IMG/VR virus record: IMGVR_UViG_3300030102_006934
Location: 124,001-188,000 of that record
Length of the DNA: 64,000 nucleotides
Reading direction: 5' to 3' (one strand)
Shown in pieces: positions 1 through 64,000 of the stretch; position 1 is the stretch's first letter; every line of letters starts with the position of its first letter. The translations under genes were made by a program, and so were the position numbers. A model generated the notes under the pieces. That model did not search any database. It was not told the DNA's origin and saw only the letters and a list, made by a program, of their open reading frames with translations.

Positions 1-16
1 AGAAGTTTTTAGTGGT

Positions 17-211
17 ATGATAGAAGGTTTGGGAGAAGTTTTGGTAGATTTAGACTTTATAAAAAATAAAGAAGGTGATGTAAAAATCTATAAAAAATAT
101 AATAAACATCTATATGCCGATAATCATTTAAATACTTTAATTAACAAATTAGAAGATGTTATCAATGAATTAAGTTTCTTAGTAGAGGGTGAAGATACTG
201 AAGATGTTTAA
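17..211 (+). CDS. hypothetical protein, probably 5'-truncated by the window edge
   Basis: ORF track; frame is open back to the window start; no recognisable motif. Confidence 0.5.
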   Translation: MIEGLGEVLVDLDFIKNKEGDVKIYKKYNKHLYADNHLNTLINKLEDVINELSFLVEGEDTEDV

Positions 212-222
212 CATTACTTATA

Positions 223-1344
223 TTGAGTAAAATACATAAATTAAATAAAAATAATAACCAAGAACTACTATTGTGGTTAAACTCTTTGTGCGAACCCAAC
301 GATAGTGTTTTTTGTAAACCAAATAAGGGTTTAATATTCTTATCTGAAAACTTACCCAGAAACTACCCACTAAATAATTTTATAAAAGACATAAAAATCA
401 TATACAAAGAACTTAAACCATATGGTAATAACAATATGGTTATTTTTAGGGGTTTAATAGAGAATATAATAAACCTAGATACACCAATAAACACCATAAA
501 AATAATATCTGAATACGTTAAAAGAGCTGACAATAGTGAAGATATAAAATCAAAGTTAAGGAAATTTAAAGAAGGTGATTGGTCACCCACTAGTTTGGAT
601 GATTTTATTAAAAGAACAAAACACCAAACCTACAATGAGTATGAAAATTCTTTTAATGGTGATAATTTTGAATCACATAGAACTAGATTAATTTTAAATT
701 TCAAAAAAGAGGAAGGAATTAACAACGTAGAGACTATTAAAAAAATATTAAAAGAAGATAAAAATAATACACCTAAAATAGCGAAAGACTTATATAAAAA
801 TATTATAGATAATTTTGTGGGTGATTTAGTAAAGTCTGACCTTAAATGTGTTAAAAATATTTTAGACACTGAAGGTAACCTTGTGATAGAAAAGGGTGAC
901 TTAGTCGAGGTTAAGAAAATAGATTATGAAGCCGATAGTTATTTGTCAGAATTTTTTAGTGTTTATAAGAGTAGTGTGGATAAATTGCCAAGTTACGCGA
1001 AAAAAAGAGGTTTTAAGGATAATTATAATGATTTAATTGATAGTGTCTATAATTTACTTTTAAAAAACGATGGTGGTATAATAAATTCGGTGAAAGATAG
1101 TTTCGTGGGTATTATTTACGATGAAAATATCTTTATAAAAAAAGAAAATTTAGAGTTATACTGGAGTAACAAAGGCAGGTCTAGTTGTGAGTCAGACCAC
1201 AGATTATCTATTAGGTATAGGGTTGTTAAAAAAGGTAATAAACCAATATATGGTTATGTCTACAAAGAAGGTGAACCATTACAGAAAGTAAAGTTAAATA
1301 TTCCCAACATAAACAAACAAAAAGTTTATTGTAAATGTAATTAA
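223..1344 (+). CDS. hypothetical protein (373 aa, TTG start)
   Basis: long ORF with phage-like K/N-rich composition; no motif recognised. Confidence 0.6.
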   Translation: MSKIHKLNKNNNQELLLWLNSLCEPNDSVFCKPNKGLIFLSENLPRNYPLNNFIKDIKIIYKELKPYGNNNMVIFRGLIENIINLDTPINTIKIISEYVKRADNSEDIKSKLRKFKEGDWSPTSLDDFIKRTKHQTYNEYENSFNGDNFESHRTRLILNFKKEEGINNVETIKKILKEDKNNTPKIAKDLYKNIIDNFVGDLVKSDLKCVKNILDTEGNLVIEKGDLVEVKKIDYEADSYLSEFFSVYKSSVDKLPSYAKKRGFKDNYNDLIDSVYNLLLKNDGGIINSVKDSFVGIIYDENIFIKKENLELYWSNKGRSSCESDHRLSIRYRVVKKGNKPIYGYVYKEGEPLQKVKLNIPNINKQKVYCKCN

Positions 1345-1362
1345 ATTATATGTAATTTATAG

Positions 1363-1370
1363 ATATTTAT
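1363..1370 (+). promoter_or_regulatory. putative phage late promoter ATATTTAT (representative copy; all copies listed in findings)
   Basis: motif recurs in sense orientation just upstream of about 19 transcription units on both strands. Confidence 0.7.
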
Positions 1371-1379
1371 TTATAAGTT

Positions 1380-2924
1380 ATGAAAAATATAATAAAAGAA
1401 GAGTTATTAGTTAAAGTCTTATTAGAGGGTAGATTAGAAGACGTTGTTAACAAATATGCCGATAATCAAGATGATGTTGATGACATACTCTATTTTTCAA
1501 AAAACGATCCATCTGGTAATAATAAATATTTAAAATGGATGGCGAACCAATGGTTAAAACCAGTACCAACTGGTGGAGCCAATAATAAAGGGGATATAGT
1601 TTTAGTTGTTAAATCTTTCCACGAAAATCTACAAAGAATAAATAATAAAGATATTAATAGTTACAAAACTTTTGGTGAATTAAAAAAAGTAACCGATGAG
1701 GCTGAAGAAAAGAAAAAAGAGGCTGAAGAAAAGAAAGCGGTTAAAAATCAAAAAGTTGTAATTTATAATGACGATGATTGGTTGGTCGTGTCCCCATTAT
1801 CGTGGGAAGCTTCTTGTTACTACGGTGCTGGAACAAAGTGGTGTGTGGCCTCAAAACAAACTGACACCCATTGGAAAGGTTACAATAAAAGATCTACCTT
1901 TTTTTATGTGATAGATAAAAATAAAAATCAAAAAGACCCACTTTATAAAGTCGCTTACAGAATGTTAAAGGATAATAGAAGGGAGTTTTGGGATGCTGAG
2001 GATTTAGAGTTTAGTAAACAAGAAAGGGGTGAGACATGGTTCGAAAGATTACCCAAAAGAATGATAGATAATCTTAATCAATATCACATGGATAATTATC
2101 CAACACGTCCCACTGATACTGAATGGATCGATGATGATAATCGAGCACAGGCTTTAGAAAATTTACTTGGACACAGTAATATCACTCCAGTCGAAAATGA
2201 TTTATGGTACAAATTAAGAATTTATTTAGATGAAAATGATAATCAGTACTATGCTGTTGGTGATGAAGATGATATAGAAGAATCTATACAAGAATATTAC
2301 GAAATGATGGATGAAAGTGAGATATTTCAAATAATGGATCCAAGTAGTTTAGAAAGTCATATATCAATGGACGATTCAAGAGGTTACGCGGAGGAAGAAG
2401 CTACATATATGTTAGATGGCTTTGATGACCGTGAAATATGTGTAGAAAAGGGTAGAGGTTTAGACTATGATAATCTACAATCTGAAATCGAAGATTTAGA
2501 TAGTGATATAGATAGCCTTGAGTCAGACCAAAGACAATACGCAGAAACCGAAGAAGAGATAGAAGAAATAGATGAACAAATAACTGATTTGGAGATGCAG
2601 AGAGATGATAAAGAAGGTGAATTCGAACAGTTAATTGAAGACTGTAAAACAGACTATGTGGATGATAAAGCAGATGAAATAGAGTATCAAATAGACACTT
2701 ATGGTCCTGTAGATTATTTCATCAATGAACTAGGTCATTTTAAGGGTATAGCTCAAATGATGGGGGTAGGTGGTTTTTCGTTTGATCGGGATGATTGGAT
2801 TTCTAATGAGATTTTAGTATATACAACAGGTGATATGGCTTATACTATTTTTGAGGACGACTTTACCACTGAAGATGATGACGAAGGTGGCGAACATTAC
2901 CTAGGTAAAATAAGTTACCAATAA
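1380..2924 (+). CDS. YGxGTKWC-domain protein (tentatively PcfJ-like) with acidic coiled-coil C-terminus; putative head cargo
   Basis: DPSGNNKYLKWM...WLVVSPLSWEASCYYGAGTKWCVAS...YVIDK; paralogous to 33685-34425; leader MKNIIKEE..VLLE. Confidence 0.55.
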   Translation: MKNIIKEELLVKVLLEGRLEDVVNKYADNQDDVDDILYFSKNDPSGNNKYLKWMANQWLKPVPTGGANNKGDIVLVVKSFHENLQRINNKDINSYKTFGELKKVTDEAEEKKKEAEEKKAVKNQKVVIYNDDDWLVVSPLSWEASCYYGAGTKWCVASKQTDTHWKGYNKRSTFFYVIDKNKNQKDPLYKVAYRMLKDNRREFWDAEDLEFSKQERGETWFERLPKRMIDNLNQYHMDNYPTRPTDTEWIDDDNRAQALENLLGHSNITPVENDLWYKLRIYLDENDNQYYAVGDEDDIEESIQEYYEMMDESEIFQIMDPSSLESHISMDDSRGYAEEEATYMLDGFDDREICVEKGRGLDYDNLQSEIEDLDSDIDSLESDQRQYAETEEEIEEIDEQITDLEMQRDDKEGEFEQLIEDCKTDYVDDKADEIEYQIDTYGPVDYFINELGHFKGIAQMMGVGGFSFDRDDWISNEILVYTTGDMAYTIFEDDFTTEDDDEGGEHYLGKISYQ

Positions 2925-2965
2925 TCTTTCTGATTGATTAGATATTTATAAATAAAAAAAAGAAA

Positions 2966-5900
2966 ATGCCAATAAATTGCCCATTAGTATTAAGAACAAT
3001 TAAAGGTAGTAAATTAACTTTTAACGAATTAGACGGAAATTTTTTAAATCTTAGAAGTTGTTTATACCAATTAGAAAGTCAAATAACAACACAAGATAAT
3101 TTTGTAACAGGAGGTACTTATAATTCAACCACAGCATCCTTAGATTTTGATGGTACCGTTGGATTTACACCTTTCTCTGTGGATGTATCTTCATTAGATT
3201 CAGATAATAATGTTTTTGTTAATAGTGGAAACGCAAACGTTGCCACACAACAATTAACATTCACAAATACCACGGGAGGTACATTTAATGTTACCAATGC
3301 TGCAGCACTTTACAGTGATAACGATATTAATGTAACTGGTGGGACATATAACCCAACCAATGGTTGTGTCACATTTAGTACAAATAGTGGGTCAACTTTT
3401 GATATTTGTGGTTTTGTAACTGGGTTAACCGATACATTTATTACAGGTGCTACTTTAGTGGGAACTGTATTAGAATTAGAAAGAAATAATGGTTTGTCAG
3501 ATGTTACCGTAGATTTATCACCGTTAAGTGGGATAAGTGAAAATAACTTTGTAACTGGAGGTACATTTAATTCTGGTTCTGGAACACTATCATTATTTAA
3601 TAATAATGGTGATACTTTTAATGTCACTGGTTTTACTTCTGGTGGGGGTTCGGGTGGTGTTATAACTACTAAAAATATTTTACATGGTTTAATCACAAAT
3701 TTTGCGAGTGGTTCTAACCCCGAATTTGTAGATTGGTCAGGTACTTTGAGTCCGAGTGGGACTCATAATTCGTCATTACCCATTCCGTTTGATTTAACAA
3801 TAAAGCGGATAATGTTAAAATATTTAGATACTACATCAGCAAGTGTGGACGCCACTTTTAATTATGAAGTAAGTATTGGGAGGTTGTCTTCTAATACGGA
3901 TTCATCTGAAGATGTTAATTATGTAGATTATGTGGGAGGTTCAAATGTTGTAACCTTAACAAATGCAAATATAAATGGGACACATTTTTATAGTGATACA
4001 GGTGGTTTAAGTATTGATGTAAGTGCAGGAGATGTACTTGTGGTTAAAGGTGATAAGACTGCTGGTAATAATACAGGGGGATCTAACGAAGAGGTAATGG
4101 TTTCCATCGAATATGAAAAAACATATACAGGTACTGGTGGTGGAGCAGATACTTTCGTTACAGGAGCAACCCTAAATGGTACAGATCTAGAGATAGATAG
4201 AAATCATGGAGAACCACAAATTATAGTAGATTTATCACCGTTAAGTGCAAGTACAGTATATTGGGTTAAAGAAAATGATGGTTTGATAAGTGACTTTGCT
4301 AATGAAGGTGCTTTCTTGAGTTCATCTCCAGGTTCTGTAATAATGGGTGGTACACTTAATAGTAACTTCATAGATGACAGTAATAACTCAGTGATTCTTG
4401 GTTCTGTGGGTTCTAATGAAATAATTTCTGGTTCTTCTTCTACTATTATGTCTTCATTTGGTTCAGAAATAATAAACGAATCATACGCAGTAATAGTTGG
4501 TGGTACTATGAATAGTGTGAGTCGTACTAACCCTGGTGCGAATTCTACTTCCGAAGTTATCTTAGGTTCTAGTAATAGTGAAATAATAAACACTAATGGT
4601 GCTGCTATTATTGGTTTGGGTGGGGGGTTAATAGATGAGTCTTTTACGTCTAGTCTAATCGGTGGTTTTCAAAATGTCATAGATTCATCTAGTAGTTCGG
4701 TTATAGTTGGTGGTGTTATGAATAAACTAGATGGTATTAGTAGGTCAGTAATTTTAGGTGGTAATAATATTACTGGTACTACTAACGATACGGTTTATGT
4801 CCCTAATTTAAACATTGGAACTATTGGTAGTGGTACTCCATTGATAAATTTAGGATTAGATACTAATGGATTTGTTGTTACTGGAACTACGGGTAGTAGT
4901 AGTGGTGGAACAGATACTTTCGTTACAGGAGCCACCCTAAATGGTACGGATTTAGAGATAGATAGGAACAACGGACAATCTCAAATCACAGTAGACTTAA
5001 GTTCATTAGCTTCAGATAATAACGTTTTTGTTAATAGTGGAAACGCAGATTTTGCCACCCAACAATTAACATTCACAAACACTACAGGAGGTACTTTTAA
5101 CGTTACTAACGCAGCAGCACTTTACAGTGATAACGATATTAATGTAACAGGTGGTACTTATGATTTAACTACTGGGTGTGTTACATTTGGTACAAACAGT
5201 GGAACCACTTTTGATGTCTGTGGTTTCATAAGTGGTTTTACAGATACATTTACTACAGGTGGTACTTACGATAACACTACTGGTGAAATCACCTTTACTA
5301 AATCAGATAGTTCTACTTATGAGGTTGATTTGGGGGTTGTGTCTAATGTTACAGGATTTACATATTTAAATAATAATTTTACAATAAGTCAAAATAGTGG
5401 TTTACCAGATTTAGTATCAAACATTAGTGTTATGACAGGTTTAACTGTTAATGGTCAAACAACTATGTCAGGGGATAATCAAAATTTATTAAGTATAATA
5501 GGTTCTGGAGGTACGGAACCATTGTTAACAGTAGAAGGGTCCAATGGGGAACTATTTAGTATAAGTGATAATTTAACGGGTTCTTTATTTTCAGTTAGTG
5601 ATATATCTGGATTACCGATATTAGAGGTTTACGATGATGACACTGTCCATATAGGTAACTATCAAGCACCTTGTCTCAACACCACAGTAAAAACTAGTTA
5701 TAGTAGTGGACCCGCAGTAAAAACTATTTATTCCGTTCCTATAAGTGCTTACACTGGAGCTTTCTTTGATTACACAGTTTCTCACCCATTGGGTGTTAGA
5801 GCTGGTACTATAATGTCTATTTGGAGTGGTTCTACTGTTGAGTATAGGGAAAACGTTACAAACGATATAGGTTCCACAACACCATTAACACTTAGTGTCA

Positions 5901-5989
5901 CCTCTGATGGTTCAGAAGCTTCATTAATAGGAACATTAACTGGTACTACTGCAGGTTGGGTGGTTAAGACAATTGTAAGAAGTATATAA
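2966..5989 (+). CDS. Thr/Gly/Ser-rich virion fibre or appendage protein (1007 aa)
   Basis: N-terminal LRTIKGSKLTFNELDGNF as in phage fibre anchors; many TGGT/TGAT repeats; beta-helix-like S-x-I-x-GG repeats; internal duplications. Confidence 0.7.
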   Translation: MPINCPLVLRTIKGSKLTFNELDGNFLNLRSCLYQLESQITTQDNFVTGGTYNSTTASLDFDGTVGFTPFSVDVSSLDSDNNVFVNSGNANVATQQLTFTNTTGGTFNVTNAAALYSDNDINVTGGTYNPTNGCVTFSTNSGSTFDICGFVTGLTDTFITGATLVGTVLELERNNGLSDVTVDLSPLSGISENNFVTGGTFNSGSGTLSLFNNNGDTFNVTGFTSGGGSGGVITTKNILHGLITNFASGSNPEFVDWSGTLSPSGTHNSSLPIPFDLTIKRIMLKYLDTTSASVDATFNYEVSIGRLSSNTDSSEDVNYVDYVGGSNVVTLTNANINGTHFYSDTGGLSIDVSAGDVLVVKGDKTAGNNTGGSNEEVMVSIEYEKTYTGTGGGADTFVTGATLNGTDLEIDRNHGEPQIIVDLSPLSASTVYWVKENDGLISDFANEGAFLSSSPGSVIMGGTLNSNFIDDSNNSVILGSVGSNEIISGSSSTIMSSFGSEIINESYAVIVGGTMNSVSRTNPGANSTSEVILGSSNSEIINTNGAAIIGLGGGLIDESFTSSLIGGFQNVIDSSSSSVIVGGVMNKLDGISRSVILGGNNITGTTNDTVYVPNLNIGTIGSGTPLINLGLDTNGFVVTGTTGSSSGGTDTFVTGATLNGTDLEIDRNNGQSQITVDLSSLASDNNVFVNSGNADFATQQLTFTNTTGGTFNVTNAAALYSDNDINVTGGTYDLTTGCVTFGTNSGTTFDVCGFISGFTDTFTTGGTYDNTTGEITFTKSDSSTYEVDLGVVSNVTGFTYLNNNFTISQNSGLPDLVSNISVMTGLTVNGQTTMSGDNQNLLSIIGSGGTEPLLTVEGSNGELFSISDNLTGSLFSVSDISGLPILEVYDDDTVHIGNYQAPCLNTTVKTSYSSGPAVKTIYSVPISAYTGAFFDYTVSHPLGVRAGTIMSIWSGSTVEYRENVTNDIGSTTPLTLSVTSDGSEASLIGTLTGTTAGWVVKTIVRSI
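3200..5260 (+). repeat. intragenic duplications: ~3200-3445 with ~5012-5255, and ~4146-4230 with ~4911-4997
   Basis: near-identical DNA and peptides SDNNVFVNSGNA..AAALYSDNDINVTGGTY..CVTF..CGF and DTFVTGATLNGTDLEIDRN. Confidence 0.85.
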
Positions 5990-5991
5990 TT

Positions 5992-7077
5992 ATGGCTATT
6001 ATAGTAGAAGGTAAAAACGTACAAATATCACCTAAAGTTATAACAGATGGTTTAGTTTTTTATGTGGACCCATTTAACTTTAAATCTAGAGATAGAGATT
6101 TAGGTTTAACTGGTGGTACTATTTTTGACTTAACAAGTTCTTACCCCATGACTGGTACATTTGAGAATGAACCTACAATATCTAGTGATTTTAAATATAT
6201 AACTTTCGATGGCACTGATGATTTTATTCTATTTACTTCTAATTCTCTCGAATACCTTCAGTTACAACAACCATTTTATAGATACAAACCAAAAACATAT
6301 ACTATGTCAGCTTGGATTAAATCGGGTACAACAGGTCCTGGTGGTGTTATGTTTTGGGGTGGTGGTAATGATTATTTCCTAAAAACACCAGCATTAACCG
6401 CTAGTACGACATATACACCAGGAACTTACACGGGTGTTGTTGGTGAGAATTGGAGTGGAAAAACGGTTACACAGTCTAATAGAGATCTCCCCTCGTTTGA
6501 GGTTACGATAGATGGTAGTGGCTCAATAAGTAAAGTTGTTGCTGAAAGTATTAGAAGTATAGATGGTGGTGGTACGCCAGATAACCTAGGGGTTATTGTT
6601 AAATTATCTGGTGACACTATAGGTGGCACTACACCAGCAGATGACGCATACTTACTTTATAGGTCAGGTACATCTAGTCGTATGAGATGGGGGTTTTCTA
6701 TAGGGGTTAATTATGCTATGACGATAACAGACTCAATTAATAGAGTTACTTTTACTACAAATAGAGTGAGTAATGAACCGAATGAATGGAATTTAATTAC
6801 TATTACAGATACGGGAATATTAGAACCAAATAATTTAAAATGTTATGTTAATGGGGAATTGGTTAATCAAGCTGCCTCTACATTCTTAAATGGTTCACAA
6901 ATGAGACCTGGAACTATTAATTCAGGACAACTACATATTGGTAAGGGTGCTGCTTCTCTTTTTAGTAGTTTCTTGAAGGGTAGTTTAGGTGCTTGTATGG
7001 TATATGATAGAGCTTTAACTGGTGAAGAAATATTGAGGAATTATAATACAATAAAAAGTAGATTCGATTTATCATGA
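5992..7077 (+). CDS. LamG/concanavalin A-like virion protein
   Basis: ITDGLVFYVD, YITFDGTDD, TMSAWIK, YVNGEL, VYDRALTGEEILRNYN. Confidence 0.75.
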   Translation: MAIIVEGKNVQISPKVITDGLVFYVDPFNFKSRDRDLGLTGGTIFDLTSSYPMTGTFENEPTISSDFKYITFDGTDDFILFTSNSLEYLQLQQPFYRYKPKTYTMSAWIKSGTTGPGGVMFWGGGNDYFLKTPALTASTTYTPGTYTGVVGENWSGKTVTQSNRDLPSFEVTIDGSGSISKVVAESIRSIDGGGTPDNLGVIVKLSGDTIGGTTPADDAYLLYRSGTSSRMRWGFSIGVNYAMTITDSINRVTFTTNRVSNEPNEWNLITITDTGILEPNNLKCYVNGELVNQAASTFLNGSQMRPGTINSGQLHIGKGAASLFSSFLKGSLGACMVYDRALTGEEILRNYNTIKSRFDLS

Positions 7078-7874
7078 GTGTTTCAATTTCAAACAAATTA
7101 GTGACTAGGGGGCTGGAATTATACTTAGATTCGGCAAACCCTAAATCTTTCGTCCCTGGTAACACGTCTTTCGGTGGTCTACCTTTGTGGAATAGTATAG
7201 GTACCACAAATCAAGTTAACTTAGAAGGTGGTAATAGTTTTAATAATGATTTTGCTGGAGTAATAAATTTTGATGGGGTAGATGGTACCACTAGCCGGAG
7301 TAGATTTTTCTACCCCTCAATAAGAAATGGTGATGAGGTGGGTGAGACCGTTATCAAAGACTTTGAGTTAACTTTTGAAATGGTTTTTAGATTACTAGAG
7401 ACTGTACCTAGTGGTACCCCAACTAATCTTTTTAGGACCACAGCCTCATCGAGTGGTGTACAAATGCTACCATTATATAGAACAACAGCACCAGCTGATA
7501 ATAATTTTATTTCATCTGCTGGATATAAGAATGTTGGTGGGACTAAACAAACCCTATTTTCAATAAATGAATATGAAATAAATAAGTGGTACCATGTGAC
7601 TATGTCTATGAGGAAGACATCTCCCACAACGGGTGAGTGGTTACTATTAATAAATGGTAATGTAATAGAACATAGTACTTTGAATGATATCGATTTTTGG
7701 GGTAATTATAGTGAACTTAACATAAATGAATTAGGTAATCAAATAGAATCTATGCCTAACACAAACTATTTTTCCCATGATAAAGCAATTATTAGAGTTT
7801 ACAGGAAAGGATTGACATTAGATGAGTGTTTACAAAATTATAGGGTACTTAAAAAAAGATTTAAATTAAATTAA
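7074..7874 (+). CDS. LamG/concanavalin A-like virion protein
   Basis: VTRGLELYLDSANPKS, INFDGVD, KWYHVT, RVYRKGLT..ECLQNY; paralogous to the upstream gene. Confidence 0.75.
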   Translation: MSVSISNKLVTRGLELYLDSANPKSFVPGNTSFGGLPLWNSIGTTNQVNLEGGNSFNNDFAGVINFDGVDGTTSRSRFFYPSIRNGDEVGETVIKDFELTFEMVFRLLETVPSGTPTNLFRTTASSSGVQMLPLYRTTAPADNNFISSAGYKNVGGTKQTLFSINEYEINKWYHVTMSMRKTSPTTGEWLLLINGNVIEHSTLNDIDFWGNYSELNINELGNQIESMPNTNYFSHDKAIIRVYRKGLTLDECLQNYRVLKKRFKLN

Positions 7875-7876
7875 TT

Positions 7877-8143
7877 ATGTTGGATGCTGTTACTAAAAAT
7901 TCAGTTGATTTTACTAAAAGAAATTTTATGATTTTAGATGTGTCGGAAATTGGTTCTCTAAATTTTGGTGATATAATGGAGACCTCACCAGAAAGTCTTA
8001 GAAAATCTGTTAATGAAACAAAAACATTTGTTAAATGGAAAGGTGAAAAAATACCGAACTCAGTGAATAACTTAAAAACAAAAGTTGGTCCTTATTCTTA
8101 TGATGATATGATTAAAATATTGTCTACTCCCGAGTGGTCTTAA
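7877..8143 (+). CDS. small phage protein following the LamG genes (possible fibre chaperone)
   Basis: ETSPESLRKS..KTFVKW..ILSTPEW; tightly coupled to the LamG genes. Confidence 0.55.
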   Translation: MLDAVTKNSVDFTKRNFMILDVSEIGSLNFGDIMETSPESLRKSVNETKTFVKWKGEKIPNSVNNLKTKVGPYSYDDMIKILSTPEWS

Positions 8144-8285
8144 CCTCTAATACCCTTAAATAAAGTTCCATATTTATAAAGGAGTTTTCTCTACTCCAAT
8201 AATCAATAATATCTATCATATTAACCCTAGTATAAGGTCTGTCGTTTCTTTTTGGTGGGATAGAAGTTGATTTTATTTTTACCAT
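8124..8285 (-). CDS. small hypothetical protein (53 aa, not in ORF track) MVKIKSTSIPPKRNDRPY...KTTRE
   Basis: hand-translated; fills the gap; TATATTTG (Bacteroidota -7 box) on the - strand at 8309-8316. Confidence 0.45.
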   Translation of the reverse strand: MVKIKSTSIPPKRNDRPYTRVNMIDIIDYWSRENSFINMELYLRVLEVKTTRE

Positions 8286-8343
8286 GTTTTAAAATTTACT
8301 ATTTAACACAAATATAGTAAATTTATTTAAAATAAAGAAAAAT

Positions 8344-8556
8344 ATGGCAAAAAAAGATAAAGAAAGGGTTATACACCCTAATCATTATAATAGAGGTATA
8401 GAAATGTGGGATTATGCTCATTCACACAAACTAGACTTTTTCGAAGGTAACATTGTGAAATATGTTACTAGGTGGAAAGATAAAAATGGTTTAGAAGATT
8501 TAAAAAAAGCCAAACAATATTTAGACAAACTCATATCCTTAGAGAGTGGAGAATAA
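8344..8556 (+). CDS. DUF3310-like phage protein
   Basis: VIHPNHY..GIE..F.EGNIVKY..RW..KNGLEDLKKA..YL. Confidence 0.85.
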   Translation: MAKKDKERVIHPNHYNRGIEMWDYAHSHKLDFFEGNIVKYVTRWKDKNGLEDLKKAKQYLDKLISLESGE

Positions 8557-8626
8557 CATATAACCAATTGTTATTAAATGACGACATATTTATAGTAGAG
8601 TTTGATGACTAAAAATTGATAATTAA

Positions 8627-10030
8627 ATGGGTGGTATTAGAAATATAAAAAATTTAGCTAAAAGGTACAAGAAAGCCAAAATATATTTTCACCAAGATTT
8701 AGATGGTGTTACCACCGCTCTAGCTATGAAAGATTATTTAAAAAATAATGGCATAGATGTCGTTGACTCTGAAGTGATACAATATGGTGATAGGGAGTTT
8801 GCCGTTAAAAAACCTTCCGCCACTGGTGATGTGATGCCTGTTTTGGTTGATTTTTCTCACGGTAAACCGATGTTCATAATACATACAGACCACCACGATA
8901 GACAAATTGGGGCAGAAGATAATACATCTAAATCTTTTAGACAAGCTCGTTCAAACGTTGAAACTATATCACAAATTGTTTCCGATAAAGAGATATTCCC
9001 CTCAGATGATATTAAAATGATTTCTACTGTAGATAGCGCTGATTTCGCTAAACTAGGAATAAAACCAGAACAACTAATGAATTATATTTTTAAGTATAAC
9101 AATGAAAAAGACCTACTTAAAAATAAAATAGCTATGGCATTAGTAACAAATAAATTACTTTTAGCTTACAAAAACAAACCTAAGTTTTTAGAGTATTTAG
9201 TTATGAACTCAACCCCAAGTATTAAAAATATTTATCTAAATATAGTTAAAATGGCTAAAGAAGATGGTTATGTATCTCCAGAAGTAATGAAGTTGAATTT
9301 ACAAAATTATATTGAGTCTCAAAGTAAAAGTGATAAGGTAAACTATGATGAGGAATTCGGTATAATATCTCAATACGGTGGTGGAGCTTTATTCAAACCA
9401 GGTTCTTATGATAGGTATGTACCCTTTAAATTGTACCCAAAAGCCAATTTTTTAGTTATAGCTTGGCCTCTAGGATTATTACAAGCTTCTTGTAACCCAT
9501 TTAAAAAAGATAGAGAACTTAAAGGTGTTAATTTAGGGGAAATAGCTGATATAGTTTTAGAAAAATTTAAAGGAGAGTTAAAAGAAAAGAAAATAACAAT
9601 AGATAGTATAAAATATTTTGCTGAAAAAAGTAAGTACTTCAATGAGGATTCAGTGGGTTTTAATTTTAAAGATATGATATCTATGTTTGATGGTTCTGAT
9701 GATGGTATTATTGGTTTAGGTCAACCACCTGAAGGTACTTCAGAAGATTACACAACAGAAAGGTGGGTAGAAGCGATAAAAAAGGTTATGTCTAAACCAT
9801 ATGACTCCTTATCAAAAAGAGAATTAAAAGCTTTAAAAATGTTATCTGTTACGGGTTGGGATATGATTAAAGCCAACAGCGGTGGTCATAAATGTATTAC
9901 CAACATATCTGGATTAACTTACTTTGGTAAGGATGGTAAGGAGTTTTTGAAAAAATTTCAATCAGAGTTTGTTGATGAACTTAAAAGTAGGATTAGAAAT
10001 AGTAAATTAAAAGAGGGAATACATACCTAG
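8627..10030 (+). CDS. DHH-family phosphoesterase
   Basis: YFHQDLDG, VLVDF, HTDHHD and C-terminal GGH motifs; late motif at 8586. Confidence 0.75.
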   Translation: MGGIRNIKNLAKRYKKAKIYFHQDLDGVTTALAMKDYLKNNGIDVVDSEVIQYGDREFAVKKPSATGDVMPVLVDFSHGKPMFIIHTDHHDRQIGAEDNTSKSFRQARSNVETISQIVSDKEIFPSDDIKMISTVDSADFAKLGIKPEQLMNYIFKYNNEKDLLKNKIAMALVTNKLLLAYKNKPKFLEYLVMNSTPSIKNIYLNIVKMAKEDGYVSPEVMKLNLQNYIESQSKSDKVNYDEEFGIISQYGGGALFKPGSYDRYVPFKLYPKANFLVIAWPLGLLQASCNPFKKDRELKGVNLGEIADIVLEKFKGELKEKKITIDSIKYFAEKSKYFNEDSVGFNFKDMISMFDGSDDGIIGLGQPPEGTSEDYTTERWVEAIKKVMSKPYDSLSKRELKALKMLSVTGWDMIKANSGGHKCITNISGLTYFGKDGKEFLKKFQSEFVDELKSRIRNSKLKEGIHT

Positions 10031-10094
10031 AATCTTTGTAAGAAGAAAACTAGGATAATAACACTAAAATTTATTTAGTGAAAAATAATCTCTA

Positions 10095-10319
10095 ATGAGA
10101 TATAAAAAAAAAACGATTATGAATTGGAAAAATTTAAGAAAAGACTCTATACACATATTACAAATATTGTTTGGGTTGGTTATGTGTGTACTATACCCTT
10201 TTTGGTGGTATAATGGTTACTTAGATACTCTTTATCTGAAAATAGCTGTAGGTGTTGCTGCCTATGGTGGTTTTTTAGGTTCTTTGGTTTGGTATATAAG
10301 ACATAAAAAAAATAATTAA
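10095..10319 (+). CDS. small membrane protein (two predicted TM helices)
   Basis: hydrophobic stretches ILQILFGLVMCVLYPFWW and IAVGVAAYGGFLGSLVWYI. Confidence 0.6.
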   Translation: MRYKKKTIMNWKNLRKDSIHILQILFGLVMCVLYPFWWYNGYLDTLYLKIAVGVAAYGGFLGSLVWYIRHKKNN

Positions 10320-10322
10320 AAG

Positions 10323-10346
10323 ATAACCCCCATAAAGGGGGGTTAT
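10323..10346. terminator. hairpin terminator between convergent genes
   Basis: ATAACCCCC-ataaag-GGGGGTTAT. Confidence 0.7.
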
Positions 10347-10358
10347 TTAAATAACTAA

Positions 10359-12824
10359 CTACTTAACGGTGACTACAATATCATCTTTAGAGACACCAAC
10401 TTTTATGGTAGAACCCTGTTTCAATGTGCCTTCTAACATTTTTTCAGCTATTGGATCTTCTACATATTTTTGTATAGCCCTATTCAAAGGTCTAGCCCCA
10501 TACTTTTCATCATAACCTTTCTCCACTAAGAAATCTTTTAGTTTTGATGATACGTTTAATTTATAACCCATTTCAGACATCCTATCAATTAGTTCATTTA
10601 ATGGTAAGTCTATTATTTTCTTAATATCTGATTTATCTAAAGACTTAAAAACTATGATATCATCTAATCTGTTTAAGAATTCTGGTGAGAAGGCTTTTTT
10701 AACAGAATCATTAATAACACCATCTCTTATATCTTCAAGATTATCTATTTTAGCCTTGGTACCAAAACCTACACCTGTACCAAAGTCTTGTAGTTTTCTA
10801 GCCCCTACGTTTGATGTCATTATTATTAGGGTGTTTTTAAAATTTATCTTCCTACCTAAACTATCTGTTAGAAACCCTTCATCTAATACTTGTAGTAAAA
10901 TATTAAATACATCTGTGTGAGCTTTCTCAATTTCATCTAATAGTATAACAGAATAAGGTTTTCTACGTACCTTTTCAGTGAGTTGTCCACCCTCTTCATA
11001 CCCAACGTATCCTGGAGGAGCACCAATTAACTTAGAAGTACTATGTTTCTCCATATACTCAGACATGTCAACCCTAATTATAGAATCTTCCGAACCAAAT
11101 ATATTTTTGGCTAAAGTTTTAGCTAAATGAGTTTTACCAACACCAGTTGGGCCTAGAAACATAAAAGACCCAATTGGTTTATCTTCTGATTTTATACCCA
11201 TTCTATTTCTTCTGATAGCTTTGGTTACTTGTTCAACAGCATCATCCTGACCAATAACTAAACCTTTCAAATCTTTAGACATACTTTTCAGTTTTTCTAA
11301 ATCTGATTGATTTATTTTGTTGACGGGTATACCAGTTATTTTTGACACTACTTCGGCAACATTCTCTGATGTTACTACCCTTCTTTCGGTGTTTATAGAT
11401 TCTAACCACTCGGCCGTTTTGTTCTCTAACTCTTGTTTTAACTTTCTTTCCTCATCTCTCAAATTAGCAGCATCTTCATATTTTTGAGCTTTTATCACCT
11501 TTTTCTTTTTCTCATCTATTTTTAAGATATTTTCTTCTAAAGTGATTATCTCTTTAGGTGCTTCTATTTTAGTTTGACTTCTAGCTCCAACCTCATCTAA
11601 AATATCTATAGATTTATCTGGTTGTTCTCTATCCGTAATGTATCTACCAGCTAGTTTAACACAAGATTTTATAGAATCCTCTGTGTATGATACTTTATGA
11701 TGGTCTTCATAACGGTCTTTTATGTTATTTAATATAGTTAAAGTGTCTTCATTCGATGGTGGGTCTATAAGTACTGTTTGAAACCTTCTAGTCAATGCTC
11801 CATCCTTTTCAAAGTTTTCCCTAAACTCATCTAAAGTTGTGGCTCCTATACATTGAATTTCACCTCTAGCCAAAGCAGGTTTTAATATATTGGAAGCGTC
11901 TAAGGAGCCAGACGAATTACCAGCACCAACCATTGTATGTATTTCATCAATGAATAATATAACATCAAAAGTTTTCTCCAATTCATCCATAATACCTTTA
12001 AGTCTTTCTTCAAATTGGCCTCTGTATTTGGTTCCAGCCACTAGTAAAGCTAAGTCTAATGAGACCACTCTTTTATCAAAAAGTACTCTTGGGCATTTTT
12101 TCTCAATTATTTTCAAAGCTAAACCTTCTACTATTGCGGTTTTACCCACCCCAGGTTCACCAATTAAAAGGGGGTTATTTTTTTTCCTCCTAGATAAAAC
12201 TTGTGTGACCCTCTCTATTTCATCATTACGACCTATTATTGGGTCTATTTTACCTTGTTCAGCCAACTTTGTTATATCTCTGCCAAAATTATCTAAAATA
12301 GGTGTGTCTGTTTTTTCCCCTTTTGGTTTTTTGTAGTAACTACTTTTACCATCATTAAAATCATCAGCTATTCCACTCATATTTACTTCTTTTTTTATTT
12401 GTTTTAATTTTTCTTTAAATGTCTTATAGGTTATGTTCCTATTTGTTAAAACTTGGGTACATCCAAGTTCTTTTATTCTTAATATAGATAACATTAAGTG
12501 TTCAACACCCACATAGGGGTCACCTAATTTATCTGATTCTAACTCACAACTGTTTATTATTAAATTAGATTCACTGCTCAAATATAGTAATTTTTTCTTT
12601 AAACTAGGGTTTTTTACTTGTAATCTTTGGTATCCTTCTAATCTAGATATTAAATCTTCGATATCAAAACCCATGGCCTCAAGGGTTTCTATGACAATAT
12701 TACCCTCATCACTGATTATAGAAATTAATATGTGTACTGGTTCTATCATGTTAGAACCAGAATTAAGTGACTCGGTATAAGACCTTTTAATTATAGATTT
12801 TATTTCTTTATTCATGTTTTTCAT
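10359..12824 (-). CDS. clpC: ClpC-type AAA+ unfoldase (Hsp100)
   Basis: Clp N repeats; GEPGVGKT and GPTGVGKT Walker A motifs; UVR coiled coil QKYEDAANLRD; GVGFG ClpP-docking loop; YGARPL. Confidence 0.92.
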   Translation of the reverse strand: MKNMNKEIKSIIKRSYTESLNSGSNMIEPVHILISIISDEGNIVIETLEAMGFDIEDLISRLEGYQRLQVKNPSLKKKLLYLSSESNLIINSCELESDKLGDPYVGVEHLMLSILRIKELGCTQVLTNRNITYKTFKEKLKQIKKEVNMSGIADDFNDGKSSYYKKPKGEKTDTPILDNFGRDITKLAEQGKIDPIIGRNDEIERVTQVLSRRKKNNPLLIGEPGVGKTAIVEGLALKIIEKKCPRVLFDKRVVSLDLALLVAGTKYRGQFEERLKGIMDELEKTFDVILFIDEIHTMVGAGNSSGSLDASNILKPALARGEIQCIGATTLDEFRENFEKDGALTRRFQTVLIDPPSNEDTLTILNNIKDRYEDHHKVSYTEDSIKSCVKLAGRYITDREQPDKSIDILDEVGARSQTKIEAPKEIITLEENILKIDEKKKKVIKAQKYEDAANLRDEERKLKQELENKTAEWLESINTERRVVTSENVAEVVSKITGIPVNKINQSDLEKLKSMSKDLKGLVIGQDDAVEQVTKAIRRNRMGIKSEDKPIGSFMFLGPTGVGKTHLAKTLAKNIFGSEDSIIRVDMSEYMEKHSTSKLIGAPPGYVGYEEGGQLTEKVRRKPYSVILLDEIEKAHTDVFNILLQVLDEGFLTDSLGRKINFKNTLIIMTSNVGARKLQDFGTGVGFGTKAKIDNLEDIRDGVINDSVKKAFSPEFLNRLDDIIVFKSLDKSDIKKIIDLPLNELIDRMSEMGYKLNVSSKLKDFLVEKGYDEKYGARPLNRAIQKYVEDPIAEKMLEGTLKQGSTIKVGVSKDDIVVTVK

Positions 12825-12864
12825 TATTACAATAATAGGTTAAATATTTAAAATTAACAAGCTG

Positions 12865-12895
12865 TTTGATTTTTTGTTTATTATAACTATATTTG
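12865..12895 (+). promoter_or_regulatory. Bacteroidota-type housekeeping promoter (-33 TTTG / -7 TATATTTG)
   Basis: TTTG at 12865-12868, 19-nt spacer, TATATTTG at 12888-12895. Confidence 0.7.
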
Positions 12896-12932
12896 TTGTG
12901 TTTAAAAATAATAAAATTTTAATAATAAATAA

Positions 12933-13157
12933 ATGATAAACATCCAAGATAAAAAACTTTTTAATATAACACTAGTTATTAAAAACGATCCAAACGATGA
13001 AGATGGTTTTGATAGTGGTACATATACTGTTGACTTTAAAAACTCTTTTATGTCTATTAATGGTAATAGTATGATTATAGAGACAAAAAATGAAGATAGT
13101 ATAATTGGGAAGGTATTTAATTTAAGGAGCGTTGAATCCTATAAGATATGGCAGTAA
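12933..13157 (+). CDS. hypothetical protein
   Basis: ORF downstream of the host-type promoter. Confidence 0.6.
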   Translation: MINIQDKKLFNITLVIKNDPNDEDGFDSGTYTVDFKNSFMSINGNSMIIETKNEDSIIGKVFNLRSVESYKIWQ

Positions 13158-13447
13158 TAAAAAAAACAGAAAAAGACGGTATTGTTGAGTGTTTAATAGA
13201 TTCTAGTAATATATTACATTCCGAGTATGATAAATCTAAAAATACTTTAAAGTTAACTTTTAAGTCTGGAACTAGGTACGTCTATAAAAATATTATTAAT
13301 AGAGATTACGTTAGATTTGAGGTATCTGAAAGCCAAGGTTCAGTTTTTAATAAAACAATGACTAAATACGATTATAATAAGTTAATCTCTTTAACTGAAG
13401 AGGATTTATTGGTTTTAAAAGAAGAGATTATTAACCATAAAGATTAA
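13148..13447 (+). CDS. KTSC domain protein
   Basis: DSSNI..EYD....L.LTFKSG..YVY.N......F..SESQG..FN. Confidence 0.85.
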   Translation: MAVIKKTEKDGIVECLIDSSNILHSEYDKSKNTLKLTFKSGTRYVYKNIINRDYVRFEVSESQGSVFNKTMTKYDYNKLISLTEEDLLVLKEEIINHKD

Positions 13448-13777
13448 TTAAGTTCTTAAGTATGGTATAACACTAAGAACTTCCATACAAGGTGGTGATA
13501 CTTTGGAGTTACTAATAGTTTCTACCACAAAAATAGGCCCTTCTGTATGGACTATGTAATTTAATAATTTATTACTTTCACCATAATTTAGGAATTTGAC
13601 AGTAACGTCTTTGAACCCATACTCTAACAATTTTTTAGATATTAAACTTTTAACACTCTGACCCGTACAAGGTATAGTTTCTAATACTTTAGCTACTTCG
13701 GCTGCGGTTACCTCATTTATTCTAACTTCAGTTAATTTAGCCATTTGTGACTCAGTTAATCTTATAATTTTTTTCAT
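13448..13777 (-). CDS. hypothetical protein with MKKIIRLTESQ leader; putative head cargo
   Basis: leader type shared with 28592 and 34543. Confidence 0.6.
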   Translation of the reverse strand: MKKIIRLTESQMAKLTEVRINEVTAAEVAKVLETIPCTGQSVKSLISKKLLEYGFKDVTVKFLNYGESNKLLNYIVHTEGPIFVVETISNSKVSPPCMEVLSVIPYLRT

Positions 13778-13783
13778 TTTTAA

Positions 13784-14335
13784 TTAATTTTCGTATTCAA
13801 AGTCTAATCCACTTTGTCTTTTTTCATATTCTTCGGAATCTAAACCAGCCTCATACATCCTACCTTCTTCGAAACCTTTATTATATACAATTTCCTTTAT
13901 TTCATTAAATTCTTTTTCGGCTTGGTCTTTACCTTCTTCTTCTCCTTCTTTAAGTCCATCAGCGTAACCTTCATCGTATCCTTCATCGTGAGCGTTGAGT
14001 TTCGCATCAAGCATATCATCTTCACAGTCATCCTTTCCTTCTCTAAAACCTTCATTGTAACCCTCTCTATGACCTTCTCCCCAAGCCAACTGTTTACCAT
14101 CTTCTTGTGAGGTTTCTGCCACTTGTTTTATTATATCGGTCAATAGATTCAGTTCTTTATTTAATAAACCTAATCCATGTACTTTTTTGGCGATATGATT
14201 TAAAAACCAATTGCTGGCCCCATAGTCAGTTATAACATCAATCTTATCCTCTATTTGTTCTACACTAATAGGTTCAACATCTTTAGTCCAATCAAAATCA
14301 TTTTCTTTTAATATTTTCTTAATAGTATTTCTCAT
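13784..14335 (-). CDS. acidic protein with FliH/Yae1-like GxxxG repeats, KILKE leader and DFDWTKDV motif
   Basis: GHREGYNEGFREG, GYDEGYADGLKEG; late motif at 14344-14351 (-). Confidence 0.6.
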   Translation of the reverse strand: MRNTIKKILKENDFDWTKDVEPISVEQIEDKIDVITDYGASNWFLNHIAKKVHGLGLLNKELNLLTDIIKQVAETSQEDGKQLAWGEGHREGYNEGFREGKDDCEDDMLDAKLNAHDEGYDEGYADGLKEGEEEGKDQAEKEFNEIKEIVYNKGFEEGRMYEAGLDSEEYEKRQSGLDFEYEN

Positions 14336-14343
14336 TACATTTA

Positions 14344-14363
14344 ATAAATATTGTGATATTTAT
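14344..14363. promoter_or_regulatory. back-to-back divergent late promoters
   Basis: ATAAATAT-tgtg-ATATTTAT between divergent starts at 14335 and ~14368. Confidence 0.65.
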
Positions 14364-14367
14364 GAAT

Positions 14368-16242
14368 ATGGAGGTAAATGAGAAAGAAATTGAAAAATCT
14401 GATAGATCTATAGATTTATCTGGTTTTAAAGTGCAGGATGAACTTAATCCTAAAATATGGGATGAAGATCAAAAAATGAAATCTGACGTTAGAAAAACTT
14501 TGTTAAAGATTGCTGACGATTATTTTGAGTCTTTGGAATTACCTAAAGTTGATATTGAGGACGTAACCATGACTGGTTCTTTGGCTAATTATAATTGGTC
14601 TAAGTACTCCGATGTTGATTTACATATTGTGGTGGATTATGATGATATTCCAGTAGATGAGGAGTTGGTACAGGACTTTCTTAAATCTAAAAGTTCTAAT
14701 TGGAATAAAGAACATGACGTTACCATTTATGGTTATGATGTGGAATTGTATGTACAAGATATAAACGAACCACATCACTCTACTGGTGTTTATTCCATAT
14801 TAAAAGATGAGTGGGTGACTAAACCCAAAAAACAAAAAATATCATTTAATGACAAATCTGTGAAAGAAAAATCTAACCGTTTAATGGATAGGGTGGAAGA
14901 GATTTATGATGAAATGGATGAGGTAGATAATGAGGTCACAATTAAACGTGTTGATAAATTAACTGAAAAAATAAAAAAAATGCGTCAGTCTGGTCTAGAG
15001 TCTGGTGGTGAGTTTTCTGTTGAAAATATTGTTTTTAAAGTTTTAAGGCGTAATGGTATGTTAGATAGGTTGTATGATATTAAAACTGTGGCCTATGATA
15101 ATTCAGTAACACTAGAATCGACTAAATTAAATACCTTGATAGAGTCAATGTTAGATGATTCTTTGGATTGGATAAGGGATGTCACACCTAAAACTCCTAT
15201 AAAAAAAGAATGTTGTACTGCGTATCAGGGTCATTTTAACATTGTTATGGATTATTTCAATGCTATAACAAGCAAATTAAAATATGGTGATTGGCAGTAT
15301 TCAATAGATGGTCACAGTGGATCGGTTCTTTGGGAATCACCTACCATACCTGACTATGTTTTTTACGCAACACCTTATTGGGAGGGTGTTTCCAATGAAT
15401 TACCTATTGATTATTCGGGAGATATGGGAGACTACGATACTTTAGAAGATGTAGAATTACCAAAGTTCAATTATGAGGAGGATTTAATTAATTGGTTAAA
15501 CTCTGAATACCCAAAGTTGGTTTCTAATAAGTTGAACCACCATGTAACCAATTTTTCAACATATAATGTTGAACACAGGATAAAAAAGGGTAAGTTACTA
15601 GAATTATTTAGTAAAAAAAATATGAGTAAGGGCGAATTAAAAAAAAAATTCAATAATTTTCTTTCTAAAGTAAAACAAGAAGGTGGTGAAACTAAAGAAG
15701 CGTATAAAATTTTAGTAAACTCAATAAAAAGTGGTCAAAACTTATCTAAAGAAGAAAGAGACAAGGTAACCGAACAACTCAAAGATATACTTAAGTTGGC
15801 TGGGTTTACTGTAGCTTCTATATTACCAGGTGGTATCTTATATTTAATGTTATCTAAAGTTGATAAATTTAAAAAGCATTTATTACCATCTTCTTTTCTT
15901 GAAGAAACAAAAGATTTTGATTGGGTAAAGGACGTTAAAGAAACTGATTCATGGAAAAGAATTGATTTTGTGGTGTTTAAGGATGGGGGTTATATTGGTA
16001 CCCCCACTATTCTAAGACAAGATTTTTTTGAAAGGGAGAAAAAAATTGGTAATAGTATTTGGGTTGAAGATGATTATGAAATAGTTGATGAATTTCACGT
16101 TTTATACCCACCTAATAATTTTAGTGGTTCAGCTGTCTCAAACCTTTTGGATGAGTGTTACCATCATTTAAAGTTGGGTGTTATGCCTTCCGATTCTTAC
16201 GTATACAATGAAGAACTTAATAAATTCGAACCTAACACATAA
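14368..16242 (+). CDS. Pol-beta-superfamily nucleotidyltransferase with three further C-terminal modules (start probably 14368, not 14353)
   Basis: MTGSLANYNWSKYSDVDLH (GS..DxD) and third acidic residue in DVELYV. Confidence 0.75.
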   Translation: MEVNEKEIEKSDRSIDLSGFKVQDELNPKIWDEDQKMKSDVRKTLLKIADDYFESLELPKVDIEDVTMTGSLANYNWSKYSDVDLHIVVDYDDIPVDEELVQDFLKSKSSNWNKEHDVTIYGYDVELYVQDINEPHHSTGVYSILKDEWVTKPKKQKISFNDKSVKEKSNRLMDRVEEIYDEMDEVDNEVTIKRVDKLTEKIKKMRQSGLESGGEFSVENIVFKVLRRNGMLDRLYDIKTVAYDNSVTLESTKLNTLIESMLDDSLDWIRDVTPKTPIKKECCTAYQGHFNIVMDYFNAITSKLKYGDWQYSIDGHSGSVLWESPTIPDYVFYATPYWEGVSNELPIDYSGDMGDYDTLEDVELPKFNYEEDLINWLNSEYPKLVSNKLNHHVTNFSTYNVEHRIKKGKLLELFSKKNMSKGELKKKFNNFLSKVKQEGGETKEAYKILVNSIKSGQNLSKEERDKVTEQLKDILKLAGFTVASILPGGILYLMLSKVDKFKKHLLPSSFLEETKDFDWVKDVKETDSWKRIDFVVFKDGGYIGTPTILRQDFFEREKKIGNSIWVEDDYEIVDEFHVLYPPNNFSGSAVSNLLDECYHHLKLGVMPSDSYVYNEELNKFEPNT

Positions 16243-16284
16243 ATTTAAACAATAATAAACATATTTATATAAAAAGACAAAATT

Positions 16285-16581
16285 ATGACACTACATTCAG
16301 TTATGCATTTAAGTACAGAGGCTAATTATTCAGCATATACTTATACCGCTTTTATAATTATAGATAACGCAACTGGTTCACCATTTACAATTAATGGAAC
16401 AACCTTCTCCCCACCCAACAATTGGGATGGTAAAGTCATACCACTGACAATAGACCCTAGTGGTACGCCTAGTAACGCTCAATTAATGTTTTTGGGTAAC
16501 CCTAAACCTGAGTTTTTCAGACCAGGACCTCCAGGACAAGGTGGTGTTACTACCGATGGTTTTAACAACATAAAAGGTTAA
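16285..16581 (+). CDS. hypothetical late protein
   Basis: ORF preceded by ATATTTAT at 16261. Confidence 0.55.
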   Translation: MTLHSVMHLSTEANYSAYTYTAFIIIDNATGSPFTINGTTFSPPNNWDGKVIPLTIDPSGTPSNAQLMFLGNPKPEFFRPGPPGQGGVTTDGFNNIKG

Positions 16582-16592
16582 CATAAAAATAT

Positions 16593-18629
16593 ATGAAAAT
16601 GAAAAAAAGTACTTTAAATAAAATGTTAGATTTATCTAATATTAATCCAACAAAAGAAAGTGATGGTTTACCATCTTTTGACTTGGTTAAAGAATGTATT
16701 AATGGTAATACATACGCTATTAGTAGAGAGAATAAAAAATATTATATAAAAGAAAGTAAGACTAAAGAAAAACTAAAAGAGTCCGATTTTGAATATGTAG
16801 GTGGTGTTGCTAATAAAGGTAAAAACAATTTTAAATCTTTTAGTGAGGCGGCAAAACATTTAAATTTAATGTTTGAAGAAATTAATAATCATTTTGATGT
16901 TGGTAATGTTAACATTTTAGAATCCGATTCTTTAAATGAAAAAAAATATGTCTTAAAACTAAACAAAAAAAAATCTAAAAAAGAAGAACCTAAAGAAGTT
17001 GAGTCTTCTGTAGAAGATGACTTCAGTTTTGGTGATGAAGAAGAGAAAGAAGGTGGTGAAGAATCTTTTGACTTTGAATCTGAAGAAGGTGATGAGTCTG
17101 GAGAGGAATCTTTTGACTTTGAGTCTGAAGAAGGTGATGAGTCTGGAGAGGAATCTTTTGACTTTGAGTCTGAAGAAGGTGATGAGTCTGGAGAAGGTGA
17201 TGAGTCTGGGGAAGAGTCTTTTGACTTTGAGTCTGAAGAAGGTGATGAGTCTGGAGAAGAGTCTTTTGATGATACCGAAGATGAGATAAAAGACATACAA
17301 AGCACCACTGGTAAATTAGGTCAACAACTTAGGGACATTGAGGATATTTCTTCTGATATGCAGAAATGGGTTGCTAAATCCGTATTATCAGCTTTAGATT
17401 TAGATACTATGGATTCTGAAGATAAAAAAGATATTATTAAAACTGTTAAAAGTTCCGAAGACAATGGTGATGAAACTGAAGAAGAAGTCCCATCTGAAGA
17501 AATGGAAATGGAGGAAAGTTATGACAACTATATGGATGACGAATTTGATGGTATGAGTCAATATAACTGGGAACCAATTGAATCAAATGATGAATATGAT
17601 TCTTATATGGATGAGGATACTAATATAGATGTTAGTGGAGCTAATAGGTACAACGGTGGGTTAACCAGAGCTTATGAATCAGAAGATAAAGAAGAAGATA
17701 CTGAGATGGGTGGTGATGAAGAAGATAAAGTTGCTAAACCTGAAGATAAGAATGTTGAGGACAAATTACTATTGGATATTGAGGAAGACGAAATGGGTCC
17801 AGAGGAAATGGAAGCTCTTTACGGTCCTAAACCTAGTATGGTTGCTAAATATAAAAGATCACCATATAAAACAGCCTATAAACAAGCTGAAAAAGATATA
17901 TCTAAACATTACCACAAACAATCAGCACCAGGTTATGATTTAGACCCTGTTGAAAAATGGTCAAAACATAAATTACCTTATGATACAAAATTTATGGAAG
18001 AAGGTGATTATATGACTGAAGACCACTTGAACGACCAAATGGAAACCTACGAACAAGAGAAAGCTTACGAAGATATTGAGAAGGTTATGAGAAGATATGG
18101 GATGGGTGTTGAATTAAGAAAAAAAGAAACATCGGAAGACCCAGAAGAAAGTGTAATTTATTTAGATATCATCAATGGTGATGGTAAAAAAGTTCTTGTT
18201 TCTAGGGTTAACTCTGTGGGTGATATTGAAGTTGGTGAAATGAAAGGTAATAACTTTTCGGGTGAACCTGTTGACAGTGTCGAAGATTTTATCGAAATTT
18301 TTGGAGAAGATTTAACTAAAAAAGAAAAACAAGAATTAGAGATAGATATGGTAGAAGATATAGAAATGAGTCCAGCACCACAGAGAACTCCAGATAAAAG
18401 ACCTAGTCAACCAGATACAAAACCTGGTAAACCAGAAAGAAAGTCTCCAAGTGAGAGACCTTCAAGAAGACCATTTACACCACCACCTTCAATAGACCCT
18501 AATGACCCAGACGCATTACCAAATCCAAAAGCGGCTGACGGGCAAGATAAGGTAGATAAAAATACAAGGTACGATAAGGATAATGAAAAGTGGAGTTGGG
18601 AAAAAGGAGATGAAGTAGAGTTTGAATAA
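16593..18629 (+). CDS. very acidic protein, probably prohead core or internal protein
   Basis: E/D-rich, many (I/L/F)xE sites, tandem repeats, Pro-rich tail; upstream of terminase. Confidence 0.55.
   Translation: MKMKKSTLNKMLDLSNINPTKESDGLPSFDLVKECINGNTYAISRENKKYYIKESKTKEKLKESDFEYVGGVANKGKNNFKSFSEAAKHLNLMFEEINNHFDVGNVNILESDSLNEKKYVLKLNKKKSKKEEPKEVESSVEDDFSFGDEEEKEGGEESFDFESEEGDESGEESFDFESEEGDESGEESFDFESEEGDESGEGDESGEESFDFESEEGDESGEESFDDTEDEIKDIQSTTGKLGQQLRDIEDISSDMQKWVAKSVLSALDLDTMDSEDKKDIIKTVKSSEDNGDETEEEVPSEEMEMEESYDNYMDDEFDGMSQYNWEPIESNDEYDSYMDEDTNIDVSGANRYNGGLTRAYESEDKEEDTEMGGDEEDKVAKPEDKNVEDKLLLDIEEDEMGPEEMEALYGPKPSMVAKYKRSPYKTAYKQAEKDISKHYHKQSAPGYDLDPVEKWSKHKLPYDTKFMEEGDYMTEDHLNDQMETYEQEKAYEDIEKVMRRYGMGVELRKKETSEDPEESVIYLDIINGDGKKVLVSRVNSVGDIEVGEMKGNNFSGEPVDSVEDFIEIFGEDLTKKEKQELEIDMVEDIEMSPAPQRTPDKRPSQPDTKPGKPERKSPSERPSRRPFTPPPSIDPNDPDALPNPKAADGQDKVDKNTRYDKDNEKWSWEKGDEVEFE
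17058..17270 (+). repeat. 45-bp coding tandem repeat (ESFDFESEEGDESGE), about 4 copies plus an 18-bp partial
   Basis: gaatcttttgactttgagtctgaagaaggtgatgagtctggagag repeated. Confidence 0.9.
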
Positions 18630-19045
18630 TGTATTTAATTTATATCAATAGAATAGGGACAACATTTAAAGGGGAACACATTTTTGAGTTCCTCTTTTCG
18701 GATTCAATAGATTGGGAGTGGGATGATGCTTGGTATGAGTCTTCTGTTATGACTGAGACTAGGGAGTTATCACCCGATGAAACCATCATTAAAACTGTTG
18801 GTACACTTAAAACAAATCTATTCAACATGGAATTAGTTCAGGAAGATGGTGTTCGTGATATTTATAATGCGGTTGAGGGTATTATTGCCTTGGGTTGGGA
18901 GCAATTAGAGGAGGAGTATGACGAAATACCTAAGAAGCGTAGGGTTTTTAATTTTGGGGATACTAAAGAGTCTGTAGATGAACAACTTTATGAGTATGAC
19001 CTAGTATTAAAATACAAAGAAAATAAAATAACAAACGATTTTTAA
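18629..19045 (+). CDS. hypothetical protein
   Basis: coupled to the upstream gene by a TAATG overlap. Confidence 0.65.
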   Translation: MYLIYINRIGTTFKGEHIFEFLFSDSIDWEWDDAWYESSVMTETRELSPDETIIKTVGTLKTNLFNMELVQEDGVRDIYNAVEGIIALGWEQLEEEYDEIPKKRRVFNFGDTKESVDEQLYEYDLVLKYKENKITNDF

Positions 19046-19060
19046 TAAAAAAAATAAGAC

Positions 19061-20980
19061 ATGAAAATTTTCCACATTCTTGAAGCAAGAGATTCTGAAA
19101 CTAGACATTTAGAACACCGTAGGGTATACACCACAGAAGAGCAGTACGAAAAAAGAGGTTTAAAACAAGTAGAAAAATTTAATAAGACATATAATGTAGT
19201 AGTAACCAAGTATGTGTGTAATGAATCTATTGAAGTCTTAAACTTAAAACCCAATCAATATAATGACTTAGGTGAGAGTACAAAGAGTGAAAAACAAGCA
19301 TATCTATTAAATGATGAGGAATTATCTGAAGTAGAGGAAGTTACTAGAGAGGTACCAGCTAACAAATATGATATAGGTGTTAATGATAAGGGTGAATTTA
19401 ATAATCCAGAAGACTTCAATAAGTACAAAGAAAAAATAGAGAAAATGGAACCTAGGGATTCTAGTAAACTTAGAGTATCTAAAGATAACCAAACTGCTAC
19501 AATAGATAAAGATGAAACTTCAGAATCTATTAAAAAAACAGAAATAAATTTGTCTGAGTCAGAAATTATGAGTATTATTGCTGAAAGTAAACGTATTATA
19601 AAAAAATCTGATTTAAGAAATCAAATAATTACTGAAGCAAATATGGAAGATAGTGTAAGAGATGGTTTTGAGAGTGGTAATAACGACTACCGAGATATTT
19701 TAAGTAGAGAAATGACTAATCAATTGGCTCAAGAATCTTTTAGGGATATTGCTGATTCTATAAGAAGAAAAACTGGTAAAACAAACGTTAGTTTAATGGA
19801 TGTTCAAAGATTACTGATGAGTTCATTAGTTGAATCAGCTAGAGAAGAGTATCGTTTAGGTATTGAAAATTTAGAAAGAAAGGCTGTTGATATGATTAGA
19901 AAAGAATTTAACATCCCTGTTGACGCCGTTGAGTTTGATGCTAAAATAGTTGGTTTACCCCCACAAATGTTGATTGGTTCTGACGCATCCCCAGAACAAA
20001 TAGAACAGCTGTCTAATCAAGTGGGTGTTAAGATTGGTACGATTAATAGACAAAACTTAAAAATGGAAAAGGGTAATACACCCCCACCACAAGATAAAAC
20101 TTCTGACGAATTAAAACCAAAAGTGAAGAGACGTAGATTAACTAACGCGATGATTCATGGAGCGGCTAGAAAATCACAAAATCTACATCACATGGATGAC
20201 GTTCTCAGACAAGAAAACCCACAGCTGGGTCAACACTACTCTAATGTTATGGCAGCCAATGATGCAAACTACTTTTTATTGGATAATCAATCTATAAAAT
20301 CTGAAGGCGAGAGTGGTATTCACGCTGGTAACGTTAAATTAGATTTATCTAACCCACAGAAACCTAAAATAATAGCACAAGGAATGGTGTTCCCATTTCT
20401 ATTACATGAATTAAGTAAGGGTGTATTAGAATTAATGTCTTTATGGGGTTTACCAAAAAATTCAGAAGAAAGAAAGTATGTCTTAGATAAAACAGATAAT
20501 TTAGAATCAGAAACTAATGATATTAGGTTAGGTGCTAAAATATGGGAGAAGTTTGTACAACAAATACCAGTAGATAACCAAGAGGTTCTTTCGTTAACTT
20601 GGAATATGTTACAAGGTTTGGGGGATGATGAGTTTAACTCAACCATAGAAGGTTTAATATCTGGAAGTGGTGATGCACAAAATAAAGTTAGAAGATTAGC
20701 TGATGAAGCTTTAGAAGAGTTGAGACAAGAATCTTCGGATGAGGTTCTTGGTGGTTATGATGAAGAGGATGATGAAGAGGATGGTGATACACTAACACCA
20801 CCAGAGGATGATACGTCTGATGTTGATATAAGTGATGTTATGTCTAGTGATGATGATGATGAGGAAACTAACTATGAAACAATGTCTAAAAGAGAGTTAG
20901 AACGTGAAATAGATTTAGCTTTAGATTCTGGTGATATGGACTTAGTTAGACAATTAGGATCAATACTAAATAAGAAATAA
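19061..20980 (+). CDS. hypothetical head-module protein (639 aa)
   Basis: internal leader-like segments INLSESEI..IIAE..QIITE; LLHELSKG; acidic tail. Confidence 0.6.
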   Translation: MKIFHILEARDSETRHLEHRRVYTTEEQYEKRGLKQVEKFNKTYNVVVTKYVCNESIEVLNLKPNQYNDLGESTKSEKQAYLLNDEELSEVEEVTREVPANKYDIGVNDKGEFNNPEDFNKYKEKIEKMEPRDSSKLRVSKDNQTATIDKDETSESIKKTEINLSESEIMSIIAESKRIIKKSDLRNQIITEANMEDSVRDGFESGNNDYRDILSREMTNQLAQESFRDIADSIRRKTGKTNVSLMDVQRLLMSSLVESAREEYRLGIENLERKAVDMIRKEFNIPVDAVEFDAKIVGLPPQMLIGSDASPEQIEQLSNQVGVKIGTINRQNLKMEKGNTPPPQDKTSDELKPKVKRRRLTNAMIHGAARKSQNLHHMDDVLRQENPQLGQHYSNVMAANDANYFLLDNQSIKSEGESGIHAGNVKLDLSNPQKPKIIAQGMVFPFLLHELSKGVLELMSLWGLPKNSEERKYVLDKTDNLESETNDIRLGAKIWEKFVQQIPVDNQEVLSLTWNMLQGLGDDEFNSTIEGLISGSGDAQNKVRRLADEALEELRQESSDEVLGGYDEEDDEEDGDTLTPPEDDTSDVDISDVMSSDDDDEETNYETMSKRELEREIDLALDSGDMDLVRQLGSILNKK

Positions 20981-21012
20981 CAGATTAGGGCTGTTATGGT
21001 CTACGGACTACT

Positions 21013-21047
21013 AAACCCACTAAAGTTCGCTACTATAGTGGGTTTTT
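21013..21047 (+). terminator. intrinsic terminator with 13-nt loop
   Basis: AAACCCACTA-aagttcgctacta-TAGTGGGTTT followed by TT. Confidence 0.6.
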
Positions 21048-21072
21048 AATTTCTAGTAGAATATTTATATGT

Positions 21073-21276
21073 ATGAAAAAAAATGTATACGTATTATCAC
21101 AATCAGTAGAAAAAAAATATGTTTTATCAGTAGATGAGGATATAGTACTCTTCGAAATCAAGTCGATCGAGGGTGTAACCTCATACTTTATCAATAAAGA
21201 ACCCTACAACCCTAAGAATAGTTATCATGAGTCAATTATAAATAACTGGCCATTTGGTTTTGATAGATATTTATAG
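21073..21276 (+). CDS. hypothetical protein
   Basis: ATATTTAT at 21061; abuts terminase. Confidence 0.5.
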   Translation: MKKNVYVLSQSVEKKYVLSVDEDIVLFEIKSIEGVTSYFINKEPYNPKNSYHESIINNWPFGFDRYL

Positions 21277-21278
21277 TT

Positions 21279-23126
21279 ATGAGTCTAACTAAAACACAAA
21301 TGTTATACGAGATAGGTAAGTCAATCAAAGACCCTATCTATGCTATAGAATCTTACCTAGAAACTGAAGATAGGACTCAAGGAGGATTCGTACCATTCAA
21401 ATTATTTCCAAGACAAAAAGAATTAGTGGAAGCTTACCGTGTGAATGACCATAATATAGTTATGAAACCTAGACAAGCTGGTATATCCACAACGACTGCG
21501 GCGTATTTGGCTATATTAACTGCTTTGGCTTCCGACAAAAGTACACAAAAGATATTGGTCGCGGCTAATAAACAAGAAACAGCTAAGGAATTTTTAAAAA
21601 AAATAAGGGACTTTACAACACAGTTACCTAGTTGGATGGATGTTTACAGACCTGCTGGTTCTGAGACTTGGTTTGACCCAGAGAAAAATTCTAGTTCACA
21701 CTATAAGTTGTGGAATGGTTCAGAGGTAAAGGCGGTAGCATCTTCAAAAGATGCTCTTAGGGGATATACACCTTCTTGTATTGTTGTTGATGAAGCGGCC
21801 TTTATTGAGGGTAACAAGGGTGAAGAGTTTTATACGGCAGCACAACCATCCTTATCGACAGGTGGTAGGTCAATATTAATTTCAACACCAAACGGTCATG
21901 ATCCACTTTACCATAAAGCCTATACAACAGCTGAAAGAGGTAAAAATAATTTTAATATTGTTTCGATGAAATGGTATGAAGATCCACGTTATAATGGTAA
22001 AAACGATGGTTCGGGTATGTCTTGGATTTTACGTGACGAAAAAAGTGGTGATGTCGTTGAAGAAATAGTGGATCCTAAAAGTGGTTTTGGGGAAGATTCC
22101 ACTGTACCTGAAAGCAGGTGGGATGAGATGATTAAAAATGGTTATACACCTAGGTCTAAGTGGTTTGATGATATGTGTGCTCAATTAAATCATAATACAA
22201 GATCTATAGCACAAGAATTGTTATGTTCCTTTGTTGGTTCTGGTGATAACGTTATTGATGATAAATATAAAACCAGACAAGAGAGGGATAATGTTAGAGA
22301 ACCAATTAGAAAAGAGTGGGTAGACGGTAATATGTGGATTTGGGAAGACCCTATAGAAGGTCATCAATATATACTGGCTGCTGACCCTTCTTCTGGTTCT
22401 TCAGATGATTTTGCTGGCCTCGTTATTTGGGATTTCACTACTGGCAATCAAGTTGCTGAGTATCACGGTAAAGTCGCTCCAGATGTACTAGGTGAAATAT
22501 GTAAATACTACGGTGAATCTTATAACGCATTTATTGTGGTTGATATTACTGGTGGTTGGGGAGCTTCTGTTGTTTTAAAATTAATAGAACTAGGTTACCC
22601 CAAAAAGAATCTTTACTATGATGTTACTGTTGGTATAGACTCTGTTGAAAACAACAAAGCGTTACAAAAACACATGGATAGGGGTAAATTACCTGGTTTA
22701 AATTTTCAAAAAAACAGAAACACAATAGTCTCTAAATTAGAAGAAGCTATTAGGATGGACTCATTTAAGATTCGTTCTAAAAGAGCTTTAATGGAAATAG
22801 AAACTTTTGTCTTCATTGGGGGTAGAGCCGACCATATGAAAGGTTATCATGATGATTTATTAATGTCAATAGCTATGTGTTGTTTTGTTGCAGCAACTTC
22901 TTTTAAAGACCTAGAAAAATCTAAGGGTCAGGCTAAAGCTATGGTTAGTAGTTGGTCTGTTCATGTAGGTAATGCTGAAGATGATGATATCTTGAGTGAG
23001 GTTATAAATACTGGTTTTTATACTGACAATGAAAGTTTGAAAAAAAATAAACAAACACTAACACAAACACAAGAACATATGTGGTTATTTAGTGGTATGG
23101 CTGGATTTAAAAAAAATAGGAAATGA
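21279..23126 (+). CDS. terL: terminase large subunit (T4 gp17-like)
   Basis: KPRQAGISTT Walker A, IVVDEAAFI Walker B, ISTPNG, AADPSSG and HDDLLM nuclease motifs. Confidence 0.95.
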   Translation: MSLTKTQMLYEIGKSIKDPIYAIESYLETEDRTQGGFVPFKLFPRQKELVEAYRVNDHNIVMKPRQAGISTTTAAYLAILTALASDKSTQKILVAANKQETAKEFLKKIRDFTTQLPSWMDVYRPAGSETWFDPEKNSSSHYKLWNGSEVKAVASSKDALRGYTPSCIVVDEAAFIEGNKGEEFYTAAQPSLSTGGRSILISTPNGHDPLYHKAYTTAERGKNNFNIVSMKWYEDPRYNGKNDGSGMSWILRDEKSGDVVEEIVDPKSGFGEDSTVPESRWDEMIKNGYTPRSKWFDDMCAQLNHNTRSIAQELLCSFVGSGDNVIDDKYKTRQERDNVREPIRKEWVDGNMWIWEDPIEGHQYILAADPSSGSSDDFAGLVIWDFTTGNQVAEYHGKVAPDVLGEICKYYGESYNAFIVVDITGGWGASVVLKLIELGYPKKNLYYDVTVGIDSVENNKALQKHMDRGKLPGLNFQKNRNTIVSKLEEAIRMDSFKIRSKRALMEIETFVFIGGRADHMKGYHDDLLMSIAMCCFVAATSFKDLEKSKGQAKAMVSSWSVHVGNAEDDDILSEVINTGFYTDNESLKKNKQTLTQTQEHMWLFSGMAGFKKNRK

Positions 23127-23371
23127 GTAAACGATATTCTTCAAATAACCCATTTAAGGGTAGAGCAAATAATAGACCTGGTGCGGGTACTTTAAGATAC
23201 ACATGGAAGGTACCAGCAAGGGAGAATGCGACTAATGGTATTAATAGTACTAAAAAATCAGAGTTTCGTGATTGTTATGGTCCTTATGATAATACTGTTG
23301 GTTACGCATTTGAGGTGGATACAACCAACGGAAACAATTTTGCGTATGTTGATTGTGACTACGTAAGTTAA
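23123..23371 (+). CDS. hypothetical protein
   Basis: 4-nt overlap with terL. Confidence 0.55.
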   Translation: MSKRYSSNNPFKGRANNRPGAGTLRYTWKVPARENATNGINSTKKSEFRDCYGPYDNTVGYAFEVDTTNGNNFAYVDCDYVS

Positions 23372-23458
23372 CCACACTATTCACATTAACTTAGGATGTG
23401 TTTATATTTGATTAGCATATTTATATGTAATAAATAAAATTTTTAAAATACCATTATA

Positions 23459-25342
23459 ATGGCAGATAAAAAAGATAATCTAACTATATATCAAAAGTTG
23501 TTCACAGTTTTTGGTCAAGGTGGTGGTACAATGAGGAGTGATACTAACCTTAACCCAAAGTATAATTTAACCGATAAAGATTTAATTGTTACTAAGTCCA
23601 GAGAGGATTTTGAAAAAACTAAATTACAACTACAACAACAGAGTTACTTAGATTCTCAATGGCAAAAAATTGAGAACGATATGTACCAAAAAGCTACATA
23701 TTATGAAACTACTAGATTAGCTTCCTATATGGATTATGAAGCTATGGAATTTACACCAGAGATAGCTGTTTCTCTTGAAACAATGGCTGAGGAAAGTTGT
23801 ACTTTAAATGAACAAGGACAAATAATGTCCATATATTCAGATTCTTCTAGAATTAAAAAGGTATTAGAAGATTTATTTTTCAATGTTTTAGACATTCACT
23901 CTAACCTACCCATGTGGACTAGAAACACATGTAAATATGGTGATAATTTCGTACACTTAAAATTGAACTATAAGTATGGTGTGATTGGTGCTACACAGTT
24001 GACCAATATTGAAATAAGTAGAAGCGATTCTAATAATTTCGACTATAATGAAACAAATTCTACGACAAACGAAGATTCCAAAAAAGAGGTTAAGTTCGAA
24101 TGGAAGTCAAAAAATATGAGTTTTAACGCTTGGGAAGTAGCTCATTTTAGATTATTAGGTGATGATAGAAAATTACCTTATGGTACATCTGTTTTAGATA
24201 AAGTTAGAAGAACATGGAGACAATTATTATTAGCTGAAGATGCTATGTTAGTGTATCGTGTAACTAGAGCACCAGAAAGAAGGGTGTTTAAGGTATATGT
24301 AGGTAACATAGACGATGAAGACGTGGAATCTTATGTTCAGAAGGTTGCTAATAAATTTAAAAGAACTCAGACAGCAGATAATAAAACAGGTCAACTAGAC
24401 GTTAGGTATAATACTTTGGCTGTAGACCAAGATTATTTTGTACCCGTTAGAGACCCTAACGCACAGAGCCCTATAGAAACCTTACCTGGAGCGACAAATC
24501 TAGACCAAATAGCCGACATACAATTCATACAAAGAAAAATGGTAACAGCACTTAGAGTACCTAAAACGTTTTTAGGTTTTGAGGAACCTATTGGTGAGGG
24601 TAAGAATTTGGCTTTAATGGATATTAGATTTGCGAGAACTATCAATAGGATACAACAAGCTATGATACAAGAATTAAATAAGATAGCTATAGTACATCTA
24701 TATATGTTAGGTTTCCATGAAGAACTTAGTAATTTCAAATTATCATTAAACAACCCATCTACACAAGGTGAAATGTTAAAAGTGGAACAATGGAAAGAAA
24801 AAGTATTGTTATATAAAGACCTAGTTGCTGCCACTGATGGTATAGCACCAACGTCACATACATGGGCTAAAAAGAATATATTTAATTGGTCTGAAGATGA
24901 AATTAAATTAGATTTAGAACAACAAAGATTAGAGAAAGCTGCAGCAGCTGAATTAGAAAAAACACCTGAAGTTATAACTAAGACTGGATATTTCGATAAA
25001 GTAGATAAATTGTATGGAGATATAATGACTCAAAAAATGGGTGGTGATGAAAGTGGTGATACTGGAGATGATGCTGGAGGTGGATTCGGAGGTGACACTG
25101 GAGGTGGATTCGGAGATGATACTGGAGGTGGATTCGGAGATGATACTGGAGGTGGATTCGGAGATGATACTGGAGGTGGTGACACAGAAGGATTTGGTGA
25201 AGGGTTTAGAGGTGACGAAGGAGTGATCGATAATCTTTTATTAGAAGGTAAAAAGAAAAATGAGGATATTATCATGATGACTGATGGTATAGATAGGTTA
25301 TTGAAAGAAGAAAATTTTGACGAAAGTGATATATTAACATAA
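23459..25342 (+). CDS. portal protein (T4 gp20-like)
   Basis: QLLLAEDAMLVYRVTRAPERRVFKVYVGN, IETLPGA, ALRVPK, DIRFARTINRIQ. Confidence 0.95.
   Translation: MADKKDNLTIYQKLFTVFGQGGGTMRSDTNLNPKYNLTDKDLIVTKSREDFEKTKLQLQQQSYLDSQWQKIENDMYQKATYYETTRLASYMDYEAMEFTPEIAVSLETMAEESCTLNEQGQIMSIYSDSSRIKKVLEDLFFNVLDIHSNLPMWTRNTCKYGDNFVHLKLNYKYGVIGATQLTNIEISRSDSNNFDYNETNSTTNEDSKKEVKFEWKSKNMSFNAWEVAHFRLLGDDRKLPYGTSVLDKVRRTWRQLLLAEDAMLVYRVTRAPERRVFKVYVGNIDDEDVESYVQKVANKFKRTQTADNKTGQLDVRYNTLAVDQDYFVPVRDPNAQSPIETLPGATNLDQIADIQFIQRKMVTALRVPKTFLGFEEPIGEGKNLALMDIRFARTINRIQQAMIQELNKIAIVHLYMLGFHEELSNFKLSLNNPSTQGEMLKVEQWKEKVLLYKDLVAATDGIAPTSHTWAKKNIFNWSEDEIKLDLEQQRLEKAAAAELEKTPEVITKTGYFDKVDKLYGDIMTQKMGGDESGDTGDDAGGGFGGDTGGGFGDDTGGGFGDDTGGGFGDDTGGGDTEGFGEGFRGDEGVIDNLLLEGKKKNEDIIMMTDGIDRLLKEENFDESDILT
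25064..25180 (+). repeat. 24-bp coding tandem repeat (GDDTGGGF), about 5 copies, in the portal tail
   Basis: ggagatgatactggaggtggattc repeated. Confidence 0.9.
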
Positions 25343-25372
25343 TTCTATATATTTATATAATAAACAATTAAT

Positions 25373-26170
25373 ATGGATTTTGGTACGTTAAAAGATTTAT
25401 TTACTGATAAGTTAATAGAGTCTTACTCCAATAAGAATGAAGAGGGGAAAGTATTATTTAAAAAATTTATGAAAACTTTAAAGGAAAGTGAGACTTTGAG
25501 AACAGCCTTTATTGTTTATAAAAACATTGAGACTAATACAATAAAAAGTGAAATTAGGGCAAATGATTACCTAAAAGAATCCATATCTCTGTTTAATAAA
25601 TTTACTAATGATAAATCTTTAGTTTCTGAAAATAAGAAATTAATTTCTATTTTAAATGAACATGGTGTTAATTTAGATACTTTAACTAAAAAAGATTTAC
25701 ACAGTAATTTAGAAATAGTTTTATCAACAGATTTAAAAGCATCTACGTTAAATAAAATAGAAGAAAGTAAATCTAAGCTAATTGAGTGGTTGATGTCTGA
25801 AAAAAAACCTACTATAGTGGATGATAGTAAGGATTATGTAAAAGAAGGTATCGATACCCAAAAGTTTTTGGAAATAGTTACTAATAAGTTTAATGAAAAA
25901 TATTCTGACCTAACAAAACAAGAGAAGAGTATTTTAAAAGTTTTACGTGAGAATAACACCCAAGAGGGAAAAGAGGTAATAAATACTTTAGTTAAAGAGA
26001 CTATAAGTATTATAAATACTAAAATAAACTCTCACAAAGACAACATTAATATAAAAGAAAAGTTACTTGAAACCAAAGATTTGATTTACTCCATGTTGGA
26101 AGATACTGAGAGTTTAAATAAAAATATATTAAAGTTGTATGATTTGAAAAATAATCTAAAAGATGAATAA
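25373..26170 (+). CDS. hypothetical helical head-module protein
   Basis: follows portal; late motif at 25349; many LxE sites. Confidence 0.55.
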   Translation: MDFGTLKDLFTDKLIESYSNKNEEGKVLFKKFMKTLKESETLRTAFIVYKNIETNTIKSEIRANDYLKESISLFNKFTNDKSLVSENKKLISILNEHGVNLDTLTKKDLHSNLEIVLSTDLKASTLNKIEESKSKLIEWLMSEKKPTIVDDSKDYVKEGIDTQKFLEIVTNKFNEKYSDLTKQEKSILKVLRENNTQEGKEVINTLVKETISIINTKINSHKDNINIKEKLLETKDLIYSMLEDTESLNKNILKLYDLKNNLKDE

Positions 26171-26196
26171 TATTTATTTAAACAACAGAGTTAAAA

Positions 26197-26805
26197 ATGG
26201 AAAATATATTTAATGTAGTAATTGCGTTTATTACTGGTGTAATGGGTCCAGTAATACTATTAATATTGAAAAGTAGACTAGAAAAAAAGAATAAACCAGA
26301 CATGGTTACCGAAGCTTTAATGGTTAGTGAACTAGTCCAACATAAAATAGAAGAGATAAGAGAAGGCGTTAAAGCTGATAGAGTTTGGGTTACTCAATTT
26401 CATAATGGAGGCCACTTCTACCCAACAGGTAAATCAATAGCTAAATTTTCTGTAATGTATGAAACTGTCAACACAGGAGTTTCTTCAATACAACACAGTT
26501 TTCAAAACATACCAGTAAATTTGTTCTCTAAATCTATGAACCGTTTAGTGGTTGCTGATACTATTGAAATACCTAATTTCAAAGATGAAAATATATTAAC
26601 TTATGGGTTGAAATATGTTGCGGAAGATAATGGGTGTAAATCTACTTATTTATTCGCTATTAAAACCATTGATGATAGGTTTATTGGTGTTTTAGGTATA
26701 GATTACACCAAGAAAAAAATTGTATTGGATGACGATGTTGTAAACAATGTTTTGGTACAAACCTCTACTCTGGGTGGTGTACTAATGAATCATCTTAGGG
26801 TGTGA
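26197..26805 (+). CDS. putative holin, T4 T-like architecture (one TM plus GAF-like domain)
   Basis: N-terminal TM VVIAFITGVMGPVILLIL; ADRVWVTQFHNG...IGVLGIDY GAF-like pattern. Confidence 0.5.
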   Translation: MENIFNVVIAFITGVMGPVILLILKSRLEKKNKPDMVTEALMVSELVQHKIEEIREGVKADRVWVTQFHNGGHFYPTGKSIAKFSVMYETVNTGVSSIQHSFQNIPVNLFSKSMNRLVVADTIEIPNFKDENILTYGLKYVAEDNGCKSTYLFAIKTIDDRFIGVLGIDYTKKKIVLDDDVVNNVLVQTSTLGGVLMNHLRV

Positions 26806-26830
26806 TAACAATTTTAATGTTTTTTTAATT

Positions 26831-27124
26831 ATGATTTTAGTGAGAAAGATTATGAAAATTTTTAAAGATATGTTAACAGAAAGGGGTAAATATTCTCAGG
26901 GTAGAGTTTACCTATTTTGGTCAGTTTTGGCTTACTACATAACACTAGGTATCTTGTTGTTTGCGGGAATGAATAAACACAGTAATGTAGATGTAGATAA
27001 ATTTAAATTAATTACTGAAGCTTTAGAATATGCTATGGTATTATTCGGTGGTTATGTGTTTGGTGGTAAGTTTTTAGACATGGTTAAAGTAGTGGGTACT
27101 AATAAGTCGGAAACTAAGTCTTAA
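26831..27124 (+). CDS. small two-TM membrane protein (holin-like)
   Basis: GKYSQGRVYLF followed by two hydrophobic helices. Confidence 0.5.
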   Translation: MILVRKIMKIFKDMLTERGKYSQGRVYLFWSVLAYYITLGILLFAGMNKHSNVDVDKFKLITEALEYAMVLFGGYVFGGKFLDMVKVVGTNKSETKS

Positions 27125-27143
27125 CCAAAGAAATAAAAATATT

Positions 27144-27176
27144 AAAAGTCACCTAAATTTTAGGGGGCTTTTTTTT
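27144..27176 (+). terminator. intrinsic terminator
   Basis: AAAAGTCACCTAA-at-TTTAGGGGGCTTTT then T-run. Confidence 0.7.
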
Positions 27177-27237
27177 GTGCTTTAAAATGTTTATAATTAA
27201 CTAAAAATAACAATGAATTACAATAAAATGACAAAAA

Positions 27238-27675
27238 ATGGGAAGAGGGAAAGAAATAAAATTAGATCTACCTTTTGGATATAATGTGGTTTCGGGTACT
27301 GTTGATAATAAGAATCCAAAATCAATATACATTCAAATATCAGCTTGGGGTAAACCCACTGATTACGTAGAATCTGGTTACGAACAAATAATGAAACAAA
27401 AAGCTAAAGGCATTAAGAAAAAGTTATATAGTATAGTTAGAGATGATTTTTTCTATAAAAAAAAGAGTATAGTAGATTTTAATATGGCTTCTTCTGGTAT
27501 AAAAAAAGATAAACGTAGTTATATGTCAGTAGAGTTAACTTTATTTAAAAAAGAACCATTATTACCTTTAACATCTAAAAATTTAATACATGAGGTGGGG
27601 GATATATCTGAAAAGTTAATTACCGACTTTTTTGAAAGGGATAAAGATTTTAAATTTTTCAAAACTAAAGGTTAA
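27238..27675 (+). CDS. hypothetical protein
   Basis: monocistronic ORF between two terminators. Confidence 0.65.
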   Translation: MGRGKEIKLDLPFGYNVVSGTVDNKNPKSIYIQISAWGKPTDYVESGYEQIMKQKAKGIKKKLYSIVRDDFFYKKKSIVDFNMASSGIKKDKRSYMSVELTLFKKEPLLPLTSKNLIHEVGDISEKLITDFFERDKDFKFFKTKG

Positions 27676-27676
27676 T

Positions 27677-27705
27677 AAAAAAGAGACTTAGGTCTCTTTT
27701 TTTTT
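27677..27705 (+). terminator. intrinsic terminator
   Basis: AAGAGAC-ttag-GTCTCTT then T-run. Confidence 0.8.
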
Positions 27706-27746
27706 GCTTTAAACCATAACAGCATATTTATAGAGAAAGTATAAAT

Positions 27747-28478
27747 ATGAAAATATTAAAACCAGGAGAAGAAGGATATGGATATCTTGTAGAATATGAT
27801 TCAGGGTTCATATCTTCTGAACTAACTTGTCAAGATGGAGTTTGTTCTAACCATAACCTAATAAAAGAGTTTAAATCGGGATTAAGTTTAGGTCAAGATG
27901 GTACATTACCAGATAAAATAGAAATTTATGCCGTACTACAAAAGTGGGGTGTAGAGAACAAGAATGGGAGGGTATACCCAGAAGAGATTTTGAAAAGAGA
28001 ATCTAAGAGATATCAAGAGTTTATAGATATGGGTACGTCTTTGGGGGAATTAAACCACCCAGAGTCTTCAATTATTGATGCTGACAGAGTTTCACATATG
28101 ATTTCAGAGATTTGGTGGAACGGTAGAACACTTATGGGAAAAATGGAGTTAGATACAACACCAGGTTACCTTAAATCAGGTATTATCTCATCTGTAGGTG
28201 ATAAAGTATTAAATATGATTAGGAAGGGTTGGACCGTTGGTATTTCATCTAGAGGAGTAGGTTCTTTAAAGAATGAAAATGGTAAAAATATTGTACAGGA
28301 GGATTTCGAATTAATTTGTTGGGATATAGTTACTTCTCCATCAACACCAGGTTCTTGGATATCTACCTCGGAAAAAGATTTAAAACCTTTCATGGAGTCT
28401 ACCAAAGGGGATAAAACAAAATTAATAATAGAAGATGACTCTGACTTATTAGATAGTTTAGATAAATTTTTATTGTAA
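27747..28478 (+). CDS. prohead core protease (T4 gp21-like)
   Basis: ENKNGRVYP, LGELNHP, VSH, GISSRGVGSL, WDIVTSPSTPG. Confidence 0.95.
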   Translation: MKILKPGEEGYGYLVEYDSGFISSELTCQDGVCSNHNLIKEFKSGLSLGQDGTLPDKIEIYAVLQKWGVENKNGRVYPEEILKRESKRYQEFIDMGTSLGELNHPESSIIDADRVSHMISEIWWNGRTLMGKMELDTTPGYLKSGIISSVGDKVLNMIRKGWTVGISSRGVGSLKNENGKNIVQEDFELICWDIVTSPSTPGSWISTSEKDLKPFMESTKGDKTKLIIEDDSDLLDSLDKFLL

Positions 28479-28491
28479 TTAAAAAAAAATC

Positions 28492-28579
28492 AGATCTAAT
28501 TTAGATCTTTTAATATTAATATAATATTTAAATATATAAGTTGCGCAGCAAGCAGCTTAAGCAGTAAGCAGCTTAAGCA
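28492..28579. repeat. inverted repeat, AT-only tract and 14-bp direct repeats
   Basis: AGATCTAA-T-TTAGATCT at 28492-28508; A/T only at 28509-28539; AAGCAGCTTAAGCA at 28550 and 28566. Confidence 0.8.
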
Positions 28580-28591
28580 AATTAAAAAAAA

Positions 28592-28915
28592 ATGAAAATG
28601 AAAAAAAGAATTGTAAAATTAAACGAATCTGACTTAGAGTTATTAGTCAAAAAAATTATTAGAGAAGAAGAAATGGATCCTAACTCATCTGATGAAGGTG
28701 GTGAAGAAGAGACGGATAACCCAAAAGATGTTGAGATGTTCTTAGACGCTATGAAAAAGTATTTTATGGACAAATACCCAAGGTTCGCTAATAAAATAAA
28801 TACTAGAAAAGAAAAAGCGATGTTGTTAGCTGCCTTAGCTGAAGAATTGGGTGTAGATACTAATTTGATTAATATGGCTAAAGGAGAATTGAAGAAAGCT
28901 GGTTTAGGCAAGTAA
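28592..28915 (+). CDS. hypothetical protein with IVKLNESDL..KKIIREE leader; putative head cargo
   Basis: leader nearly identical to that of 34543. Confidence 0.6.
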   Translation: MKMKKRIVKLNESDLELLVKKIIREEEMDPNSSDEGGEEETDNPKDVEMFLDAMKKYFMDKYPRFANKINTRKEKAMLLAALAEELGVDTNLINMAKGELKKAGLGK

Positions 28916-28916
28916 T

Positions 28917-29438
28917 ATGAATATCCGTAAAATCATAAAAGAAGAACTCCTTAAAGAGGTTGGTGGTTATGATGATTTAAGTGTTATGGGTCAACATGCT
29001 GGAGCTAGTATGGGAGTATTAACTAGTAGTTACCAAATTTTAATAGATCTATTAACAGATATAGCAAACTCACTTTTAGATAGTGAAAAAGGTTATAGTA
29101 AATTCTCTTTATCTAATTCAGTTATAGGTGATTTAGACAAAGTTACATCTGTAGTGATTAGTGATACTGAAAAAATTTTACAGGATTTTACGGAAGACGA
29201 TGTTATAAAAGAAGGTAAAAGATTTATTGCCCACCTTAAATCATTAGTAAAAAGAATTAGGTTAATATCTAACATGGTTTCTACTTACACAAAATCTGAA
29301 TACGAAGAAGAACTAAGAAAATTAGTGATGGAGTTTTTACCTAAAGCTAAAAAATATGGTGATACTTTGATAAAAAGTAATAACATGTTTAAAGGTAGAT
29401 TTTCTAGAGCAACTGGAGGAAATACTTTTTTCAATTAA
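28917..29438 (+). CDS. hypothetical protein with MNIRKIIKEELLKE leader; putative head cargo
   Basis: leader matches those of 1380 and 35503. Confidence 0.6.
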   Translation: MNIRKIIKEELLKEVGGYDDLSVMGQHAGASMGVLTSSYQILIDLLTDIANSLLDSEKGYSKFSLSNSVIGDLDKVTSVVISDTEKILQDFTEDDVIKEGKRFIAHLKSLVKRIRLISNMVSTYTKSEYEEELRKLVMEFLPKAKKYGDTLIKSNNMFKGRFSRATGGNTFFN

Positions 29439-29510
29439 AACTATTCACAACTAAATTTATTTTCCATATTATTGAACTAATAATTATTAATTTTAAAAAA
29501 GTTTAAAAAA

Positions 29511-29744
29511 ATGGATGACCAAATTACAAATTACTTTTTAGTAAAAGTACAGTTTGAGACTATTAACGAATCAAACGGAAAAACAAAAAAAATAAAAACA
29601 CAGTACTTGGTAGATTCGATGAGTTGTACTGAAGCAGAAACTAGGACACACCAATACTTAGAAGGTACTGTTTTAGATTATGAAATTGTATCAGCAGTTA
29701 AATCACCAATCGAGGATGTTATTAAAGTTGCTGTTCCAGCATAA
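29511..29744 (+). CDS. DUF4494-like protein
   Basis: VKVQFE....GKTKK...QYLVDSMSCTEAE; a family I associate with Bacteroidota. Confidence 0.7.
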   Translation: MDDQITNYFLVKVQFETINESNGKTKKIKTQYLVDSMSCTEAETRTHQYLEGTVLDYEIVSAVKSPIEDVIKVAVPA

Positions 29745-29767
29745 CAAATAAAAATCTTTAAACTATT

Positions 29768-29797
29768 AAAAGACTCAGAAATGGGTCTTTTTTTTTT
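29768..29797 (+). terminator. intrinsic terminator, probably bidirectional
   Basis: AAAAGACTCA-gaaa-TGGGTCTTTT then T-run. Confidence 0.8.
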
Positions 29798-30200
29798 AAT
29801 CCCAATATTCTTTAGGTAAACCAATCTTCTCAGCTAATTTCTTAAATAAACCTTCATGTTCTTCTGATTTGGGTAAGTCCTTACCAACTGCAGCATGTAT
29901 AAGTTCATGGGTTATAACCCATTTTAAGTATTCTACATCCTCTAAAGCTTTGGATTTAATACCCATTTTACCATTCTCACCATTTTTTGGGTGGTTAAAT
30001 CCCGCTATCTTACCATCTTTTATAGTATCATCTATTTTAATATCTATTGGTGGTAGTACTAGTTTATCACCTGTGACATCTAGGTAAACCCTTCCCAAAT
30101 CGTCCACAACATTATTTTTTATTTTAGATATCAAATAATTTGGGTTTTCAACACTTGGTACATCAGCTTCTCTCAGTACTTTTTTAATTAAACTTCTCAT
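29796..30200 (-). CDS. SprT-like zinc metalloprotease with MRSLIKKVLRE leader
   Basis: VITHELIHA...HEGLFKKLA; start set at 30200, downstream of the late motif at 30208-30215. Confidence 0.7.
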   Translation of the reverse strand: MRSLIKKVLREADVPSVENPNYLISKIKNNVVDDLGRVYLDVTGDKLVLPPIDIKIDDTIKDGKIAGFNHPKNGENGKMGIKSKALEDVEYLKWVITHELIHAAVGKDLPKSEEHEGLFKKLAEKIGLPKEYWD

Positions 30201-30337
30201 ACAAAAAATAAATATCACTCTTTTTTAACAAGAGAAATAAAAAAATAAAACTTTTCCACACTTTTAACATATTTATTGAGAAACACGCAACGAGTTGCGC
30301 TGTTTTAAATAATAATTTTTTTAAAAAAAAATAAAAA

Positions 30338-31576
30338 ATGGCAAATGAAAGAAAGTCTATCATCGATGAAGCCCTTTTAGAAAGCGCTCAAATTGAGAAA
30401 GCTTTTGAAGCCAACGCAAAAGAAATACTGACTCGTACAATGAGTTCAGAAATTGAAGAAATGGTAAAGGAATCTTTAGAAGGTTCGATTGGTTTAACGG
30501 AGGATGAAGATGAAGAGAAAGATGAGTTAGAGTTAGATCTAGAATTAGGTGACTCTGATGAAATGGATGCCAGCGGTGCTGGTGAAGAAGTTGACCTAGA
30601 AATGGGTGAACTAGAAATGGATGATGAACCAATGGATGGTGAAATCGAAATGGATGATGTTGAAAGTATTGACTTAACAACAACAGAAATGCCTGAAGTA
30701 ATTAACGTATTCAAGAAAATGAGTGACGATGATGAAATAGAGGTTGTAACTGATGGTGGTAATGTTGAGATTAAAGACACAGAAACTGGTGCTGAGTACA
30801 GAATAGAACTTGGTGGTGAAGAAAGTGAAATGGAGGACATGGAAGCAGATATGGTTGACATGGAACCAGAAATGGGAGATATGGACCCTATGGAACTTGA
30901 TAACGAAGATGAGTCTGAAGAAGAAGAAGTCGAATACCAAGTGGTACTAGATGATGAAGATGAAGATGATGAAGATGGAATGGAAGACGAAATGTCTGGA
31001 GGTGATTACATGGATGACATGGAAGAGGGTAAATCCCCAAGAACACTTTCTAAGGCAAGTAAGCAACCTAATAGAAAATCTGCTGATATCAATAGTAATC
31101 GTATGAAAATGGGTGAGTCTAAAAAACCAAAGTTCTTAAAATTAATTAACGAAAACAAAGATCTTAAAAATAAAGTAGGTTCTATCACTAGTGAAAATGA
31201 AACATTAAAAGAAGACTACAACAAAATGGTTGATGCTTTAAAACAATTTAGAGATAAACTTAATGAAGTAGCCGTTTTCAATAGTAATTTAACTTATTCA
31301 GTTAGATTGTTCACAGAGAACACAACTACAAAAGAAGAAAAATTAGAAATAATCAAGAGATTTGATGACGTTAAAACTTTGAAGGAATCTAAAGCTACCT
31401 ATAAAGGTTTAGTAAAAGAGATTTCTAAAAAAGAACCTATCAAAGAATCTGTTGAGGAAAAATTAAATGAAACTAAAACAAGTGGTTCATCAACAGAAAT
31501 TAATGAATCACAAGTGTATGTTAATCCAGAGTTAGAAAAAATGAAGAAACTTTGGGATTACCAATATAAGCACTAA
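30338..31576 (+). CDS. prohead scaffold/core protein (gp22-like)
   Basis: acidic region plus coiled coil, immediately upstream of the MCP; many (I/L)xE sites. Confidence 0.8.
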   Translation: MANERKSIIDEALLESAQIEKAFEANAKEILTRTMSSEIEEMVKESLEGSIGLTEDEDEEKDELELDLELGDSDEMDASGAGEEVDLEMGELEMDDEPMDGEIEMDDVESIDLTTTEMPEVINVFKKMSDDDEIEVVTDGGNVEIKDTETGAEYRIELGGEESEMEDMEADMVDMEPEMGDMDPMELDNEDESEEEEVEYQVVLDDEDEDDEDGMEDEMSGGDYMDDMEEGKSPRTLSKASKQPNRKSADINSNRMKMGESKKPKFLKLINENKDLKNKVGSITSENETLKEDYNKMVDALKQFRDKLNEVAVFNSNLTYSVRLFTENTTTKEEKLEIIKRFDDVKTLKESKATYKGLVKEISKKEPIKESVEEKLNETKTSGSSTEINESQVYVNPELEKMKKLWDYQYKH

Positions 31577-31603
31577 TAACAAAAAATTAAAAAACCTAAA
31601 AAA

Positions 31604-33406
31604 ATGGGATATTTATTAAAATCAGGAGAAGTTGGTAACATCGGACTTAAGCACCAAAAAGCTGTTCGTGAAGCGACTGTCTCTAAATGGAATGACTTAG
31701 GGTTCTTAGAAGGACTTAATGGTCACACAAGAGAAAACATTGCTTTGTTATATGAAAACACTGCATCTTCTCTAATTAGCGAAACTACTGACGCGGGGAA
31801 CTCTGGTTCTTTCGAAACTGTAGTTTTCCCAATCGTTAGAAGAGTATTTTCTAAATTATTAGCTAACGATATCGTATCTGTACAAGCTATGAACTTACCA
31901 ATCGGTAAATTGTTCTACTTCGTACCTAAAACATCTGACAGAATTTTCGAAAATGGATGGCCAGCATCAGGTGGTACAGCAAAACATGGTGAACCAATCG
32001 TTACTACTTGTTTAACAGGTGGTGACTGTGACCCAACTACTTACTCTGAATGTGCTAAAAATCTATATGATAGATTCTACAATGACGGAATGTTTGACCA
32101 ATCAAAAGGTAAAATTACTGTTGTTGCGACTAACGCTGACCCAGTTGTTTGGACGGCTTGTACTGACGGTCAAGCTGGTAATGAATTTACTGGTGGTGTT
32201 TCTGCATTTGCTGGTGACGGTTCGGTTAGAACTCAAATCCTTAAAATGTGTGAATTCAATGACGCTGGAGCTGGTAGATTAACTGGTCCTAACGGAAACG
32301 AAATGGATACTGAGGAATTCTTAGCATCTTTAATGGTTACTGTTGATGGTCCTATCGTTGATAAAGATAACCAAGTTATTTTTGAATCTGGTGACCAAGT
32401 ACCAGTAAGAGTTGTTACTCAAAAATACGGAAGAGGTATCGTTGATTACGGTGATATCTGTGACGCTGATGGATGTATATACTTAGAGGCTGATTTAACT
32501 CACCCAGTATGTGCAACTTGTGAAAGTGGTACTTTAGATGGTTACATCGGAGCTACTTCTGGAACAACAGCTATCGTTCCTGGTGTTGCTTCAACTGACT
32601 TAGGTGGAACTAACTTCGTAGTTACTTTCAGACAGTACGCAAACTTAGAACTTGAATCTCAAATGGGAGAAGTTTCTTTCGAATTAGAATCTGTAACTGT
32701 TTCTGTAACAGAAAGAAAACTAAGAGCTACTTGGACTCCTGAGTTAGCACAAGATGTATCAGCATTCCATAACATTGATGCTGAAGCTGAATTAACAGCA
32801 TTATTATCTGAACAAGTTGCGGCGGAAATTGACCGTGAAATCTTAAGAGACTTAAGAACAGGTGCGGCTTGGACATTAAGATGGGATTATGACGGATGGA
32901 AGAGATTACCTTCTGGTCAAGCTGCTTACACTCAAAAAGATTGGAACCAGACTTTGATTACGGCAATCAACCAAATTTCAGCACAAATCCATAAGTCTAC
33001 TTTAAGAGGTGGGGCTAACTTTATCGTGGTTTCTTCTGAGGTATCAGCTATTTTTGATGACTTAGAGTACTTCCACGTATCTAACGCTTCTCCAGAACAA
33101 GATAACTATAACATGGGTATTGAGAGAGTAGGTTCTTTATCAGGTAGATATACTGTATATAGAGACCCATACGCTCCAGCTAACACCGTGTTACTTGGAC
33201 ATAAAGGTCAATCATTATTGGATACTGGGTACATTTACGCACCTTACGTTCCATTACAATTGACACCTACAATGTATAACCCATTCAACTTCGTACCTGT
33301 TAAAGGTATCATGACTCGTTACGCTAAGAAAATGGTTAATAACCGTTTCTACGGAACAATCAACGTTGATGGTATTCGTACATTTGATGTTAGAGAATTA
33401 AGATAA
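31604..33406 (+). CDS. major capsid protein (T4 gp23-like)
   Basis: PIVRRVF..LLANDIVSVQAM..P.G, RKLRATWTPELAQD..AFHNIDAEAEL, YAPYVPL, GIMTRY; likely cleavage at LISE|T. Confidence 0.96.
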   Translation: MGYLLKSGEVGNIGLKHQKAVREATVSKWNDLGFLEGLNGHTRENIALLYENTASSLISETTDAGNSGSFETVVFPIVRRVFSKLLANDIVSVQAMNLPIGKLFYFVPKTSDRIFENGWPASGGTAKHGEPIVTTCLTGGDCDPTTYSECAKNLYDRFYNDGMFDQSKGKITVVATNADPVVWTACTDGQAGNEFTGGVSAFAGDGSVRTQILKMCEFNDAGAGRLTGPNGNEMDTEEFLASLMVTVDGPIVDKDNQVIFESGDQVPVRVVTQKYGRGIVDYGDICDADGCIYLEADLTHPVCATCESGTLDGYIGATSGTTAIVPGVASTDLGGTNFVVTFRQYANLELESQMGEVSFELESVTVSVTERKLRATWTPELAQDVSAFHNIDAEAELTALLSEQVAAEIDREILRDLRTGAAWTLRWDYDGWKRLPSGQAAYTQKDWNQTLITAINQISAQIHKSTLRGGANFIVVSSEVSAIFDDLEYFHVSNASPEQDNYNMGIERVGSLSGRYTVYRDPYAPANTVLLGHKGQSLLDTGYIYAPYVPLQLTPTMYNPFNFVPVKGIMTRYAKKMVNNRFYGTINVDGIRTFDVRELR

Positions 33407-33428
33407 TATAAATCTTAAATAATAACTG

Positions 33429-33459
33429 AAGGGGGAACTAAATTAGTTCCCCCTTTTTT
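33429..33459 (+). terminator. intrinsic terminator after MCP
   Basis: AAGGGGGAACTA-aat-TAGTTCCCCCTT then TTTT. Confidence 0.9.
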
Positions 33460-33633
33460 ATTTTAACTAAATTACTAGATATTTATTTAATGAGATAATA
33501 ATAAAATTAAAAAAATACAAAACGGTATAATAATTACCGATTCGGTGTATAAAATTACTGATGAACTAAGTTAGACCCTAACACATCGATTTCTTTTGAA
33601 GTTTTCAGTTAGTAGTTGATAACTTGAATATAT

Positions 33634-33665
33634 AAAAAAAAGGGAATCATTTAGATTCCCTTTTT
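33634..33665. terminator. bidirectional intrinsic terminator
   Basis: A-run, GGGAATC-attta-GATTCCC, T-run. Confidence 0.85.
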
Positions 33666-33684
33666 GAATAATAAAGAACTTAGG

Positions 33685-34425
33685 TTATTCCCTAACACCC
33701 CTTTTTTGAGCCTGTTCTTTATTTGTTAAACCACTCTCTAACCTTTTGTTAATAATATCCATAGCTTCACTAGGTAACATGGAGTAGACTTTCATGGCGT
33801 TACTAACTCCCATTTGTGAATCTTTCACATCCCAAAGGGTAATCCCATCTGATTTCTTTAGGTCATTATGAAAGGCTATTTTAGCGAAGTCGTTGGTTCG
33901 AGATTCGGCGTCAGTGACTTTTTTATCAATTACAAAAACTAAAATACCATTATCAGTGTATTGTTTATAGTATTTACCGTAGTTATGGTCTTCACTAGAA
34001 ACACACCATTTAGTCCCTTTACCATATAAGTTAGAACTTCTAACACTTAATGGGAATAAAACCAACCATCTATCATCTTCATATAGTACTTCTGTTTCTT
34101 TCTTTTTAACTTCAGAACGTGTAATTTTTTCTTTAGCTACTTTAACAGCGTTGATAATATCTTGATTGGATTCGTAGGAGTAAATATCTTTATTATCTAA
34201 CAAATTTCTTTCAGATAAATCTTCGAAGTCTTTGATTACCTCAAACATTTCTTTAAAAGTTTCGTTTTTAAGTTCAGTATTAATCCACTTGACCCAATCT
34301 GAGGTACACTTTATCATAAAGGGTAGGTACTTATTTGTTTTAGTTGGGTCCATCTCCGCTAGAACACCAATAACATCAATAAGGTAGGTTGGGTTTTTTT
34401 CTTTTAGTTCCTTAATTTTTGCCAT
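33685..34425 (-). CDS. YGxGTKWC-domain protein (tentatively PcfJ-like), paralog of 1380-2924; start probably 34425
   Basis: DPTKTNKYLPFM...WLVLFPLSVRSSNLYGKGTKWCVSS...FVIDK. Confidence 0.6.
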   Translation of the reverse strand: MAKIKELKEKNPTYLIDVIGVLAEMDPTKTNKYLPFMIKCTSDWVKWINTELKNETFKEMFEVIKDFEDLSERNLLDNKDIYSYESNQDIINAVKVAKEKITRSEVKKKETEVLYEDDRWLVLFPLSVRSSNLYGKGTKWCVSSEDHNYGKYYKQYTDNGILVFVIDKKVTDAESRTNDFAKIAFHNDLKKSDGITLWDVKDSQMGVSNAMKVYSMLPSEAMDIINKRLESGLTNKEQAQKRGVRE

Positions 34426-34454
34426 TTTTTTATCTTTTTTGATTATTAACAATA

Positions 34455-34485
34455 CAAATATAGTTATTTTTTATAAACTAACAAA
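34455..34485 (-). promoter_or_regulatory. Bacteroidota-type housekeeping promoter
   Basis: - strand TTTG (34485-34482), 19-nt spacer, TATATTTG (34462-34455). Confidence 0.7.
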
Positions 34486-34542
34486 CATTTTATTAAAAAT
34501 TTTTATAAAAACTTAGATATTTATATAAAAAACAAATTTGTA

Positions 34543-34950
34543 ATGAAAAAAGTAATAAAAATAAACGAGTCTCAATTAGAGTACCTAGTTAAGAAAGTTA
34601 TAAAAGAAGAAGAAAAAGAAACTAAAAAAACTACAGTAACTAAACATCCAGCTTATCCAGCCGTGGATAAATTAGAAAGAGCTTTAGAAGATTTAAAGAT
34701 GGAGTTTAAAGATAGTATTGCTAATGCAGTATCTGGTTCTGATGGTTATCACAGTGAAATAGATAAGTTTTCTGAAGATTTTGGTAAATTTATTACTAAG
34801 GTTTCTAAAATGAAAAGTAAAATCAATGATTATCAAATAGCGAATAAAGATAAGGAGGTGGCTGAAGCTAAGAAACGGAAAGAAAAACAGCGTCAGTACC
34901 AAAATTATATGAGAGAAAAGGCTAGAAATGAAGGTCGTAACTATTATTAA
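34543..34950 (+). CDS. hypothetical protein with VIKINESQL..KKVIKEE leader; putative head cargo
   Basis: late motif at 34517; leader shared with 28592. Confidence 0.6.
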   Translation: MKKVIKINESQLEYLVKKVIKEEEKETKKTTVTKHPAYPAVDKLERALEDLKMEFKDSIANAVSGSDGYHSEIDKFSEDFGKFITKVSKMKSKINDYQIANKDKEVAEAKKRKEKQRQYQNYMREKARNEGRNYY

Positions 34951-34961
34951 AATAAATTGTT

Positions 34962-35501
34962 ATGAGAAGATTTGACAAAAGAAATATTATTACAGAAGCT
35001 AATCAAAGATTAGAAAGAGAATACATAAAAAGTAAAACACTTATAAAAGAAGATATTTTAGAATTAAAACAAATGTCTAAACAAATCTATTCTTACCTAA
35101 AAAAGAAAGGTTACGAGGTTAAAATGAAAACTGAAAAAGGTGAGTCTAGAAAGTCTTTTGATACTAATTTAGATTTAAATGATACTATTCAGTTAGTGAT
35201 ACAAGAAGGAACTGAAGTAGTCATGATAGCTTTACCAGTTCGTGCTGTCGTTAAGAAGTTAACCGGTGATAAGGACCTTAATTCAAGTACGGAAGCTGAT
35301 AAATACGGTAAAGATTTTCAAGATTGGTATGTAAATAAAGAGGTGACTAACTACGTTGATAAATTAGGTGATGAATTAGTTTCACAGTTAAAATCTAAAT
35401 ACCCAACTATGAGACATGGTTTTGATAAAGATGATTCTAGAATGTTTTATTTTATGAGATTTGGTTACGGTAGAAATAAAAAGGGTGGTGATATAAAATA
35501 A
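34962..35501 (+). CDS. hypothetical protein with MRRxDKR..I.EANQRLE leader
   Basis: leader shared with 35791 and 36255. Confidence 0.65.
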   Translation: MRRFDKRNIITEANQRLEREYIKSKTLIKEDILELKQMSKQIYSYLKKKGYEVKMKTEKGESRKSFDTNLDLNDTIQLVIQEGTEVVMIALPVRAVVKKLTGDKDLNSSTEADKYGKDFQDWYVNKEVTNYVDKLGDELVSQLKSKYPTMRHGFDKDDSRMFYFMRFGYGRNKKGGDIK

Positions 35502-35502
35502 A

Positions 35503-35781
35503 GTGAGAAACTTAATCCGTAAAATATTAAAAGAAGAATCAGATAAGCAAACTGATTTAGCCAACTCTAATAGTACTGAACGTAATATATGTGATGATTT
35601 TAGTGTTGATACTTACGAGGAATTGATTGATTTGATTAATAAAGCACACGTCTCAAAAGAAGATGACCCAAAAATAGAAAAATTACTAATTCAGTTGAAG
35701 AAGGATAATGACCGATTGGGTAATGATTTGGATAACTTAAACACCTATCAACATAAGATAGCTAATTTACTGTGTAAATAA
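35503..35781 (+). CDS. hypothetical protein with MRNLIRKILKEE leader (GTG start)
   Basis: leader shared with 14335 and 30200. Confidence 0.6.
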   Translation: MRNLIRKILKEESDKQTDLANSNSTERNICDDFSVDTYEELIDLINKAHVSKEDDPKIEKLLIQLKKDNDRLGNDLDNLNTYQHKIANLLCK

Positions 35782-35790
35782 AAAATAAAA

Positions 35791-36249
35791 ATGAGAAGAC
35801 AGGATAAAAGAATGGTTATTAAGGAAGCTAATCAAAGATTAGAATTAAACCATGTTTTAAAAACAAAACATTTCTTAACAGAAGAAGAAATACAAAATTT
35901 AGATGAGGGTATCAAAGATTGGATAGCTAAAGGTTTAATAGCCATTACATTATTGGGTGGGGGTATGAAATTATACCACATGGACCAACAAGCAGCACAA
36001 GATAAACATGATAGGACTGAGTATTATGAAAAAGCTTTAAAAGACCAAGTGACTAAAACAGAGACTAGGGACTTAGCTAAGTTAGGTTTAGAGATAAATA
36101 AAGAAACTAATAAAGTTAAATTAGCTTACGGTACTTCATCCGAAGATGCTGATGGATTGTTTAAGTCTTACGCTGAGTCTTACATGAAACAACACCCACA
36201 TGAATTTGGTATTGGTACTGACGGTACTATCTATTGGTTACAAAAGTAA
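35791..36249 (+). CDS. hypothetical protein with MRRxDKR leader and one hydrophobic helix
   Basis: MRRQDKRMVIKEANQRLE; WIAKGLIAITLLGGGM. Confidence 0.65.
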   Translation: MRRQDKRMVIKEANQRLELNHVLKTKHFLTEEEIQNLDEGIKDWIAKGLIAITLLGGGMKLYHMDQQAAQDKHDRTEYYEKALKDQVTKTETRDLAKLGLEINKETNKVKLAYGTSSEDADGLFKSYAESYMKQHPHEFGIGTDGTIYWLQK

Positions 36250-36254
36250 TTGAC

Positions 36255-37241
36255 ATGAGAAGGTATGATAAGCGAAGGAATATTATGGAATCTAACTTAA
36301 GGTTAGAGAGGGAATTTATTGCCAGTAAATCTATAACAGTAAATGATTTTATTTTAGAAAATATATCCGAAAGTCAATATATTTCTATGTTAAAAGAATC
36401 ATGTGATGAGCTAGGGATAGAATACGATAATCAACTTAATGAAGAAAGGGGTTTAATAACTGAAGAAGGCTTTACTTTAATGGCAATAAGTGCGGCGTTA
36501 GCGTCTGGTAAATTGTTCGATTTAATTGGTTCATTTTTTAGAAAAGCTTGGAATTTTATTAGTAAACAAATAGCTAAAAAAAGTAAAACATGCAAAGAGG
36601 TATCAAAGGATGAAAGAGGTAAGTGTGCTGAAGCTTTGTTAGCTTCAGGTAAAGGCCCTAAAATTTTAGGTAAGACTTGGTTTGAAAAGGCTGGTGAGTG
36701 GATACATGAAAATATAATAATGACTTTATTTAGGGTTGTCGCTATTGTTTTGTTAGATACCGCACAAGGGATTTTTAGTTCTGGTAAAAAATCTGATGAA
36801 GTACAACAAGACTATTACGGTGGGCCGAAAGGTACCTTTATTGAGGGTGGTAAGTGGGTTGATGATGATAAATTAGTCGATATGGTTGCAAATACTTTAT
36901 TTTATGCAACAATTACTATTGTTGGTTATTTTGGCTTAAAAGAACTATATGCTCTTGGAAAGGATGGTATTGCCACTTTTACTGGTGTAGTAGAGATTGT
37001 TACTTCGGTAACTAAAGGTTATGAATTAATATTACTAGTTATAGCAACAGTAGTAATAAAAAGAGGTTTAGTTAAGTCTTCAGACACTTCTGGTGTTGCT
37101 CATACATTGGGTGAGTGTTTAGAGGGTGGTGGTAAAATAGGTAAAATATTTAAACAGGTAAAAAAGATGAAAAAGGATGATAGTTATAGTCAGGAGGTTC
37201 TAGCTTGTTTAAATAAAAGTTTAGAATTAGCTCATCATTAA
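36255..37241 (+). CDS. hypothetical protein with MRRxDKR leader and several hydrophobic helices (start 36255)
   Basis: MRRYDKRRNIMESNLRLE; FTLMAISAALA, LFRVVAIVLL, LFYATITIVGYFG, LILLVIATVVI. Confidence 0.65.
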   Translation: MRRYDKRRNIMESNLRLEREFIASKSITVNDFILENISESQYISMLKESCDELGIEYDNQLNEERGLITEEGFTLMAISAALASGKLFDLIGSFFRKAWNFISKQIAKKSKTCKEVSKDERGKCAEALLASGKGPKILGKTWFEKAGEWIHENIIMTLFRVVAIVLLDTAQGIFSSGKKSDEVQQDYYGGPKGTFIEGGKWVDDDKLVDMVANTLFYATITIVGYFGLKELYALGKDGIATFTGVVEIVTSVTKGYELILLVIATVVIKRGLVKSSDTSGVAHTLGECLEGGGKIGKIFKQVKKMKKDDSYSQEVLACLNKSLELAHH

Positions 37242-37394
37242 TTTTTTTAAGAAAAAATTATAATAAAATAAAAAATGGGGCGGGATATGAAATTAAAGAT
37301 ATCACGTATTATGAAATGGGGTCTAAAGAACCTTCTTTAGTAAAAGTATTGGTTACAAAAATAAAATTGCGAACAAACTATATCGATAGTTAGG

Positions 37395-37419
37395 AAGGTC
37401 TGAGAAATCAGACCTTTTT
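37395..37419. terminator. terminator at the convergence of the two large gene blocks
   Basis: AAGGTCTGA-gaaa-TCAGACCTT then T-run. Confidence 0.85.
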
Positions 37420-37426
37420 ATTTTTT

Positions 37427-38935
37427 TTAACACCAATCTTTTTCAGAAACTATTTCAAATGGTATAATGTCTTGGTAGGTTCTTACCTCATTACCAGAGG
37501 TTATTTTAAACTCCATGTAATAGTCGTTGGGAATTAACCAAGATGTATCAATAAAGAAGAAATTACCGTCTGGGGTTCTACTAACTTCATTCCATTCAAC
37601 GTAAGGTATTTCTATTTCACCCTCTTTAATGTATATTCTGTAAAATATACCGTCTAAAGCTTGTGATTGGTCGTATGTGAAAGGTATTCTAGCAATCACA
37701 TTAACTCTTCTAGTATCACCTCTTTTAATTTTTTCCCTTCTTTGGATTCCATTAAAGGCGAATTCATAATCAAATATAGATAGGTTGTTGGAATCACCCA
37801 CACCTAGTCCAGAAGCTCCAGCACTATTGTTAGAACCTATGTTATAATAAGAATCTTGTTCTTTAACAATAAAGTCTAATTCTATATCACCCAAATTATT
37901 ACCATCTATTGTAACACCACTCCAAGTATCATAGAATTGTATATTACCACAATAATTAGATGTCTTTGGCACATTTACTGAAACACAATAAACACCAGTA
38001 CTGACTTGTGTGATACCAGATGGTGATATCACCTCATAAATTTCATCTTCATGGTCATATATGGTAACACCTGAGATATCAGCATTTACTCTCTCACCAC
38101 CAGCATTTACATATAGACATAAATTGTTGCTCTTATTGATTATAAAGTTGTCTCTGTCATCTTTTATAGTATCATCGTATAAAGTCTCCATAAACGGTTC
38201 GTATACGGTCTGAGTGTCTTTTGTGAAGAATCCTACATAAAATGTATCTTCAGATAACACATTTTCTTCAATATATTCAAAAGCTACACCTAAATTAGCT
38301 TCGGTTACACCACTACTAATTAATCCATTGATGTAATCAGATACGTCTATACATAAATTTTCACTACCCCTATCAAAATGTTGTGTTCCTTTAATTAGGT
38401 TCACAGTGGTTCCAGTATAACCAGATGTAGAACCAGAATACCAAGCTGATGGAATGGTGTATACACCTAGTTGAGACCATGGGGTATTAAATTCCCTATC
38501 TTCCCAATTGGCAGCTCCCTCACAATATGGTTTGTCACCATCATCACAAGTAACGACACTAGATTCGATATAGTCATAACCATTACCTTCATCCCACGAC
38601 TCAGGTATTTCAAATAATATTAAATTAAATGAGGTTGCTCTTTTAACGTGACCACAAGAACTAGACACAGTTTTACAATAAGTTTCTTTATCGAAACAAG
38701 AAGTGTTAGTAATTTTAATTTCATGAGTCATTTTGTCTGTAAACAACTCTTTATTATCTTTTTTTTGTATTAAATCAGTTAGGTCTATGTTAAAAAGGTA
38801 TCTAGAATATGTTAATCTATTACCATCCAAAGAACCACCGTGAAATATCTCAGCTATTGGGTTTCTACCTGTATTAGCACAAGAGTTTTTGACTATTACA
38901 GTATCTTTATTAAAATATGTTCTATAAACACTCAT
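37427..38935 (-). CDS. virion structural protein (DNRLRE-like domain plus Ig-like C-terminus), Cys-rich
   Basis: SRYLFNIDL...WDEGNG...ANW...W..G pattern; late motif at 38950. Confidence 0.55.
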   Translation of the reverse strand: MSVYRTYFNKDTVIVKNSCANTGRNPIAEIFHGGSLDGNRLTYSRYLFNIDLTDLIQKKDNKELFTDKMTHEIKITNTSCFDKETYCKTVSSSCGHVKRATSFNLILFEIPESWDEGNGYDYIESSVVTCDDGDKPYCEGAANWEDREFNTPWSQLGVYTIPSAWYSGSTSGYTGTTVNLIKGTQHFDRGSENLCIDVSDYINGLISSGVTEANLGVAFEYIEENVLSEDTFYVGFFTKDTQTVYEPFMETLYDDTIKDDRDNFIINKSNNLCLYVNAGGERVNADISGVTIYDHEDEIYEVISPSGITQVSTGVYCVSVNVPKTSNYCGNIQFYDTWSGVTIDGNNLGDIELDFIVKEQDSYYNIGSNNSAGASGLGVGDSNNLSIFDYEFAFNGIQRREKIKRGDTRRVNVIARIPFTYDQSQALDGIFYRIYIKEGEIEIPYVEWNEVSRTPDGNFFFIDTSWLIPNDYYMEFKITSGNEVRTYQDIIPFEIVSEKDWC

Positions 38936-38958
38936 CTGTTTCTTTTACTATAAATATC

Positions 38959-40113
38959 TTAATTAATTCTAATGTTTGGTGATACTATAGAATTTAAATC
39001 AAACTTCTCTATCTCAACCTTAGAATTTGCGTTAGTGGATGGTTTTTGGTGGTACGGGTGGTTGTGTTTTTTAACATAATCTTTAATTAGATTTAAGAAT
39101 GATATTAAACGGTCACCCCTAACTAATGGGGATAATGAATTATGAAAGTTTACTATGTCCTTATCTTGTTCAATAATTGGGTTTACATTAAACACTTTGG
39201 CGTAATCACTAGAACCATCACTGTTTTTGTAAGAAACTAAACTTATAAAATCAGAATACATCATGGTGTGTGTTTCGTTTTTATTAACCACCTTTAATCT
39301 TAAATAACCTGGATTTTTTTTATTTAAAGATAGGTCATTAACACTACTGTCAAACGAAAATTTACCAGCTCTTATTAAAACCTCACCACCACTATTTACA
39401 GAACCCCCATCGGTAGATAGGGTAGGCATGACAATGTCGGCATTATTTCTAGACATTAAAGAAACATCTAGTTTTTCTGGAAAACCTCCAGTGAATTCAC
39501 CCCTCTTAATTAACTTTTCGGATTTTGTGATATTTTTTGAACTAGACGGTACTACAGCAGTATTTAAATTGTCAGCACCTGTCGTATAATCATTGTAAGA
39601 AAGATCTTTTTTACTAGATATCATAGGAGCTAACCAACCCCTATTACCCTGTTCTTTACCGTCCTGAAAAATCAAGACAGTACACATCTCACCAACTTTT
39701 GGCATTACTTGAAAATGTTTAGGTAACAATGGTACACACCATGGTATATTAGACCCCCCTTGGTTGTTGACTTCTTCGTTGTTAATTGTTTTTTTGTTTC
39801 TATCAATACTTATCGGTGTATTACCAAAAGTACCAGATTCATTAGAGATGATACTATTTTTAGGGTTGTTAGGGACTCCTTGAACTCTTTTACCCTTTTT
39901 TTTATTACCCTTCTTTTCTTTGGTTTCTTTTGTATCACTTTGTCGGTCTAAAGCTGGTATATCTACTTTTATACGACCCTCGTCTAATGGATCTTCAATA
40001 TCAACAACTTTACCAATAAATATATTAAACTTATTAGTATTATTATTTTTATTTTTTCCAGGTTTGTCACCTGTTTTAACTCTACCAGTAGACCTATCTC
40101 TAAAATTAGCCAT
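38959..40113 (-). CDS. baseplate hub/central spike (gp5/VgrG-like OB fold)
   Basis: GKVVDIEDPLDEGRIKV...PWC.PL....MPKVGE; C-terminal HNHPYH. Confidence 0.8.
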   Translation of the reverse strand: MANFRDRSTGRVKTGDKPGKNKNNNTNKFNIFIGKVVDIEDPLDEGRIKVDIPALDRQSDTKETKEKKGNKKKGKRVQGVPNNPKNSIISNESGTFGNTPISIDRNKKTINNEEVNNQGGSNIPWCVPLLPKHFQVMPKVGEMCTVLIFQDGKEQGNRGWLAPMISSKKDLSYNDYTTGADNLNTAVVPSSSKNITKSEKLIKRGEFTGGFPEKLDVSLMSRNNADIVMPTLSTDGGSVNSGGEVLIRAGKFSFDSSVNDLSLNKKNPGYLRLKVVNKNETHTMMYSDFISLVSYKNSDGSSDYAKVFNVNPIIEQDKDIVNFHNSLSPLVRGDRLISFLNLIKDYVKKHNHPYHQKPSTNANSKVEIEKFDLNSIVSPNIRIN

Positions 40114-40291
40114 TTATATTTCTTTTATTAAGTTCTTCCTGTATATCTAGATAGTCACTTTCTATTGAACGCCAATGGTCAAACATTTTAACTATTTTAA
40201 ATCTTACTGACTCGAACTCGTCTTTTTTCTGTTTTTTTAACAATTCTAATTCTGAATTAGTTAAATTATTTACTTTTCTTATATCACCCAT
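40106..40291 (-). CDS. small coiled-coil hypothetical protein
   Basis: in operon; overlaps the spike gene start. Confidence 0.6.
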   Translation of the reverse strand: MGDIRKVNNLTNSELELLKKQKKDEFESVRFKIVKMFDHWRSIESDYLDIQEELNKRNING

Positions 40292-40295
40292 AATT

Positions 40296-40727
40296 CTAAG
40301 ACATTACACCATAACCAGTACTGGTTGTTAGTGAGGTACCATATACTTGAACGGGTCCACCAGCATTACCACCTGTGGCCGTTATTTGTTGTCCAGGTAA
40401 ATTAATAATTGTTATTCTAGCGTCAGATATTATAGCCTCACAAATCGCCTTAACTCTTATAAACTCCATTTTTTCACTAATATTATCAGAACCATCGTCA
40501 TTTTCACCAATAATTACCCCCACTTTACTGGATTCTGAAATTATATTTGCGGCTATTTTATTATAATCTAAACCAGGTCTAAGAACAGCACTAAGTGCTA
40601 CTTGTTTGGAAACTGGTGGTGCTGGTGTTGAGGGTACTTTAAATAAATTTATTAAAGCTCTAATAACCTCCTTTGCTTTACTGAAATCTATATTAGATTC
40701 TGATGTGTTTGATTCTACTTTTGCCAT
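40296..40727 (-). CDS. hypothetical protein, probably baseplate
   Basis: operon context; C-terminal ATGGNAGGPVQV. Confidence 0.55.
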   Translation of the reverse strand: MAKVESNTSESNIDFSKAKEVIRALINLFKVPSTPAPPVSKQVALSAVLRPGLDYNKIAANIISESSKVGVIIGENDDGSDNISEKMEFIRVKAICEAIISDARITIINLPGQQITATGGNAGGPVQVYGTSLTTSTGYGVMS

Positions 40728-40737
40728 TTTTATTTTT

Positions 40738-42261
40738 TTAACTACCTAAATTATTTATAAAAGAGAGTAAATTTTTAACATTCTTTAATAACTCTTTAGC
40801 TTTTTCTATATGTAATCTATAATTTTGAAATTGTGTACTCAAAAGAATTTGGACCCTAACTTTAAGTAAAATTAATACCTCTTTTTTAATTATATCGAAT
40901 AAAAACTCTATTATCGTGGAGTAAATATCTTTTATTATACAAGTATTTAAGGATTTAAATTTTTGAAAATAATCTTCTACTGGACTTTTATTTAAATCAC
41001 TGGTTTTAATTTCAACACCTGGTGCACCAATATTGGTTGTTGGGTTAACACTTCCATTATTCATCAAACCTTCACCTATCTGTTGTAATATAACATTAAA
41101 TGGTTTCATTGTTTGACTAAATATTATAGTGGTTAAGTTATCGAATATTTCAGATATTATATTTAATTCAACAGTCTTTTTGTTATCTTCATCTAACCCA
41201 TTGGTGGAGTTTTTTAATATTTTATCGGTAGATTCAGTCAAACCCCTTTTAACAGAAGAAGGTGAAGAATCTTCTAATAATTTAAAAGCATTGTCAAACT
41301 CAGCTAAATCTATTGAATTTTCAACAATACCACAACCTAAATCAGCTAAATTATTACCCCTAGCTAAAGCATTAGTAGCAGCATTTATTCTTTTTTTCTC
41401 TTCTTCATTGAAATTAAAAAACTCATTGTCATAAACAACTGGTTCACCCCTTTTAGATAAACCCTCTTTATCTACCACTTTATCTACCAATTCCTTCAGT
41501 TTCATTTTATTTTCCAACCATTCAGCACCAGCATCCGTTAAAGATGATATAGCACCAAATAAAGAATCTAATATAGTACTTAGTAGTAACCCAAGGTCCA
41601 ATATTTTAACACTATCTAAAAACTCTGTTAAAAAGTTTTCAAAACTTTTGGACCCATCTTGGTAACTTTGATCTAAATTTACTTTAATTTCTTCACTACC
41701 AGAAGGCCACTCTATATTTAAAATATTTTTCCAATTACCAGAACCATTTTTTTTGACATCTGATAAAAATCTTGTAAAATCTCCACCAGGTTCTGTAGAT
41801 ACGTTAACTGAGGGTTCGTTTGGTAAGGAGGGTACTGTTTTAGCCGCTTTACCATAATAAAATTTACCTACGTCAGTATCTGGGTCTATTTTTAATGTAC
41901 CTTCAATGTCTATGTTTTTAACTTTCGTCTCTAGTATGGGATTTTGTATTGATTGTAAATTAAAATCTTTTTTCTTAGAAGTATTTTTCATTACGGTTGA
42001 TACGATGCCTTTTTTTACTTTGGTTTCTATTTTATCGGTTTTCAGTAACAAGTCGTCAAAAGTACCTTTTAAATTACTACCTATTAATTGTTTCAGTAAA
42101 TCTAATAACAGGGGGACTATATTACCAGATTTAGATTTTACGGAATCAGCACCACTAGTTAAATCTTTTTGTATATCACCAAAACCAGGAAATAATTCTT
42201 CCATTGTTTTTGTAATATTAACTTCATTAAAAAGATCTTGTTTATCACTAATAAAACCCAT
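40738..42261 (-). CDS. hypothetical helical virion protein (507 aa)
   Basis: operon context with the spike gene. Confidence 0.55.
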   Translation of the reverse strand: MGFISDKQDLFNEVNITKTMEELFPGFGDIQKDLTSGADSVKSKSGNIVPLLLDLLKQLIGSNLKGTFDDLLLKTDKIETKVKKGIVSTVMKNTSKKKDFNLQSIQNPILETKVKNIDIEGTLKIDPDTDVGKFYYGKAAKTVPSLPNEPSVNVSTEPGGDFTRFLSDVKKNGSGNWKNILNIEWPSGSEEIKVNLDQSYQDGSKSFENFLTEFLDSVKILDLGLLLSTILDSLFGAISSLTDAGAEWLENKMKLKELVDKVVDKEGLSKRGEPVVYDNEFFNFNEEEKKRINAATNALARGNNLADLGCGIVENSIDLAEFDNAFKLLEDSSPSSVKRGLTESTDKILKNSTNGLDEDNKKTVELNIISEIFDNLTTIIFSQTMKPFNVILQQIGEGLMNNGSVNPTTNIGAPGVEIKTSDLNKSPVEDYFQKFKSLNTCIIKDIYSTIIEFLFDIIKKEVLILLKVRVQILLSTQFQNYRLHIEKAKELLKNVKNLLSFINNLGS

Positions 42262-42269
42262 TTTAGTAT

Positions 42270-42629
42270 TTATTTTTCGTCATCTTTATCGTTAAACATG
42301 GTTTTTAATAATTCTATATCCTCTGGTAATAATTTTTCATCAGATTTACCATTACTAACACCTTCACCTTTGAATACTAATTGACTAATTAATTTAACCA
42401 AAGATAGTTTTTTATCTATTGTAACATCCACTAACTTTAATAAGTCAGTGTTGGCTTTATTAATGTTAACTAAATCATGAACATCATCTATCTCAACCTT
42501 TTTTTTGTTCTCATTGATTTGTCTAATAGCTGTTGTTCTTTGTTCAACAAGTTCATTATAAGCTTCTTGTGCTATTGATAAAAAACTATCTGTATTTAGT
42601 TTAACCTCTTTTTTCTTTGGTCTAGCCAT
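42270..42629 (-). CDS. hypothetical coiled-coil late protein
   Basis: late motif at 42645-42652; basic N-terminus MARPKKK. Confidence 0.6.
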   Translation of the reverse strand: MARPKKKEVKLNTDSFLSIAQEAYNELVEQRTTAIRQINENKKKVEIDDVHDLVNINKANTDLLKLVDVTIDKKLSLVKLISQLVFKGEGVSNGKSDEKLLPEDIELLKTMFNDKDDEK

Positions 42630-42666
42630 TATATCTTTTATTTAATAAATATTGTGGTGTTGTATT

Positions 42667-43440
42667 TTATATGTCGTCTTTAAGAACTTGATATATTACT
42701 TTATACCTTTTCATGGCGTTTCTAATATCTTTTGTGGTTAGTGATGTCATATTTCTCATGTACAAAAGAATTAGGTTTTTATTATATTTTTTATTTTTAC
42801 CAGATTCATCACTGAATATATTATCCCACTCATCCAGTATTCTAACTAAAGAAGAACCCACTTTAAATTCGTTTTCCGTTAATATCTTAGTTTCCATCTC
42901 TTCCTTTATAGTATCTGATATTTTTTTTATAAAAACAGTTAAATCCAAATCATCCTCATCTATTGTATAACTTTTATCTTCGTCATTTTCTATTGATGTA
43001 GAATAATCTTCATAGGGTAATATGGATTTCATTTTTTTATCTTCTTTTATTAATTTACCTAATAAGTAATGTTTACAAACGGTACCGTAATATGAATAAG
43101 ATTTTTTGTTTTTATCTGGTTTAAATTTATGGAATTTTATCATTAAAAATGATAGTGCGTCTGAATGAGCGTCCTCATAGGTTAATGACTTTGGGTATAA
43201 CTTGTACTTTCTAATAATACTTTCAACCATTTTATTTAATGGTGCTCTTAAATATTCTCTATAAATTCTTTCTCTTTTTACAACGTCTTCTGTTGAACCA
43301 GTCCATCTATATCCGTCTTGTGTATTTTCATCTTCTACTAAACCACCTAGGGATAAAAATTCTCTTACAGCCTCTTCTTGTTCTTGACCAAAGTAAGGTT
43401 TCGTCTTGGGTTTTCTACCCCTAGTTTTTTTCTCGGACAT
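42667..43440 (-). CDS. phage sigma factor, gp55-like (late transcription)
   Basis: sigma region 2-like KMVESII..Y....EDAHSDALSFL..KF.KF.P....KSYSYYGTVCKHYL. Confidence 0.65.
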   Translation of the reverse strand: MSEKKTRGRKPKTKPYFGQEQEEAVREFLSLGGLVEDENTQDGYRWTGSTEDVVKRERIYREYLRAPLNKMVESIIRKYKLYPKSLTYEDAHSDALSFLMIKFHKFKPDKNKKSYSYYGTVCKHYLLGKLIKEDKKMKSILPYEDYSTSIENDEDKSYTIDEDDLDLTVFIKKISDTIKEEMETKILTENEFKVGSSLVRILDEWDNIFSDESGKNKKYNKNLILLYMRNMTSLTTKDIRNAMKRYKVIYQVLKDDI

Positions 43441-43444
43441 CTCT

Positions 43445-44257
43445 TTACTCCACGTTTTCCCCTGCGTATTTTATTCCTCTATCGTTTTTAAAATAACATT
43501 CTTTCTTTGAGGTATTGTACCAAAACTTGGATTCTAGTGGGTCCATGAAGTACTCTTTATCGTTTTTATATTTCCAAAATAAAGAATTCTCTCTCATATT
43601 ATATTTTTTATACCCTATTTTGGGTATAGTCATCATTGTTTTATCATAATAAGACATCCTTAGTAGGAATTCATAATTAAAGAACATTTTTACACTAGAC
43701 TTTAAACCACCCACCGAATTAAATGCTTCTGTTTTGATTATAGAACCACAAACTTGAAAGTTGGGGAAATTTAATAATGAGTCATAGTCTACGTAACCCA
43801 TTTTTTCACTAAAATCTCTTGCCCAGACAGGTTCATTACTAAAGTGTAAGAATTGATTTTCTTCATTCACATCTAACACTATAGGTAAGAATAAATCAAC
43901 ATTTTGATAGTGTTCTCTGTACTCGATGAAATTATCGAACCATATAGAAGAGTAAATATCATCCACTTCTAGAATTGAGAACCATTCGGTTTTACAATTT
44001 TCTACACCTAAATTTACTTGGCTAGAAAAATCTGTATCACCTTCATTTTCTAATACTGTTGTTATAGATTTAATTTCATCTGAAAAATCATAAGAGTCTA
44101 AAGTTTTTTTAGCGTCACTATTTTTAGGTACAACGATTAATAATTTTTCTACACCAACCTTTTGGTCCTCAATACTTTTTACGGCGTTAGCAAATAAATC
44201 TTTTTCTTTTTCATCCAATGTTAATATTGGCATTATTACTGTTAAATTAGTTTCCAT
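43445..44257 (-). CDS. glycosyltransferase family 2 (GT-A)
   Basis: LTVIMPI, AVKSI..Q, NLGVE..KTEWFSILEVDD. Confidence 0.8.
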   Translation of the reverse strand: METNLTVIMPILTLDEKEKDLFANAVKSIEDQKVGVEKLLIVVPKNSDAKKTLDSYDFSDEIKSITTVLENEGDTDFSSQVNLGVENCKTEWFSILEVDDIYSSIWFDNFIEYREHYQNVDLFLPIVLDVNEENQFLHFSNEPVWARDFSEKMGYVDYDSLLNFPNFQVCGSIIKTEAFNSVGGLKSSVKMFFNYEFLLRMSYYDKTMMTIPKIGYKKYNMRENSLFWKYKNDKEYFMDPLESKFWYNTSKKECYFKNDRGIKYAGENVE

Positions 44258-44260
44258 TTT

Positions 44261-45364
44261 TTAATTATTTTTTTCTTCTAAATTATTAACCTCATATTTG
44301 GCTAAAGTTTCTTTTATTTCTTTTTCTCTATTACTAAAAAGTTCACCATAAACAGATTCTACAGAACTTTTCATAATTGTTTCAGAGTAATCATCTACAG
44401 TTGTATCCATCTCCGAGAATATATCAGAAGGAACTGCGTCCTCCAACCAAGATTGTAGATATTGTGATAGTAATTCTGGGATAATGACTGTATTATCTAC
44501 CCATATACCATTTTTTTCGGTAATCCACCCATTTGATAGGTTAGGTAACTTACCAATGACAGGAGTTCCACAAGCCATTGATTCGATTGGAAATGTTCCG
44601 AATCCAGCTATATCATCAACCCATATAGAAACACACGACTCTTTTAAAGCTTCTGAAAAAACATCTTTTGTCATTCCACGCATATCTCTAAATGTAATCC
44701 ACTTTAAATGTGGATACTTAATATAAAAGTTTTTAAATATCTTAACAGTATCTCTTTGGTCTCTAGTCATTATAGCTACTATTGGTTTTTTTGGTTCGGT
44801 ATTTTTAACAAACCTTTTGTCGATACCCACTGGTACTACATTAGTGGTTACTTTACCATTAAAAAGATTGTCTATATACTCTTTTTGTTTTTCTGTTGTA
44901 GTCACACAATCAGTAATACCGTAATCTAACCAAGTCTTACCTGGTTGTAATGTTTCTGTTATATAATCATATGATTGGCAAAACACAACTCTTTTACCTG
45001 GTAAATTAACTGTCTGTTCCATAACATTAGCAAATAATTCTGGTACCATAATAATATCCGTCATATTTATTTTAACTTCTTTATCTTCTATCGATACGTG
45101 TGACAAAGAAGAGTATTCTTCACCTAACCAAGATTTAACATACTCTAGTTGTTTAGTTGAGTATTCATTTTTTTCATGTAATATATGTGCTTGGTAACCT
45201 AGTTCTGTTAACATTTTGACATGTTCATATATGTTAGCCACAGCACCAGTCGGTGCACCATTTGTGTCAATTACGAAGAAGTAGATTGAAAAATCTTTTT
45301 CTTCCATTTTCTTTAAATTTGTTTTTAATGTTTCTACAATTTCTTGTGTGTTTAATTTATCCAT
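44261..45364 (-). CDS. glycosyltransferase, GT-B (GT4-like)
   Basis: GAVANIYEH...GFGTFPIESMACGTPVI. Confidence 0.8.
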   Translation of the reverse strand: MDKLNTQEIVETLKTNLKKMEEKDFSIYFFVIDTNGAPTGAVANIYEHVKMLTELGYQAHILHEKNEYSTKQLEYVKSWLGEEYSSLSHVSIEDKEVKINMTDIIMVPELFANVMEQTVNLPGKRVVFCQSYDYITETLQPGKTWLDYGITDCVTTTEKQKEYIDNLFNGKVTTNVVPVGIDKRFVKNTEPKKPIVAIMTRDQRDTVKIFKNFYIKYPHLKWITFRDMRGMTKDVFSEALKESCVSIWVDDIAGFGTFPIESMACGTPVIGKLPNLSNGWITEKNGIWVDNTVIIPELLSQYLQSWLEDAVPSDIFSEMDTTVDDYSETIMKSSVESVYGELFSNREKEIKETLAKYEVNNLEEKNN

Positions 45365-45710
45365 TTTTCTTTATTAATTTGTTTTTTAGTAATGTATTAA
45401 AGGCTAACCTAAAAGGTATTGATAGTTGGCTTTCCAACTTTCTAAAACCCATTGACTCGTCTATAATACCATTTTCTTGTAAAAGTGATTCTATTAACGC
45501 TCTAACTGTTTCCCATTTTACAACATCAATCATTTGACCACCACTATCTGGGTTTGGGATCATATATTCAATTTCAGTATTACCAGACAATACATTTATT
45601 TCTCTCCTCTCCAATATCTCATCTATTGTCGGTTCCATTTTTATGAAATTAGATATTTTATCTAAATCTAGATAATACTCTTCGTCAGCTATATTAAATA
45701 ATTTACCCAT
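45357..45710 (-). CDS. hypothetical protein
   Basis: ORF in operon, overlapping the next gene. Confidence 0.6.
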   Translation of the reverse strand: MGKLFNIADEEYYLDLDKISNFIKMEPTIDEILERREINVLSGNTEIEYMIPNPDSGGQMIDVVKWETVRALIESLLQENGIIDESMGFRKLESQLSIPFRLAFNTLLKNKLIKKNG

Positions 45711-45750
45711 ATTTTATATTTAATTAATTTTTATCATATGTAAACAGTTT

Positions 45751-46449
45751 TTATCGTAAATAAAGGTTGGGATCAGCTCCGCCGAGTACTAACTCAAAAT
45801 TATCTAAAAGTTCTCCATTTATTTCTTTAATTGTTTTTACCCTATAACCTGATTGTACTATTTTTTTATTATAATCTTTATCGATAACGATATTGAATTT
45901 ATCTAGTGGTTTAGTGTTTATAATTTTTGGGTGGTCAGTAATCATAATGTCTACATAGTCCCAAACCTTTTTATATTCGGTCACAAATTTTATGTTAGGA
46001 CAACTAGATTTTGTTTTAGCTAAAAAGAAGTGGGTAGAAGGTATTGCCATACCACCTTCTCTACTGATTATAATAAATTCATGTTGTGGATTATCTATAA
46101 TTAATCTGTTTAAAGATTCCACAGCAGAACTAACAGATTCTTCCGCATAACCAAAAACTTCTACGGTACATTTTTCATATAAAAACTCTTCTATAGTTAC
46201 TCTTGTTTTTTTTGTTTCTAATTTAATATCTTCTTTTTCTTTAACCAACTCCTCCTCGAAGTCTAAATCAAACTCAATTTCGTTTTGTTTAACCTCTTCT
46301 TCTGGGAAAGTTAACCATTTCTCTAAATCGTAATCTAAAACTTCTACAGTATCCTCCCCTTCCAAAGGTGGGAAGTATTTAGTGTGGGTCTCCTCTATTT
46401 TACCTAATAAGTCTCTTAATACACCATCTATTGATACACCTATTTTCAT
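45751..46449 (-). CDS. HAD-fold 5'(3')-nucleotidase-like protein with atypical motif I
   Basis: MKIGVSIDGVLRD, IIISRE, IMITDHP, YN. Confidence 0.6.
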   Translation of the reverse strand: MKIGVSIDGVLRDLLGKIEETHTKYFPPLEGEDTVEVLDYDLEKWLTFPEEEVKQNEIEFDLDFEEELVKEKEDIKLETKKTRVTIEEFLYEKCTVEVFGYAEESVSSAVESLNRLIIDNPQHEFIIISREGGMAIPSTHFFLAKTKSSCPNIKFVTEYKKVWDYVDIMITDHPKIINTKPLDKFNIVIDKDYNKKIVQSGYRVKTIKEINGELLDNFELVLGGADPNLYLR

Positions 46450-46451
46450 AA

Positions 46452-47234
46452 TTAACTTTTTAACAATACTTTATTATTATCAGTAGATTCGTCCAAATCA
46501 TCAAACACAGCCTCAATGGTTTTGATGATAGGGTTTCTAACCACGTCATTTGGGTCTCTAAGTTCTACACAACCAAAGTTGTCTATGTTATTAAACTTAT
46601 CTATAATCACCTCCAAAGAACTATCCTTTTTATTTCTTATGTCTTTTTGTTTAACATCACCTAAAATAACCATCTTCGAGTCATCACCTATACGTGTCAT
46701 TAAAGTCCTCATATTGTCTAATGTGATATTTTGTGCCTCATCAACAATTATAATAGTATTGTCAATACTCCTACCTCTAATGAATGCTAGGGGTTGAACA
46801 TTTATTAAACCTAGTTCTCTGAATTTACGAGTTAATGACTCACCAATTATCTTCTCAAAGTTATCTATAAAAGAACCTAAAAAAGGATCAAATTTTTCGT
46901 TTAAATCACCTGGTAAAGAACCTAACTCTTCATGTCTTAACTGAGTAATTGATTTAACTAAAAGTACTTTTTTATATTTAGGTTTTGATTTTATTAGCTT
47001 AAGTGCTTCAGCACAAGCGATGTAAGTTTTTCCAGTACCTGGTAAACCAGAAACAATGGTTATCTCATTGTTTCTTATTGAATCCCTAACTTTTCCTTGA
47101 TTTTCATTTTTACACTTATAGTGTACTGACATTGAGGTTAAGAACTTATCCTCTTCTTGGTTTTTTCTATATACGAATTCTTCTATTTGTTGTAAGTCTT
47201 CGTCTGATAGATTTTTATTTCTTCTTCTTGCCAT
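46452..47234 (-). CDS. phoH: PhoH-family ATPase
   Basis: GLPGTGKT, LGSLPGD, PLAFIRGRS, IIVDEAQN, TRIG, GDVKQ.D, VVRNP. Confidence 0.93.
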   Translation of the reverse strand: MARRRNKNLSDEDLQQIEEFVYRKNQEEDKFLTSMSVHYKCKNENQGKVRDSIRNNEITIVSGLPGTGKTYIACAEALKLIKSKPKYKKVLLVKSITQLRHEELGSLPGDLNEKFDPFLGSFIDNFEKIIGESLTRKFRELGLINVQPLAFIRGRSIDNTIIIVDEAQNITLDNMRTLMTRIGDDSKMVILGDVKQKDIRNKKDSSLEVIIDKFNNIDNFGCVELRDPNDVVRNPIIKTIEAVFDDLDESTDNNKVLLKS

Positions 47235-47298
47235 AAAATTTTATTATTAAATTAATTTAATAATGAAAATATACTAACATTATGTACAATGTACACAG

Positions 47299-47613
47299 TT
47301 ATTTAATAAAGGATTTTGGATCGTCAAAGAAATCTAGACTGTTAAATGTTTTGTCATCGACAAAAATATCAAAAAATGGTTTATCTAACCTTAATTCATG
47401 GTATTTCACACCAAAGTCTTTTAATTGTTGTTCAGTTAGTACCCTCCAATCAATACCACTAACTGCTCCTCTAGCAGTCCACATTGTTATATGATGGCCC
47501 TCATCATATAATTTATTCACTATATCTATATTTTTTTTTATCGGTTTAGATGAGTTGTAATCCGTTTTTTTAGTGTTGAAAATGGTTTCATCTATATCTA
47601 CGAATATTTTCAT
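47299..47613 (-). CDS. small HAD phosphatase (capsule-biosynthesis type)
   Basis: FVDIDETI, WTARG, KP..DIFVDDK. Confidence 0.8.
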   Translation of the reverse strand: MKIFVDIDETIFNTKKTDYNSSKPIKKNIDIVNKLYDEGHHITMWTARGAVSGIDWRVLTEQQLKDFGVKYHELRLDKPFFDIFVDDKTFNSLDFFDDPKSFIK

Positions 47614-48257
47614 TTCTTTATATTTGTGAATTTCATTATTTTATTATTGATAGTAATGTTCACATCACCAAATAGATTAGTTATGGAATCTTCGGTGAAA
47701 AAACTATAATGAGGGTTAGTTGAACTTTCCACAATACGATCTTTAGTTTTACAATAAGGAACTTCAAACACGAAGTATTTACTAACATTTTTAACAAATT
47801 GTACGAAGTCTTTTAATTGGTTTGTTGGTATGTGTTCTAAAGTGTGTATACAAAATAAAATATCAATATCTTTAGTTAATAGTGTTTCTTTATTTTCGTG
47901 AAATTCTATATAATTAGGTAATTCGTTTTTGATTATATCATGTGAATACAATGATATTTTTGGAAAATTTTTATTTACCTTCTTGAGGAAATCATAATTA
48001 GGTGGGGTACCTATCTCCAATAAGTTATTAATACTTATGTTTATTTTAGATAAATATTTAATATATGAATCGTTCCTAATTAAATTATTACCAAAACCAC
48101 TGACATGACTTTTTTGATGTTGGCTAATTTCTTCGTGTGAATAACCTTCGCAATCAACAAAAGTAAAATAACAATTAGAACATTTTAAAATATCACAATC
48201 AATTAGTTTATGTTTTAAAATATTATTTGTTACTGATTCACATATTGGGCATTTCAT
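47610..48257 (-). CDS. SAM-dependent methyltransferase with N-terminal Zn ribbon
   Basis: CPIC..CSNC, LLEIG, HTLEHIP, FVFEVP. Confidence 0.75.
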   Translation of the reverse strand: MKCPICESVTNNILKHKLIDCDILKCSNCYFTFVDCEGYSHEEISQHQKSHVSGFGNNLIRNDSYIKYLSKINISINNLLEIGTPPNYDFLKKVNKNFPKISLYSHDIIKNELPNYIEFHENKETLLTKDIDILFCIHTLEHIPTNQLKDFVQFVKNVSKYFVFEVPYCKTKDRIVESSTNPHYSFFTEDSITNLFGDVNITINNKIMKFTNIKK

Positions 48258-49267
48258 ATCAATTCCATCAACTTATCAAATACATTATGTGTCTCATTTA
48301 TTTCAATAAAATTATTATTATTTGTATCATCACAGAAATACCTTAATTTGGGGTGAGAGACTAAACTAATCGTTTTAATACCTAAACCATGAGACATCAT
48401 TTGACTATGTCCAGCACTACACAGTATTGTTTTCACTTTGGAATAGTTTTCTTTTATTTTAGTCTCATTACCACTAGAATTGTCTAATAATGGTATGTTA
48501 ATATTTGACGACCTTAAGTGGTTATAGAAATTTTTACTACCATCGTGGGACATATAAGCCACAGGTATATTTTTAGTGATACAATATTTAACTAATTTTG
48601 TTAATTCACTGTAAAATTTTGACTTACCTATTTTACCATATCTCCTCCATTCACGGTCATCTTTAATCTCTATAGTAATAAATTTTTTATTTTCTTCATC
48701 CATACTTGACGACCAAAACTCTTTTACATACCATATACTTGGGCAAAATTCAAATTTTACTTTATCAGAAAAATCAGAACCAATAATACCTAATAAACTA
48801 TTTCTATCACCATTATGTCTCATGGAGAAATGTTCGGCTTTATTTATCAATTTCTTAATGTTTTCTTTAAACAATGGTAATTTACTCTCTGTTTTAATTG
48901 AATTCTCTCTAGAAGACATAGTCATATCTTGCCCATAAAATAGGTTATAACCAATCGATATAACGTAAATTGGTTTATCAATCTTATCGTACATATCTTT
49001 AGGTATTACCCACTGCCAACCCGAAACATTGTTTGGTGCTGAATCAGGTAATATTAAACCACCCCCTCCAACTAATATGTAGTCAAACTTATTTAGTGAA
49101 TTTATTTTAGTTTCATTAAATGTGACTCTACAATCGAAATCAGTAAACTCACAATCAACACCGTCTAAGTATTTTTCTTGAAAATATTTCTTAGTTGACT
49201 TCCCTAGTATTAGGTCACCACTGTTGAATTTGGCTTGTGAGGCATATATATGTGCTATTTTTATCAT
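48254..49267 (-). CDS. polysaccharide pyruvyl transferase family protein
   Basis: NSGDLIL, ILVGGGGLI, SIG, FSMR, HS..MSHGLG. Confidence 0.7.
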   Translation of the reverse strand: MIKIAHIYASQAKFNSGDLILGKSTKKYFQEKYLDGVDCEFTDFDCRVTFNETKINSLNKFDYILVGGGGLILPDSAPNNVSGWQWVIPKDMYDKIDKPIYVISIGYNLFYGQDMTMSSRENSIKTESKLPLFKENIKKLINKAEHFSMRHNGDRNSLLGIIGSDFSDKVKFEFCPSIWYVKEFWSSSMDEENKKFITIEIKDDREWRRYGKIGKSKFYSELTKLVKYCITKNIPVAYMSHDGSKNFYNHLRSSNINIPLLDNSSGNETKIKENYSKVKTILCSAGHSQMMSHGLGIKTISLVSHPKLRYFCDDTNNNNFIEINETHNVFDKLMELI

Positions 49268-50115
49268 TTTCTAAGTGATTTTTGTTTTAATAATTCACCA
49301 CCCATTACTTTTCTTGGTCCATAACCTCCCATAGCTTTTTCAATATCCCTAATTGATTTAACTAATTTTATTAAACCTTGTGGTTCTACTGAAGCCATTT
49401 GGTCTGACCCCCATAAAGTTCTATCTGTTGTTATATGACGTTCAACCCACGTAGAGCCCAATAATATTGTGGAAACAGTTGTCATTAGACCAAACTCATG
49501 TCCTGAATAACCTACATCGACATTGGGTTTAGCTATAACATCTTTTATCCACTTTATATACTCTAAATTTAATTCATCTACTTGGGATGGGTATGTAGAG
49601 TTTGTATGCATTATTAAGTTTGGGTTACATGTATCTACACACTTAACAATCTCTTCTTCAGTACTCATACCAGTACTAATAATTAGGTATCTACATTTTT
49701 CTCTAGCATAAGAACATAAATCTAAATCAGTAATTAGAGCTGAGGGTATTTTCATTATGTCAGTAAATTTAGACATAAAGTCAACAGAATCTTTATCCCA
49801 AACTGAAGCAAACCATTTAATACCTTTTAACTTACAATAATTATCAATGTTAACATAATCACTATGTGTTAACTCTATATCTTTTTTATAATCTAAGTAA
49901 GTTATTTCTTCATCCCTCCATGGAACATTTTTAGGTTTATTTTTTTGTTCTTCTGGTACGCACACAATGGGGTTTCTTTTTTGAAACTTAACGTAATCAC
50001 AACCAGAAATGTAAGCTACATCAATTAATTTTTTAATGTTATCTAAAAAACCACTCTTATCTTTACCGTAAGCAAAATTAATACCAATCTCACCTATTAT
50101 TTTTGTCCTTTCCAT
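49264..50115 (-). CDS. neuB: nonulosonate (sialic acid-type) synthase, NeuB family, lacking the C-terminal SAF domain
   Basis: EIGIN, VKFQKR, KIPSA, ISTGM, HTNSTYP, GYSGHE, VERHIT, SDQMAS. Confidence 0.9.
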   Translation of the reverse strand: MERTKIIGEIGINFAYGKDKSGFLDNIKKLIDVAYISGCDYVKFQKRNPIVCVPEEQKNKPKNVPWRDEEITYLDYKKDIELTHSDYVNIDNYCKLKGIKWFASVWDKDSVDFMSKFTDIMKIPSALITDLDLCSYAREKCRYLIISTGMSTEEEIVKCVDTCNPNLIMHTNSTYPSQVDELNLEYIKWIKDVIAKPNVDVGYSGHEFGLMTTVSTILLGSTWVERHITTDRTLWGSDQMASVEPQGLIKLVKSIRDIEKAMGGYGPRKVMGGELLKQKSLRK

Positions 50116-50741
50116 TTTAAAACGTCTTTTTTTGTATCAATGTCTATAATATCGTCATTATTTATGGTAAAATAAATAGTATCTTCATTATATAAGTTAT
50201 TATTTAGTCTAGGTAGTTCTTCGATATTAAAAATAGTTACGTAATGTGTTAATTCGAATACTTTAGGGTAATCCTGTCTTCTATATAAATTATGTGGTGT
50301 TATTTGTTTACCATTAATACCATCCTCTACCATTAAAAGATATGGGTGGATACCATCATAAGGTTTTTTACATAATAATGATTTAGCTTCATTATCAATA
50401 AAGTATTCATAACTGTCAACAACATCACCCCATTTTCTAGTTGGGTATACAACGTATAACATAATACAATTACCCTTAGTTACACCTAAACTATTAAAAA
50501 ATGATAACATAGTGTCTTTAGTTGATGTCTTATCACCAGAATATTTGGGGGGTCTTGGTACGTGTTTGTAATTTTTGTATTTATCTATGATAAATTCATC
50601 GTCACTGTAAATGTAAACATTATCTTTATATTTCGATGGTATAGTTCTTAATGTTTGTTCTATTAGTAACCTATTTTTGAAGGGTACCCCCTTGGACCCC
50701 TTTCTAGCGGGAATAACTATAATATCATCCTTTGTAAACAT
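50097..50741 (-). CDS. neuA: CMP-nonulosonate synthetase (acylneuraminate cytidylyltransferase)
   Basis: IPARKGSKGVPFKN, RRQD.P, IDIDT..D. Confidence 0.88.
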   Translation of the reverse strand: MFTKDDIIVIPARKGSKGVPFKNRLLIEQTLRTIPSKYKDNVYIYSDDEFIIDKYKNYKHVPRPPKYSGDKTSTKDTMLSFFNSLGVTKGNCIMLYVVYPTRKWGDVVDSYEYFIDNEAKSLLCKKPYDGIHPYLLMVEDGINGKQITPHNLYRRQDYPKVFELTHYVTIFNIEELPRLNNNLYNEDTIYFTINNDDIIDIDTKKDVLKWKGQK

Positions 50742-51375
50742 GACCCTCTAGTTTGAAATTAATAAATGGGTTTATACTATAAACATTAACACCCAAAGAC
50801 TTTAATTTTTCTTTTAATATAACAGTATCCCTATCTAATTTATTCAACCATTCCTTATATTGTGACCAATCACTCCAAGGGGTTTCACTAATATTTTTAT
50901 AATAGTTTTTGAATGTGTGTTGCCCATCTAAAATACCGTGGTCAACTCCTATCAAAATAATGTTTTTAGCACCTAAATGATATGCGAAATGTATAGAAGA
51001 TGTTATAGTGGAATCACTAACAACTAAATGGTTGGGTTTATCGAAAGCTTTCAAATTTATTCTACTAACGTTAACTAAGTGGTCAAAATAATATAGTTTA
51101 TTTATATTATTATTTACATCTAAGGGTACCCCAGAGCCACAATTAAGTCTAGCCACTATTATATCAGAATTAGAATTTTTTAAAGTATCTCGTATTAGAG
51201 AATGTTCCTTCCTAACAATATAACTAGTATCAAATTTTCTGTAAGTTTGATTAGTTCCTACAGAAATTTTATTTTCTAAGAATGAGGGGTCTATAAAATC
51301 ACAAGATGGACCAGAACCAATAACATATATATCCTCCCCCTTATGTATGTTTTTAAATTTATTTATATCCTCCAT
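50725..51375 (-). CDS. Maf/DUF115-like putative nonulosonate transferase
   Basis: FKNIHKGE.IYVIGSGPS, AYHLGAKNIILIGVD. Confidence 0.7.
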   Translation of the reverse strand: MEDINKFKNIHKGEDIYVIGSGPSCDFIDPSFLENKISVGTNQTYRKFDTSYIVRKEHSLIRDTLKNSNSDIIVARLNCGSGVPLDVNNNINKLYYFDHLVNVSRINLKAFDKPNHLVVSDSTITSSIHFAYHLGAKNIILIGVDHGILDGQHTFKNYYKNISETPWSDWSQYKEWLNKLDRDTVILKEKLKSLGVNVYSINPFINFKLEGHVYKG

Positions 51376-51394
51376 TTATAGTTCTAATTTAGTT

Positions 51395-52072
51395 TTACCC
51401 CCATTTTTTATTAAAATTTTTACTTAAACCATGTGTCATTTCATTTTGTTTTTTAGGGTCAACTAATCCATGACTTTTACTTAAATGATGTAAAACTATA
51501 GAGTTTTTTATTAACCCATGTTTAATTTTATACTTTTGTAGATTCATAGAGTAGTCATTGTCTTGATACCAAAAAGAAAATTGTTCATCAAAATTACCTA
51601 TAATATCAATAACTTTTCTATTTAGTAAAATAGACCAGCCAGTCAATTCGTATGAAGTTCTATAACCATAAAAAACTTCTTTCTTCTCTTTAAAATTACT
51701 TTTATGGACATTCCATATTGGACAATAGGGGGACATTGATAATAATTCGTTGTCCTTTTCAAACTGTTTTAACATTTCTGAAAACCAACCACCAACGTAC
51801 TCAGTGTCATTATTAGATATCAATATCCATTCGTTTGTACAATAATTTAAACCTATATTTAAGAATTTATTATAATTAAATTCTCCTTTAGGTACGATGG
51901 TTTCGACCTCATCATAGTCGTACTTATATTTACCTGTTTTTTCTGTTTCTATAAGTTTTATACTAAAATTATGATTTTTTTCAGAGTTTAAGATACTCTC
52001 AACACACTGTTTAGTCATATTGTAAATTCTATCATCTTTTGTGTAAGTCAATAAAATAACATCTATTTTCAT
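51395..52072 (-). CDS. glycosyltransferase family 2
   Basis: IDVILLT, NIGL..CTNEWILISNND, FDEQF.FWYQDND. Confidence 0.85.
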   Translation of the reverse strand: MKIDVILLTYTKDDRIYNMTKQCVESILNSEKNHNFSIKLIETEKTGKYKYDYDEVETIVPKGEFNYNKFLNIGLNYCTNEWILISNNDTEYVGGWFSEMLKQFEKDNELLSMSPYCPIWNVHKSNFKEKKEVFYGYRTSYELTGWSILLNRKVIDIIGNFDEQFSFWYQDNDYSMNLQKYKIKHGLIKNSIVLHHLSKSHGLVDPKKQNEMTHGLSKNFNKKWG

Positions 52073-53616
52073 TATCCTCTGTTTTGATATATTGCTTGTA
52101 ATTGTTTTTGTACCATCTCTTGTGGTGTTAAAGGTGTTTCTGTTGGGGTAACACCATGTTTCTTTTTATACCACATAGTACCTTTCCTAAAGTTGTCATT
52201 CCATGTTGGTGTTCTAGCTATTGTGCTCTCTTCTATTGAATTGGGTATATCTGTCAAATACTCCCAACTTTTATCAATATCAGCGAAGTACCAAAAAGCT
52301 GGGTGATAACCCTTTTTAATCGTTTGATAGGTATGTTCTACATGTTCCCATGCGTTTTTAAAGTTAGGGTCAAAACCACCTATATCTTCTAGAACTGGTC
52401 TGTAATAATAAGAAAAGGCACCAACACAATTTGGGTATAAAGCGATACTTAACCTTGTTTGGTCACCTTCACTATCCTTATAAGGTACTAACATCCTAGG
52501 ATTAGGTTCCCCCTCACTATCTTCCCTATCTTCTAAACTTGTAAAACCTTTACTACCTTTTTTATTGGCTGGTCCATGTAAGGCAAAATTTAAATGTTTA
52601 ATACCAGAAACAAGAGAGTGTTTTATATACTCTTCAAATACCTTCTCATCTTTTATTAGAATATCATCTTCCATGATGAATATATGTTCACAATCAGTAT
52701 TTTCCAATAAGTAATTAATGGCTGTAGTTTTAGCCGCTCCTACTGATTTATTTACTTCGTGTTGTATTATCTTTGCGTGTTTAGGGTAAGAGTCTTCATT
52801 GTATGGTGTACCATCGTTCACAATTACAAAATTTTCTATCCAATCTGGAATAGTAAAGGCACTTTGTTTTATTCTATGTTCCGCATTGTAAGTTACCATA
52901 CCAAAACCAACAGATTTTGGGTCGAATTCTAACTTCTCCTCAAAGGTTTTATTTTTTGTTAACCTAATCGGTAATTTGTCTTTATACTTTTCTTCAAACC
53001 TTACTTTATGACCTTCCCATTGTTGGTTTGTCTGACCAATAGATAAATGTGTAATTCTTATCTGTGTTGTTAAACCTATTTTAACACCATCTAAGTAGTT
53101 TGGGAAACAAAAAGAAATATCATAGAAATGGAAACCATGAAACTCCTCATCGAAATTATGTTTTATTTTAGTTTTATCAACCCCAAAGAATAAACCATCT
53201 AAAACAACCATATCGGTTATTTTTTTACCTTGGTCTTTTGAGTAATAATTAGTCCATTTTTTACCTTCGTTTTGGTGAGACACTATCCCATTCATGGATT
53301 CTTTGATTGTCCACCATCTACCATCGACTAAATCTGTTGTACCCGCTATACCGATAATACCATATTTAGGGTTTTTTTCAAATAAGGATTTTAATTTCCT
53401 ACCCCAGTTTTTAGTATCGAAAATAATGTCATCATGACAAAAAACCACAATATCATTTGTGGTTTGTTCTAAACCTTTGTTATAGGCTTGTGTTAATGAC
53501 ATCTCGCCATCATTAATGATTTGTATCACCTCTATTTTATGAACACCAGAGGTTTTTTTAATATCTTCAATAAAATTGGGTTTATCTCTTTTTGTTGAAT
53601 ATACTACACTAATCAT
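52072..53616 (-). CDS. two-domain glycosyltransferase (two GT-A domains)
   Basis: AYNKG..VFCHDD..LDG..FHFYD; second domain VNDG..IFIMEDD..GGFD..WEH. Confidence 0.82.
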   Translation of the reverse strand: MISVVYSTKRDKPNFIEDIKKTSGVHKIEVIQIINDGEMSLTQAYNKGLEQTTNDIVVFCHDDIIFDTKNWGRKLKSLFEKNPKYGIIGIAGTTDLVDGRWWTIKESMNGIVSHQNEGKKWTNYYSKDQGKKITDMVVLDGLFFGVDKTKIKHNFDEEFHGFHFYDISFCFPNYLDGVKIGLTTQIRITHLSIGQTNQQWEGHKVRFEEKYKDKLPIRLTKNKTFEEKLEFDPKSVGFGMVTYNAEHRIKQSAFTIPDWIENFVIVNDGTPYNEDSYPKHAKIIQHEVNKSVGAAKTTAINYLLENTDCEHIFIMEDDILIKDEKVFEEYIKHSLVSGIKHLNFALHGPANKKGSKGFTSLEDREDSEGEPNPRMLVPYKDSEGDQTRLSIALYPNCVGAFSYYYRPVLEDIGGFDPNFKNAWEHVEHTYQTIKKGYHPAFWYFADIDKSWEYLTDIPNSIEESTIARTPTWNDNFRKGTMWYKKKHGVTPTETPLTPQEMVQKQLQAIYQNRG

Positions 53617-53785
53617 TTTTAAATTTATGTTTTTTAATTTTACCTAACTTGGTTTCGATGTCAATTATTTTTTGTTTTAACCATTCTATGGTCCATCCAT
53701 CTAACCTATCCCTCATTGAAAACTCTATTTTAATTTTTTTTAAATAAGTCTCTAACCTATTTTTTTCTGTCTCTGAAAAAATCAT
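53609..53785 (-). CDS. small hypothetical protein (58 aa, not in ORF track) MIFSETEKNRLETYLKK...KND
   Basis: hand-translated; ATGA overlap with the upstream stop; overlaps the downstream start. Confidence 0.6.
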   Translation of the reverse strand: MIFSETEKNRLETYLKKIKIEFSMRDRLDGWTIEWLKQKIIDIETKLGKIKKHKFKND

Positions 53786-54276
53786 TTTTTAACTTCCATT
53801 ATATTGATAGGTTCTTCACAATAAACAGATAGATGACAAGCGGCTTTTATTGACTCTTTAACGGAGTTACCTAAATAAAGTGCTGCTAATGAAAAATCCA
53901 TTCCTGCTCCAATGGCGGTATAATCTGTTATTTCTTTAACAAAAAATCCCTCAACTAAGAAGGCTTTCTTTTCTAAAACTAAAACATACTCATTCCTTAA
54001 TTTACTTTCATCTGTTTTGTTCTTCATCCATTCTTGGAACTCGGACATAAATTCTATTAAAGCCTCAACAGAAGCCTCTCTAGGTTTACGTGTTTTACAA
54101 AACATAAGAAATAAACCACCTTCTTGTGCATCACCCACATCACCGATTATAATATCATTTACCTTATTTAATTTAGCAAATTTATCTTTTTCTTGTGTGG
54201 TACCATGGGATACTAATATACTATCAGCTCCAATGGTTATTTTTTTATCCGTTACTTTAATTGCTACAACACTCAT
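53782..54276 (-). CDS. HslV/proteasome-beta-like Ntn hydrolase with Ser at position 1
   Basis: S1-VVAI..IGAD17-S, K34, GDVG, AIGAG..ALYLG. Confidence 0.65.
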   Translation of the reverse strand: MSVVAIKVTDKKITIGADSILVSHGTTQEKDKFAKLNKVNDIIIGDVGDAQEGGLFLMFCKTRKPREASVEALIEFMSEFQEWMKNKTDESKLRNEYVLVLEKKAFLVEGFFVKEITDYTAIGAGMDFSLAALYLGNSVKESIKAACHLSVYCEEPINIMEVKK

Positions 54277-54854
54277 TACATTCTACCAGTTGAACCAAAA
54301 CCACCTAAACCTCTTTCAGACTCAGTTAACTCTTTAACTTCCTCTAACTCACCAAAATCCGTACTAACTCTAGATGTTATTACTCCTTGAGCTATTCTCT
54401 CACCTATATCCCAAGTAAAATCTTCATCACTCAAATTAACTAAAAGTACTTTTATTTCACCTCTATAACCAGTGTCTACTGTACCTGGTGAATTTAATAC
54501 TGTTATACCATTTTTATAGGCTAAACCACTTCGAGGTCTAATTTGTAATTCGTAACCCTCTTGTAACTCAAAATAAAGTCCTGTAGGAACTAATTTCCTT
54601 TCTAAAGACTTTAGTGTACCACCTTCATTAGCTCTTAAGTCAAAACCAGAATCACCTTCTTTGGCATAAGTTGGGTTTTTGTTTTCTGATTTATTAATAA
54701 ATTTAGTTTTTATTTTGTTAGACTCTTGTTTATAGTGACTAACTTCTCTCATTAAAGACAAAGCTTGTTCTATTTCCGCTTTTTGTTCATCATGTAATAA
54801 GTCTAAAGTTAGTAACCTCTCTAACTCTTCTATTTGTTCTTTAATTTCAGCCAT
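54276..54854 (-). CDS. dut: dUTPase (trimeric)
   Basis: SGFDL, RPRSG, GTVDTGYRGEI, RIAQ, RG.GGFGSTG. Confidence 0.95.
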   Translation of the reverse strand: MAEIKEQIEELERLLTLDLLHDEQKAEIEQALSLMREVSHYKQESNKIKTKFINKSENKNPTYAKEGDSGFDLRANEGGTLKSLERKLVPTGLYFELQEGYELQIRPRSGLAYKNGITVLNSPGTVDTGYRGEIKVLLVNLSDEDFTWDIGERIAQGVITSRVSTDFGELEEVKELTESERGLGGFGSTGRM

Positions 54855-55564
54855 TATTTTAAATCATTAATTTTAGTAATTATATCAACTAAAGCCTTAA
54901 CATCACGTTCACAATATTCTTTAATTTCTTCGTGTTTACCTTCCCAATAACCAGTGGTTACACTATCACCTTTAACATCACCGTTTTTAGGTGAGTCTAT
55001 GTCTAAAGCTGAACATACTAAATCTAAAGAACTTAGTGACCAATTATTACCAAATTGCCAAACTTCTTTGGTGTCCACAACTTTAATTTCCCAAGGTTTT
55101 GTCTCATGTGTGGGAAATATTTTTGGTGTTTTAAGACCGTTTATGAAAAACCTTTTACCTAAAAATGGTATGTCAAACATTTTTATACTTTGGCCACATA
55201 GGTCGAAACCAAGTGACTCTACTTTATCAAAAACTTTTCTAGTATTTAACAATATCTCCATTTCATCTTCCCCATAAAATGATTCATATCTAACTTCACC
55301 TTCTTTAGTAACAAAGGCCATAGAAACACAAGCTACCTTACCAAATTCTGGGAAAAAAGCTGCTGTTTGTCTATACACTTCTTGGAATATCTCTTTATCC
55401 CCCATATCTAATTTTATTTTAGACTCTTCTGTAACCCTCTTCCGAAATGAGTTATAATATCTCATCCACATTTGAAAGTCTCTTTCTGGTAAATCGTACA
55501 AATCTTTATACTGACTCACCGTTTCTATATCAAAAAATAATAATTTATCTACTTTAAACTGCAT
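54854..55564 (-). CDS. PolB-related stand-alone 3'-5' exonuclease
   Basis: FFDIETV, FDIPFL, EYCERDV (DEDDy). Confidence 0.85.
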   Translation of the reverse strand: MQFKVDKLLFFDIETVSQYKDLYDLPERDFQMWMRYYNSFRKRVTEESKIKLDMGDKEIFQEVYRQTAAFFPEFGKVACVSMAFVTKEGEVRYESFYGEDEMEILLNTRKVFDKVESLGFDLCGQSIKMFDIPFLGKRFFINGLKTPKIFPTHETKPWEIKVVDTKEVWQFGNNWSLSSLDLVCSALDIDSPKNGDVKGDSVTTGYWEGKHEEIKEYCERDVKALVDIITKINDLK

Positions 55565-56873
55565 TTGTTTCTTCTATTAATTGTTTTACTTCTTTTTTAT
55601 TGTTTTCTAGTATTTTCTTATAGAATTCAGCTCTTTTTTTAGTTACTGTGTCTATATGATACTTGTCTTTCACGGTATTATACAAATTATTTTGTAATAA
55701 ATCAACTAATTCTGGATTTTCTATCAATTTTTTCATTGATTTAAACCAATCTTTATGGTTTTTGTGTTTTTCTATTAAAATAGCGTTACCATTTTCATTT
55801 ATAGTACCACCTCGTTCTATTAGATTAATACAATCTATTTGATATGGCCCAAAGTCTTGTGCTATTAAAGCTTTTTTATGGAATCCAGCTTCAATTACTT
55901 TTAACTGTGACTTCATTAAATTAAAAGTATGATCTTTAAGTGGTGCCATCGATACATCAAATAAATTATAGTTTGAAGCAAAAGTGGTTATTGGTTGTGT
56001 CCAAACTCTTCTGTACAAATCATCTTTAATACCCATTTTCTCTTCATTTTCTCTATCATATTTAACTAAAACATTAGAGTATTCAGAATTAACTAATTTT
56101 AAGTTATTTGTGAACATATCTTCATATCTAGACCACACACTTTCTCTTGGTGTAATCGGTCTGGTTTTTTGTTGTCCAGTATTTCTATCTATTTCTGTTA
56201 TATTACCTCTAGTATCAAAACCACATAAAACAAACTGAGTTTTATCTTTATAGGTTTTTAAAAATTGTGAAACACCAGAACTCATTAATTTTAAATCATG
56301 TTCATGTGAAGAACCACCTAACCAGCCAAATCTAAGTTCTTTGTTAGTTTTTTCAGGGTTTGGTGTAAATTGTTTCTCAGAAGGGTCAATAGCATTTGGT
56401 AAGACTACAACATTTTTATTGTACTTACCTATTTCTTTGGCGAAAATAGGTGTAGTTGTTGTTACAAAATCAGCTCTTTTTAAATTTTCTTTTATTTTAT
56501 GTGGTAAATTTTCCCTAACCATTAACTGATAGGCTGGGTGTTCCTTAGTTGGTGACCAATAATCATCTAAATCCATTACGGTTAAGATGTTTAATGATTT
56601 TAATTTATCTAAAATTTTAAAAGAATCCTCTAAATAGGTTTGTTTTACTTGATTATTTTCTCTTTTTGGAATCGTCCTATGAAAATGTACAATATCATAG
56701 TTTTTATAAACTGACTCATCTTCCCAATCAAATTCTATCGTACCAGCAGTTATTATATCTACATGGAAATCCTCACCATATAATTCTTGTAATTTTGTGT
56801 GTGGCTCTACTGAACGAAATTTAGAGACACCAGTCCTATCTGATGGTAGGACTAAAACTTTGATTTTACTCAT
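55554..56873 (-). CDS. glycosyltransferase, GT-B
   Basis: GVSKFR..P, DLDD.W, PNAID, GWLGGSSH..D, APL....FN..KSQLKVIEAG. Confidence 0.82.
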   Translation of the reverse strand: MSKIKVLVLPSDRTGVSKFRSVEPHTKLQELYGEDFHVDIITAGTIEFDWEDESVYKNYDIVHFHRTIPKRENNQVKQTYLEDSFKILDKLKSLNILTVMDLDDYWSPTKEHPAYQLMVRENLPHKIKENLKRADFVTTTTPIFAKEIGKYNKNVVVLPNAIDPSEKQFTPNPEKTNKELRFGWLGGSSHEHDLKLMSSGVSQFLKTYKDKTQFVLCGFDTRGNITEIDRNTGQQKTRPITPRESVWSRYEDMFTNNLKLVNSEYSNVLVKYDRENEEKMGIKDDLYRRVWTQPITTFASNYNLFDVSMAPLKDHTFNLMKSQLKVIEAGFHKKALIAQDFGPYQIDCINLIERGGTINENGNAILIEKHKNHKDWFKSMKKLIENPELVDLLQNNLYNTVKDKYHIDTVTKKRAEFYKKILENNKKEVKQLIEETNAV

Positions 56874-56935
56874 ACTATATATTTTTTAAAAATATAGTTA
56901 AATATGAGTTTTAGTAAATAATAAACTTAAAGTTA

Positions 56936-56989
56936 TTATTTTTTGGTTTTACCTTTATTGCCTTTACAGCCACATCCCTTTGTTCTCAT
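56936..56989 (-). CDS. putative 17-aa CxC micropeptide MRTKGCGCKGNKGKTKK
   Basis: hand-translated; starts 6 nt after the upstream stop with a poly-A leader; ends TAA TAA. Confidence 0.4.
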   Translation of the reverse strand: MRTKGCGCKGNKGKTKK

Positions 56990-56995
56990 TTTTTT

Positions 56996-57541
56996 TTATT
57001 TTTTAATCGGTTTTATTTTTAATGATTTTAATGTTCTAATATTTTCTTGTATCATTTTTTTGTCAAAGTACTTTTCTACAATACTAGGTAAAGCTTTAGC
57101 TATTTCTTCAGCTATCATTTTTCTAATTTCACTGTTATTCACAGTAACACTACTCTTAGTGGTTGTTGAAGGAATTGAAGCTTCTGTTATTGTCTCACCA
57201 TAGTTAGGGTTAACTTCTTTTATCATTTCCTCACTCATAGAAAAAGTACCAGGTGAGTCCGCTTGTTGAATTGGGTTATCTAACATGGCTTTACGTATTT
57301 CTGGTGGTAAATTAGATTCTTCAACCCTTTGTCTATAGGCCTCACTATTTACATCAATCTTTGGTTGTGGTCTACTACTTGGTAACCCCATTTGTGATGT
57401 TGTGTTTGGTTGCATTGTCATTGACTCTGTTAATGTTGGTGTCATGGTGTTATCACCAGTGATTTTACCCCTATCTATTTGACTAGCTCTTTTATCTACA
57501 GCTTTAGCTTTTTTTAATATTTCTGTTAACTTTGGATTCAT
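56996..57541 (-). CDS. hypothetical late protein
   Basis: in the late operon from 59309; LTE, IKE and ITE sites. Confidence 0.6.
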   Translation of the reverse strand: MNPKLTEILKKAKAVDKRASQIDRGKITGDNTMTPTLTESMTMQPNTTSQMGLPSSRPQPKIDVNSEAYRQRVEESNLPPEIRKAMLDNPIQQADSPGTFSMSEEMIKEVNPNYGETITEASIPSTTTKSSVTVNNSEIRKMIAEEIAKALPSIVEKYFDKKMIQENIRTLKSLKIKPIKK

Positions 57542-57544
57542 AAT

Positions 57545-57910
57545 TTAAAATTGTGTTATTTTATAAACTCTACTCATACTTTTATCACCTTCTGGATTAA
57601 AAAGTTCTCTAGGTTGGTTAAAAGTACCACCAAGAATTCTGAACCCATTTATCCTATCAGTTCTAAATGTTTTCCAACCAGGTTGTATTGTTTTTGTATC
57701 ACCGCCTAATTGATATACTCTTATAATGTCGTTATCTACTAATGAAGAGCCGTAACAATAAACTTCTACCCATCTTTGTCCTTTTCCACCAGGATCTTCT
57801 TCATCGTCATAACGTAAAGTAACGATTCTACGTTTGTTCATCGCTTCCTCTATTTCATTCTTATTAGCAACCTCTAATATAAGGTCTTTAAATAAAGAGT
57901 AAAGTTTCAT
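57545..57910 (-). CDS. stand-alone WYL-like protein with MKLYSLFKDLILE leader (start 57910)
   Basis: IEEAM..RRIVTLRY...R.VEVYCYG....RVYQ...WKTFRTDRI. Confidence 0.7.
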   Translation of the reverse strand: MKLYSLFKDLILEVANKNEIEEAMNKRRIVTLRYDDEEDPGGKGQRWVEVYCYGSSLVDNDIIRVYQLGGDTKTIQPGWKTFRTDRINGFRILGGTFNQPRELFNPEGDKSMSRVYKITQF

Positions 57911-57911
57911 T

Positions 57912-58262
57912 TTACCAATATTGTTGGTTGTAATCAATATTGTTGTAACCACTACCTGGTTTGTACTTATTACCAGAAGAATAAAGTAAAGTTTTTACTT
58001 TTTGTTTATCCGTTTTTGTACCAACACCTTTTCCAGAATCACCTCTACCATATTCATCACCATCACTAACCGCGTTTGGGTGAGTACTATCGTACCTATC
58101 ACTATCAACGTCTGTGTACTGATTGAACTTTATGTTATCTTTTCTAATGGTTTCAGCAGTTTCTTTAAGTGATGGTAGTTGGTTTAACAATCCACCTGGT
58201 CCAAAATCCTCTACTGATGAGTTGTCAGTTAGGATTGGGGATATTTTTTGTCCTTGTGCCAT
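57912..58262 (-). CDS. hypothetical protein
   Basis: HPNAVSDGDEYGRG; in operon. Confidence 0.6.
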   Translation of the reverse strand: MAQGQKISPILTDNSSVEDFGPGGLLNQLPSLKETAETIRKDNIKFNQYTDVDSDRYDSTHPNAVSDGDEYGRGDSGKGVGTKTDKQKVKTLLYSSGNKYKPGSGYNNIDYNQQYW

Positions 58263-58735
58263 GATTTTTTATTTTTATATATCTCATTTATTAATGAATC
58301 TACGATTCCTATATTATAAATACCCTCTTGTCTCAAAATTTTATTAACGTCTGAGTCATGTTGGTCTATTTTAATACCGTCTTTAGTATGTGTTTTTATG
58401 TATTGGTTGGGCATTCCTATGGAACTCATCGCTTTTTTCTTACCTTCTATATCCATCCTTAAGTCATTCAGACTTATATTAACCCAATCCTTCATTTTAC
58501 TACCACCATTTAGTAAGTAGGGAGTATCGTTTCTGTTACCCTCAAAGTTGTCAAAGAAGTTTTTTATTCTTTTAAGTTGTTCATAACTTATTTCATCCGA
58601 ATCACATAAATTTTTTAATCTACTAAAACCTTCTTTTTTTTGGTCACCTCTATAGGCGTTATATATTTTAAGTAAGTGTTTTTTTAATTCACTATCTATC
58701 TTTATGCATTTACCCTTAAGTGAACTATTAGCCAT
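58229..58735 (-). CDS. hypothetical protein
   Basis: LKRIKNFF..LNGG..MKDWV; C-terminal KILRQE..LINE. Confidence 0.6.
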   Translation of the reverse strand: MANSSLKGKCIKIDSELKKHLLKIYNAYRGDQKKEGFSRLKNLCDSDEISYEQLKRIKNFFDNFEGNRNDTPYLLNGGSKMKDWVNISLNDLRMDIEGKKKAMSSIGMPNQYIKTHTKDGIKIDQHDSDVNKILRQEGIYNIGIVDSLINEIYKNKKSWHKDKKYPQS

Positions 58736-59295
58736 TATTTTATTTTATTTTTTAAAATATTTTTATATTCAGAAGGAACATCACTCAAATCTAAGTCTAG
58801 TAAGTAGTTTATAACTACCGCTATTTCCTCACCAGAAGAAATATTCTTTTCTATAATATCTTTTAAGGCACTAACTTTTCTTATTAAGATTGGATTGGTT
58901 TCTCTGATAAATTCAAGATTAGGTATTTTATCTAATTTAATACTAGAATCCTTTTTTTCAACAAATTCTTTATCGAAATCTTTTTTTGTGAAGATACCCT
59001 CTAATACAGATTTAGATTCTTTTATTTTTTTCTTTTTAGATTTCTTTTTACCCTTTTTCTTTTTAGTGTCCTCTTTTGGTTCTTTAACATCAGCATTTGT
59101 CTCATCATCTTCAGTATAAAAGGACCTAAACATATATAAACTTTTTCCCTGTTTAGTGGCTTTCATGTAATCATCAGTTGTAACTGGTGGTTCTGAAGGT
59201 GAGGTAGTCATGGAATTTATTTGGTCTATCTTATAGTCACCCCCTATTTTAGAGCCATTTTTATTCACTAATTCAGATAATAAAATGATATTCAT
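58735..59295 (-). CDS. hypothetical late protein with Lys-rich segment
   Basis: late motif at 59309-59316. Confidence 0.6.
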   Translation of the reverse strand: MNIILLSELVNKNGSKIGGDYKIDQINSMTTSPSEPPVTTDDYMKATKQGKSLYMFRSFYTEDDETNADVKEPKEDTKKKKGKKKSKKKKIKESKSVLEGIFTKKDFDKEFVEKKDSSIKLDKIPNLEFIRETNPILIRKVSALKDIIEKNISSGEEIAVVINYLLDLDLSDVPSEYKNILKNKIK

Positions 59296-59347
59296 AATAT
59301 TTTTATCTATAAATATCTTTTATTTATTAATAAATTAACTTTTTTAT

Positions 59348-62221
59348 TTAAAAATACTCTTTTTCTTCCTTAGATTGTATCTTACCACTAAGTCTATCAT
59401 TAATCATGTAGTTAGAATCTACTGATTGATTAGACCAAAACACCAATTCTTCCTCGCTAGGTGTTAGTAGTTCATTTAAATCGTCTTGGTCCCCTGGTTT
59501 ACTAGATATACCATTAACCAACTCTAACTCACTTCTAGTAAAAAATTGTTTTTCGGATGGGTCGGTTATTAGTAAAGATTCTCTAATATGTGTTCTAAAA
59601 ACAACTAACAAAGGTTCTACTTTTTTATTAAAAGCTTCAACATATTTAGGTACATTATACTCCCCTTTTAGATTTGGGTTTTTATCCATCTGTTCTGAAG
59701 TAATTAGATAAGAGTTAAAGATTAAAGTTCCTTCTACTGGGTCAGTTTTTCTTTTTCTAACCTGTATATCACCATGTGATTTTCTAGTACCATTATTAAC
59801 ATAATACACACTATCACCTAATTGTGGTTCAATACCTTCTTTAATCAATAACTCCATGTGGGCTTGTCTAGGTAACGGTTGTCCATTTTTGTTGTTACCC
59901 CTACGCTTATATTGTTTAATAGTTTTTTTGACCTTAGAATTGTTAGCTATCTCAGATAGTGGTATGTCCATATTATATATCCTTTCTAAATATTCATTAT
60001 AATAATCCACAAATTCCTTACCTTGGCCATCTAATAACATTTTAATACCCTTATTTAAAAAGGTTTTTATGTATTTTTGTATAGTCTTACCTTTGATGGT
60101 ATTACCAGTCAATTTAATTTTACCATTTGGTTTTAGTGTTGCATAATTTTTCCTAGATAAATTAATTGTTGCTGGCCAAAGTTCATCAATGTCTAACCCC
60201 ATCGCTTCGTGCATGAATCTGTCATTGTATTCAGCAACGTCAGCCTCAATACCTTCATAAGTTTTACCTTTTTCTACAAATCTATGTAACCCCATACCAA
60301 CATACTTATGTTCTCTAACTTTTTGTCCATAGGAAAAGTTAACACCGTCAGTGTCTAAAACTAGTGGGTCATAACCCCTATCAATAAAGAATTGTATCAT
60401 ATGTCTAAGGTATTGCCTACCCGTACATGTAATCATTTCCCCAATATTAATATCACCCCAAGGAAATATGTACGGAGCTGAAATAGAACCAAAAGCTGAA
60501 TTATTAAATATTTTTATAGGTAACTGTTTTTTGTCGAACTTACTACCTAATTTATTGTTACCATCTTTATAATATTTACCAGCCAAATATTTGTACTCAT
60601 TACGAGTATCCAAAAGATAACGTAACATGGCTCTTAAAGCTCCTGATATATCTACTTTTGGAAAAACTTCGTGTGTTAACTGTATCGATGGGTAAAGAGA
60701 AGCATAATCAAACTTAGCTATATTTTGACTAAATCCTAATTTTAAAAGTCTAGATAACCCCCCAACAAAATCTCTCTTCGGTTGTGTATCGGGTAATGCT
60801 AAACCGTTTTCGTATGACCAAGCCATCATAAGTGTTTTCCACATTGTGGCCGTACCCATAGTAATAGACCTTGTAAAATTAGTTGGTACTAAAGCTGCGG
60901 TTAAAAACCCAGCTTGTGTGTAGGTGTCATCTACTTGTTCTGTCTCTAAAAGATCATCATTTAAGTATTCAGTTAATAAAAACCTACCATCCACTATTTT
61001 CCACTCATCTTTATAACCATACATTACTTCACCATCTACCATTTTAGGGGAGGGTTTAGTACCATCAAGTGAGTACCACTGACCAGATGTTGGGTTATAG
61101 TTATAATCCCTATTTTCTTTCCATATTTTACCTAACTGACCACCATCTATGTAGACCCTATTATCTCTTTCTATACCAGCTTCTTTAGCTATATATTTCA
61201 AACTACCACTTTGTAAACTAGAATTTAATGCCATAGCTTGTCTAACCCTATGGTAAGTATCCATAATATTATAACCCCACATGGTGGTTTGATTATACTC
61301 CTCTATCTCTGCACCCAATTTTAATGTAGAAGGTTTTCTATAACAACCCACTAATGGGTGTTTTGTTTTTATTATCTCATTCTCTATGTTGATAGCTGTT
61401 ACTCTACCAGTTTTCTTAGATTTTTTTATTTTACTTTCAGAAATACCCAATAACTCCATTCTACGAAAAATGTAATTCCAGTCAAAATTCTCAGAATTGT
61501 AACCGATAATTATGGTAGGTTGTATTTCGTGTATAATCTCAAAAAATTCTTCATACATCATTTTTTCATACTCCTGATTGTAATCACCATTAGCGTCATA
61601 TGCGGTGAGTATTTTTTTAAAACCTCTATTGTCTTTAATACCAATCATAAAAGAATGTCCAGTTTCTGGTGTTAAACTAGTGGTTTCGATATCAAAAGTT
61701 AGTTTATGTACTTCCGTATAATCCTCATAACCTTTAAAAAGTCTTTTACCCGTTTGAATCATAAATTGTTCAACTGGTGATAGTATTTGTACCAAATTTT
61801 TATCTCTATCCCAAGGGTTGATCCCACCCCTTTTGAGGAAATCAACTAAATTTCTATAAGTACCAGTAGTTTTTACAATATATTTGTAACCATCTTCTAA
61901 CCTCTTATTATCACCTGTCTGTAATTTTTCGGTATAGATACCAAACTTCTTAGCATTTTCTGTTATTTTATCTAAATCATCATCATAAAATCCACTACCT
62001 CTTAATGATTTAGTCCAACAAAATGGTGTAAATTTTTGTGTTTTTATTTTTTTACCCTTTTTAGGGTCGTCAATAACAATATAAACTCTGTTTGTTTCGT
62101 CAATTGACCAATCACCTGTTTGGTCTAACTCTATGGATACGATGTACTTTTCATCGTCATGACCCTCTAGAAATTTTTTAATGTCTTCGGGTGTTGCCTG
62201 TTTTATTTCTCCTTCATTCAT
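59348..62221 (-). CDS. family B DNA polymerase
   Basis: FDIETT, GYNSENFD, FDYASLYPS, KIFNNSAFG, LDTDG, KNY. Confidence 0.95.
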   Translation of the reverse strand: MNEGEIKQATPEDIKKFLEGHDDEKYIVSIELDQTGDWSIDETNRVYIVIDDPKKGKKIKTQKFTPFCWTKSLRGSGFYDDDLDKITENAKKFGIYTEKLQTGDNKRLEDGYKYIVKTTGTYRNLVDFLKRGGINPWDRDKNLVQILSPVEQFMIQTGKRLFKGYEDYTEVHKLTFDIETTSLTPETGHSFMIGIKDNRGFKKILTAYDANGDYNQEYEKMMYEEFFEIIHEIQPTIIIGYNSENFDWNYIFRRMELLGISESKIKKSKKTGRVTAINIENEIIKTKHPLVGCYRKPSTLKLGAEIEEYNQTTMWGYNIMDTYHRVRQAMALNSSLQSGSLKYIAKEAGIERDNRVYIDGGQLGKIWKENRDYNYNPTSGQWYSLDGTKPSPKMVDGEVMYGYKDEWKIVDGRFLLTEYLNDDLLETEQVDDTYTQAGFLTAALVPTNFTRSITMGTATMWKTLMMAWSYENGLALPDTQPKRDFVGGLSRLLKLGFSQNIAKFDYASLYPSIQLTHEVFPKVDISGALRAMLRYLLDTRNEYKYLAGKYYKDGNNKLGSKFDKKQLPIKIFNNSAFGSISAPYIFPWGDINIGEMITCTGRQYLRHMIQFFIDRGYDPLVLDTDGVNFSYGQKVREHKYVGMGLHRFVEKGKTYEGIEADVAEYNDRFMHEAMGLDIDELWPATINLSRKNYATLKPNGKIKLTGNTIKGKTIQKYIKTFLNKGIKMLLDGQGKEFVDYYNEYLERIYNMDIPLSEIANNSKVKKTIKQYKRRGNNKNGQPLPRQAHMELLIKEGIEPQLGDSVYYVNNGTRKSHGDIQVRKRKTDPVEGTLIFNSYLITSEQMDKNPNLKGEYNVPKYVEAFNKKVEPLLVVFRTHIRESLLITDPSEKQFFTRSELELVNGISSKPGDQDDLNELLTPSEEELVFWSNQSVDSNYMINDRLSGKIQSKEEKEYF

Positions 62222-62362
62222 AATTTTTGATTTTTTTGGACGGGTTAAATCTTAACCACTCGTATTGTTTGATTTTAATTATAGATAAAATAAGATTCAT
62301 AGTAAAGACACATATTTAGAAAGATTAATAAATGTGGTGCATATTTATAAGAAAAAACAATA

Positions 62363-63511
62363 ATGAGTTTAATTATATCTGATTCTGAAAGAGAAAAATT
62401 GTTTAGACAAGTAAAACACCGATTAGGTGCACCAATAAGAAAAATCGAGTTAGAGGATGAAATGTTGGAAACCTTATTAGAGATTTCAATAGAAGATCAT
62501 TCGTCTTACATAAATGAGTGGTTAATAGAATCACAGTGGACTTCTTTATATGGTAAAGATTTGACCACAACAGATTTAACCAAAGCTTTAACAGTTAGAG
62601 AAATGGCCTATGAAGATTCTTTTACTTATGCCTATTCTAAGATTGTTGGGTTACAGGCTAGAGGTCCTTGGGAACTTAAAAAAGATTATGTCACAGTTAA
62701 AGCTGGGCAACAAGTTTATGAAATACCAGCAGGTAGAGAAATAAATGAAGTTTTATGGATTACACCACCTACAATAGATCACGCACTTTATGCTTCATAT
62801 GGTTTTGGGGATGCAGGTTTTGGTGGTGGTTTTGGTCAACTACCCTTCGCTGGTGGGGGTGGAGGTTTGGGATATGGAGGATTCTTTTTAGGTTCTTCTT
62901 ACGATATTTTAAGTAGAGACGCCGATTATAGTCTAAAACAAAGAATTATTTCTGGTGATTTAATTTATAAAATAACGGCTGGAGCAAATGGTACTAAATT
63001 ACTACATCTAATACCACCCCCAGGTTCAAGAATAATCTTTGGTACAATCGGTGGAGGAAGAAATGGTATTGATGTCACAGGTAGTAAGGTTTGGTACCAT
63101 TATTATGAAACTAAAGATGACGATGACAGAAAAAGATGTCTTAATGATAATAAGGATATAGTTAAATTACCTTCAGACGTTCCTATTGATGTTGTTGACT
63201 TTGATGAATTAAATACACCCTCCAAACAATGGGTTAGAGATTATTTTACGGCTATGTGTAAAGAAACCCTAGGTAGAGTTAGAGGTAAATTTAGTGGTTC
63301 TTTAGGTATAACTGACGCAGATGTTACTATGGATTATGATTCATTATTAAATGAGTCTAAAGAAGATAAAGATAAACTTTGGGAAAGACTGAAAGAAAGA
63401 TTAGAAAGACTAAGACCAGACAAGATGTTAGAAAGAAAGGCTTTAGAGGCAGAAAATTTAAACAAGTCATTACAATTTAGACCGTTGGGTCATCATTGGA
63501 ACGTTATTTAA
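62363..63511 (+). CDS. neck/head-completion protein (T4 gp13-like)
   Basis: RLGAPIRKIEL..E, WVRDY..A.CKE.LG.VRGKF; late motif at 62341. Confidence 0.75.
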   Translation: MSLIISDSEREKLFRQVKHRLGAPIRKIELEDEMLETLLEISIEDHSSYINEWLIESQWTSLYGKDLTTTDLTKALTVREMAYEDSFTYAYSKIVGLQARGPWELKKDYVTVKAGQQVYEIPAGREINEVLWITPPTIDHALYASYGFGDAGFGGGFGQLPFAGGGGGLGYGGFFLGSSYDILSRDADYSLKQRIISGDLIYKITAGANGTKLLHLIPPPGSRIIFGTIGGGRNGIDVTGSKVWYHYYETKDDDDRKRCLNDNKDIVKLPSDVPIDVVDFDELNTPSKQWVRDYFTAMCKETLGRVRGKFSGSLGITDADVTMDYDSLLNESKEDKDKLWERLKERLERLRPDKMLERKALEAENLNKSLQFRPLGHHWNVI

Positions 63512-63513
63512 TT

Positions 63514-64000
63514 ATGTCAGGAATTTTTAATACAAGACCTAGGTTTCAAGATAGAGATATGAAACAAATGAGTGGTGACACTATGACACTTTCTGGTGAC
63601 ACCATAATCACAGGTAATTTAGCGTATAATAATGGCGCTACTATTGGTTATGTTTTAACAGCTATAGACACTAATGGTAATGTTGGTTGGTCACCATTAT
63701 CATCGGTAACACCAGGTATTTTTTGGACTTCTGGTTCAACTAACTTAAGTAATATAATTGCTGACAATGGTACTGGTACGGATGCTACAGGTCAGTTTGC
63801 GGTCTCTTGGGGTAAGGGTAATTTGTCTAGTGGATTTCTTTCTACCTCCATGGGTCAAGATAATTTAGCTTCTGGACCTACTTCTTTAGCTCAAGGTAGG
63901 GATACTATAGCTTCTGGTTTTTATTCACATTCACAAGGTTCTCTAACTAAGGCTAGTGGTGATAGTTCTCACGCGGAAGGTGATAATACTTTAGCTAGTG
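63514..64000 (+). CDS. fibre protein with YadA-head-like repeats (runs off the window; not in ORF track)
   Basis: hand-translated MSGIFNTRPRF..GYVLTA..GNVGW..ASG..S.AQG..T.ASG..SHAEG 14-residue repeats. Confidence 0.75.
   Translation, partial: MSGIFNTRPRFQDRDMKQMSGDTMTLSGDTIITGNLAYNNGATIGYVLTAIDTNGNVGWSPLSSVTPGIFWTSGSTNLSNIIADNGTGTDATGQFAVSWGKGNLSSGFLSTSMGQDNLASGPTSLAQGRDTIASGFYSHSQGSLTKASGDSSHAEGDNTLAS

What the first reader, a model, noticed from the sequence alone, without database searches (positions are those of the whole stretch)
34962..37241. Cassette of genes with a conserved ~20-aa leader fused to different cargoes
Seen: MRRFDKRNIITEANQRLERE, MRRQDKRMVIKEANQRLELN and MRRYDKRRNIMESNLRLERE; the first two share gaagctaatcaaagattagaa at DNA level. 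Each leader is followed by a second (I/L)xE site and then a non-homologous body. Two bodies have hydrophobic helices, and the 36255 product has about four. The array sits between a late motif (34517) and a terminator (37395). Inference: a variable effector array in which the leader DNA serves as a recombination anchor for cargo swapping; the hydrophobic cargoes could be ejected proteins that insert into the host membrane.
Basis: partly seen in the sequence, partly recalled or inferred. Interest (0 to 1): 0.7.

Follow-up and report, generated by a model that had tools for sequence, protein, structure and literature searches.

The report
Leader-tagged cargo gene cassettes, T4-like jumbo phage

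Summary
Three adjacent + strand genes (34962, 35791, 36255) begin with MRRxDKR..IxE.N.RLE. This motif occurs nowhere else in the 380-kb genome, and the gene bodies are unrelated by BLAST and by hhalign.

The same leader starts 165 protein clusters in public metagenomes, almost always at residue 1. It is joined to at least 87 unrelated cargo families. It is absent from 596 Gb of prokaryote genomes and from GenBank phages.

Conservation stops abruptly after Glu30. (L/I)xE, the cleavage motif of the T4 gp21 prohead protease, ends at residue 12 in 149 of 211 proteins and at residue 30 in 130 of 211.

The phage is a distant T4 relative. It has a gp21-like protease with the catalytic His and Ser, and the array sits just after the capsid gene behind a motif shared with head genes.

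Related phages carry one to five or more different cassettes at this spot. Homology breaks at the leader ends, and one cassette is flanked by perfect 103-nt leader repeats.

Two further genes in the array carry other N-terminal tags that orthologues exchange for this leader.

Best reading: an analogue of the T4 internal-protein loci with a capsid-targeting sequence. Packaging, cleavage and injection are inferred, not shown. Cargo functions are unknown.

The parts
34516..34525 (+). Promoter-like motif GATATTTATA, 18-27 nt upstream of the first gene of the array.
   Evidence: ATATTTAT is 15-fold enriched upstream of genes. It precedes the terminase, portal, prohead protease and scaffold genes, the 502-aa (-) gene and this array. 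The strict 9-mer has 79 copies in the genome, 49 of them in promoter position, and is absent before the DNA polymerase and RNR genes.
34543..34950 (+). p135, the conserved first gene of the array. It has a type-2 N-terminal tag (MKKVIKINESQLEYLVKKVIKEEE; (L/I)xE ends at residues 9 and 22) and a basic C-terminus.
   Evidence: It is present in about 40 syntenic loci. In L003, L014, L017, L024, L027, L029 and L057 the same body carries an MRRxDxK..M.EANKR leader instead.
34962..35501 (+). Cassette A. The leader is residues 1-30 (nt 34962-35051; ITE at 12, IKE at 30). The mature part is about 17 kDa and basic.
   Evidence: The body gives a confident alpha/beta model (pLDDT 83, pTM 0.78) with no significant structural match. 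It is absent from the near-identical phage L002.
35503..35781 (+). p92 (GTG start), with the short type-3 tag MRNLIRKILKEE. The mature part is acidic, about 9 kDa.
   Evidence: Orthologues in L007, L022, L025, L030 and L050 carry the MRRFDK... leader fused at the same junction (..LLSED|DKQTDL against ..ILKEE|SDKQTDL).
35791..36249 (+). Cassette B. The leader is residues 1-31 (IKE at 12, LTE at 31). There is one moderately hydrophobic helix at residues 44-62.
   Evidence: The first 103 nt are 100% identical to two leader copies in L002, while the B bodies are about 88-90% identical.
36255..37241 (+). Cassette C. After the leader comes a helical body with four to five hydrophobic segments and conserved Cys and His residues. 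It belongs to the largest cargo family (27 members).
   Evidence: The AF2 model is all-helical but of low confidence (pLDDT 59). Gene callers start it at Met11, which cuts the leader.
37347..37364 (.). 17-18-nt direct repeat of the 3' end of gene B (TATTGGTTACAAAA.TAA), which brackets the C cassette.
   Evidence: Alignment of the B end, the post-C region and the L002 B end. L002 lacks C and runs straight on from B.
37391..37420 (+). Intrinsic-terminator-like hairpin plus T-run that closes the five-gene unit.
   Evidence: 13-bp stem. No terminator-like site on the + strand lies inside 34543-37241.
27747..28478 (+). Prohead protease of the T4 gp21 family, the presumed leader-processing enzyme.
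   Evidence: phrog_207 at E 1e-41. T4 gp21 structure 5jbl at E 2e-19, with His in ELNHP and Ser in ISSRG. A homologue is present on the leader-bearing contigs G001, G004 and G005.
28592..29438 (+). Two small head-module ORFs between protease and scaffold (28592-28915 and 28917-29438) that carry type-2 and type-3 tags.
   Evidence: The translations begin MKMKKRIVKLNESDLELLVKKIIREEE and MNIRKIIKEELLKE.
30338..33406 (+). Context: the acidic scaffold protein (30338-31576; N-terminal SIIDE|A site) and the T4-type major capsid protein (31604-33406; LYE51 and ISE60 lie 16 and 7 residues downstream of the ungapped equivalent of the T4 Glu65 cut).

Best explanation
The five-gene unit 34543-37241 is the counterpart, in a distant T4-superfamily jumbo phage, of the T-even internal-protein (IP) loci.

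Proposed mechanism (inferred). Each product starts with a basic helical N-terminal tag. For A, B and C this is a 30-residue bipartite leader: residues 1-12 end in I-x-E|A and residues 13-30 end in L-(L/I)-K-E. The tag docks the protein into the scaffolding core of the assembling prohead. The gp21-type prohead protease (27747-28478) then cuts after the (L/I)-x-E glutamates, removing the tag and leaving the mature cargo inside the capsid. The cargo enters the host together with the DNA.

Shown.
- The same tag sequence, at both DNA and protein level, precedes unrelated bodies.
- Homologous recombination between leaders, plus some microhomology events, adds, deletes and swaps cassettes. Related phages therefore carry different sets.
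- This covers the modular architecture, cargo turnover, breakpoints at the leader, the strictly N-terminal position, the conservation cliff after Glu30 and the presence of the protease.

Inferred.
- Capsid targeting, cleavage and ejection.
- What the cargoes do. By analogy they would be host take-over or anti-defence proteins. C, and perhaps B, could act at the membrane.
For: 1. The leader is a discrete module. 165 cluster representatives out of 1.84 billion match a 34-position leader profile, at residues 1-~33 in 148 of the 150 listed. Together with the contig scans, 213 proteins fall into 87 BLAST-unrelated cargo families. The A, B and C bodies score about 1% by hhalign.

2. There is a conservation cliff. 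Information content is 2.2-3.8 bits at positions 21-29 and below 0.75 bits from position 32 on. [LI]xE ends at residue 12 in 149 of 211 proteins and at residue 30 in 130 of 211, against about 2 expected per position.

3. L/I-x-E is the cleavage motif of T4 gp21, and T4 IPs carry 10-19-residue N-terminal capsid-targeting propeptides (PMC9026906). T4 Ip1-3 share only the leader and lie in variable hotspots (PMC12373910, PMC3012670). T4 IPII and IPIII both start MKTYQEFIAE|A and then diverge. Here the first site reads ..IITE|A or ..VIKE|A.

4. The phage has a T4-type head module with a gp21 homologue that keeps the catalytic His and Ser. The capsid protein and scaffold carry (L/I)xE sites where they are expected.

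5. The tags are interchangeable. Orthologous p135 and p92 bodies carry either the MRR leader or the type-2 or type-3 tag. All tags end in h-h-K/x-E-(E/D). Type-2 and type-3 tags also head two ORFs between protease and scaffold.

6. [LI]xE is depleted in cargo bodies (observed/expected 0.78, z -2.9). It is 1.09 in all ORFs of the phage, and [LI]xD is 1.21 in the cargo.

7. The array lies about 1.1 kb downstream of the capsid gene, across one (-) strand gene. It sits behind the motif that also precedes terminase, portal and protease, and it is closed by a terminator.

8. Recombination signatures.

9. Selection acts on the peptide. The leaders of A and C differ by synonymous changes.

10. Fragments of p135, A, p92 and B occur in four metatranscriptome assemblies. 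This is weak evidence, because DNA carry-over is possible.
Against: - There is no direct evidence that any of these proteins is in a virion, is cleaved, or is ejected. No cultured relative or virion proteome exists: the leader is absent from 50,697 GenBank phages.
- The protease-leader complex prediction gave no answer.
- The first I-x-E site is not universal. Many family members read NIEQ or NIQK there.
- About a quarter to a third of the proteins lack an (L/I)xE ending at residues 27-34: 63 of 211 by [LI]xE, 49 of 211 if V and M are allowed.
- The [LI]xE depletion is modest, and neighbouring spacings are also slightly low.
- The upstream motif is not proven to be late-specific. A looser form precedes a DnaB-like gene.
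- A protein with four to five hydrophobic helices (C) would be an awkward capsid passenger.
- Type-3-like N-termini also occur on about 10 ORFs scattered over the genome whose roles are unknown.
Confidence: 0.6

Rival explanations
1. The leader is an uncleaved docking or oligomerisation helix. It brings diverse phage proteins to a common partner in the infected cell, such as a host complex, the membrane or a phage factory, and not into the capsid.
For: The leader is predicted to be helical (residues 3-24) and strongly basic (median pI 9.8). The cargoes are mostly acidic orphans. The first IxE site is not universal. Nothing shows packaging.
Against: It does not explain three things: the abrupt end of conservation exactly at an (L/I)-x-E glutamate, the exchange with tags found on ORFs inside the protease-scaffold block, or the [LI]xE depletion in the bodies. 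The position and the upstream motif group the array with head genes.
Confidence: 0.17
2. The products are packaged and processed, but they are scaffold-core or DNA-condensing head components (like T4 gp67, gp68 or IPIII), not injected effectors.
For: p135 is conserved in about 40 loci and has a very basic C-terminus. Tags also occur on ORFs between protease and scaffold. T4 IPIII affects head assembly (PMC9026906).
Against: A, B, C and D come and go between phages whose flanks are 95-100% identical. They are therefore dispensable for head assembly. 87 unrelated families is far more diversity than a structural role needs.
Confidence: 0.13
3. The genes are ordinary paralogues that diverged beyond recognition. 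The 5' end stays conserved for RNA-level reasons such as translation initiation or mRNA structure.
For: The genes are tandem and co-oriented. The 21-103-nt identical stretches could serve an RNA function.
Against: The leaders keep the peptide through synonymous changes. The bodies differ in length (73-484 aa), in fold class and in hhalign score (about 1%). The same body occurs with different tags. The profile matches at protein level across 165 clusters.
Confidence: 0.04
4. The leader is a secretion signal of Sec, Tat or lipoprotein type that exports the cargoes from the infected cell.
For: The N-terminal position and the twin arginines at residues 2-3 resemble a Tat motif superficially.
Against: No hydrophobic core follows. 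The leader is charged throughout, and no hydrophobic 15-mer lies in the first 40 residues. There is no lipobox cysteine. The conserved end is an acidic (L/I)xE, not an AxA site.
Confidence: 0.02

Closest known systems
[quoted passage not shown] 1994 as cited there)
   Same: A short N-terminal leader is shared by otherwise unrelated proteins. The leader ends in L/I-x-E followed by Ala. The phage has a gp21-family prohead protease. The genes are tandem, co-oriented and dispensable, and their content differs between close relatives. Most cargoes are small orphan proteins.
   Different: The leader has no sequence similarity to MKTYQEFIAE beyond the h-I-x-E|A end. It is 30 residues long with two cleavage-type sites, against 10-19 in T4. 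Three tag types are interchangeable. The array lies beside the capsid gene. At least 87 cargo families were found, against about 10 reported ips. Some cargoes are hydrophobic. The host is probably Bacteroidota. Packaging and ejection are unproven here.
Ejection and inner-body proteins of giant phages phiKZ, 201phi2-1 and SPN3US, with propeptides removed by gp21-related proteases (PMC9026906, PMC5694885)
   Same: These are jumbo phages that load many proteins into the head. N-terminal propeptides are cut after Glu at a three-residue motif, often at several redundant sites.
   Different: Their motif is S/A/G-x-E, not L/I-x-E. Their packaged proteins form paralogue families, not one leader joined to unrelated bodies. 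This phage has a T4-type head module, not a phiKZ-type one.
Promoter/stem-loop cassettes (PeSLs) that mediate modular shuffling in hyperplastic regions of T4-type genomes (PMC2839356, PMC4122927; abstracts seen)
   Same: Short conserved sequences that flank variable genes act as homology for insertion, deletion and replacement of gene cassettes between related phages.
   Different: Here the recombination anchor is coding sequence, the leader, kept by selection on the peptide. It is not an intergenic regulatory element.
MuF (SPP1 gp7)-domain polymorphic toxins of temperate phages (recalled from general knowledge, not read here)
   Same: A conserved N-terminal capsid-association module is joined to variable C-terminal cargoes that are delivered with the DNA.
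   Different: The MuF module is a domain of about 300 residues that binds the portal and is not removed. No MuF or toxin Pfam domain was found in any of the ~138 leader-bearing proteins or neighbouring tagged ORFs scanned.

Membership tests
T4-type CTS-tagged internal head proteins | A short N-terminal leader shared by proteins that are otherwise unrelated | tested here: met
T4-type CTS-tagged internal head proteins | The leader ends at the prohead-protease motif (L/I)-x-E | tested here: met
   The motif ends at residue 12 in 149 of 211 proteins and at residue 30 in 130 of 211, against about 2 expected. Conservation stops after Glu30. This is sequence-level evidence only.
T4-type CTS-tagged internal head proteins | The phage encodes a gp21-family prohead protease with catalytic His and Ser | tested here: met
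   phrog_207 at E 1e-41. PDB 5jbl at E 2e-19, with His and Ser in place.
T4-type CTS-tagged internal head proteins | The leader is homologous to the T4 CTS (MKTYQEFIAE) | tested here: not met
   T4 IPII and IPIII were translated from NC_000866. Only the h-I-x-E|A end and the overall layout resemble it, so the relation is analogy, not sequence membership.
T4-type CTS-tagged internal head proteins | The locus is hypervariable between closely related phages and the genes are dispensable | tested here: met
   About 16 distinct gene orders, 445-3477 bp. A and C are absent from L002 and D is present there, with flanks 95-100% identical.
T4-type CTS-tagged internal head proteins | Late transcription together with the head genes | tested here: inconclusive
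   The upstream motif is shared with terminase, portal and protease and is absent before the DNA polymerase and RNR genes. No timing data exist. Metatranscriptome fragments only show presence.
T4-type CTS-tagged internal head proteins | The proteins are inside the capsid with the leader removed, and are ejected with the DNA | not testable with these tools
   No isolate or virion proteome exists. The complex prediction gave no answer.
MuF-domain polymorphic capsid-delivered toxins | An N-terminal MuF (Phage_Mu_F) domain | tested here: not met
   Pfam scans of ~138 leader-bearing proteins and neighbouring tagged ORFs gave no MuF hit.
Sec, Tat or lipoprotein signal peptides | A hydrophobic core after the basic N-region, followed by a signal-peptidase site | tested here: not met
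   The leader is charged throughout. No hydrophobic window lies in residues 1-40 of A, B or C.
phiKZ/SPN3US-type ejection-protein propeptides | An S/A/G-x-E cleavage motif and phiKZ-type head genes | tested here: not met
   The conserved sites are I/L-x-E. The head module is T4-type.

The most novel reading that the evidence does not exclude
A 30-residue, two-site 'address label', together with two shorter interchangeable labels, marks the whole injected proteome of an uncultured lineage of marine and freshwater jumbo T4-like phages that probably infect Bacteroidota. If so, the 165+ protein clusters (at least 87 unrelated families, nearly all without any Pfam domain) are a ready-made catalogue of injected host take-over and anti-defence proteins. 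The catalogue would include membrane-active proteins, an annexin-repeat protein and fused two-cassette polyproteins that the head protease would separate.
Probability: 0.45. Interest if true: 0.7.

Novelty: new variant of a known kind. Interest (0 to 1): 0.58.

Why it matters
In T4, the internal proteins are the first phage molecules to meet host immunity. All three turned out to be specific inhibitors of type IV restriction enzymes (PMC12373910). Recognising them depends on the leader.

The leader described here extends that principle to a lineage with no cultured member, where sequence annotation returns nothing. It picks out, from raw metagenomes, hundreds of candidate injected proteins. 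It gives a precise prediction of their mature N-termini, after Glu12 and Glu30. It also offers a candidate capsid-loading tag for engineering phages of Bacteroidota.

The data also give an unusually clean natural example of a coding sequence acting as the homology arm for cassette exchange: perfect 103-nt repeats around one cassette, and breakpoints at the leader end in several populations.

Tried and rejected
- PHROGs and Pfam on the five array proteins and on 118 leader-bearing representatives gave no informative family. The exceptions were one annexin repeat, one CarboxypepD_reg domain and one DUF1269.
- tblastn of two leader versions and of p135 against 50,697 GenBank phages found nothing. 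Megablast of the region hit only 33 nt of a Flavobacterium phage capsid gene.
- The leader pattern has 0 matches in 596 Gb of prokaryote genomes. It is therefore neither a prophage nor a cellular feature.
- The protease plus leader (residues 1-45) complex prediction returned 'no answer' and is not used as evidence either way.
- The AF2 model of C has pLDDT 59, too poor for a fold search. ESM Atlas searches for C and A gave only sub-threshold leads.
- The confident model of the A body has no significant match in PDB, AFDB clusters or BFVD. The best E-values are about 1e-2, and TM is below 0.5 in PDB and BFVD. One unnamed AFDB cluster (R6PAZ4) reaches TM 0.52 by query at E 2e-2. The faint likeness to GHKL ATP-binding domains and to tail terminators was rejected.
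- The search for related loci with the C protein alone found nothing in viral contigs.
- Repoila et al. 1994 is not held, and the Petrov 2010 review does not mention IPs. The claim about recombination at T-even ip leaders therefore rests on secondary citations.
- The DNA-run layout gave no clean joints, only contig breaks and loose ends at the leaders.
Full report
WHAT IS THERE

The window is bases 124001-188000 of a single-contig virus record of 380,343 bp and 31% G+C, which CheckV rates complete.

Its + strand carries a T4-type head module:
- large terminase, 21279-23126;
- portal, 23459-25342;
- prohead protease, 27747-28478 (phrog_207, E 1e-41);
- a very acidic scaffold protein, 30338-31576;
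- a 600-aa gp23-type capsid protein, 31604-33406.

The capsid protein's nearest isolates are Flavobacterium phage immuto, Microcystis phage Mel-JY01 and Rhodothermus phage RM378, at 36-45% identity. The phage is therefore an uncultured, distant member of the T4 superfamily.

After the capsid-gene terminator (33428-33456) and one (-) strand gene comes a five-gene + strand unit. It starts behind GATATTTATA (34516-34525) and ends at a hairpin terminator (37391-37420). Its genes are:
- p135, 34543-34950;
- A, 34962-35501;
- p92, 35503-35781;
- B, 35791-36249;
- C, 36255-37241.

- A, B and C begin with the quoted peptides.
- RRxDKR occurs only at these three N-termini in all six frames of the genome.
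- The shared 21-mer occurs twice, against 0 expected.
- Similarity between the three is limited to the N-terminal 39-96 residues and is strongest over the first ~30-50.
- Profiles of the three body families, built from 6, 6 and 12 sequences, give hhalign probabilities near 1%.
- C has four to five hydrophobic segments and B has one moderate segment.

THE LEADER IS A WIDESPREAD, STRICTLY N-TERMINAL MODULE ON MANY CARGOES

- A degenerate DNA pattern for the leader found 8 viral contigs and 51 metagenome contigs. It found none in 596 Gb of prokaryote genomes.
- A 34-position profile of 36 leaders, searched against 1.84 billion cluster representatives, found 165 at E <= 1e-3. In 148 of the 150 listed, the match starts at residue 1.
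- Pooling all sources gives 213 proteins of at least 76 aa. Their sequences beyond residue 36 fall into 87 BLAST-unrelated families of 76-484 aa, with a median of 165 aa.
- Pfam recognises almost none of them.

WHERE THE LEADER ENDS

- In the 135 proteins that share the register, information content is 2.2-3.8 bits at positions 21-29. It falls below 0.75 bits from position 32 on. The consensus of that stretch reads (Y/F)-L-K-S-K-G-L-(L/I)-K-E.
- Without selecting on register, [LI]xE ends at residue 12 in 149 of 211 proteins and at residue 30 in 130 of 211. About 2 per position are expected.
- The module is therefore about 30 residues long and ends exactly at an (L/I)-x-Glu.
- The leaders of A and C differ by synonymous changes, so the peptide is what is conserved.

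THE LINK TO T4

- T4 gp21 cuts after Glu in L/I-x-E.
- The T4 internal proteins carry N-terminal propeptides of 10-19 residues, the capsid-targeting sequences. These load the proteins, and foreign proteins fused to them, into the scaffolding core, and are then cut off (PMC9026906).
- Ip1-3 share nothing except this leader, lie in variable hotspots and are injected inhibitors of type IV restriction enzymes (PMC12373910, PMC3012670).
- T4 IPII and IPIII, read from NC_000866, both begin MKTYQEFIAE|A and then diverge. The first site here reads ..IITE|A or ..VIKE|A at residues 9-13.
- The protease of this phage aligns to the T4 gp21 structure 5jbl (E 2e-19), with His and Ser at the catalytic positions.
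- The capsid protein has LYE51 and ISE60, 16 and 7 residues downstream of the ungapped equivalent (about residue 44) of the T4 cut after Glu65.
- The scaffold starts with SIIDE|A, conserved as SILEE|A in a 56%-identical relative.

THREE INTERCHANGEABLE TAGS

- p135 starts with MKKVIKINESQLEYLVKKVIKEEE in the window. Its orthologues in seven loci start with an MRRxDxK..M.EANKR leader instead.
- p92 starts with MRNLIRKILKEE here. In five loci its orthologues carry the MRRFDK... leader, joined at the same point.
- All three tag types end in two hydrophobic residues, then x-Glu, then an acidic residue.
- The type-2 and type-3 tags also head the two small ORFs between protease and scaffold (28592-28915 and 28917-29438), where T4 keeps its core proteins.
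- All five genes of the unit therefore belong to one system.

A MODEST INDEPENDENT TEST

If the cargoes meet an (L/I)xE-specific protease, that motif should be avoided inside them.
- In one representative per family, [LI]xE is at 0.78 of the shuffled expectation (z -2.9).
- In all ORFs of the phage it is at 1.09.
- In the cargoes, [LI]xD is at 1.21 and [LI]xK at 1.31.
- The direction is as predicted, but the effect is moderate. [LI]xxE is also slightly low, at 0.84.

CARGO TURNOVER AND THE RECOMBINATION ANCHOR

- About 40 loci share the synteny capsid gene, (-) 246-aa gene, p135, [array], (-) 502-aa gene.
- The array ranges from 445 to 3477 bp, holds one to five or more cassettes, and occurs in about 16 distinct orders.
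- L002 has flanks 95-100% identical to the window. It lacks A and C and holds a novel cassette D.
- Homology between the window and L002 runs through p92 and the first 104 nt of the following leader, then stops.
- The leaders of window B, L002 D and L002 B are identical over 103 nt, while the B bodies are about 88-90% identical. D is thus bracketed by perfect direct repeats. Deleting D between them yields the window's order.
- Against L052 and L024, homology ends 94, 66 and 80 nt into the leaders of A and C, and other cargoes follow.
- C is bracketed by a 17-18-nt repeat of the 3' end of B, so microhomology events contribute as well.
- In other samples:
  - a metatranscriptome contig joins 34950 to 35504, so A is absent;
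  - loose ends show the end of D before the B leader, at 35788;
  - a family-5 cargo follows nt 80 of the C leader, at 36334.
- DNA assemblies from four further marine runs contain the window's arrangement. Their contigs break at 35028, 35854-35881 and 36343-36353, that is inside the leaders.

WHAT THE CARGOES ARE

Their functions are unknown.
- The A body folds confidently (pLDDT 83, pTM 0.78) into a compact alpha/beta domain with no significant structural neighbour.
- C belongs to the largest family, with 27 members. It is helical, has four to five hydrophobic segments and invariant Cys and His residues, and gave only a low-confidence model.
- One cargo (L052:4934-6202) has an annexin repeat.
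- Only 8 of 87 families have a strongly hydrophobic segment. The bodies are mostly acidic, with a median pI of 5.2, while the leader is basic at pI 9.8.

LIMITS

- Nothing shows that these proteins are in particles, are cleaved, or are ejected.
- The complex prediction gave no answer.
- The first IxE site is replaced in many relatives.
- The upstream motif is shared with head genes and is missing before the DNA polymerase and RNR genes. Its timing is unknown, and a looser form precedes a DnaB-like gene.
- RNA-library contigs prove presence, not transcription.

VERDICT

- The modular architecture and cassette exchange at the leader are demonstrated.
- The capsid-targeting and propeptide mechanism is the best-supported explanation, at about 0.6.
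- The effector role is an inference by analogy.
- This is a new, sequence-unrelated and more elaborate variant of the T4 internal-protein principle, found in an uncultured phage lineage.

Noticed in passing
window 29796-30197 (-): A 133-aa ORF on the opposite strand inside the head module starts MRSLIKKVLRE, which resembles the type-3 tag. It has an HExxH motif and a near-threshold SprT-like Pfam match (E 6e-5), and ATATTTAT lies 15 nt upstream. It may be a tagged metallopeptidase.
   Followed up: partly
genome C1: 73890, 93203, 95869, 217282, 312283, 341472, 345456, 370527 (outside the window): About ten further ORFs scattered over the genome begin with M(K/R)xLI(K/R)K(I/V)L(K/R)E. In several, D/E-F-D/E-W follows (for example MKNLIRKILKEETEDFDW). 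Every occurrence of the motif in the genome is N-terminal. The same N-termini recur in L006 and L009. It is unknown whether these are also capsid tags.
   Followed up: partly
window 36255-36284; P0001, P0002: Public gene calls and the ESM Atlas start protein C at Met11 (MESNLRLE...), which cuts off the conserved first ten residues. Leader-based searches of annotated proteins will therefore miss some members.
   Followed up: yes
P0082 (427 aa); P0150 (470 aa): P0082 holds two complete leader-plus-cargo units in one ORF, with the second leader at residues 238-269. It could be a natural polyprotein if the leader is cleaved. P0150 has an internal hybrid tag (..KITESQRSLLKSKGLLKED) that joins a type-2 first half to a type-1 second half.
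   Followed up: no
window 34453-34490, upstream of the (-) gene 33685-34425; also 12933: TATATTTG (TAnnTTTG, the form of the Bacteroidota sigma-A -7 element, from general knowledge) is enriched upstream of a subset of genes. Start codons are preceded by A-rich tracts, not Shine-Dalgarno sites. One homologue of C is labelled as coming from a Bacteroidota MAG. Together these hint at a Bacteroidota host.
   Followed up: partly
window 31604-33406: The capsid protein is 600 aa. Residues ~105-287 have no counterpart in the alignment to T4 gp23, which suggests a large insertion domain.
   Followed up: no
L052:4934-6202 (-): A 422-aa leader-bearing cargo carries an annexin repeat (Pfam PF00191, E 2.5e-8, above the cutoff). 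Annexin repeats bind membranes in a calcium-dependent way and are rare in phages.
   Followed up: no
window 37242-37346: The roughly 105 nt between the stop codon of C and the repeated 3' end of B hold only a short ATG-rich remnant with no ORF of 30 aa or more. It is probably debris carried in with the C cassette.
   Followed up: no
L008:2524-7429 (205,931-bp contig G001): A more distant jumbo relative, whose protease is 56% identical, has four tandem leader genes that form two paralogue pairs (479, 331, 331 and 479 aa). They lie in a different genomic context from the capsid-proximal hotspot.
   Followed up: partly

What the first reader, a model, noticed from the sequence alone, without database searches (positions are those of the whole stretch)
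43445..56873. Phage-encoded nonulosonic-acid (sialic-acid-like) glycosylation pathway
Seen: co-oriented NeuB, NeuA, a Maf/DUF115-like transferase, a pyruvyl-transferase-like gene, a methyltransferase, a HAD phosphatase and five GT genes (six GT domains). NeuB lacks the SAF domain and has GINFAYG instead of the usual NHxG. No NeuC epimerase is present in the window. Known: Maf proteins attach nonulosonates to flagellin Ser/Thr, and Bacteroides makes KDN with a 9-phosphate synthase, a HAD phosphatase and a CMP-synthetase. Inference: the phage makes CMP-KDN or a related sugar and builds a decorated glycan, most likely on its own virion; host-surface or DNA modification are alternatives.
Basis: partly seen in the sequence, partly recalled or inferred. 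Interest (0 to 1): 0.7.

Follow-up and report, generated by a model that had tools for sequence, protein, structure and literature searches.

The report
Phage sialic-acid-like glycan gene island
A 380-kb marine jumbo phage carries its own genes to make an activated sialic-acid-like sugar and attach it to a decorated glycan, and the same core genes recur in many uncultured large aquatic viruses; the exact sugar and what receives it are not yet known.

Summary
On the minus strand lie NeuB (no SAF domain), a CMP-sialate synthetase, a 216-aa sialyltransferase-like protein, a pyruvyl transferase, a methyltransferase, an intact 104-aa HAD phosphatase and five GT genes (six GT domains). They are interrupted by PhoH, dUTPase, an exonuclease and a degenerate HAD.

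The window belongs to a CheckV-complete 380-kb virus record. That genome has no NeuC, NanE, PseB/LegB-type dehydratase or DegT aminotransferase. It also has no Wzx, Wzy/WaaL, WbaP or WecA.

New findings:
- NeuB, NeuA, the mini-HAD and a sialyltransferase-like gene form a portable core. In flank-complete viral loci NeuA is present in 49/50, the HAD in 39/50 and a sialyltransferase-like gene in 41/50. In cellular loci the HAD is present in 1/20.
- The genes between the core genes form a hypervariable glycan-tailoring cassette.
- The "Maf-like" protein matches Cst-II/Cst-I (GT42) best, not full-length Maf.
- GINFAYG marks an all-viral subclade with a six-residue insertion.

Best reading: host sugar-6-phosphate plus PEP gives a nonulosonate-9-P, which is dephosphorylated, CMP-activated and transferred in the cytoplasm. 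KDN is the likeliest sugar but is unproven. The acceptor is unresolved: virion about 0.45, host envelope about 0.35, DNA unlikely.

The parts
49264..50115 (-). NeuB-family nonulosonate synthase. It is a TIM barrel with a short basic C-terminal tail and no SAF/antifreeze-like domain. It belongs to the N[F/Y] subclade, which carries a six-residue insertion after GEIGIN.
   Evidence: PF03102 2.7e-58. TIGR03569 scores 167.6 bits (cut-off 399.65) and TIGR03586 scores 122.1 bits (cut-off 340.25). PDB sequence hits and aligned His206/His227. Alignment A2. Tree. AF2 model and Foldseek match to 6NCS, TM 0.82.
50097..50741 (-). CMP-nonulosonate synthetase (NeuA/CMAS family). It overlaps the start of NeuB.
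   Evidence: PDB 1EYR E=4.1e-10 over residues 4-207. TIGR03584 PseF 1e-9. Homologues at 43-46% identity in other viral loci carry PF02348.
50725..51375 (-). Minimal (216 aa) sialyltransferase-like protein of the MptE/DUF115 - GT42 fold superfamily. It is the presumed CMP-nonulosonate transferase.
   Evidence: PF01973 34.7 bits. Family profile A1 matches Cst-II, Cst-I and P. multocida sialyltransferase at E=5e-6 to 3e-5 over nearly full length, and Maf 5MU5 at E=0.76. AF2 model pLDDT 93.4. Foldseek hits to MptE HPPK, Maf, Cst-II and GT29 at TM 0.36-0.53.
47299..47613 (-). Capless 104-aa HAD phosphatase with all catalytic motifs. It is the presumed nonulosonate-9-phosphate (or sugar-phosphate) phosphatase.
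   Evidence: TIGR01689 EcbF/BcbF 3e-6 and BT0820 family (weak). Invariant D6, D8, T10, T46, K70, D86 in A4. PDB 9IQW 'capsule biosynthesis protein' 5.4e-18. Linked to NeuB in 39/50 viral and 1/20 cellular loci.
48254..49267 (-). Polysaccharide pyruvyl transferase (adds a pyruvate ketal and uses PEP).
   Evidence: PF04230 4.2e-11, residues 15-304 against profile positions 1-278 of 280. A homologue lies directly next to NeuB in 8 of the 80 IMG/VR loci, 1.7 kb upstream in L016, and 1.8 kb upstream in L002.
47610..48257 (-). SAM-dependent methyltransferase with an N-terminal Cys4 ribbon. It is the presumed glycan O-methyltransferase and lies in a variable slot.
   Evidence: PF13489 1.9e-6. It is only 48% identical in the otherwise ~90% identical relative L005, which also has an extra methyltransferase here.
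51395..52072 (-). GT2 (GT-A fold) glycosyltransferase.
   Evidence: PF00535 4.5e-6. Whole-genome PF00535 hit.
52072..53616 (-). Two-domain GT2 glycosyltransferase.
   Evidence: N-terminal domain: PF13712 1.8e-27 and PF00535 9.6e-10. C-terminal half (residues 225-514): nearest ESM Atlas clusters are viral GT2 families, score 0.99.
44261..45364 (-). GT-B fold (GT4/GT1-clan) glycosyltransferase.
   Evidence: PF00534 21.6 bits, below the cut-off. ESM Atlas: viral GT1/GT4 clusters, with structure TM 0.73-0.94 for a neighbouring cluster.
43445..44257 (-). GT2 glycosyltransferase.
   Evidence: PF10111 2.4e-7 (31 bits against cut-off 27.3) and PF00535.
55554..56873 (-). GT-B fold glycosyltransferase, separated from the core by three unrelated genes.
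   Evidence: phrog_7162 'glycosyltransferase' 9.5e-43. ESM Atlas: viral GT1-clan clusters. Conserved upstream of the core in the window-type lineage.
45751..46449 (-). NT5C-like HAD-fold protein lacking both catalytic aspartates. It is probably not a phosphatase. It is conserved together with PhoH between the mini-HAD and the distal GT pair.
   Evidence: PF06941 24.6 bits. In the family alignment the motif-I position reads SIDGV or TINNI (one member EINGV) where the canonical motif is DxDxV.
46452..47234 (-). PhoH-like ATPase. It is an interspersed gene and is not assigned to the pathway.
   Evidence: PF02562 6.9e-56.
53782..55564 (-). Interspersed non-glycan genes: a 164-aa unknown protein, dUTPase and a PolB-exo-like 3'-5' exonuclease.
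   Evidence: PF00692 2.4e-25 and NF001862 1e-49. PF10108 4.8e-12.

Best explanation
This is the only glycan locus of a roughly 380-kb marine jumbo phage.

**Core pathway.** The core is a self-contained pathway for a CMP-activated nine-carbon keto-sugar (nonulosonate).
1. The SAF-less NeuB condenses PEP with a sugar taken from host metabolism. Because a phosphatase is tied to it, the substrate is most likely a hexose-6-phosphate: mannose-6-P giving KDN-9-P, or less likely ManNAc-6-P giving Neu5Ac-9-P.
2. The 104-aa HAD removes the phosphate.
3. NeuA makes the CMP-sugar.
4. The 216-aa GT42-like enzyme transfers it, probably as a cap.

**Rest of the glycan.** Four GT2 domains and two GT-B enzymes build the remainder, and a pyruvyl transferase and a methyltransferase decorate it. 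All of these proteins are predicted soluble, so assembly is cytoplasmic.

**Acceptor.** The acceptor is most likely a phage-made protein of the virion, as with giant-virus fibrils and mycobacteriophage capsids.

**Evolution.** The core genes travel together between unrelated large aquatic viruses. The genes between them are swapped freely, which gives strain-specific glycans.

**Shown:** gene identities, intact catalytic motifs, lack of precursor and export genes in the complete genome, core linkage and cassette variability.

**Inferred:** the phosphorylated route, KDN as the sugar, capping by the GT42-like enzyme, and the virion as target.
For: - Gene identities.
- The complete genome has one NeuB and no NeuC, NanE, PF01370 SDR or DegT. 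The sugar skeleton must therefore come from the host.
- Mini-HAD linkage: 39/50 viral against 1/20 cellular NeuB loci. NeuA is present in 49/50 viral loci and a sialyltransferase-like gene in 41/50.
- The HAD motifs are intact.
- Some viral loci hold only NeuA, NeuB and the HAD contiguously, spanning 1.46-1.77 kb.
- The core is found next to gp23, prohead protease and DnaJ in a different phage lineage. NeuB is 67-72% identical there, although the capsid proteins are unrelated by BLAST.
- The same NeuB and HAD occur in huge phage LR756508.1 beside four GT29-like genes.
- Cassette variability: 213 accessory ORFs fall into 107 clusters. The most frequent Pfam families are all glycan-related: GT2, methyltransferases, SDRs, hexapeptide acyltransferases, GT29, GDP-mannose dehydratase, GT8, pyruvyl transferase and DegT.
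- No protein of the finding's interval (43445-56873) has a transmembrane-grade hydrophobic segment.
- Wzx, Wzy/WaaL, WbaP and WecA families are absent.
- The phage recurs in at least 20 marine metagenome runs from 8 studies.
- Precedents: giant-virus cytoplasmic glycosylation (PMC9614988), and mycobacteriophage virion glycans as cited in PMC12619734.
Against: **Sugar identity**
- NeuB is below the equivalog cut-offs for both NeuB and PseI.
- The nearest cellular relatives lie beside DegT, PseB-like and NTP-transferase genes, a legionaminic-acid-like context.
- No residue distinguishes HAD-linked from HAD-less NeuBs.
- Some viral loci carry the HAD together with DegT/PseB genes.
- The HAD belongs to a different subfamily from the characterised KDN-9-P or Neu5Ac-9-P phosphatases. 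Its nearest solved relative is only named 'capsule biosynthesis protein'.

**Target**
- The nearest solved relatives of the transferase act on lipooligosaccharide, not protein.
- The block lacks the ATATTTAT upstream motif that precedes the structural genes. It is packed together with dUTPase, an exonuclease and PhoH downstream of PolB.
- No Ser/Thr-rich acceptor tract was found in structural proteins.
- Evidence of transcription is limited to two 166-nt contigs in one RNA library, which may be DNA carry-over.
Confidence: 0.5

Rival explanations
1. The pathway is the same, but the glycan is put on the host envelope during infection. Targets could be lipooligosaccharide or LPS core, an Und-PP-linked O-unit, capsule, pilin or an S-layer. 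Host carriers, flippases and ligases would be used. The effect would be to mask receptors, which excludes superinfection and stops progeny being lost on cell debris.
For: - The transferase family profile matches the LOS sialyltransferases Cst-II, Cst-I and the P. multocida enzyme best.
- The block lacks the motif that precedes structural genes. It lies in a tight run with replication-type genes, and a TTGACA-16-TAAAAT site lies upstream of the GT2 pair.
- Published work on pelagimyophages favoured host O-chain modification for phage GTs (PMC7029224).
- Strain-level variability resembles that of O-antigen loci.
Against: - The complete genome has no membrane-embedded or export component.
- The core moves between viral lineages with presumably different hosts, and into giant-virus MAG contigs. 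A host-specific acceptor would make that hard.
- A lytic phage leaves little time for new envelope material to reach the surface (inference).
- The sigma-70-like site lies within a small ORF, and such sites are not enriched in the region: 92 found against 90.9 expected.
Confidence: 0.33
2. The nonulosonate is not KDN or Neu5Ac. It is a 5,7-diamino sugar (legionaminic or pseudaminic type) made from a host-supplied 2,4-diacetamido-2,4,6-trideoxyhexose. The mini-HAD would then have another role, for example freeing a sugar from a phosphate ester before condensation.
For: - Cellular NeuBs 55-56% identical to the window's enzyme sit beside DegT, PseB/PglF-like, cupin-isomerase and NTP-transferase genes.
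- The active-site and tail residues are identical between the viral and cellular groups.
- Several viral loci carry DegT, PseB and acetyltransferase genes.
Against: - This genome has none of the precursor enzymes.
- A host able to supply the precursor would already have its own synthase.
- 9-deoxy nonulosonates cannot carry a 9-phosphate. That leaves the virus-specific HAD linkage (39/50 against 1/20) unexplained.
- The DegT and formyltransferase genes in other loci fit separate NDP-sugar branches equally well.
Confidence: 0.2
3. The glycosyltransferases hypermodify the phage DNA with a glycan, as in T-even phages and their relatives, to evade restriction.
For: - Phage GTs can build multi-sugar glycans on 5-hmC DNA (Pyle et al. 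2024, cited in PMC12619734).
- The block is interspersed with nucleotide-metabolism genes (dUTPase, NT5C-like, PhoH).
Against: - The genome has a single thymidylate-synthase homologue. It passes the ThyA equivalog cut-offs (TIGR03284, 327.6 bits against 108), so there is no dCMP or dUMP hydroxymethylase.
- The dUTPase is canonical.
- The NT5C-like protein lacks its catalytic aspartates.
- In other lineages the same core lies beside capsid genes.
- No nonulosonate on DNA is known (own knowledge).
Confidence: 0.03
4. The block is cellular DNA that was mis-assembled or mis-binned into a viral contig, so it is not a phage feature.
For: NeuB-family genes in viromes have been discussed in the context of cellular contamination (PMC3877843). 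Some close NeuB relatives are filed in bacterial and archaeal MAGs.
Against: - G+C content and strand skew are continuous with the flanks.
- The block lies between PolB and a baseplate hub on one strand.
- An independent Logan contig (L005) reproduces 11 kb of it at 45-96% protein identity, with the same order.
- About 25 further viral contigs of up to 299 kb keep the synteny.
- The stretch is found in many marine runs.
Confidence: 0.01

Closest known systems
KDN pathway of Bacteroides thetaiotaomicron and Prymnesium parvum (KDN-9-P synthase, KDN-9-P phosphatase, CMP-KDN synthetase), and the animal NANS/NANP/CMAS route
   Same: A NeuB-family synthase, a HAD phosphatase and a CMP-synthetase, with no 2-epimerase. 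The pathway starts from a hexose-6-phosphate of central metabolism (PMC6200933).
   Different: The phosphatase here is a 100-aa capless HAD of the TIGR01689/9IQW type, not the KdsC-like BT1713 or NANP type. NeuB lacks the SAF domain. The genes are viral. The substrate was not tested, and membership of the KDN-9-P synthase clade could not be tested because no reference sequences were available.
Campylobacter jejuni Cst-II / Cst-I and the Pasteurella multocida sialyltransferase (GT42)
   Same: The profile matches over nearly full length (E=5e-6 to 3e-5). The N-terminal G-x-G-P-S nucleotide-binding motif and the G-(I/V)-D motif align. The fold superfamily is the same.
   Different: Identity is about 15% and TM only 0.45-0.53. 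The protein is about 45 residues shorter than the Cst-II catalytic core and has no C-terminal membrane-association region. The aligned position of the Cst-II catalytic His is not conserved in the consensus. The invariant residues are G22, S24, N42, A131, G135 and D145.
Maf (motility-associated factor) flagellin nonulosonate transferases, DUF115
   Same: Shares the PF01973 domain and fold (Foldseek hit to 5MU5). Its genomic partners are also NeuB and NeuA.
   Different: Only the central catalytic domain is present: 216 aa against 666 aa. The profile E-value to Maf is 0.76. There are no flagellin-binding domains and no flagellar context.
Virus-encoded cytoplasmic glycosylation machineries of giant viruses (Mimivirus fibril glycans, the chlorovirus Vp54 glycan, the predicted Kdo pathway of CroV and Fadolivirus)
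   Same: The virus supplies sugar activation, soluble multi-domain GTs and methyltransferases, arranged in clade-specific clusters. CroV is predicted to encode a synthase, a phosphatase and a CMP-synthetase for a related keto-sugar (PMC9614988). NeuB relatives at 56% identity occur on giant-virus MAG contigs.
   Different: The host here is a bacterium. The sugar is a nine-carbon NeuB product, not Kdo. No virion glycan has been observed.
Mycobacteriophage virion glycosylation (Freeman et al. 2023, cited in PMC12619734)
   Same: Phage-encoded glycosyltransferases are proposed to decorate the phage's own structural proteins in the cytoplasm.
   Different: Those systems have no nonulosonate pathway. 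Their acceptors are C-terminal tracts of the capsid and tail-tube proteins, and no comparable tract was found here.
SAF-less NeuB of Leptospira borgpetersenii (PDB 6NCS)
   Same: Same architecture: a TIM barrel plus a short tail, about 285 aa. It is the best structural match (TM 0.82/0.81).
   Different: Identity is 26%. The Leptospira enzyme has the canonical N-terminal motif region, and its substrate is not known to me.

Membership tests
NeuB family (PF03102) PEP-condensing nonulosonate synthases | TIM-barrel NeuB domain above the Pfam cut-off | tested here: met
   197.7 bits against cut-off 22.1. AF2 model TM 0.82 to 1XUU, 6NCS and 8H2C.
NeuB family (PF03102) PEP-condensing nonulosonate synthases | The two metal-binding histidines and the K-x-Q / S-T-G / E-x-H active-site motifs are conserved | tested here: met
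   H206 and H227 align with the His of PseI and NeuB. K43, Q45, K46, S147, G149, H206, E225 and H227 are invariant or nearly so across 98 sequences.
N-acetylneuraminate synthase equivalog (TIGR03569) / classical bacterial NeuB | Score above the equivalog cut-off, and a C-terminal SAF (antifreeze-like) domain that supplies the Arg contacting the N-acetyl group | tested here: not met
   167.6 bits against cut-off 399.65. The protein ends at residue 283 with no SAF domain.
Pseudaminic acid synthase PseI (TIGR03586) | Score above the equivalog cut-off, and PseB/C/H/G partners present | tested here: not met
   122.1 bits against cut-off 340.25. The genome has no PF01370 or PF01041 gene.
KDN-9-phosphate / Neu5Ac-9-phosphate synthase route | A dedicated phosphatase is genetically coupled to the synthase, and no 2-epimerase is present | tested here: met
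   The intact HAD lies two genes downstream. Linkage is 39/50 in viral loci. NeuC and NanE are absent.
KDN-9-phosphate / Neu5Ac-9-phosphate synthase route | The enzyme uses Man-6-P or ManNAc-6-P, and it clusters with characterised 9-P synthases | not testable with these tools
   No assay was possible. The Wang et al. 2008 paper is not held.
CMP-sialate synthetase (CTP_transf_3 / NeuA) | Full-length homology to a solved CMP-NeuAc synthetase, including the N-terminal P-A-R-x-G-S-K-G-x-x-x-K-N loop | tested here: met
   1EYR E=4e-10 over residues 4-207. The motif IPARKGSKGVPFKN is visible. The window's protein gives no Pfam hit (none up to E=0.01), but homologues carry PF02348.
HAD phosphatase superfamily | Motifs I (DxDxT), II (S/T), III (K) and IV (DD) | tested here: met
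   D6, D8, T10, T46, K70 and D86 are invariant in A4. 9IQW 5.4e-18 and 1XPJ 2e-5.
GT42 sialyltransferases (Cst-II type) | Significant full-length similarity, the CMP-binding N-terminal motif, and the catalytic His188 equivalent | tested here: inconclusive
   Profile E=5e-6 over 190 of 219 positions, with the G-x-G-P-S motif aligned. However, TM is only about 0.5, and the catalytic His position is not conserved in the alignment shown.
Maf flagellin glycosyltransferases | Multi-domain architecture with acceptor-binding domains around DUF115, in a flagellar context | tested here: not met
   Only 216 aa. E=0.76 to 5MU5. No flagellar genes in the neighbourhood.
Polysaccharide pyruvyl transferase (PF04230) | Full-length match above the cut-off | tested here: met
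   43.7 bits against cut-off 25.3, covering profile positions 1-278 of 280.
Lipid-linked surface polysaccharide (Wzx/Wzy or O-antigen) loci | An initiating phosphoglycosyl transferase, a flippase, and a polymerase or ligase | tested here: not met
   PF02397, PF00953 and PF01943 are absent. PF04932 gives only a 14.8-bit hit containing a stop codon. No transmembrane segments in the cluster.
DNA-glycosylating phage systems (T-even type) | A dCMP or dUMP hydroxymethylase providing the acceptor base | tested here: not met
   There is a single PF00303 gene, and it is a canonical ThyA.

The most novel reading that the evidence does not exclude
Large aquatic viruses share a portable 'viral sialome' module of NeuB, mini-HAD phosphatase, NeuA and a minimal sialyltransferase. 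The carriers include at least three unrelated lineages of jumbo or huge phages, and possibly some giant viruses. With this module they coat their own virions with KDN-type, methylated and pyruvylated glycans. The tailoring genes are exchanged so fast that closely related phages differ. This would be a viral counterpart of O-antigen diversity, perhaps tuning adsorption, stickiness to particles or mucus, or avoidance of grazers and decoys.
Probability: 0.3. Interest if true: 0.8.

Novelty: new variant of a known kind. Interest (0 to 1): 0.62.

Why it matters
Sialic-acid-like sugars are classic tools of cell-surface identity and mimicry. A phage that makes and transfers its own has not, to my knowledge or in the literature I could search, been analysed. 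neuB and neuA appear only as table entries in a 2013 virome survey (PMC3877843), and 'glycosyltransferases' are mentioned in passing in papers on pelagimyophages and moraphages.

The module is common. The search returned 7,883 NeuB-family proteins at E<=1e-10 among the 8,000 scored, cellular relatives included, and the 120 best are SAF-less homologues at 61-96% identity. Ninety-eight IMG/VR stretches encode a relative, and the best 80 were kept as loci. Yet the module is absent from cultured phages: only 2 of 50,697 records match, and both are uncultured.

If the glycan sits on virions, it adds an acidic, strain-variable coat to abundant marine viruses. That would bear on adsorption, aggregation, carbon export and host range. 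If it sits on the host, it is a new form of lytic-phage seroconversion.

The four small, soluble core enzymes are also easy targets for biochemistry. They could also be useful for chemo-enzymatic sialoside synthesis.

Tried and rejected
- **DNA similarity to known phages:** blastn of the core against 50,697 phage records found nothing.
- **Single-sequence PDB searches** for the two GT-B proteins, the pyruvyl transferase and the two-domain GT2 gave nothing useful.
- **GT42-like versus GT29-like homology:** an hhalign test against the GT29-like proteins of related phages was not significant (probability 1%). I treat them as separate families.
- **T4-type late promoter:** TATAAATA is not enriched (24 found against 17.7 expected). 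A different motif, ATATTTAT, is enriched.
- **Sigma-70 and terminator scans** are at background level.
- **Ser/Thr-rich acceptor tracts:** the scan of all ORFs mostly returned spurious antisense ORFs, with no convincing acceptor.
- **Residues specific to HAD-linked NeuBs:** none found, so the sequence gives no handle on a phosphate-binding site.
- **NeuB-HAD complex prediction:** I re-ran it with the window's own two proteins only. The verdict was 'no answer' (score 0.00), which is evidence neither for nor against binding.
- **Metatranscriptome check:** only two 166-nt contigs matched. They cannot be told apart from DNA carry-over.
- **Wang et al. 2008 (B. thetaiotaomicron KDN)** is not held, and a search for PDB code 9IQW found no relevant paper.
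- **Phylogeny against characterised KDN, Neu, Leg and Pse synthases** could not be done, because no reference sequences could be brought in without typing them from memory.
- **Cellular contamination** is rejected (see the rival explanations).

Full report
**What the window is.** The 64-kb window is bases 124,001-188,000 of a single 380,343-bp IMG/VR virus record that CheckV rates 100% complete. It encodes a large terminase, a portal, a gp23-type major capsid protein, a family-B DNA polymerase and a gp5-like baseplate hub. G+C is about 30% throughout, and strand skew follows gene orientation. The capsid protein is closest to those of the uncultured huge phage LR756508.1, Microcystis phage Mel-JY01 and Flavobacterium phage immuto, at 42-45% identity. 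The stretch studied here occurs in at least 20 marine or seawater metagenome runs from eight studies between 2014 and 2023. It is therefore a real, recurrent marine jumbo phage.

**Check of the observation.** Every gene from 37.4 to 62.2 kb is on the minus strand. In the direction of transcription the order is:
- GT-B glycosyltransferase, 55554-56873 (phrog_7162 9.5e-43; viral GT1-clan neighbours in the ESM Atlas)
- exonuclease
- dUTPase
- a 164-aa unknown protein
- two-domain GT2, 52072-53616 (PF13712 1.8e-27; C-terminal half also GT2-like)
- GT2, 51395-52072
- a 216-aa MptE/DUF115-like protein, 50725-51375
- NeuA, 50097-50741 (1EYR 4e-10)
- NeuB, 49264-50115 (PF03102 2.7e-58)
- pyruvyl transferase, 48254-49267
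- methyltransferase, 47610-48257
- 104-aa HAD, 47299-47613
- PhoH
- an NT5C-like protein
- a 117-aa unknown protein
- GT-B, 44261-45364
- GT2, 43445-44257

The interval is not a pure operon of glycan genes, however. All three PF00535 hits of the whole genome lie in this block, so this is the phage's only glycan locus.

**NeuB.** The protein is 283 aa: a TIM barrel followed by a short helix, with no SAF domain. The AF2 model has pLDDT 91.6. Its best structural match is the equally SAF-less Leptospira NeuB 6NCS (TM 0.82/0.81), followed by N. meningitidis NeuB and C. jejuni PseI. The metal-binding histidines and the other active-site motifs are conserved.

In alignment A2 it is a six-residue insertion (modelled with low confidence) in which the canonical His is replaced by Phe or Tyr. 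In the tree of 98 NeuBs this variant marks a clade that is viral except for one MAG-filed contig, which itself has a virus-like core. Most other viral relatives keep GINHNG.

The family ends in a conserved basic tail (R268, E274, K277, R282 invariant). The closest cellular relatives share this tail.

NeuB scores 167.6 bits on the NeuB equivalog model (cut-off 399.65) and 122.1 bits on PseI (cut-off 340.25). It is a member of the NeuB superfamily but of neither curated orthologue group.

**The 'Maf-like' gene.** PF01973 is only just reached (34.7 against 34.6 bits). A profile of 34 family members matches the GT42 sialyltransferases Cst-II and Cst-I of C. jejuni and the P. multocida enzyme at E=5e-6 to 3e-5 over nearly its whole length. 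The nucleotide-binding G-x-G-P-S motif is aligned. Maf (5MU5) scores E=0.76.

The AF2 model (pLDDT 93.4) finds MptE pyrophosphokinase, Maf, Cst-II and animal GT29 enzymes, all at a modest TM of 0.36-0.53. I read it as a minimal catalytic domain of the sialyltransferase/DUF115 fold superfamily. It has none of Maf's acceptor-binding domains and lacks the membrane-association region of Cst-II.

**The phosphatase.** The 104-aa protein has all four HAD motifs. Its family profile matches PDB 9IQW, named only 'capsule biosynthesis protein', at 5.4e-18. It also matches 1XPJ and, weakly, BT0820, and it hits TIGR01689. It is thus not the KdsC-like type of the Bacteroides KDN-9-P phosphatase.

The second HAD-like gene (45751-46449) lacks both catalytic aspartates in all 19 family members aligned. 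It is probably not a phosphatase.

**What is missing.** The complete genome has one NeuB. It has no NeuC, NanE, PF01370 epimerase/dehydratase, DegT aminotransferase or GT29. It also has none of the following families:
- WbaP-type initiating transferase
- WecA-type initiating transferase
- Wzx flippase
- Wzy/WaaL polymerase or ligase

No protein of the finding's interval has a hydrophobic segment of transmembrane grade. The only thymidylate-synthase homologue passes the ThyA equivalog cut-offs, and the dUTPase is canonical.

**Relatives.** The 120 best NeuB homologues listed in the metagenome search are SAF-less proteins at 61-96% identity to the window's enzyme. In all, 7,883 proteins scored E<=1e-10 among the 8,000 scored. 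Among 50,697 deposited phage genomes only two match, and both are uncultured.

Contexts fall into several architectures:
- **The window's own arrangement**, including PhoH, the degenerate HAD and the distal GT pair, recurs in about 25 IMG/VR contigs of up to 299 kb. It also recurs in a Logan contig (L005) that is 45-96% identical protein by protein.
- **A different lineage** places the core directly beside the genes for gp23, the prohead protease and DnaJ. Its capsid protein is closest to those of Lak-like huge phages (32-38% identity), and it resembles the recently described 'moraphages' (PMC12619734). NeuB is 67-72% identical there, NeuA 43-46%, the mini-HAD 50-58% and the GT42-like protein 25-27%, although the capsid proteins do not match by BLAST.
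- **Huge phage LR756508.1** has NeuB and the HAD surrounded by four GT29-like genes, GDP-mannose dehydratase and an epimerase.
- **Two giant-virus MAG contigs** also carry the NeuB.

Counting only loci with at least 6 kb on both sides of NeuB:

| Gene linked to NeuB | Viral loci (n=50) | Cellular loci (n=20) |
|---|---|---|
| NeuA | 49 | 12 |
| mini-HAD | 39 | 1 |
| GT42-like or GT29-like | 41 | 6 |

**A variable cassette.** In the 55 viral loci that hold NeuA, NeuB and the HAD within 14 kb, the core spans from 1.46 kb (the three genes contiguous) to 11.6 kb. The 213 genes lying between the core genes fall into 107 clusters at 40% identity.

The most frequent Pfam families among them are all glycan-related: GT2, several methyltransferase families, SDR epimerases/dehydratases, hexapeptide acyltransferases, GT29, GDP-mannose dehydratase, GT8, pyruvyl transferase and DegT.

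Even the nearest relative, L005, differs here. Its methyltransferase is 48% identical, it has an extra methyltransferase, and its HAD is 63% identical. The flanking genes are 83-96% identical.

**How it most likely works.** The gene identities are shown, and the following steps are inferred from them:
1. The phage has no enzyme to make a special hexose, and a functional phosphatase is tied to its synthase in a virus-specific way. The most economical route is therefore the phosphorylated one known from animals, B. thetaiotaomicron and Prymnesium (PMC6200933). A host hexose-6-phosphate plus PEP gives a nonulosonate-9-phosphate.
2. The HAD gives the free sugar.
3. NeuA gives the CMP-sugar.
4. The GT42-like enzyme transfers it.

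Mannose-6-P is universal, which makes KDN the best guess. ManNAc-6-P (giving Neu5Ac) is possible. The other six GT domains, the pyruvyl transferase and the methyltransferase would build and decorate the rest of the glycan in the cytoplasm.

**Why the sugar is uncertain.**
- Cellular NeuBs 55-56% identical to this one lie beside DegT, PseB/PglF-like, cupin-isomerase and NTP-transferase genes, which is a legionaminic-acid-like setting.
- No residue separates HAD-linked from HAD-less enzymes.
- Some viral loci combine the HAD with DegT/PseB genes.

I put KDN or Neu5Ac via a 9-phosphate at roughly 0.6 (KDN about 0.45) and a 5,7-diamino sugar at about 0.2.

**What is glycosylated.** This is not resolved.

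For virion (or other phage) proteins:
- The machinery is entirely soluble, and the genome has no carrier, flippase or ligase.
- The core is portable between viruses of presumably different hosts, including giant-virus contigs.
- It is adjacent to capsid genes in one lineage and to baseplate genes here.
- There are precedents in giant viruses, whose machineries include methyltransferases, and in mycobacteriophages.

For the host envelope:
- The nearest solved relatives of the transferase act on lipooligosaccharide.
- The block lacks the ATATTTAT motif. That motif sits 12-27 nt upstream of 71 of 357 genes, among them the terminase, the portal and other structural genes.
- The block is packed with replication-type genes.

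DNA glycosylation is unlikely, because there is no hydroxymethylase. I estimate virion 0.45, host envelope 0.33-0.35, DNA 0.03 and other 0.15.

**Comparison and novelty.** Each enzyme family is known, and the pathway logic is that of the KDN and animal sialic-acid routes. What appears new:
- the viral setting
- the virus-specific pairing of a SAF-less NeuB with a 100-aa HAD
- the minimal sialyltransferase
- the organisation as a conserved core around a hypervariable tailoring cassette, shared by unrelated large aquatic viruses

My literature searches found no description of this. They found only a virome table listing neuB and neuA (PMC3877843) and general remarks on phage glycosyltransferases. 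I rate it a new variant of a known kind, with interest 0.62.

Noticed in passing
whole genome; in the window e.g. upstream of 1380, 2966, 8627, 21279, 23459, 25373, 26197, 27747, 34543, 62363 (+) and of 59295, 42629, 38935 (-): The motif ATATTTAT(A) lies 12-27 nt upstream of the start codons of 71 of 357 genes, a 16-fold enrichment. The genes include the terminase, the portal and other structural genes. It looks like a phage (late?) promoter or leader element. It is absent from 43445-57541.
   Followed up: partly
whole genome upstream regions: TATATTTG is 10-fold enriched upstream of genes. It fits the Bacteroidota -7 promoter box TAnnTTTG. Together with capsid similarity to a Flavobacterium phage and 30% G+C, this hints at a Bacteroidota (Flavobacteriia) host.
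   Followed up: partly
window 45751-46449: An NT5C-like HAD-fold protein whose whole family has lost both catalytic aspartates of motif I (SIDGV / TINNI). It is conserved next to PhoH between the mini-HAD and the distal GT pair in about 25 related phage contigs. It may be a pseudo-enzyme or a binding protein.
   Followed up: partly
window 53782-54276: A 164-aa protein that is 90% conserved in the relative L005. Its N-terminus (SVVAIKV...TIGADS) recalls Ntn-hydrolase or HslV-like proteases. It gave no family hit in the Pfam or NCBIfam scans.
   Followed up: no
window 53617-53781: The 165-nt 'gap' upstream of the two-domain GT2 contains a small ORF that overlaps the GT2 start (ATGA). It also contains the best sigma-70-like site of the region (TTGACA-16-TAAAAT, 53664-53637).
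   Followed up: no
L001 (LR756508.1 310778-335581), about 9250-16420: This huge phage has four tandem GT29-type (animal-like) sialyltransferase-like genes of 210-249 aa around NeuB. It also has GDP-mannose 4,6-dehydratase, an epimerase, and a GIY-YIG/HTH gene inserted right after NeuB.
   Followed up: partly
L089, L091 (IMG/VR GVMAG contigs): Contigs labelled as giant-virus MAGs carry a SAF-less NeuB 56% identical to the phage enzyme.
   Followed up: no
window 10359-12824: The phage encodes an 821-aa ClpB/Clp-like ATP-dependent protease or chaperone (phrog_4871, E=7e-263).
   Followed up: no
window 31604-33406: The major capsid protein is 600 aa. The gp23 domain covers only about residues 340-590, so there is an N-terminal extension of about 340 residues of unknown role.
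   Followed up: no
window 38959-40113: This protein has a gp5/VgrG-type OB domain (PF04717, 24.8 bits). A baseplate hub therefore lies downstream of the glycan block on the same strand.
   Followed up: no
L092, L103 (genome contigs): Contigs filed under SAR202 and Pacearchaeota MAGs carry virus-like NeuA and GT42-like genes with very strong matches (1e-56 to 6e-80). L103 also has the mini-HAD. They are probably mis-binned viral contigs or proviruses.
   Followed up: no
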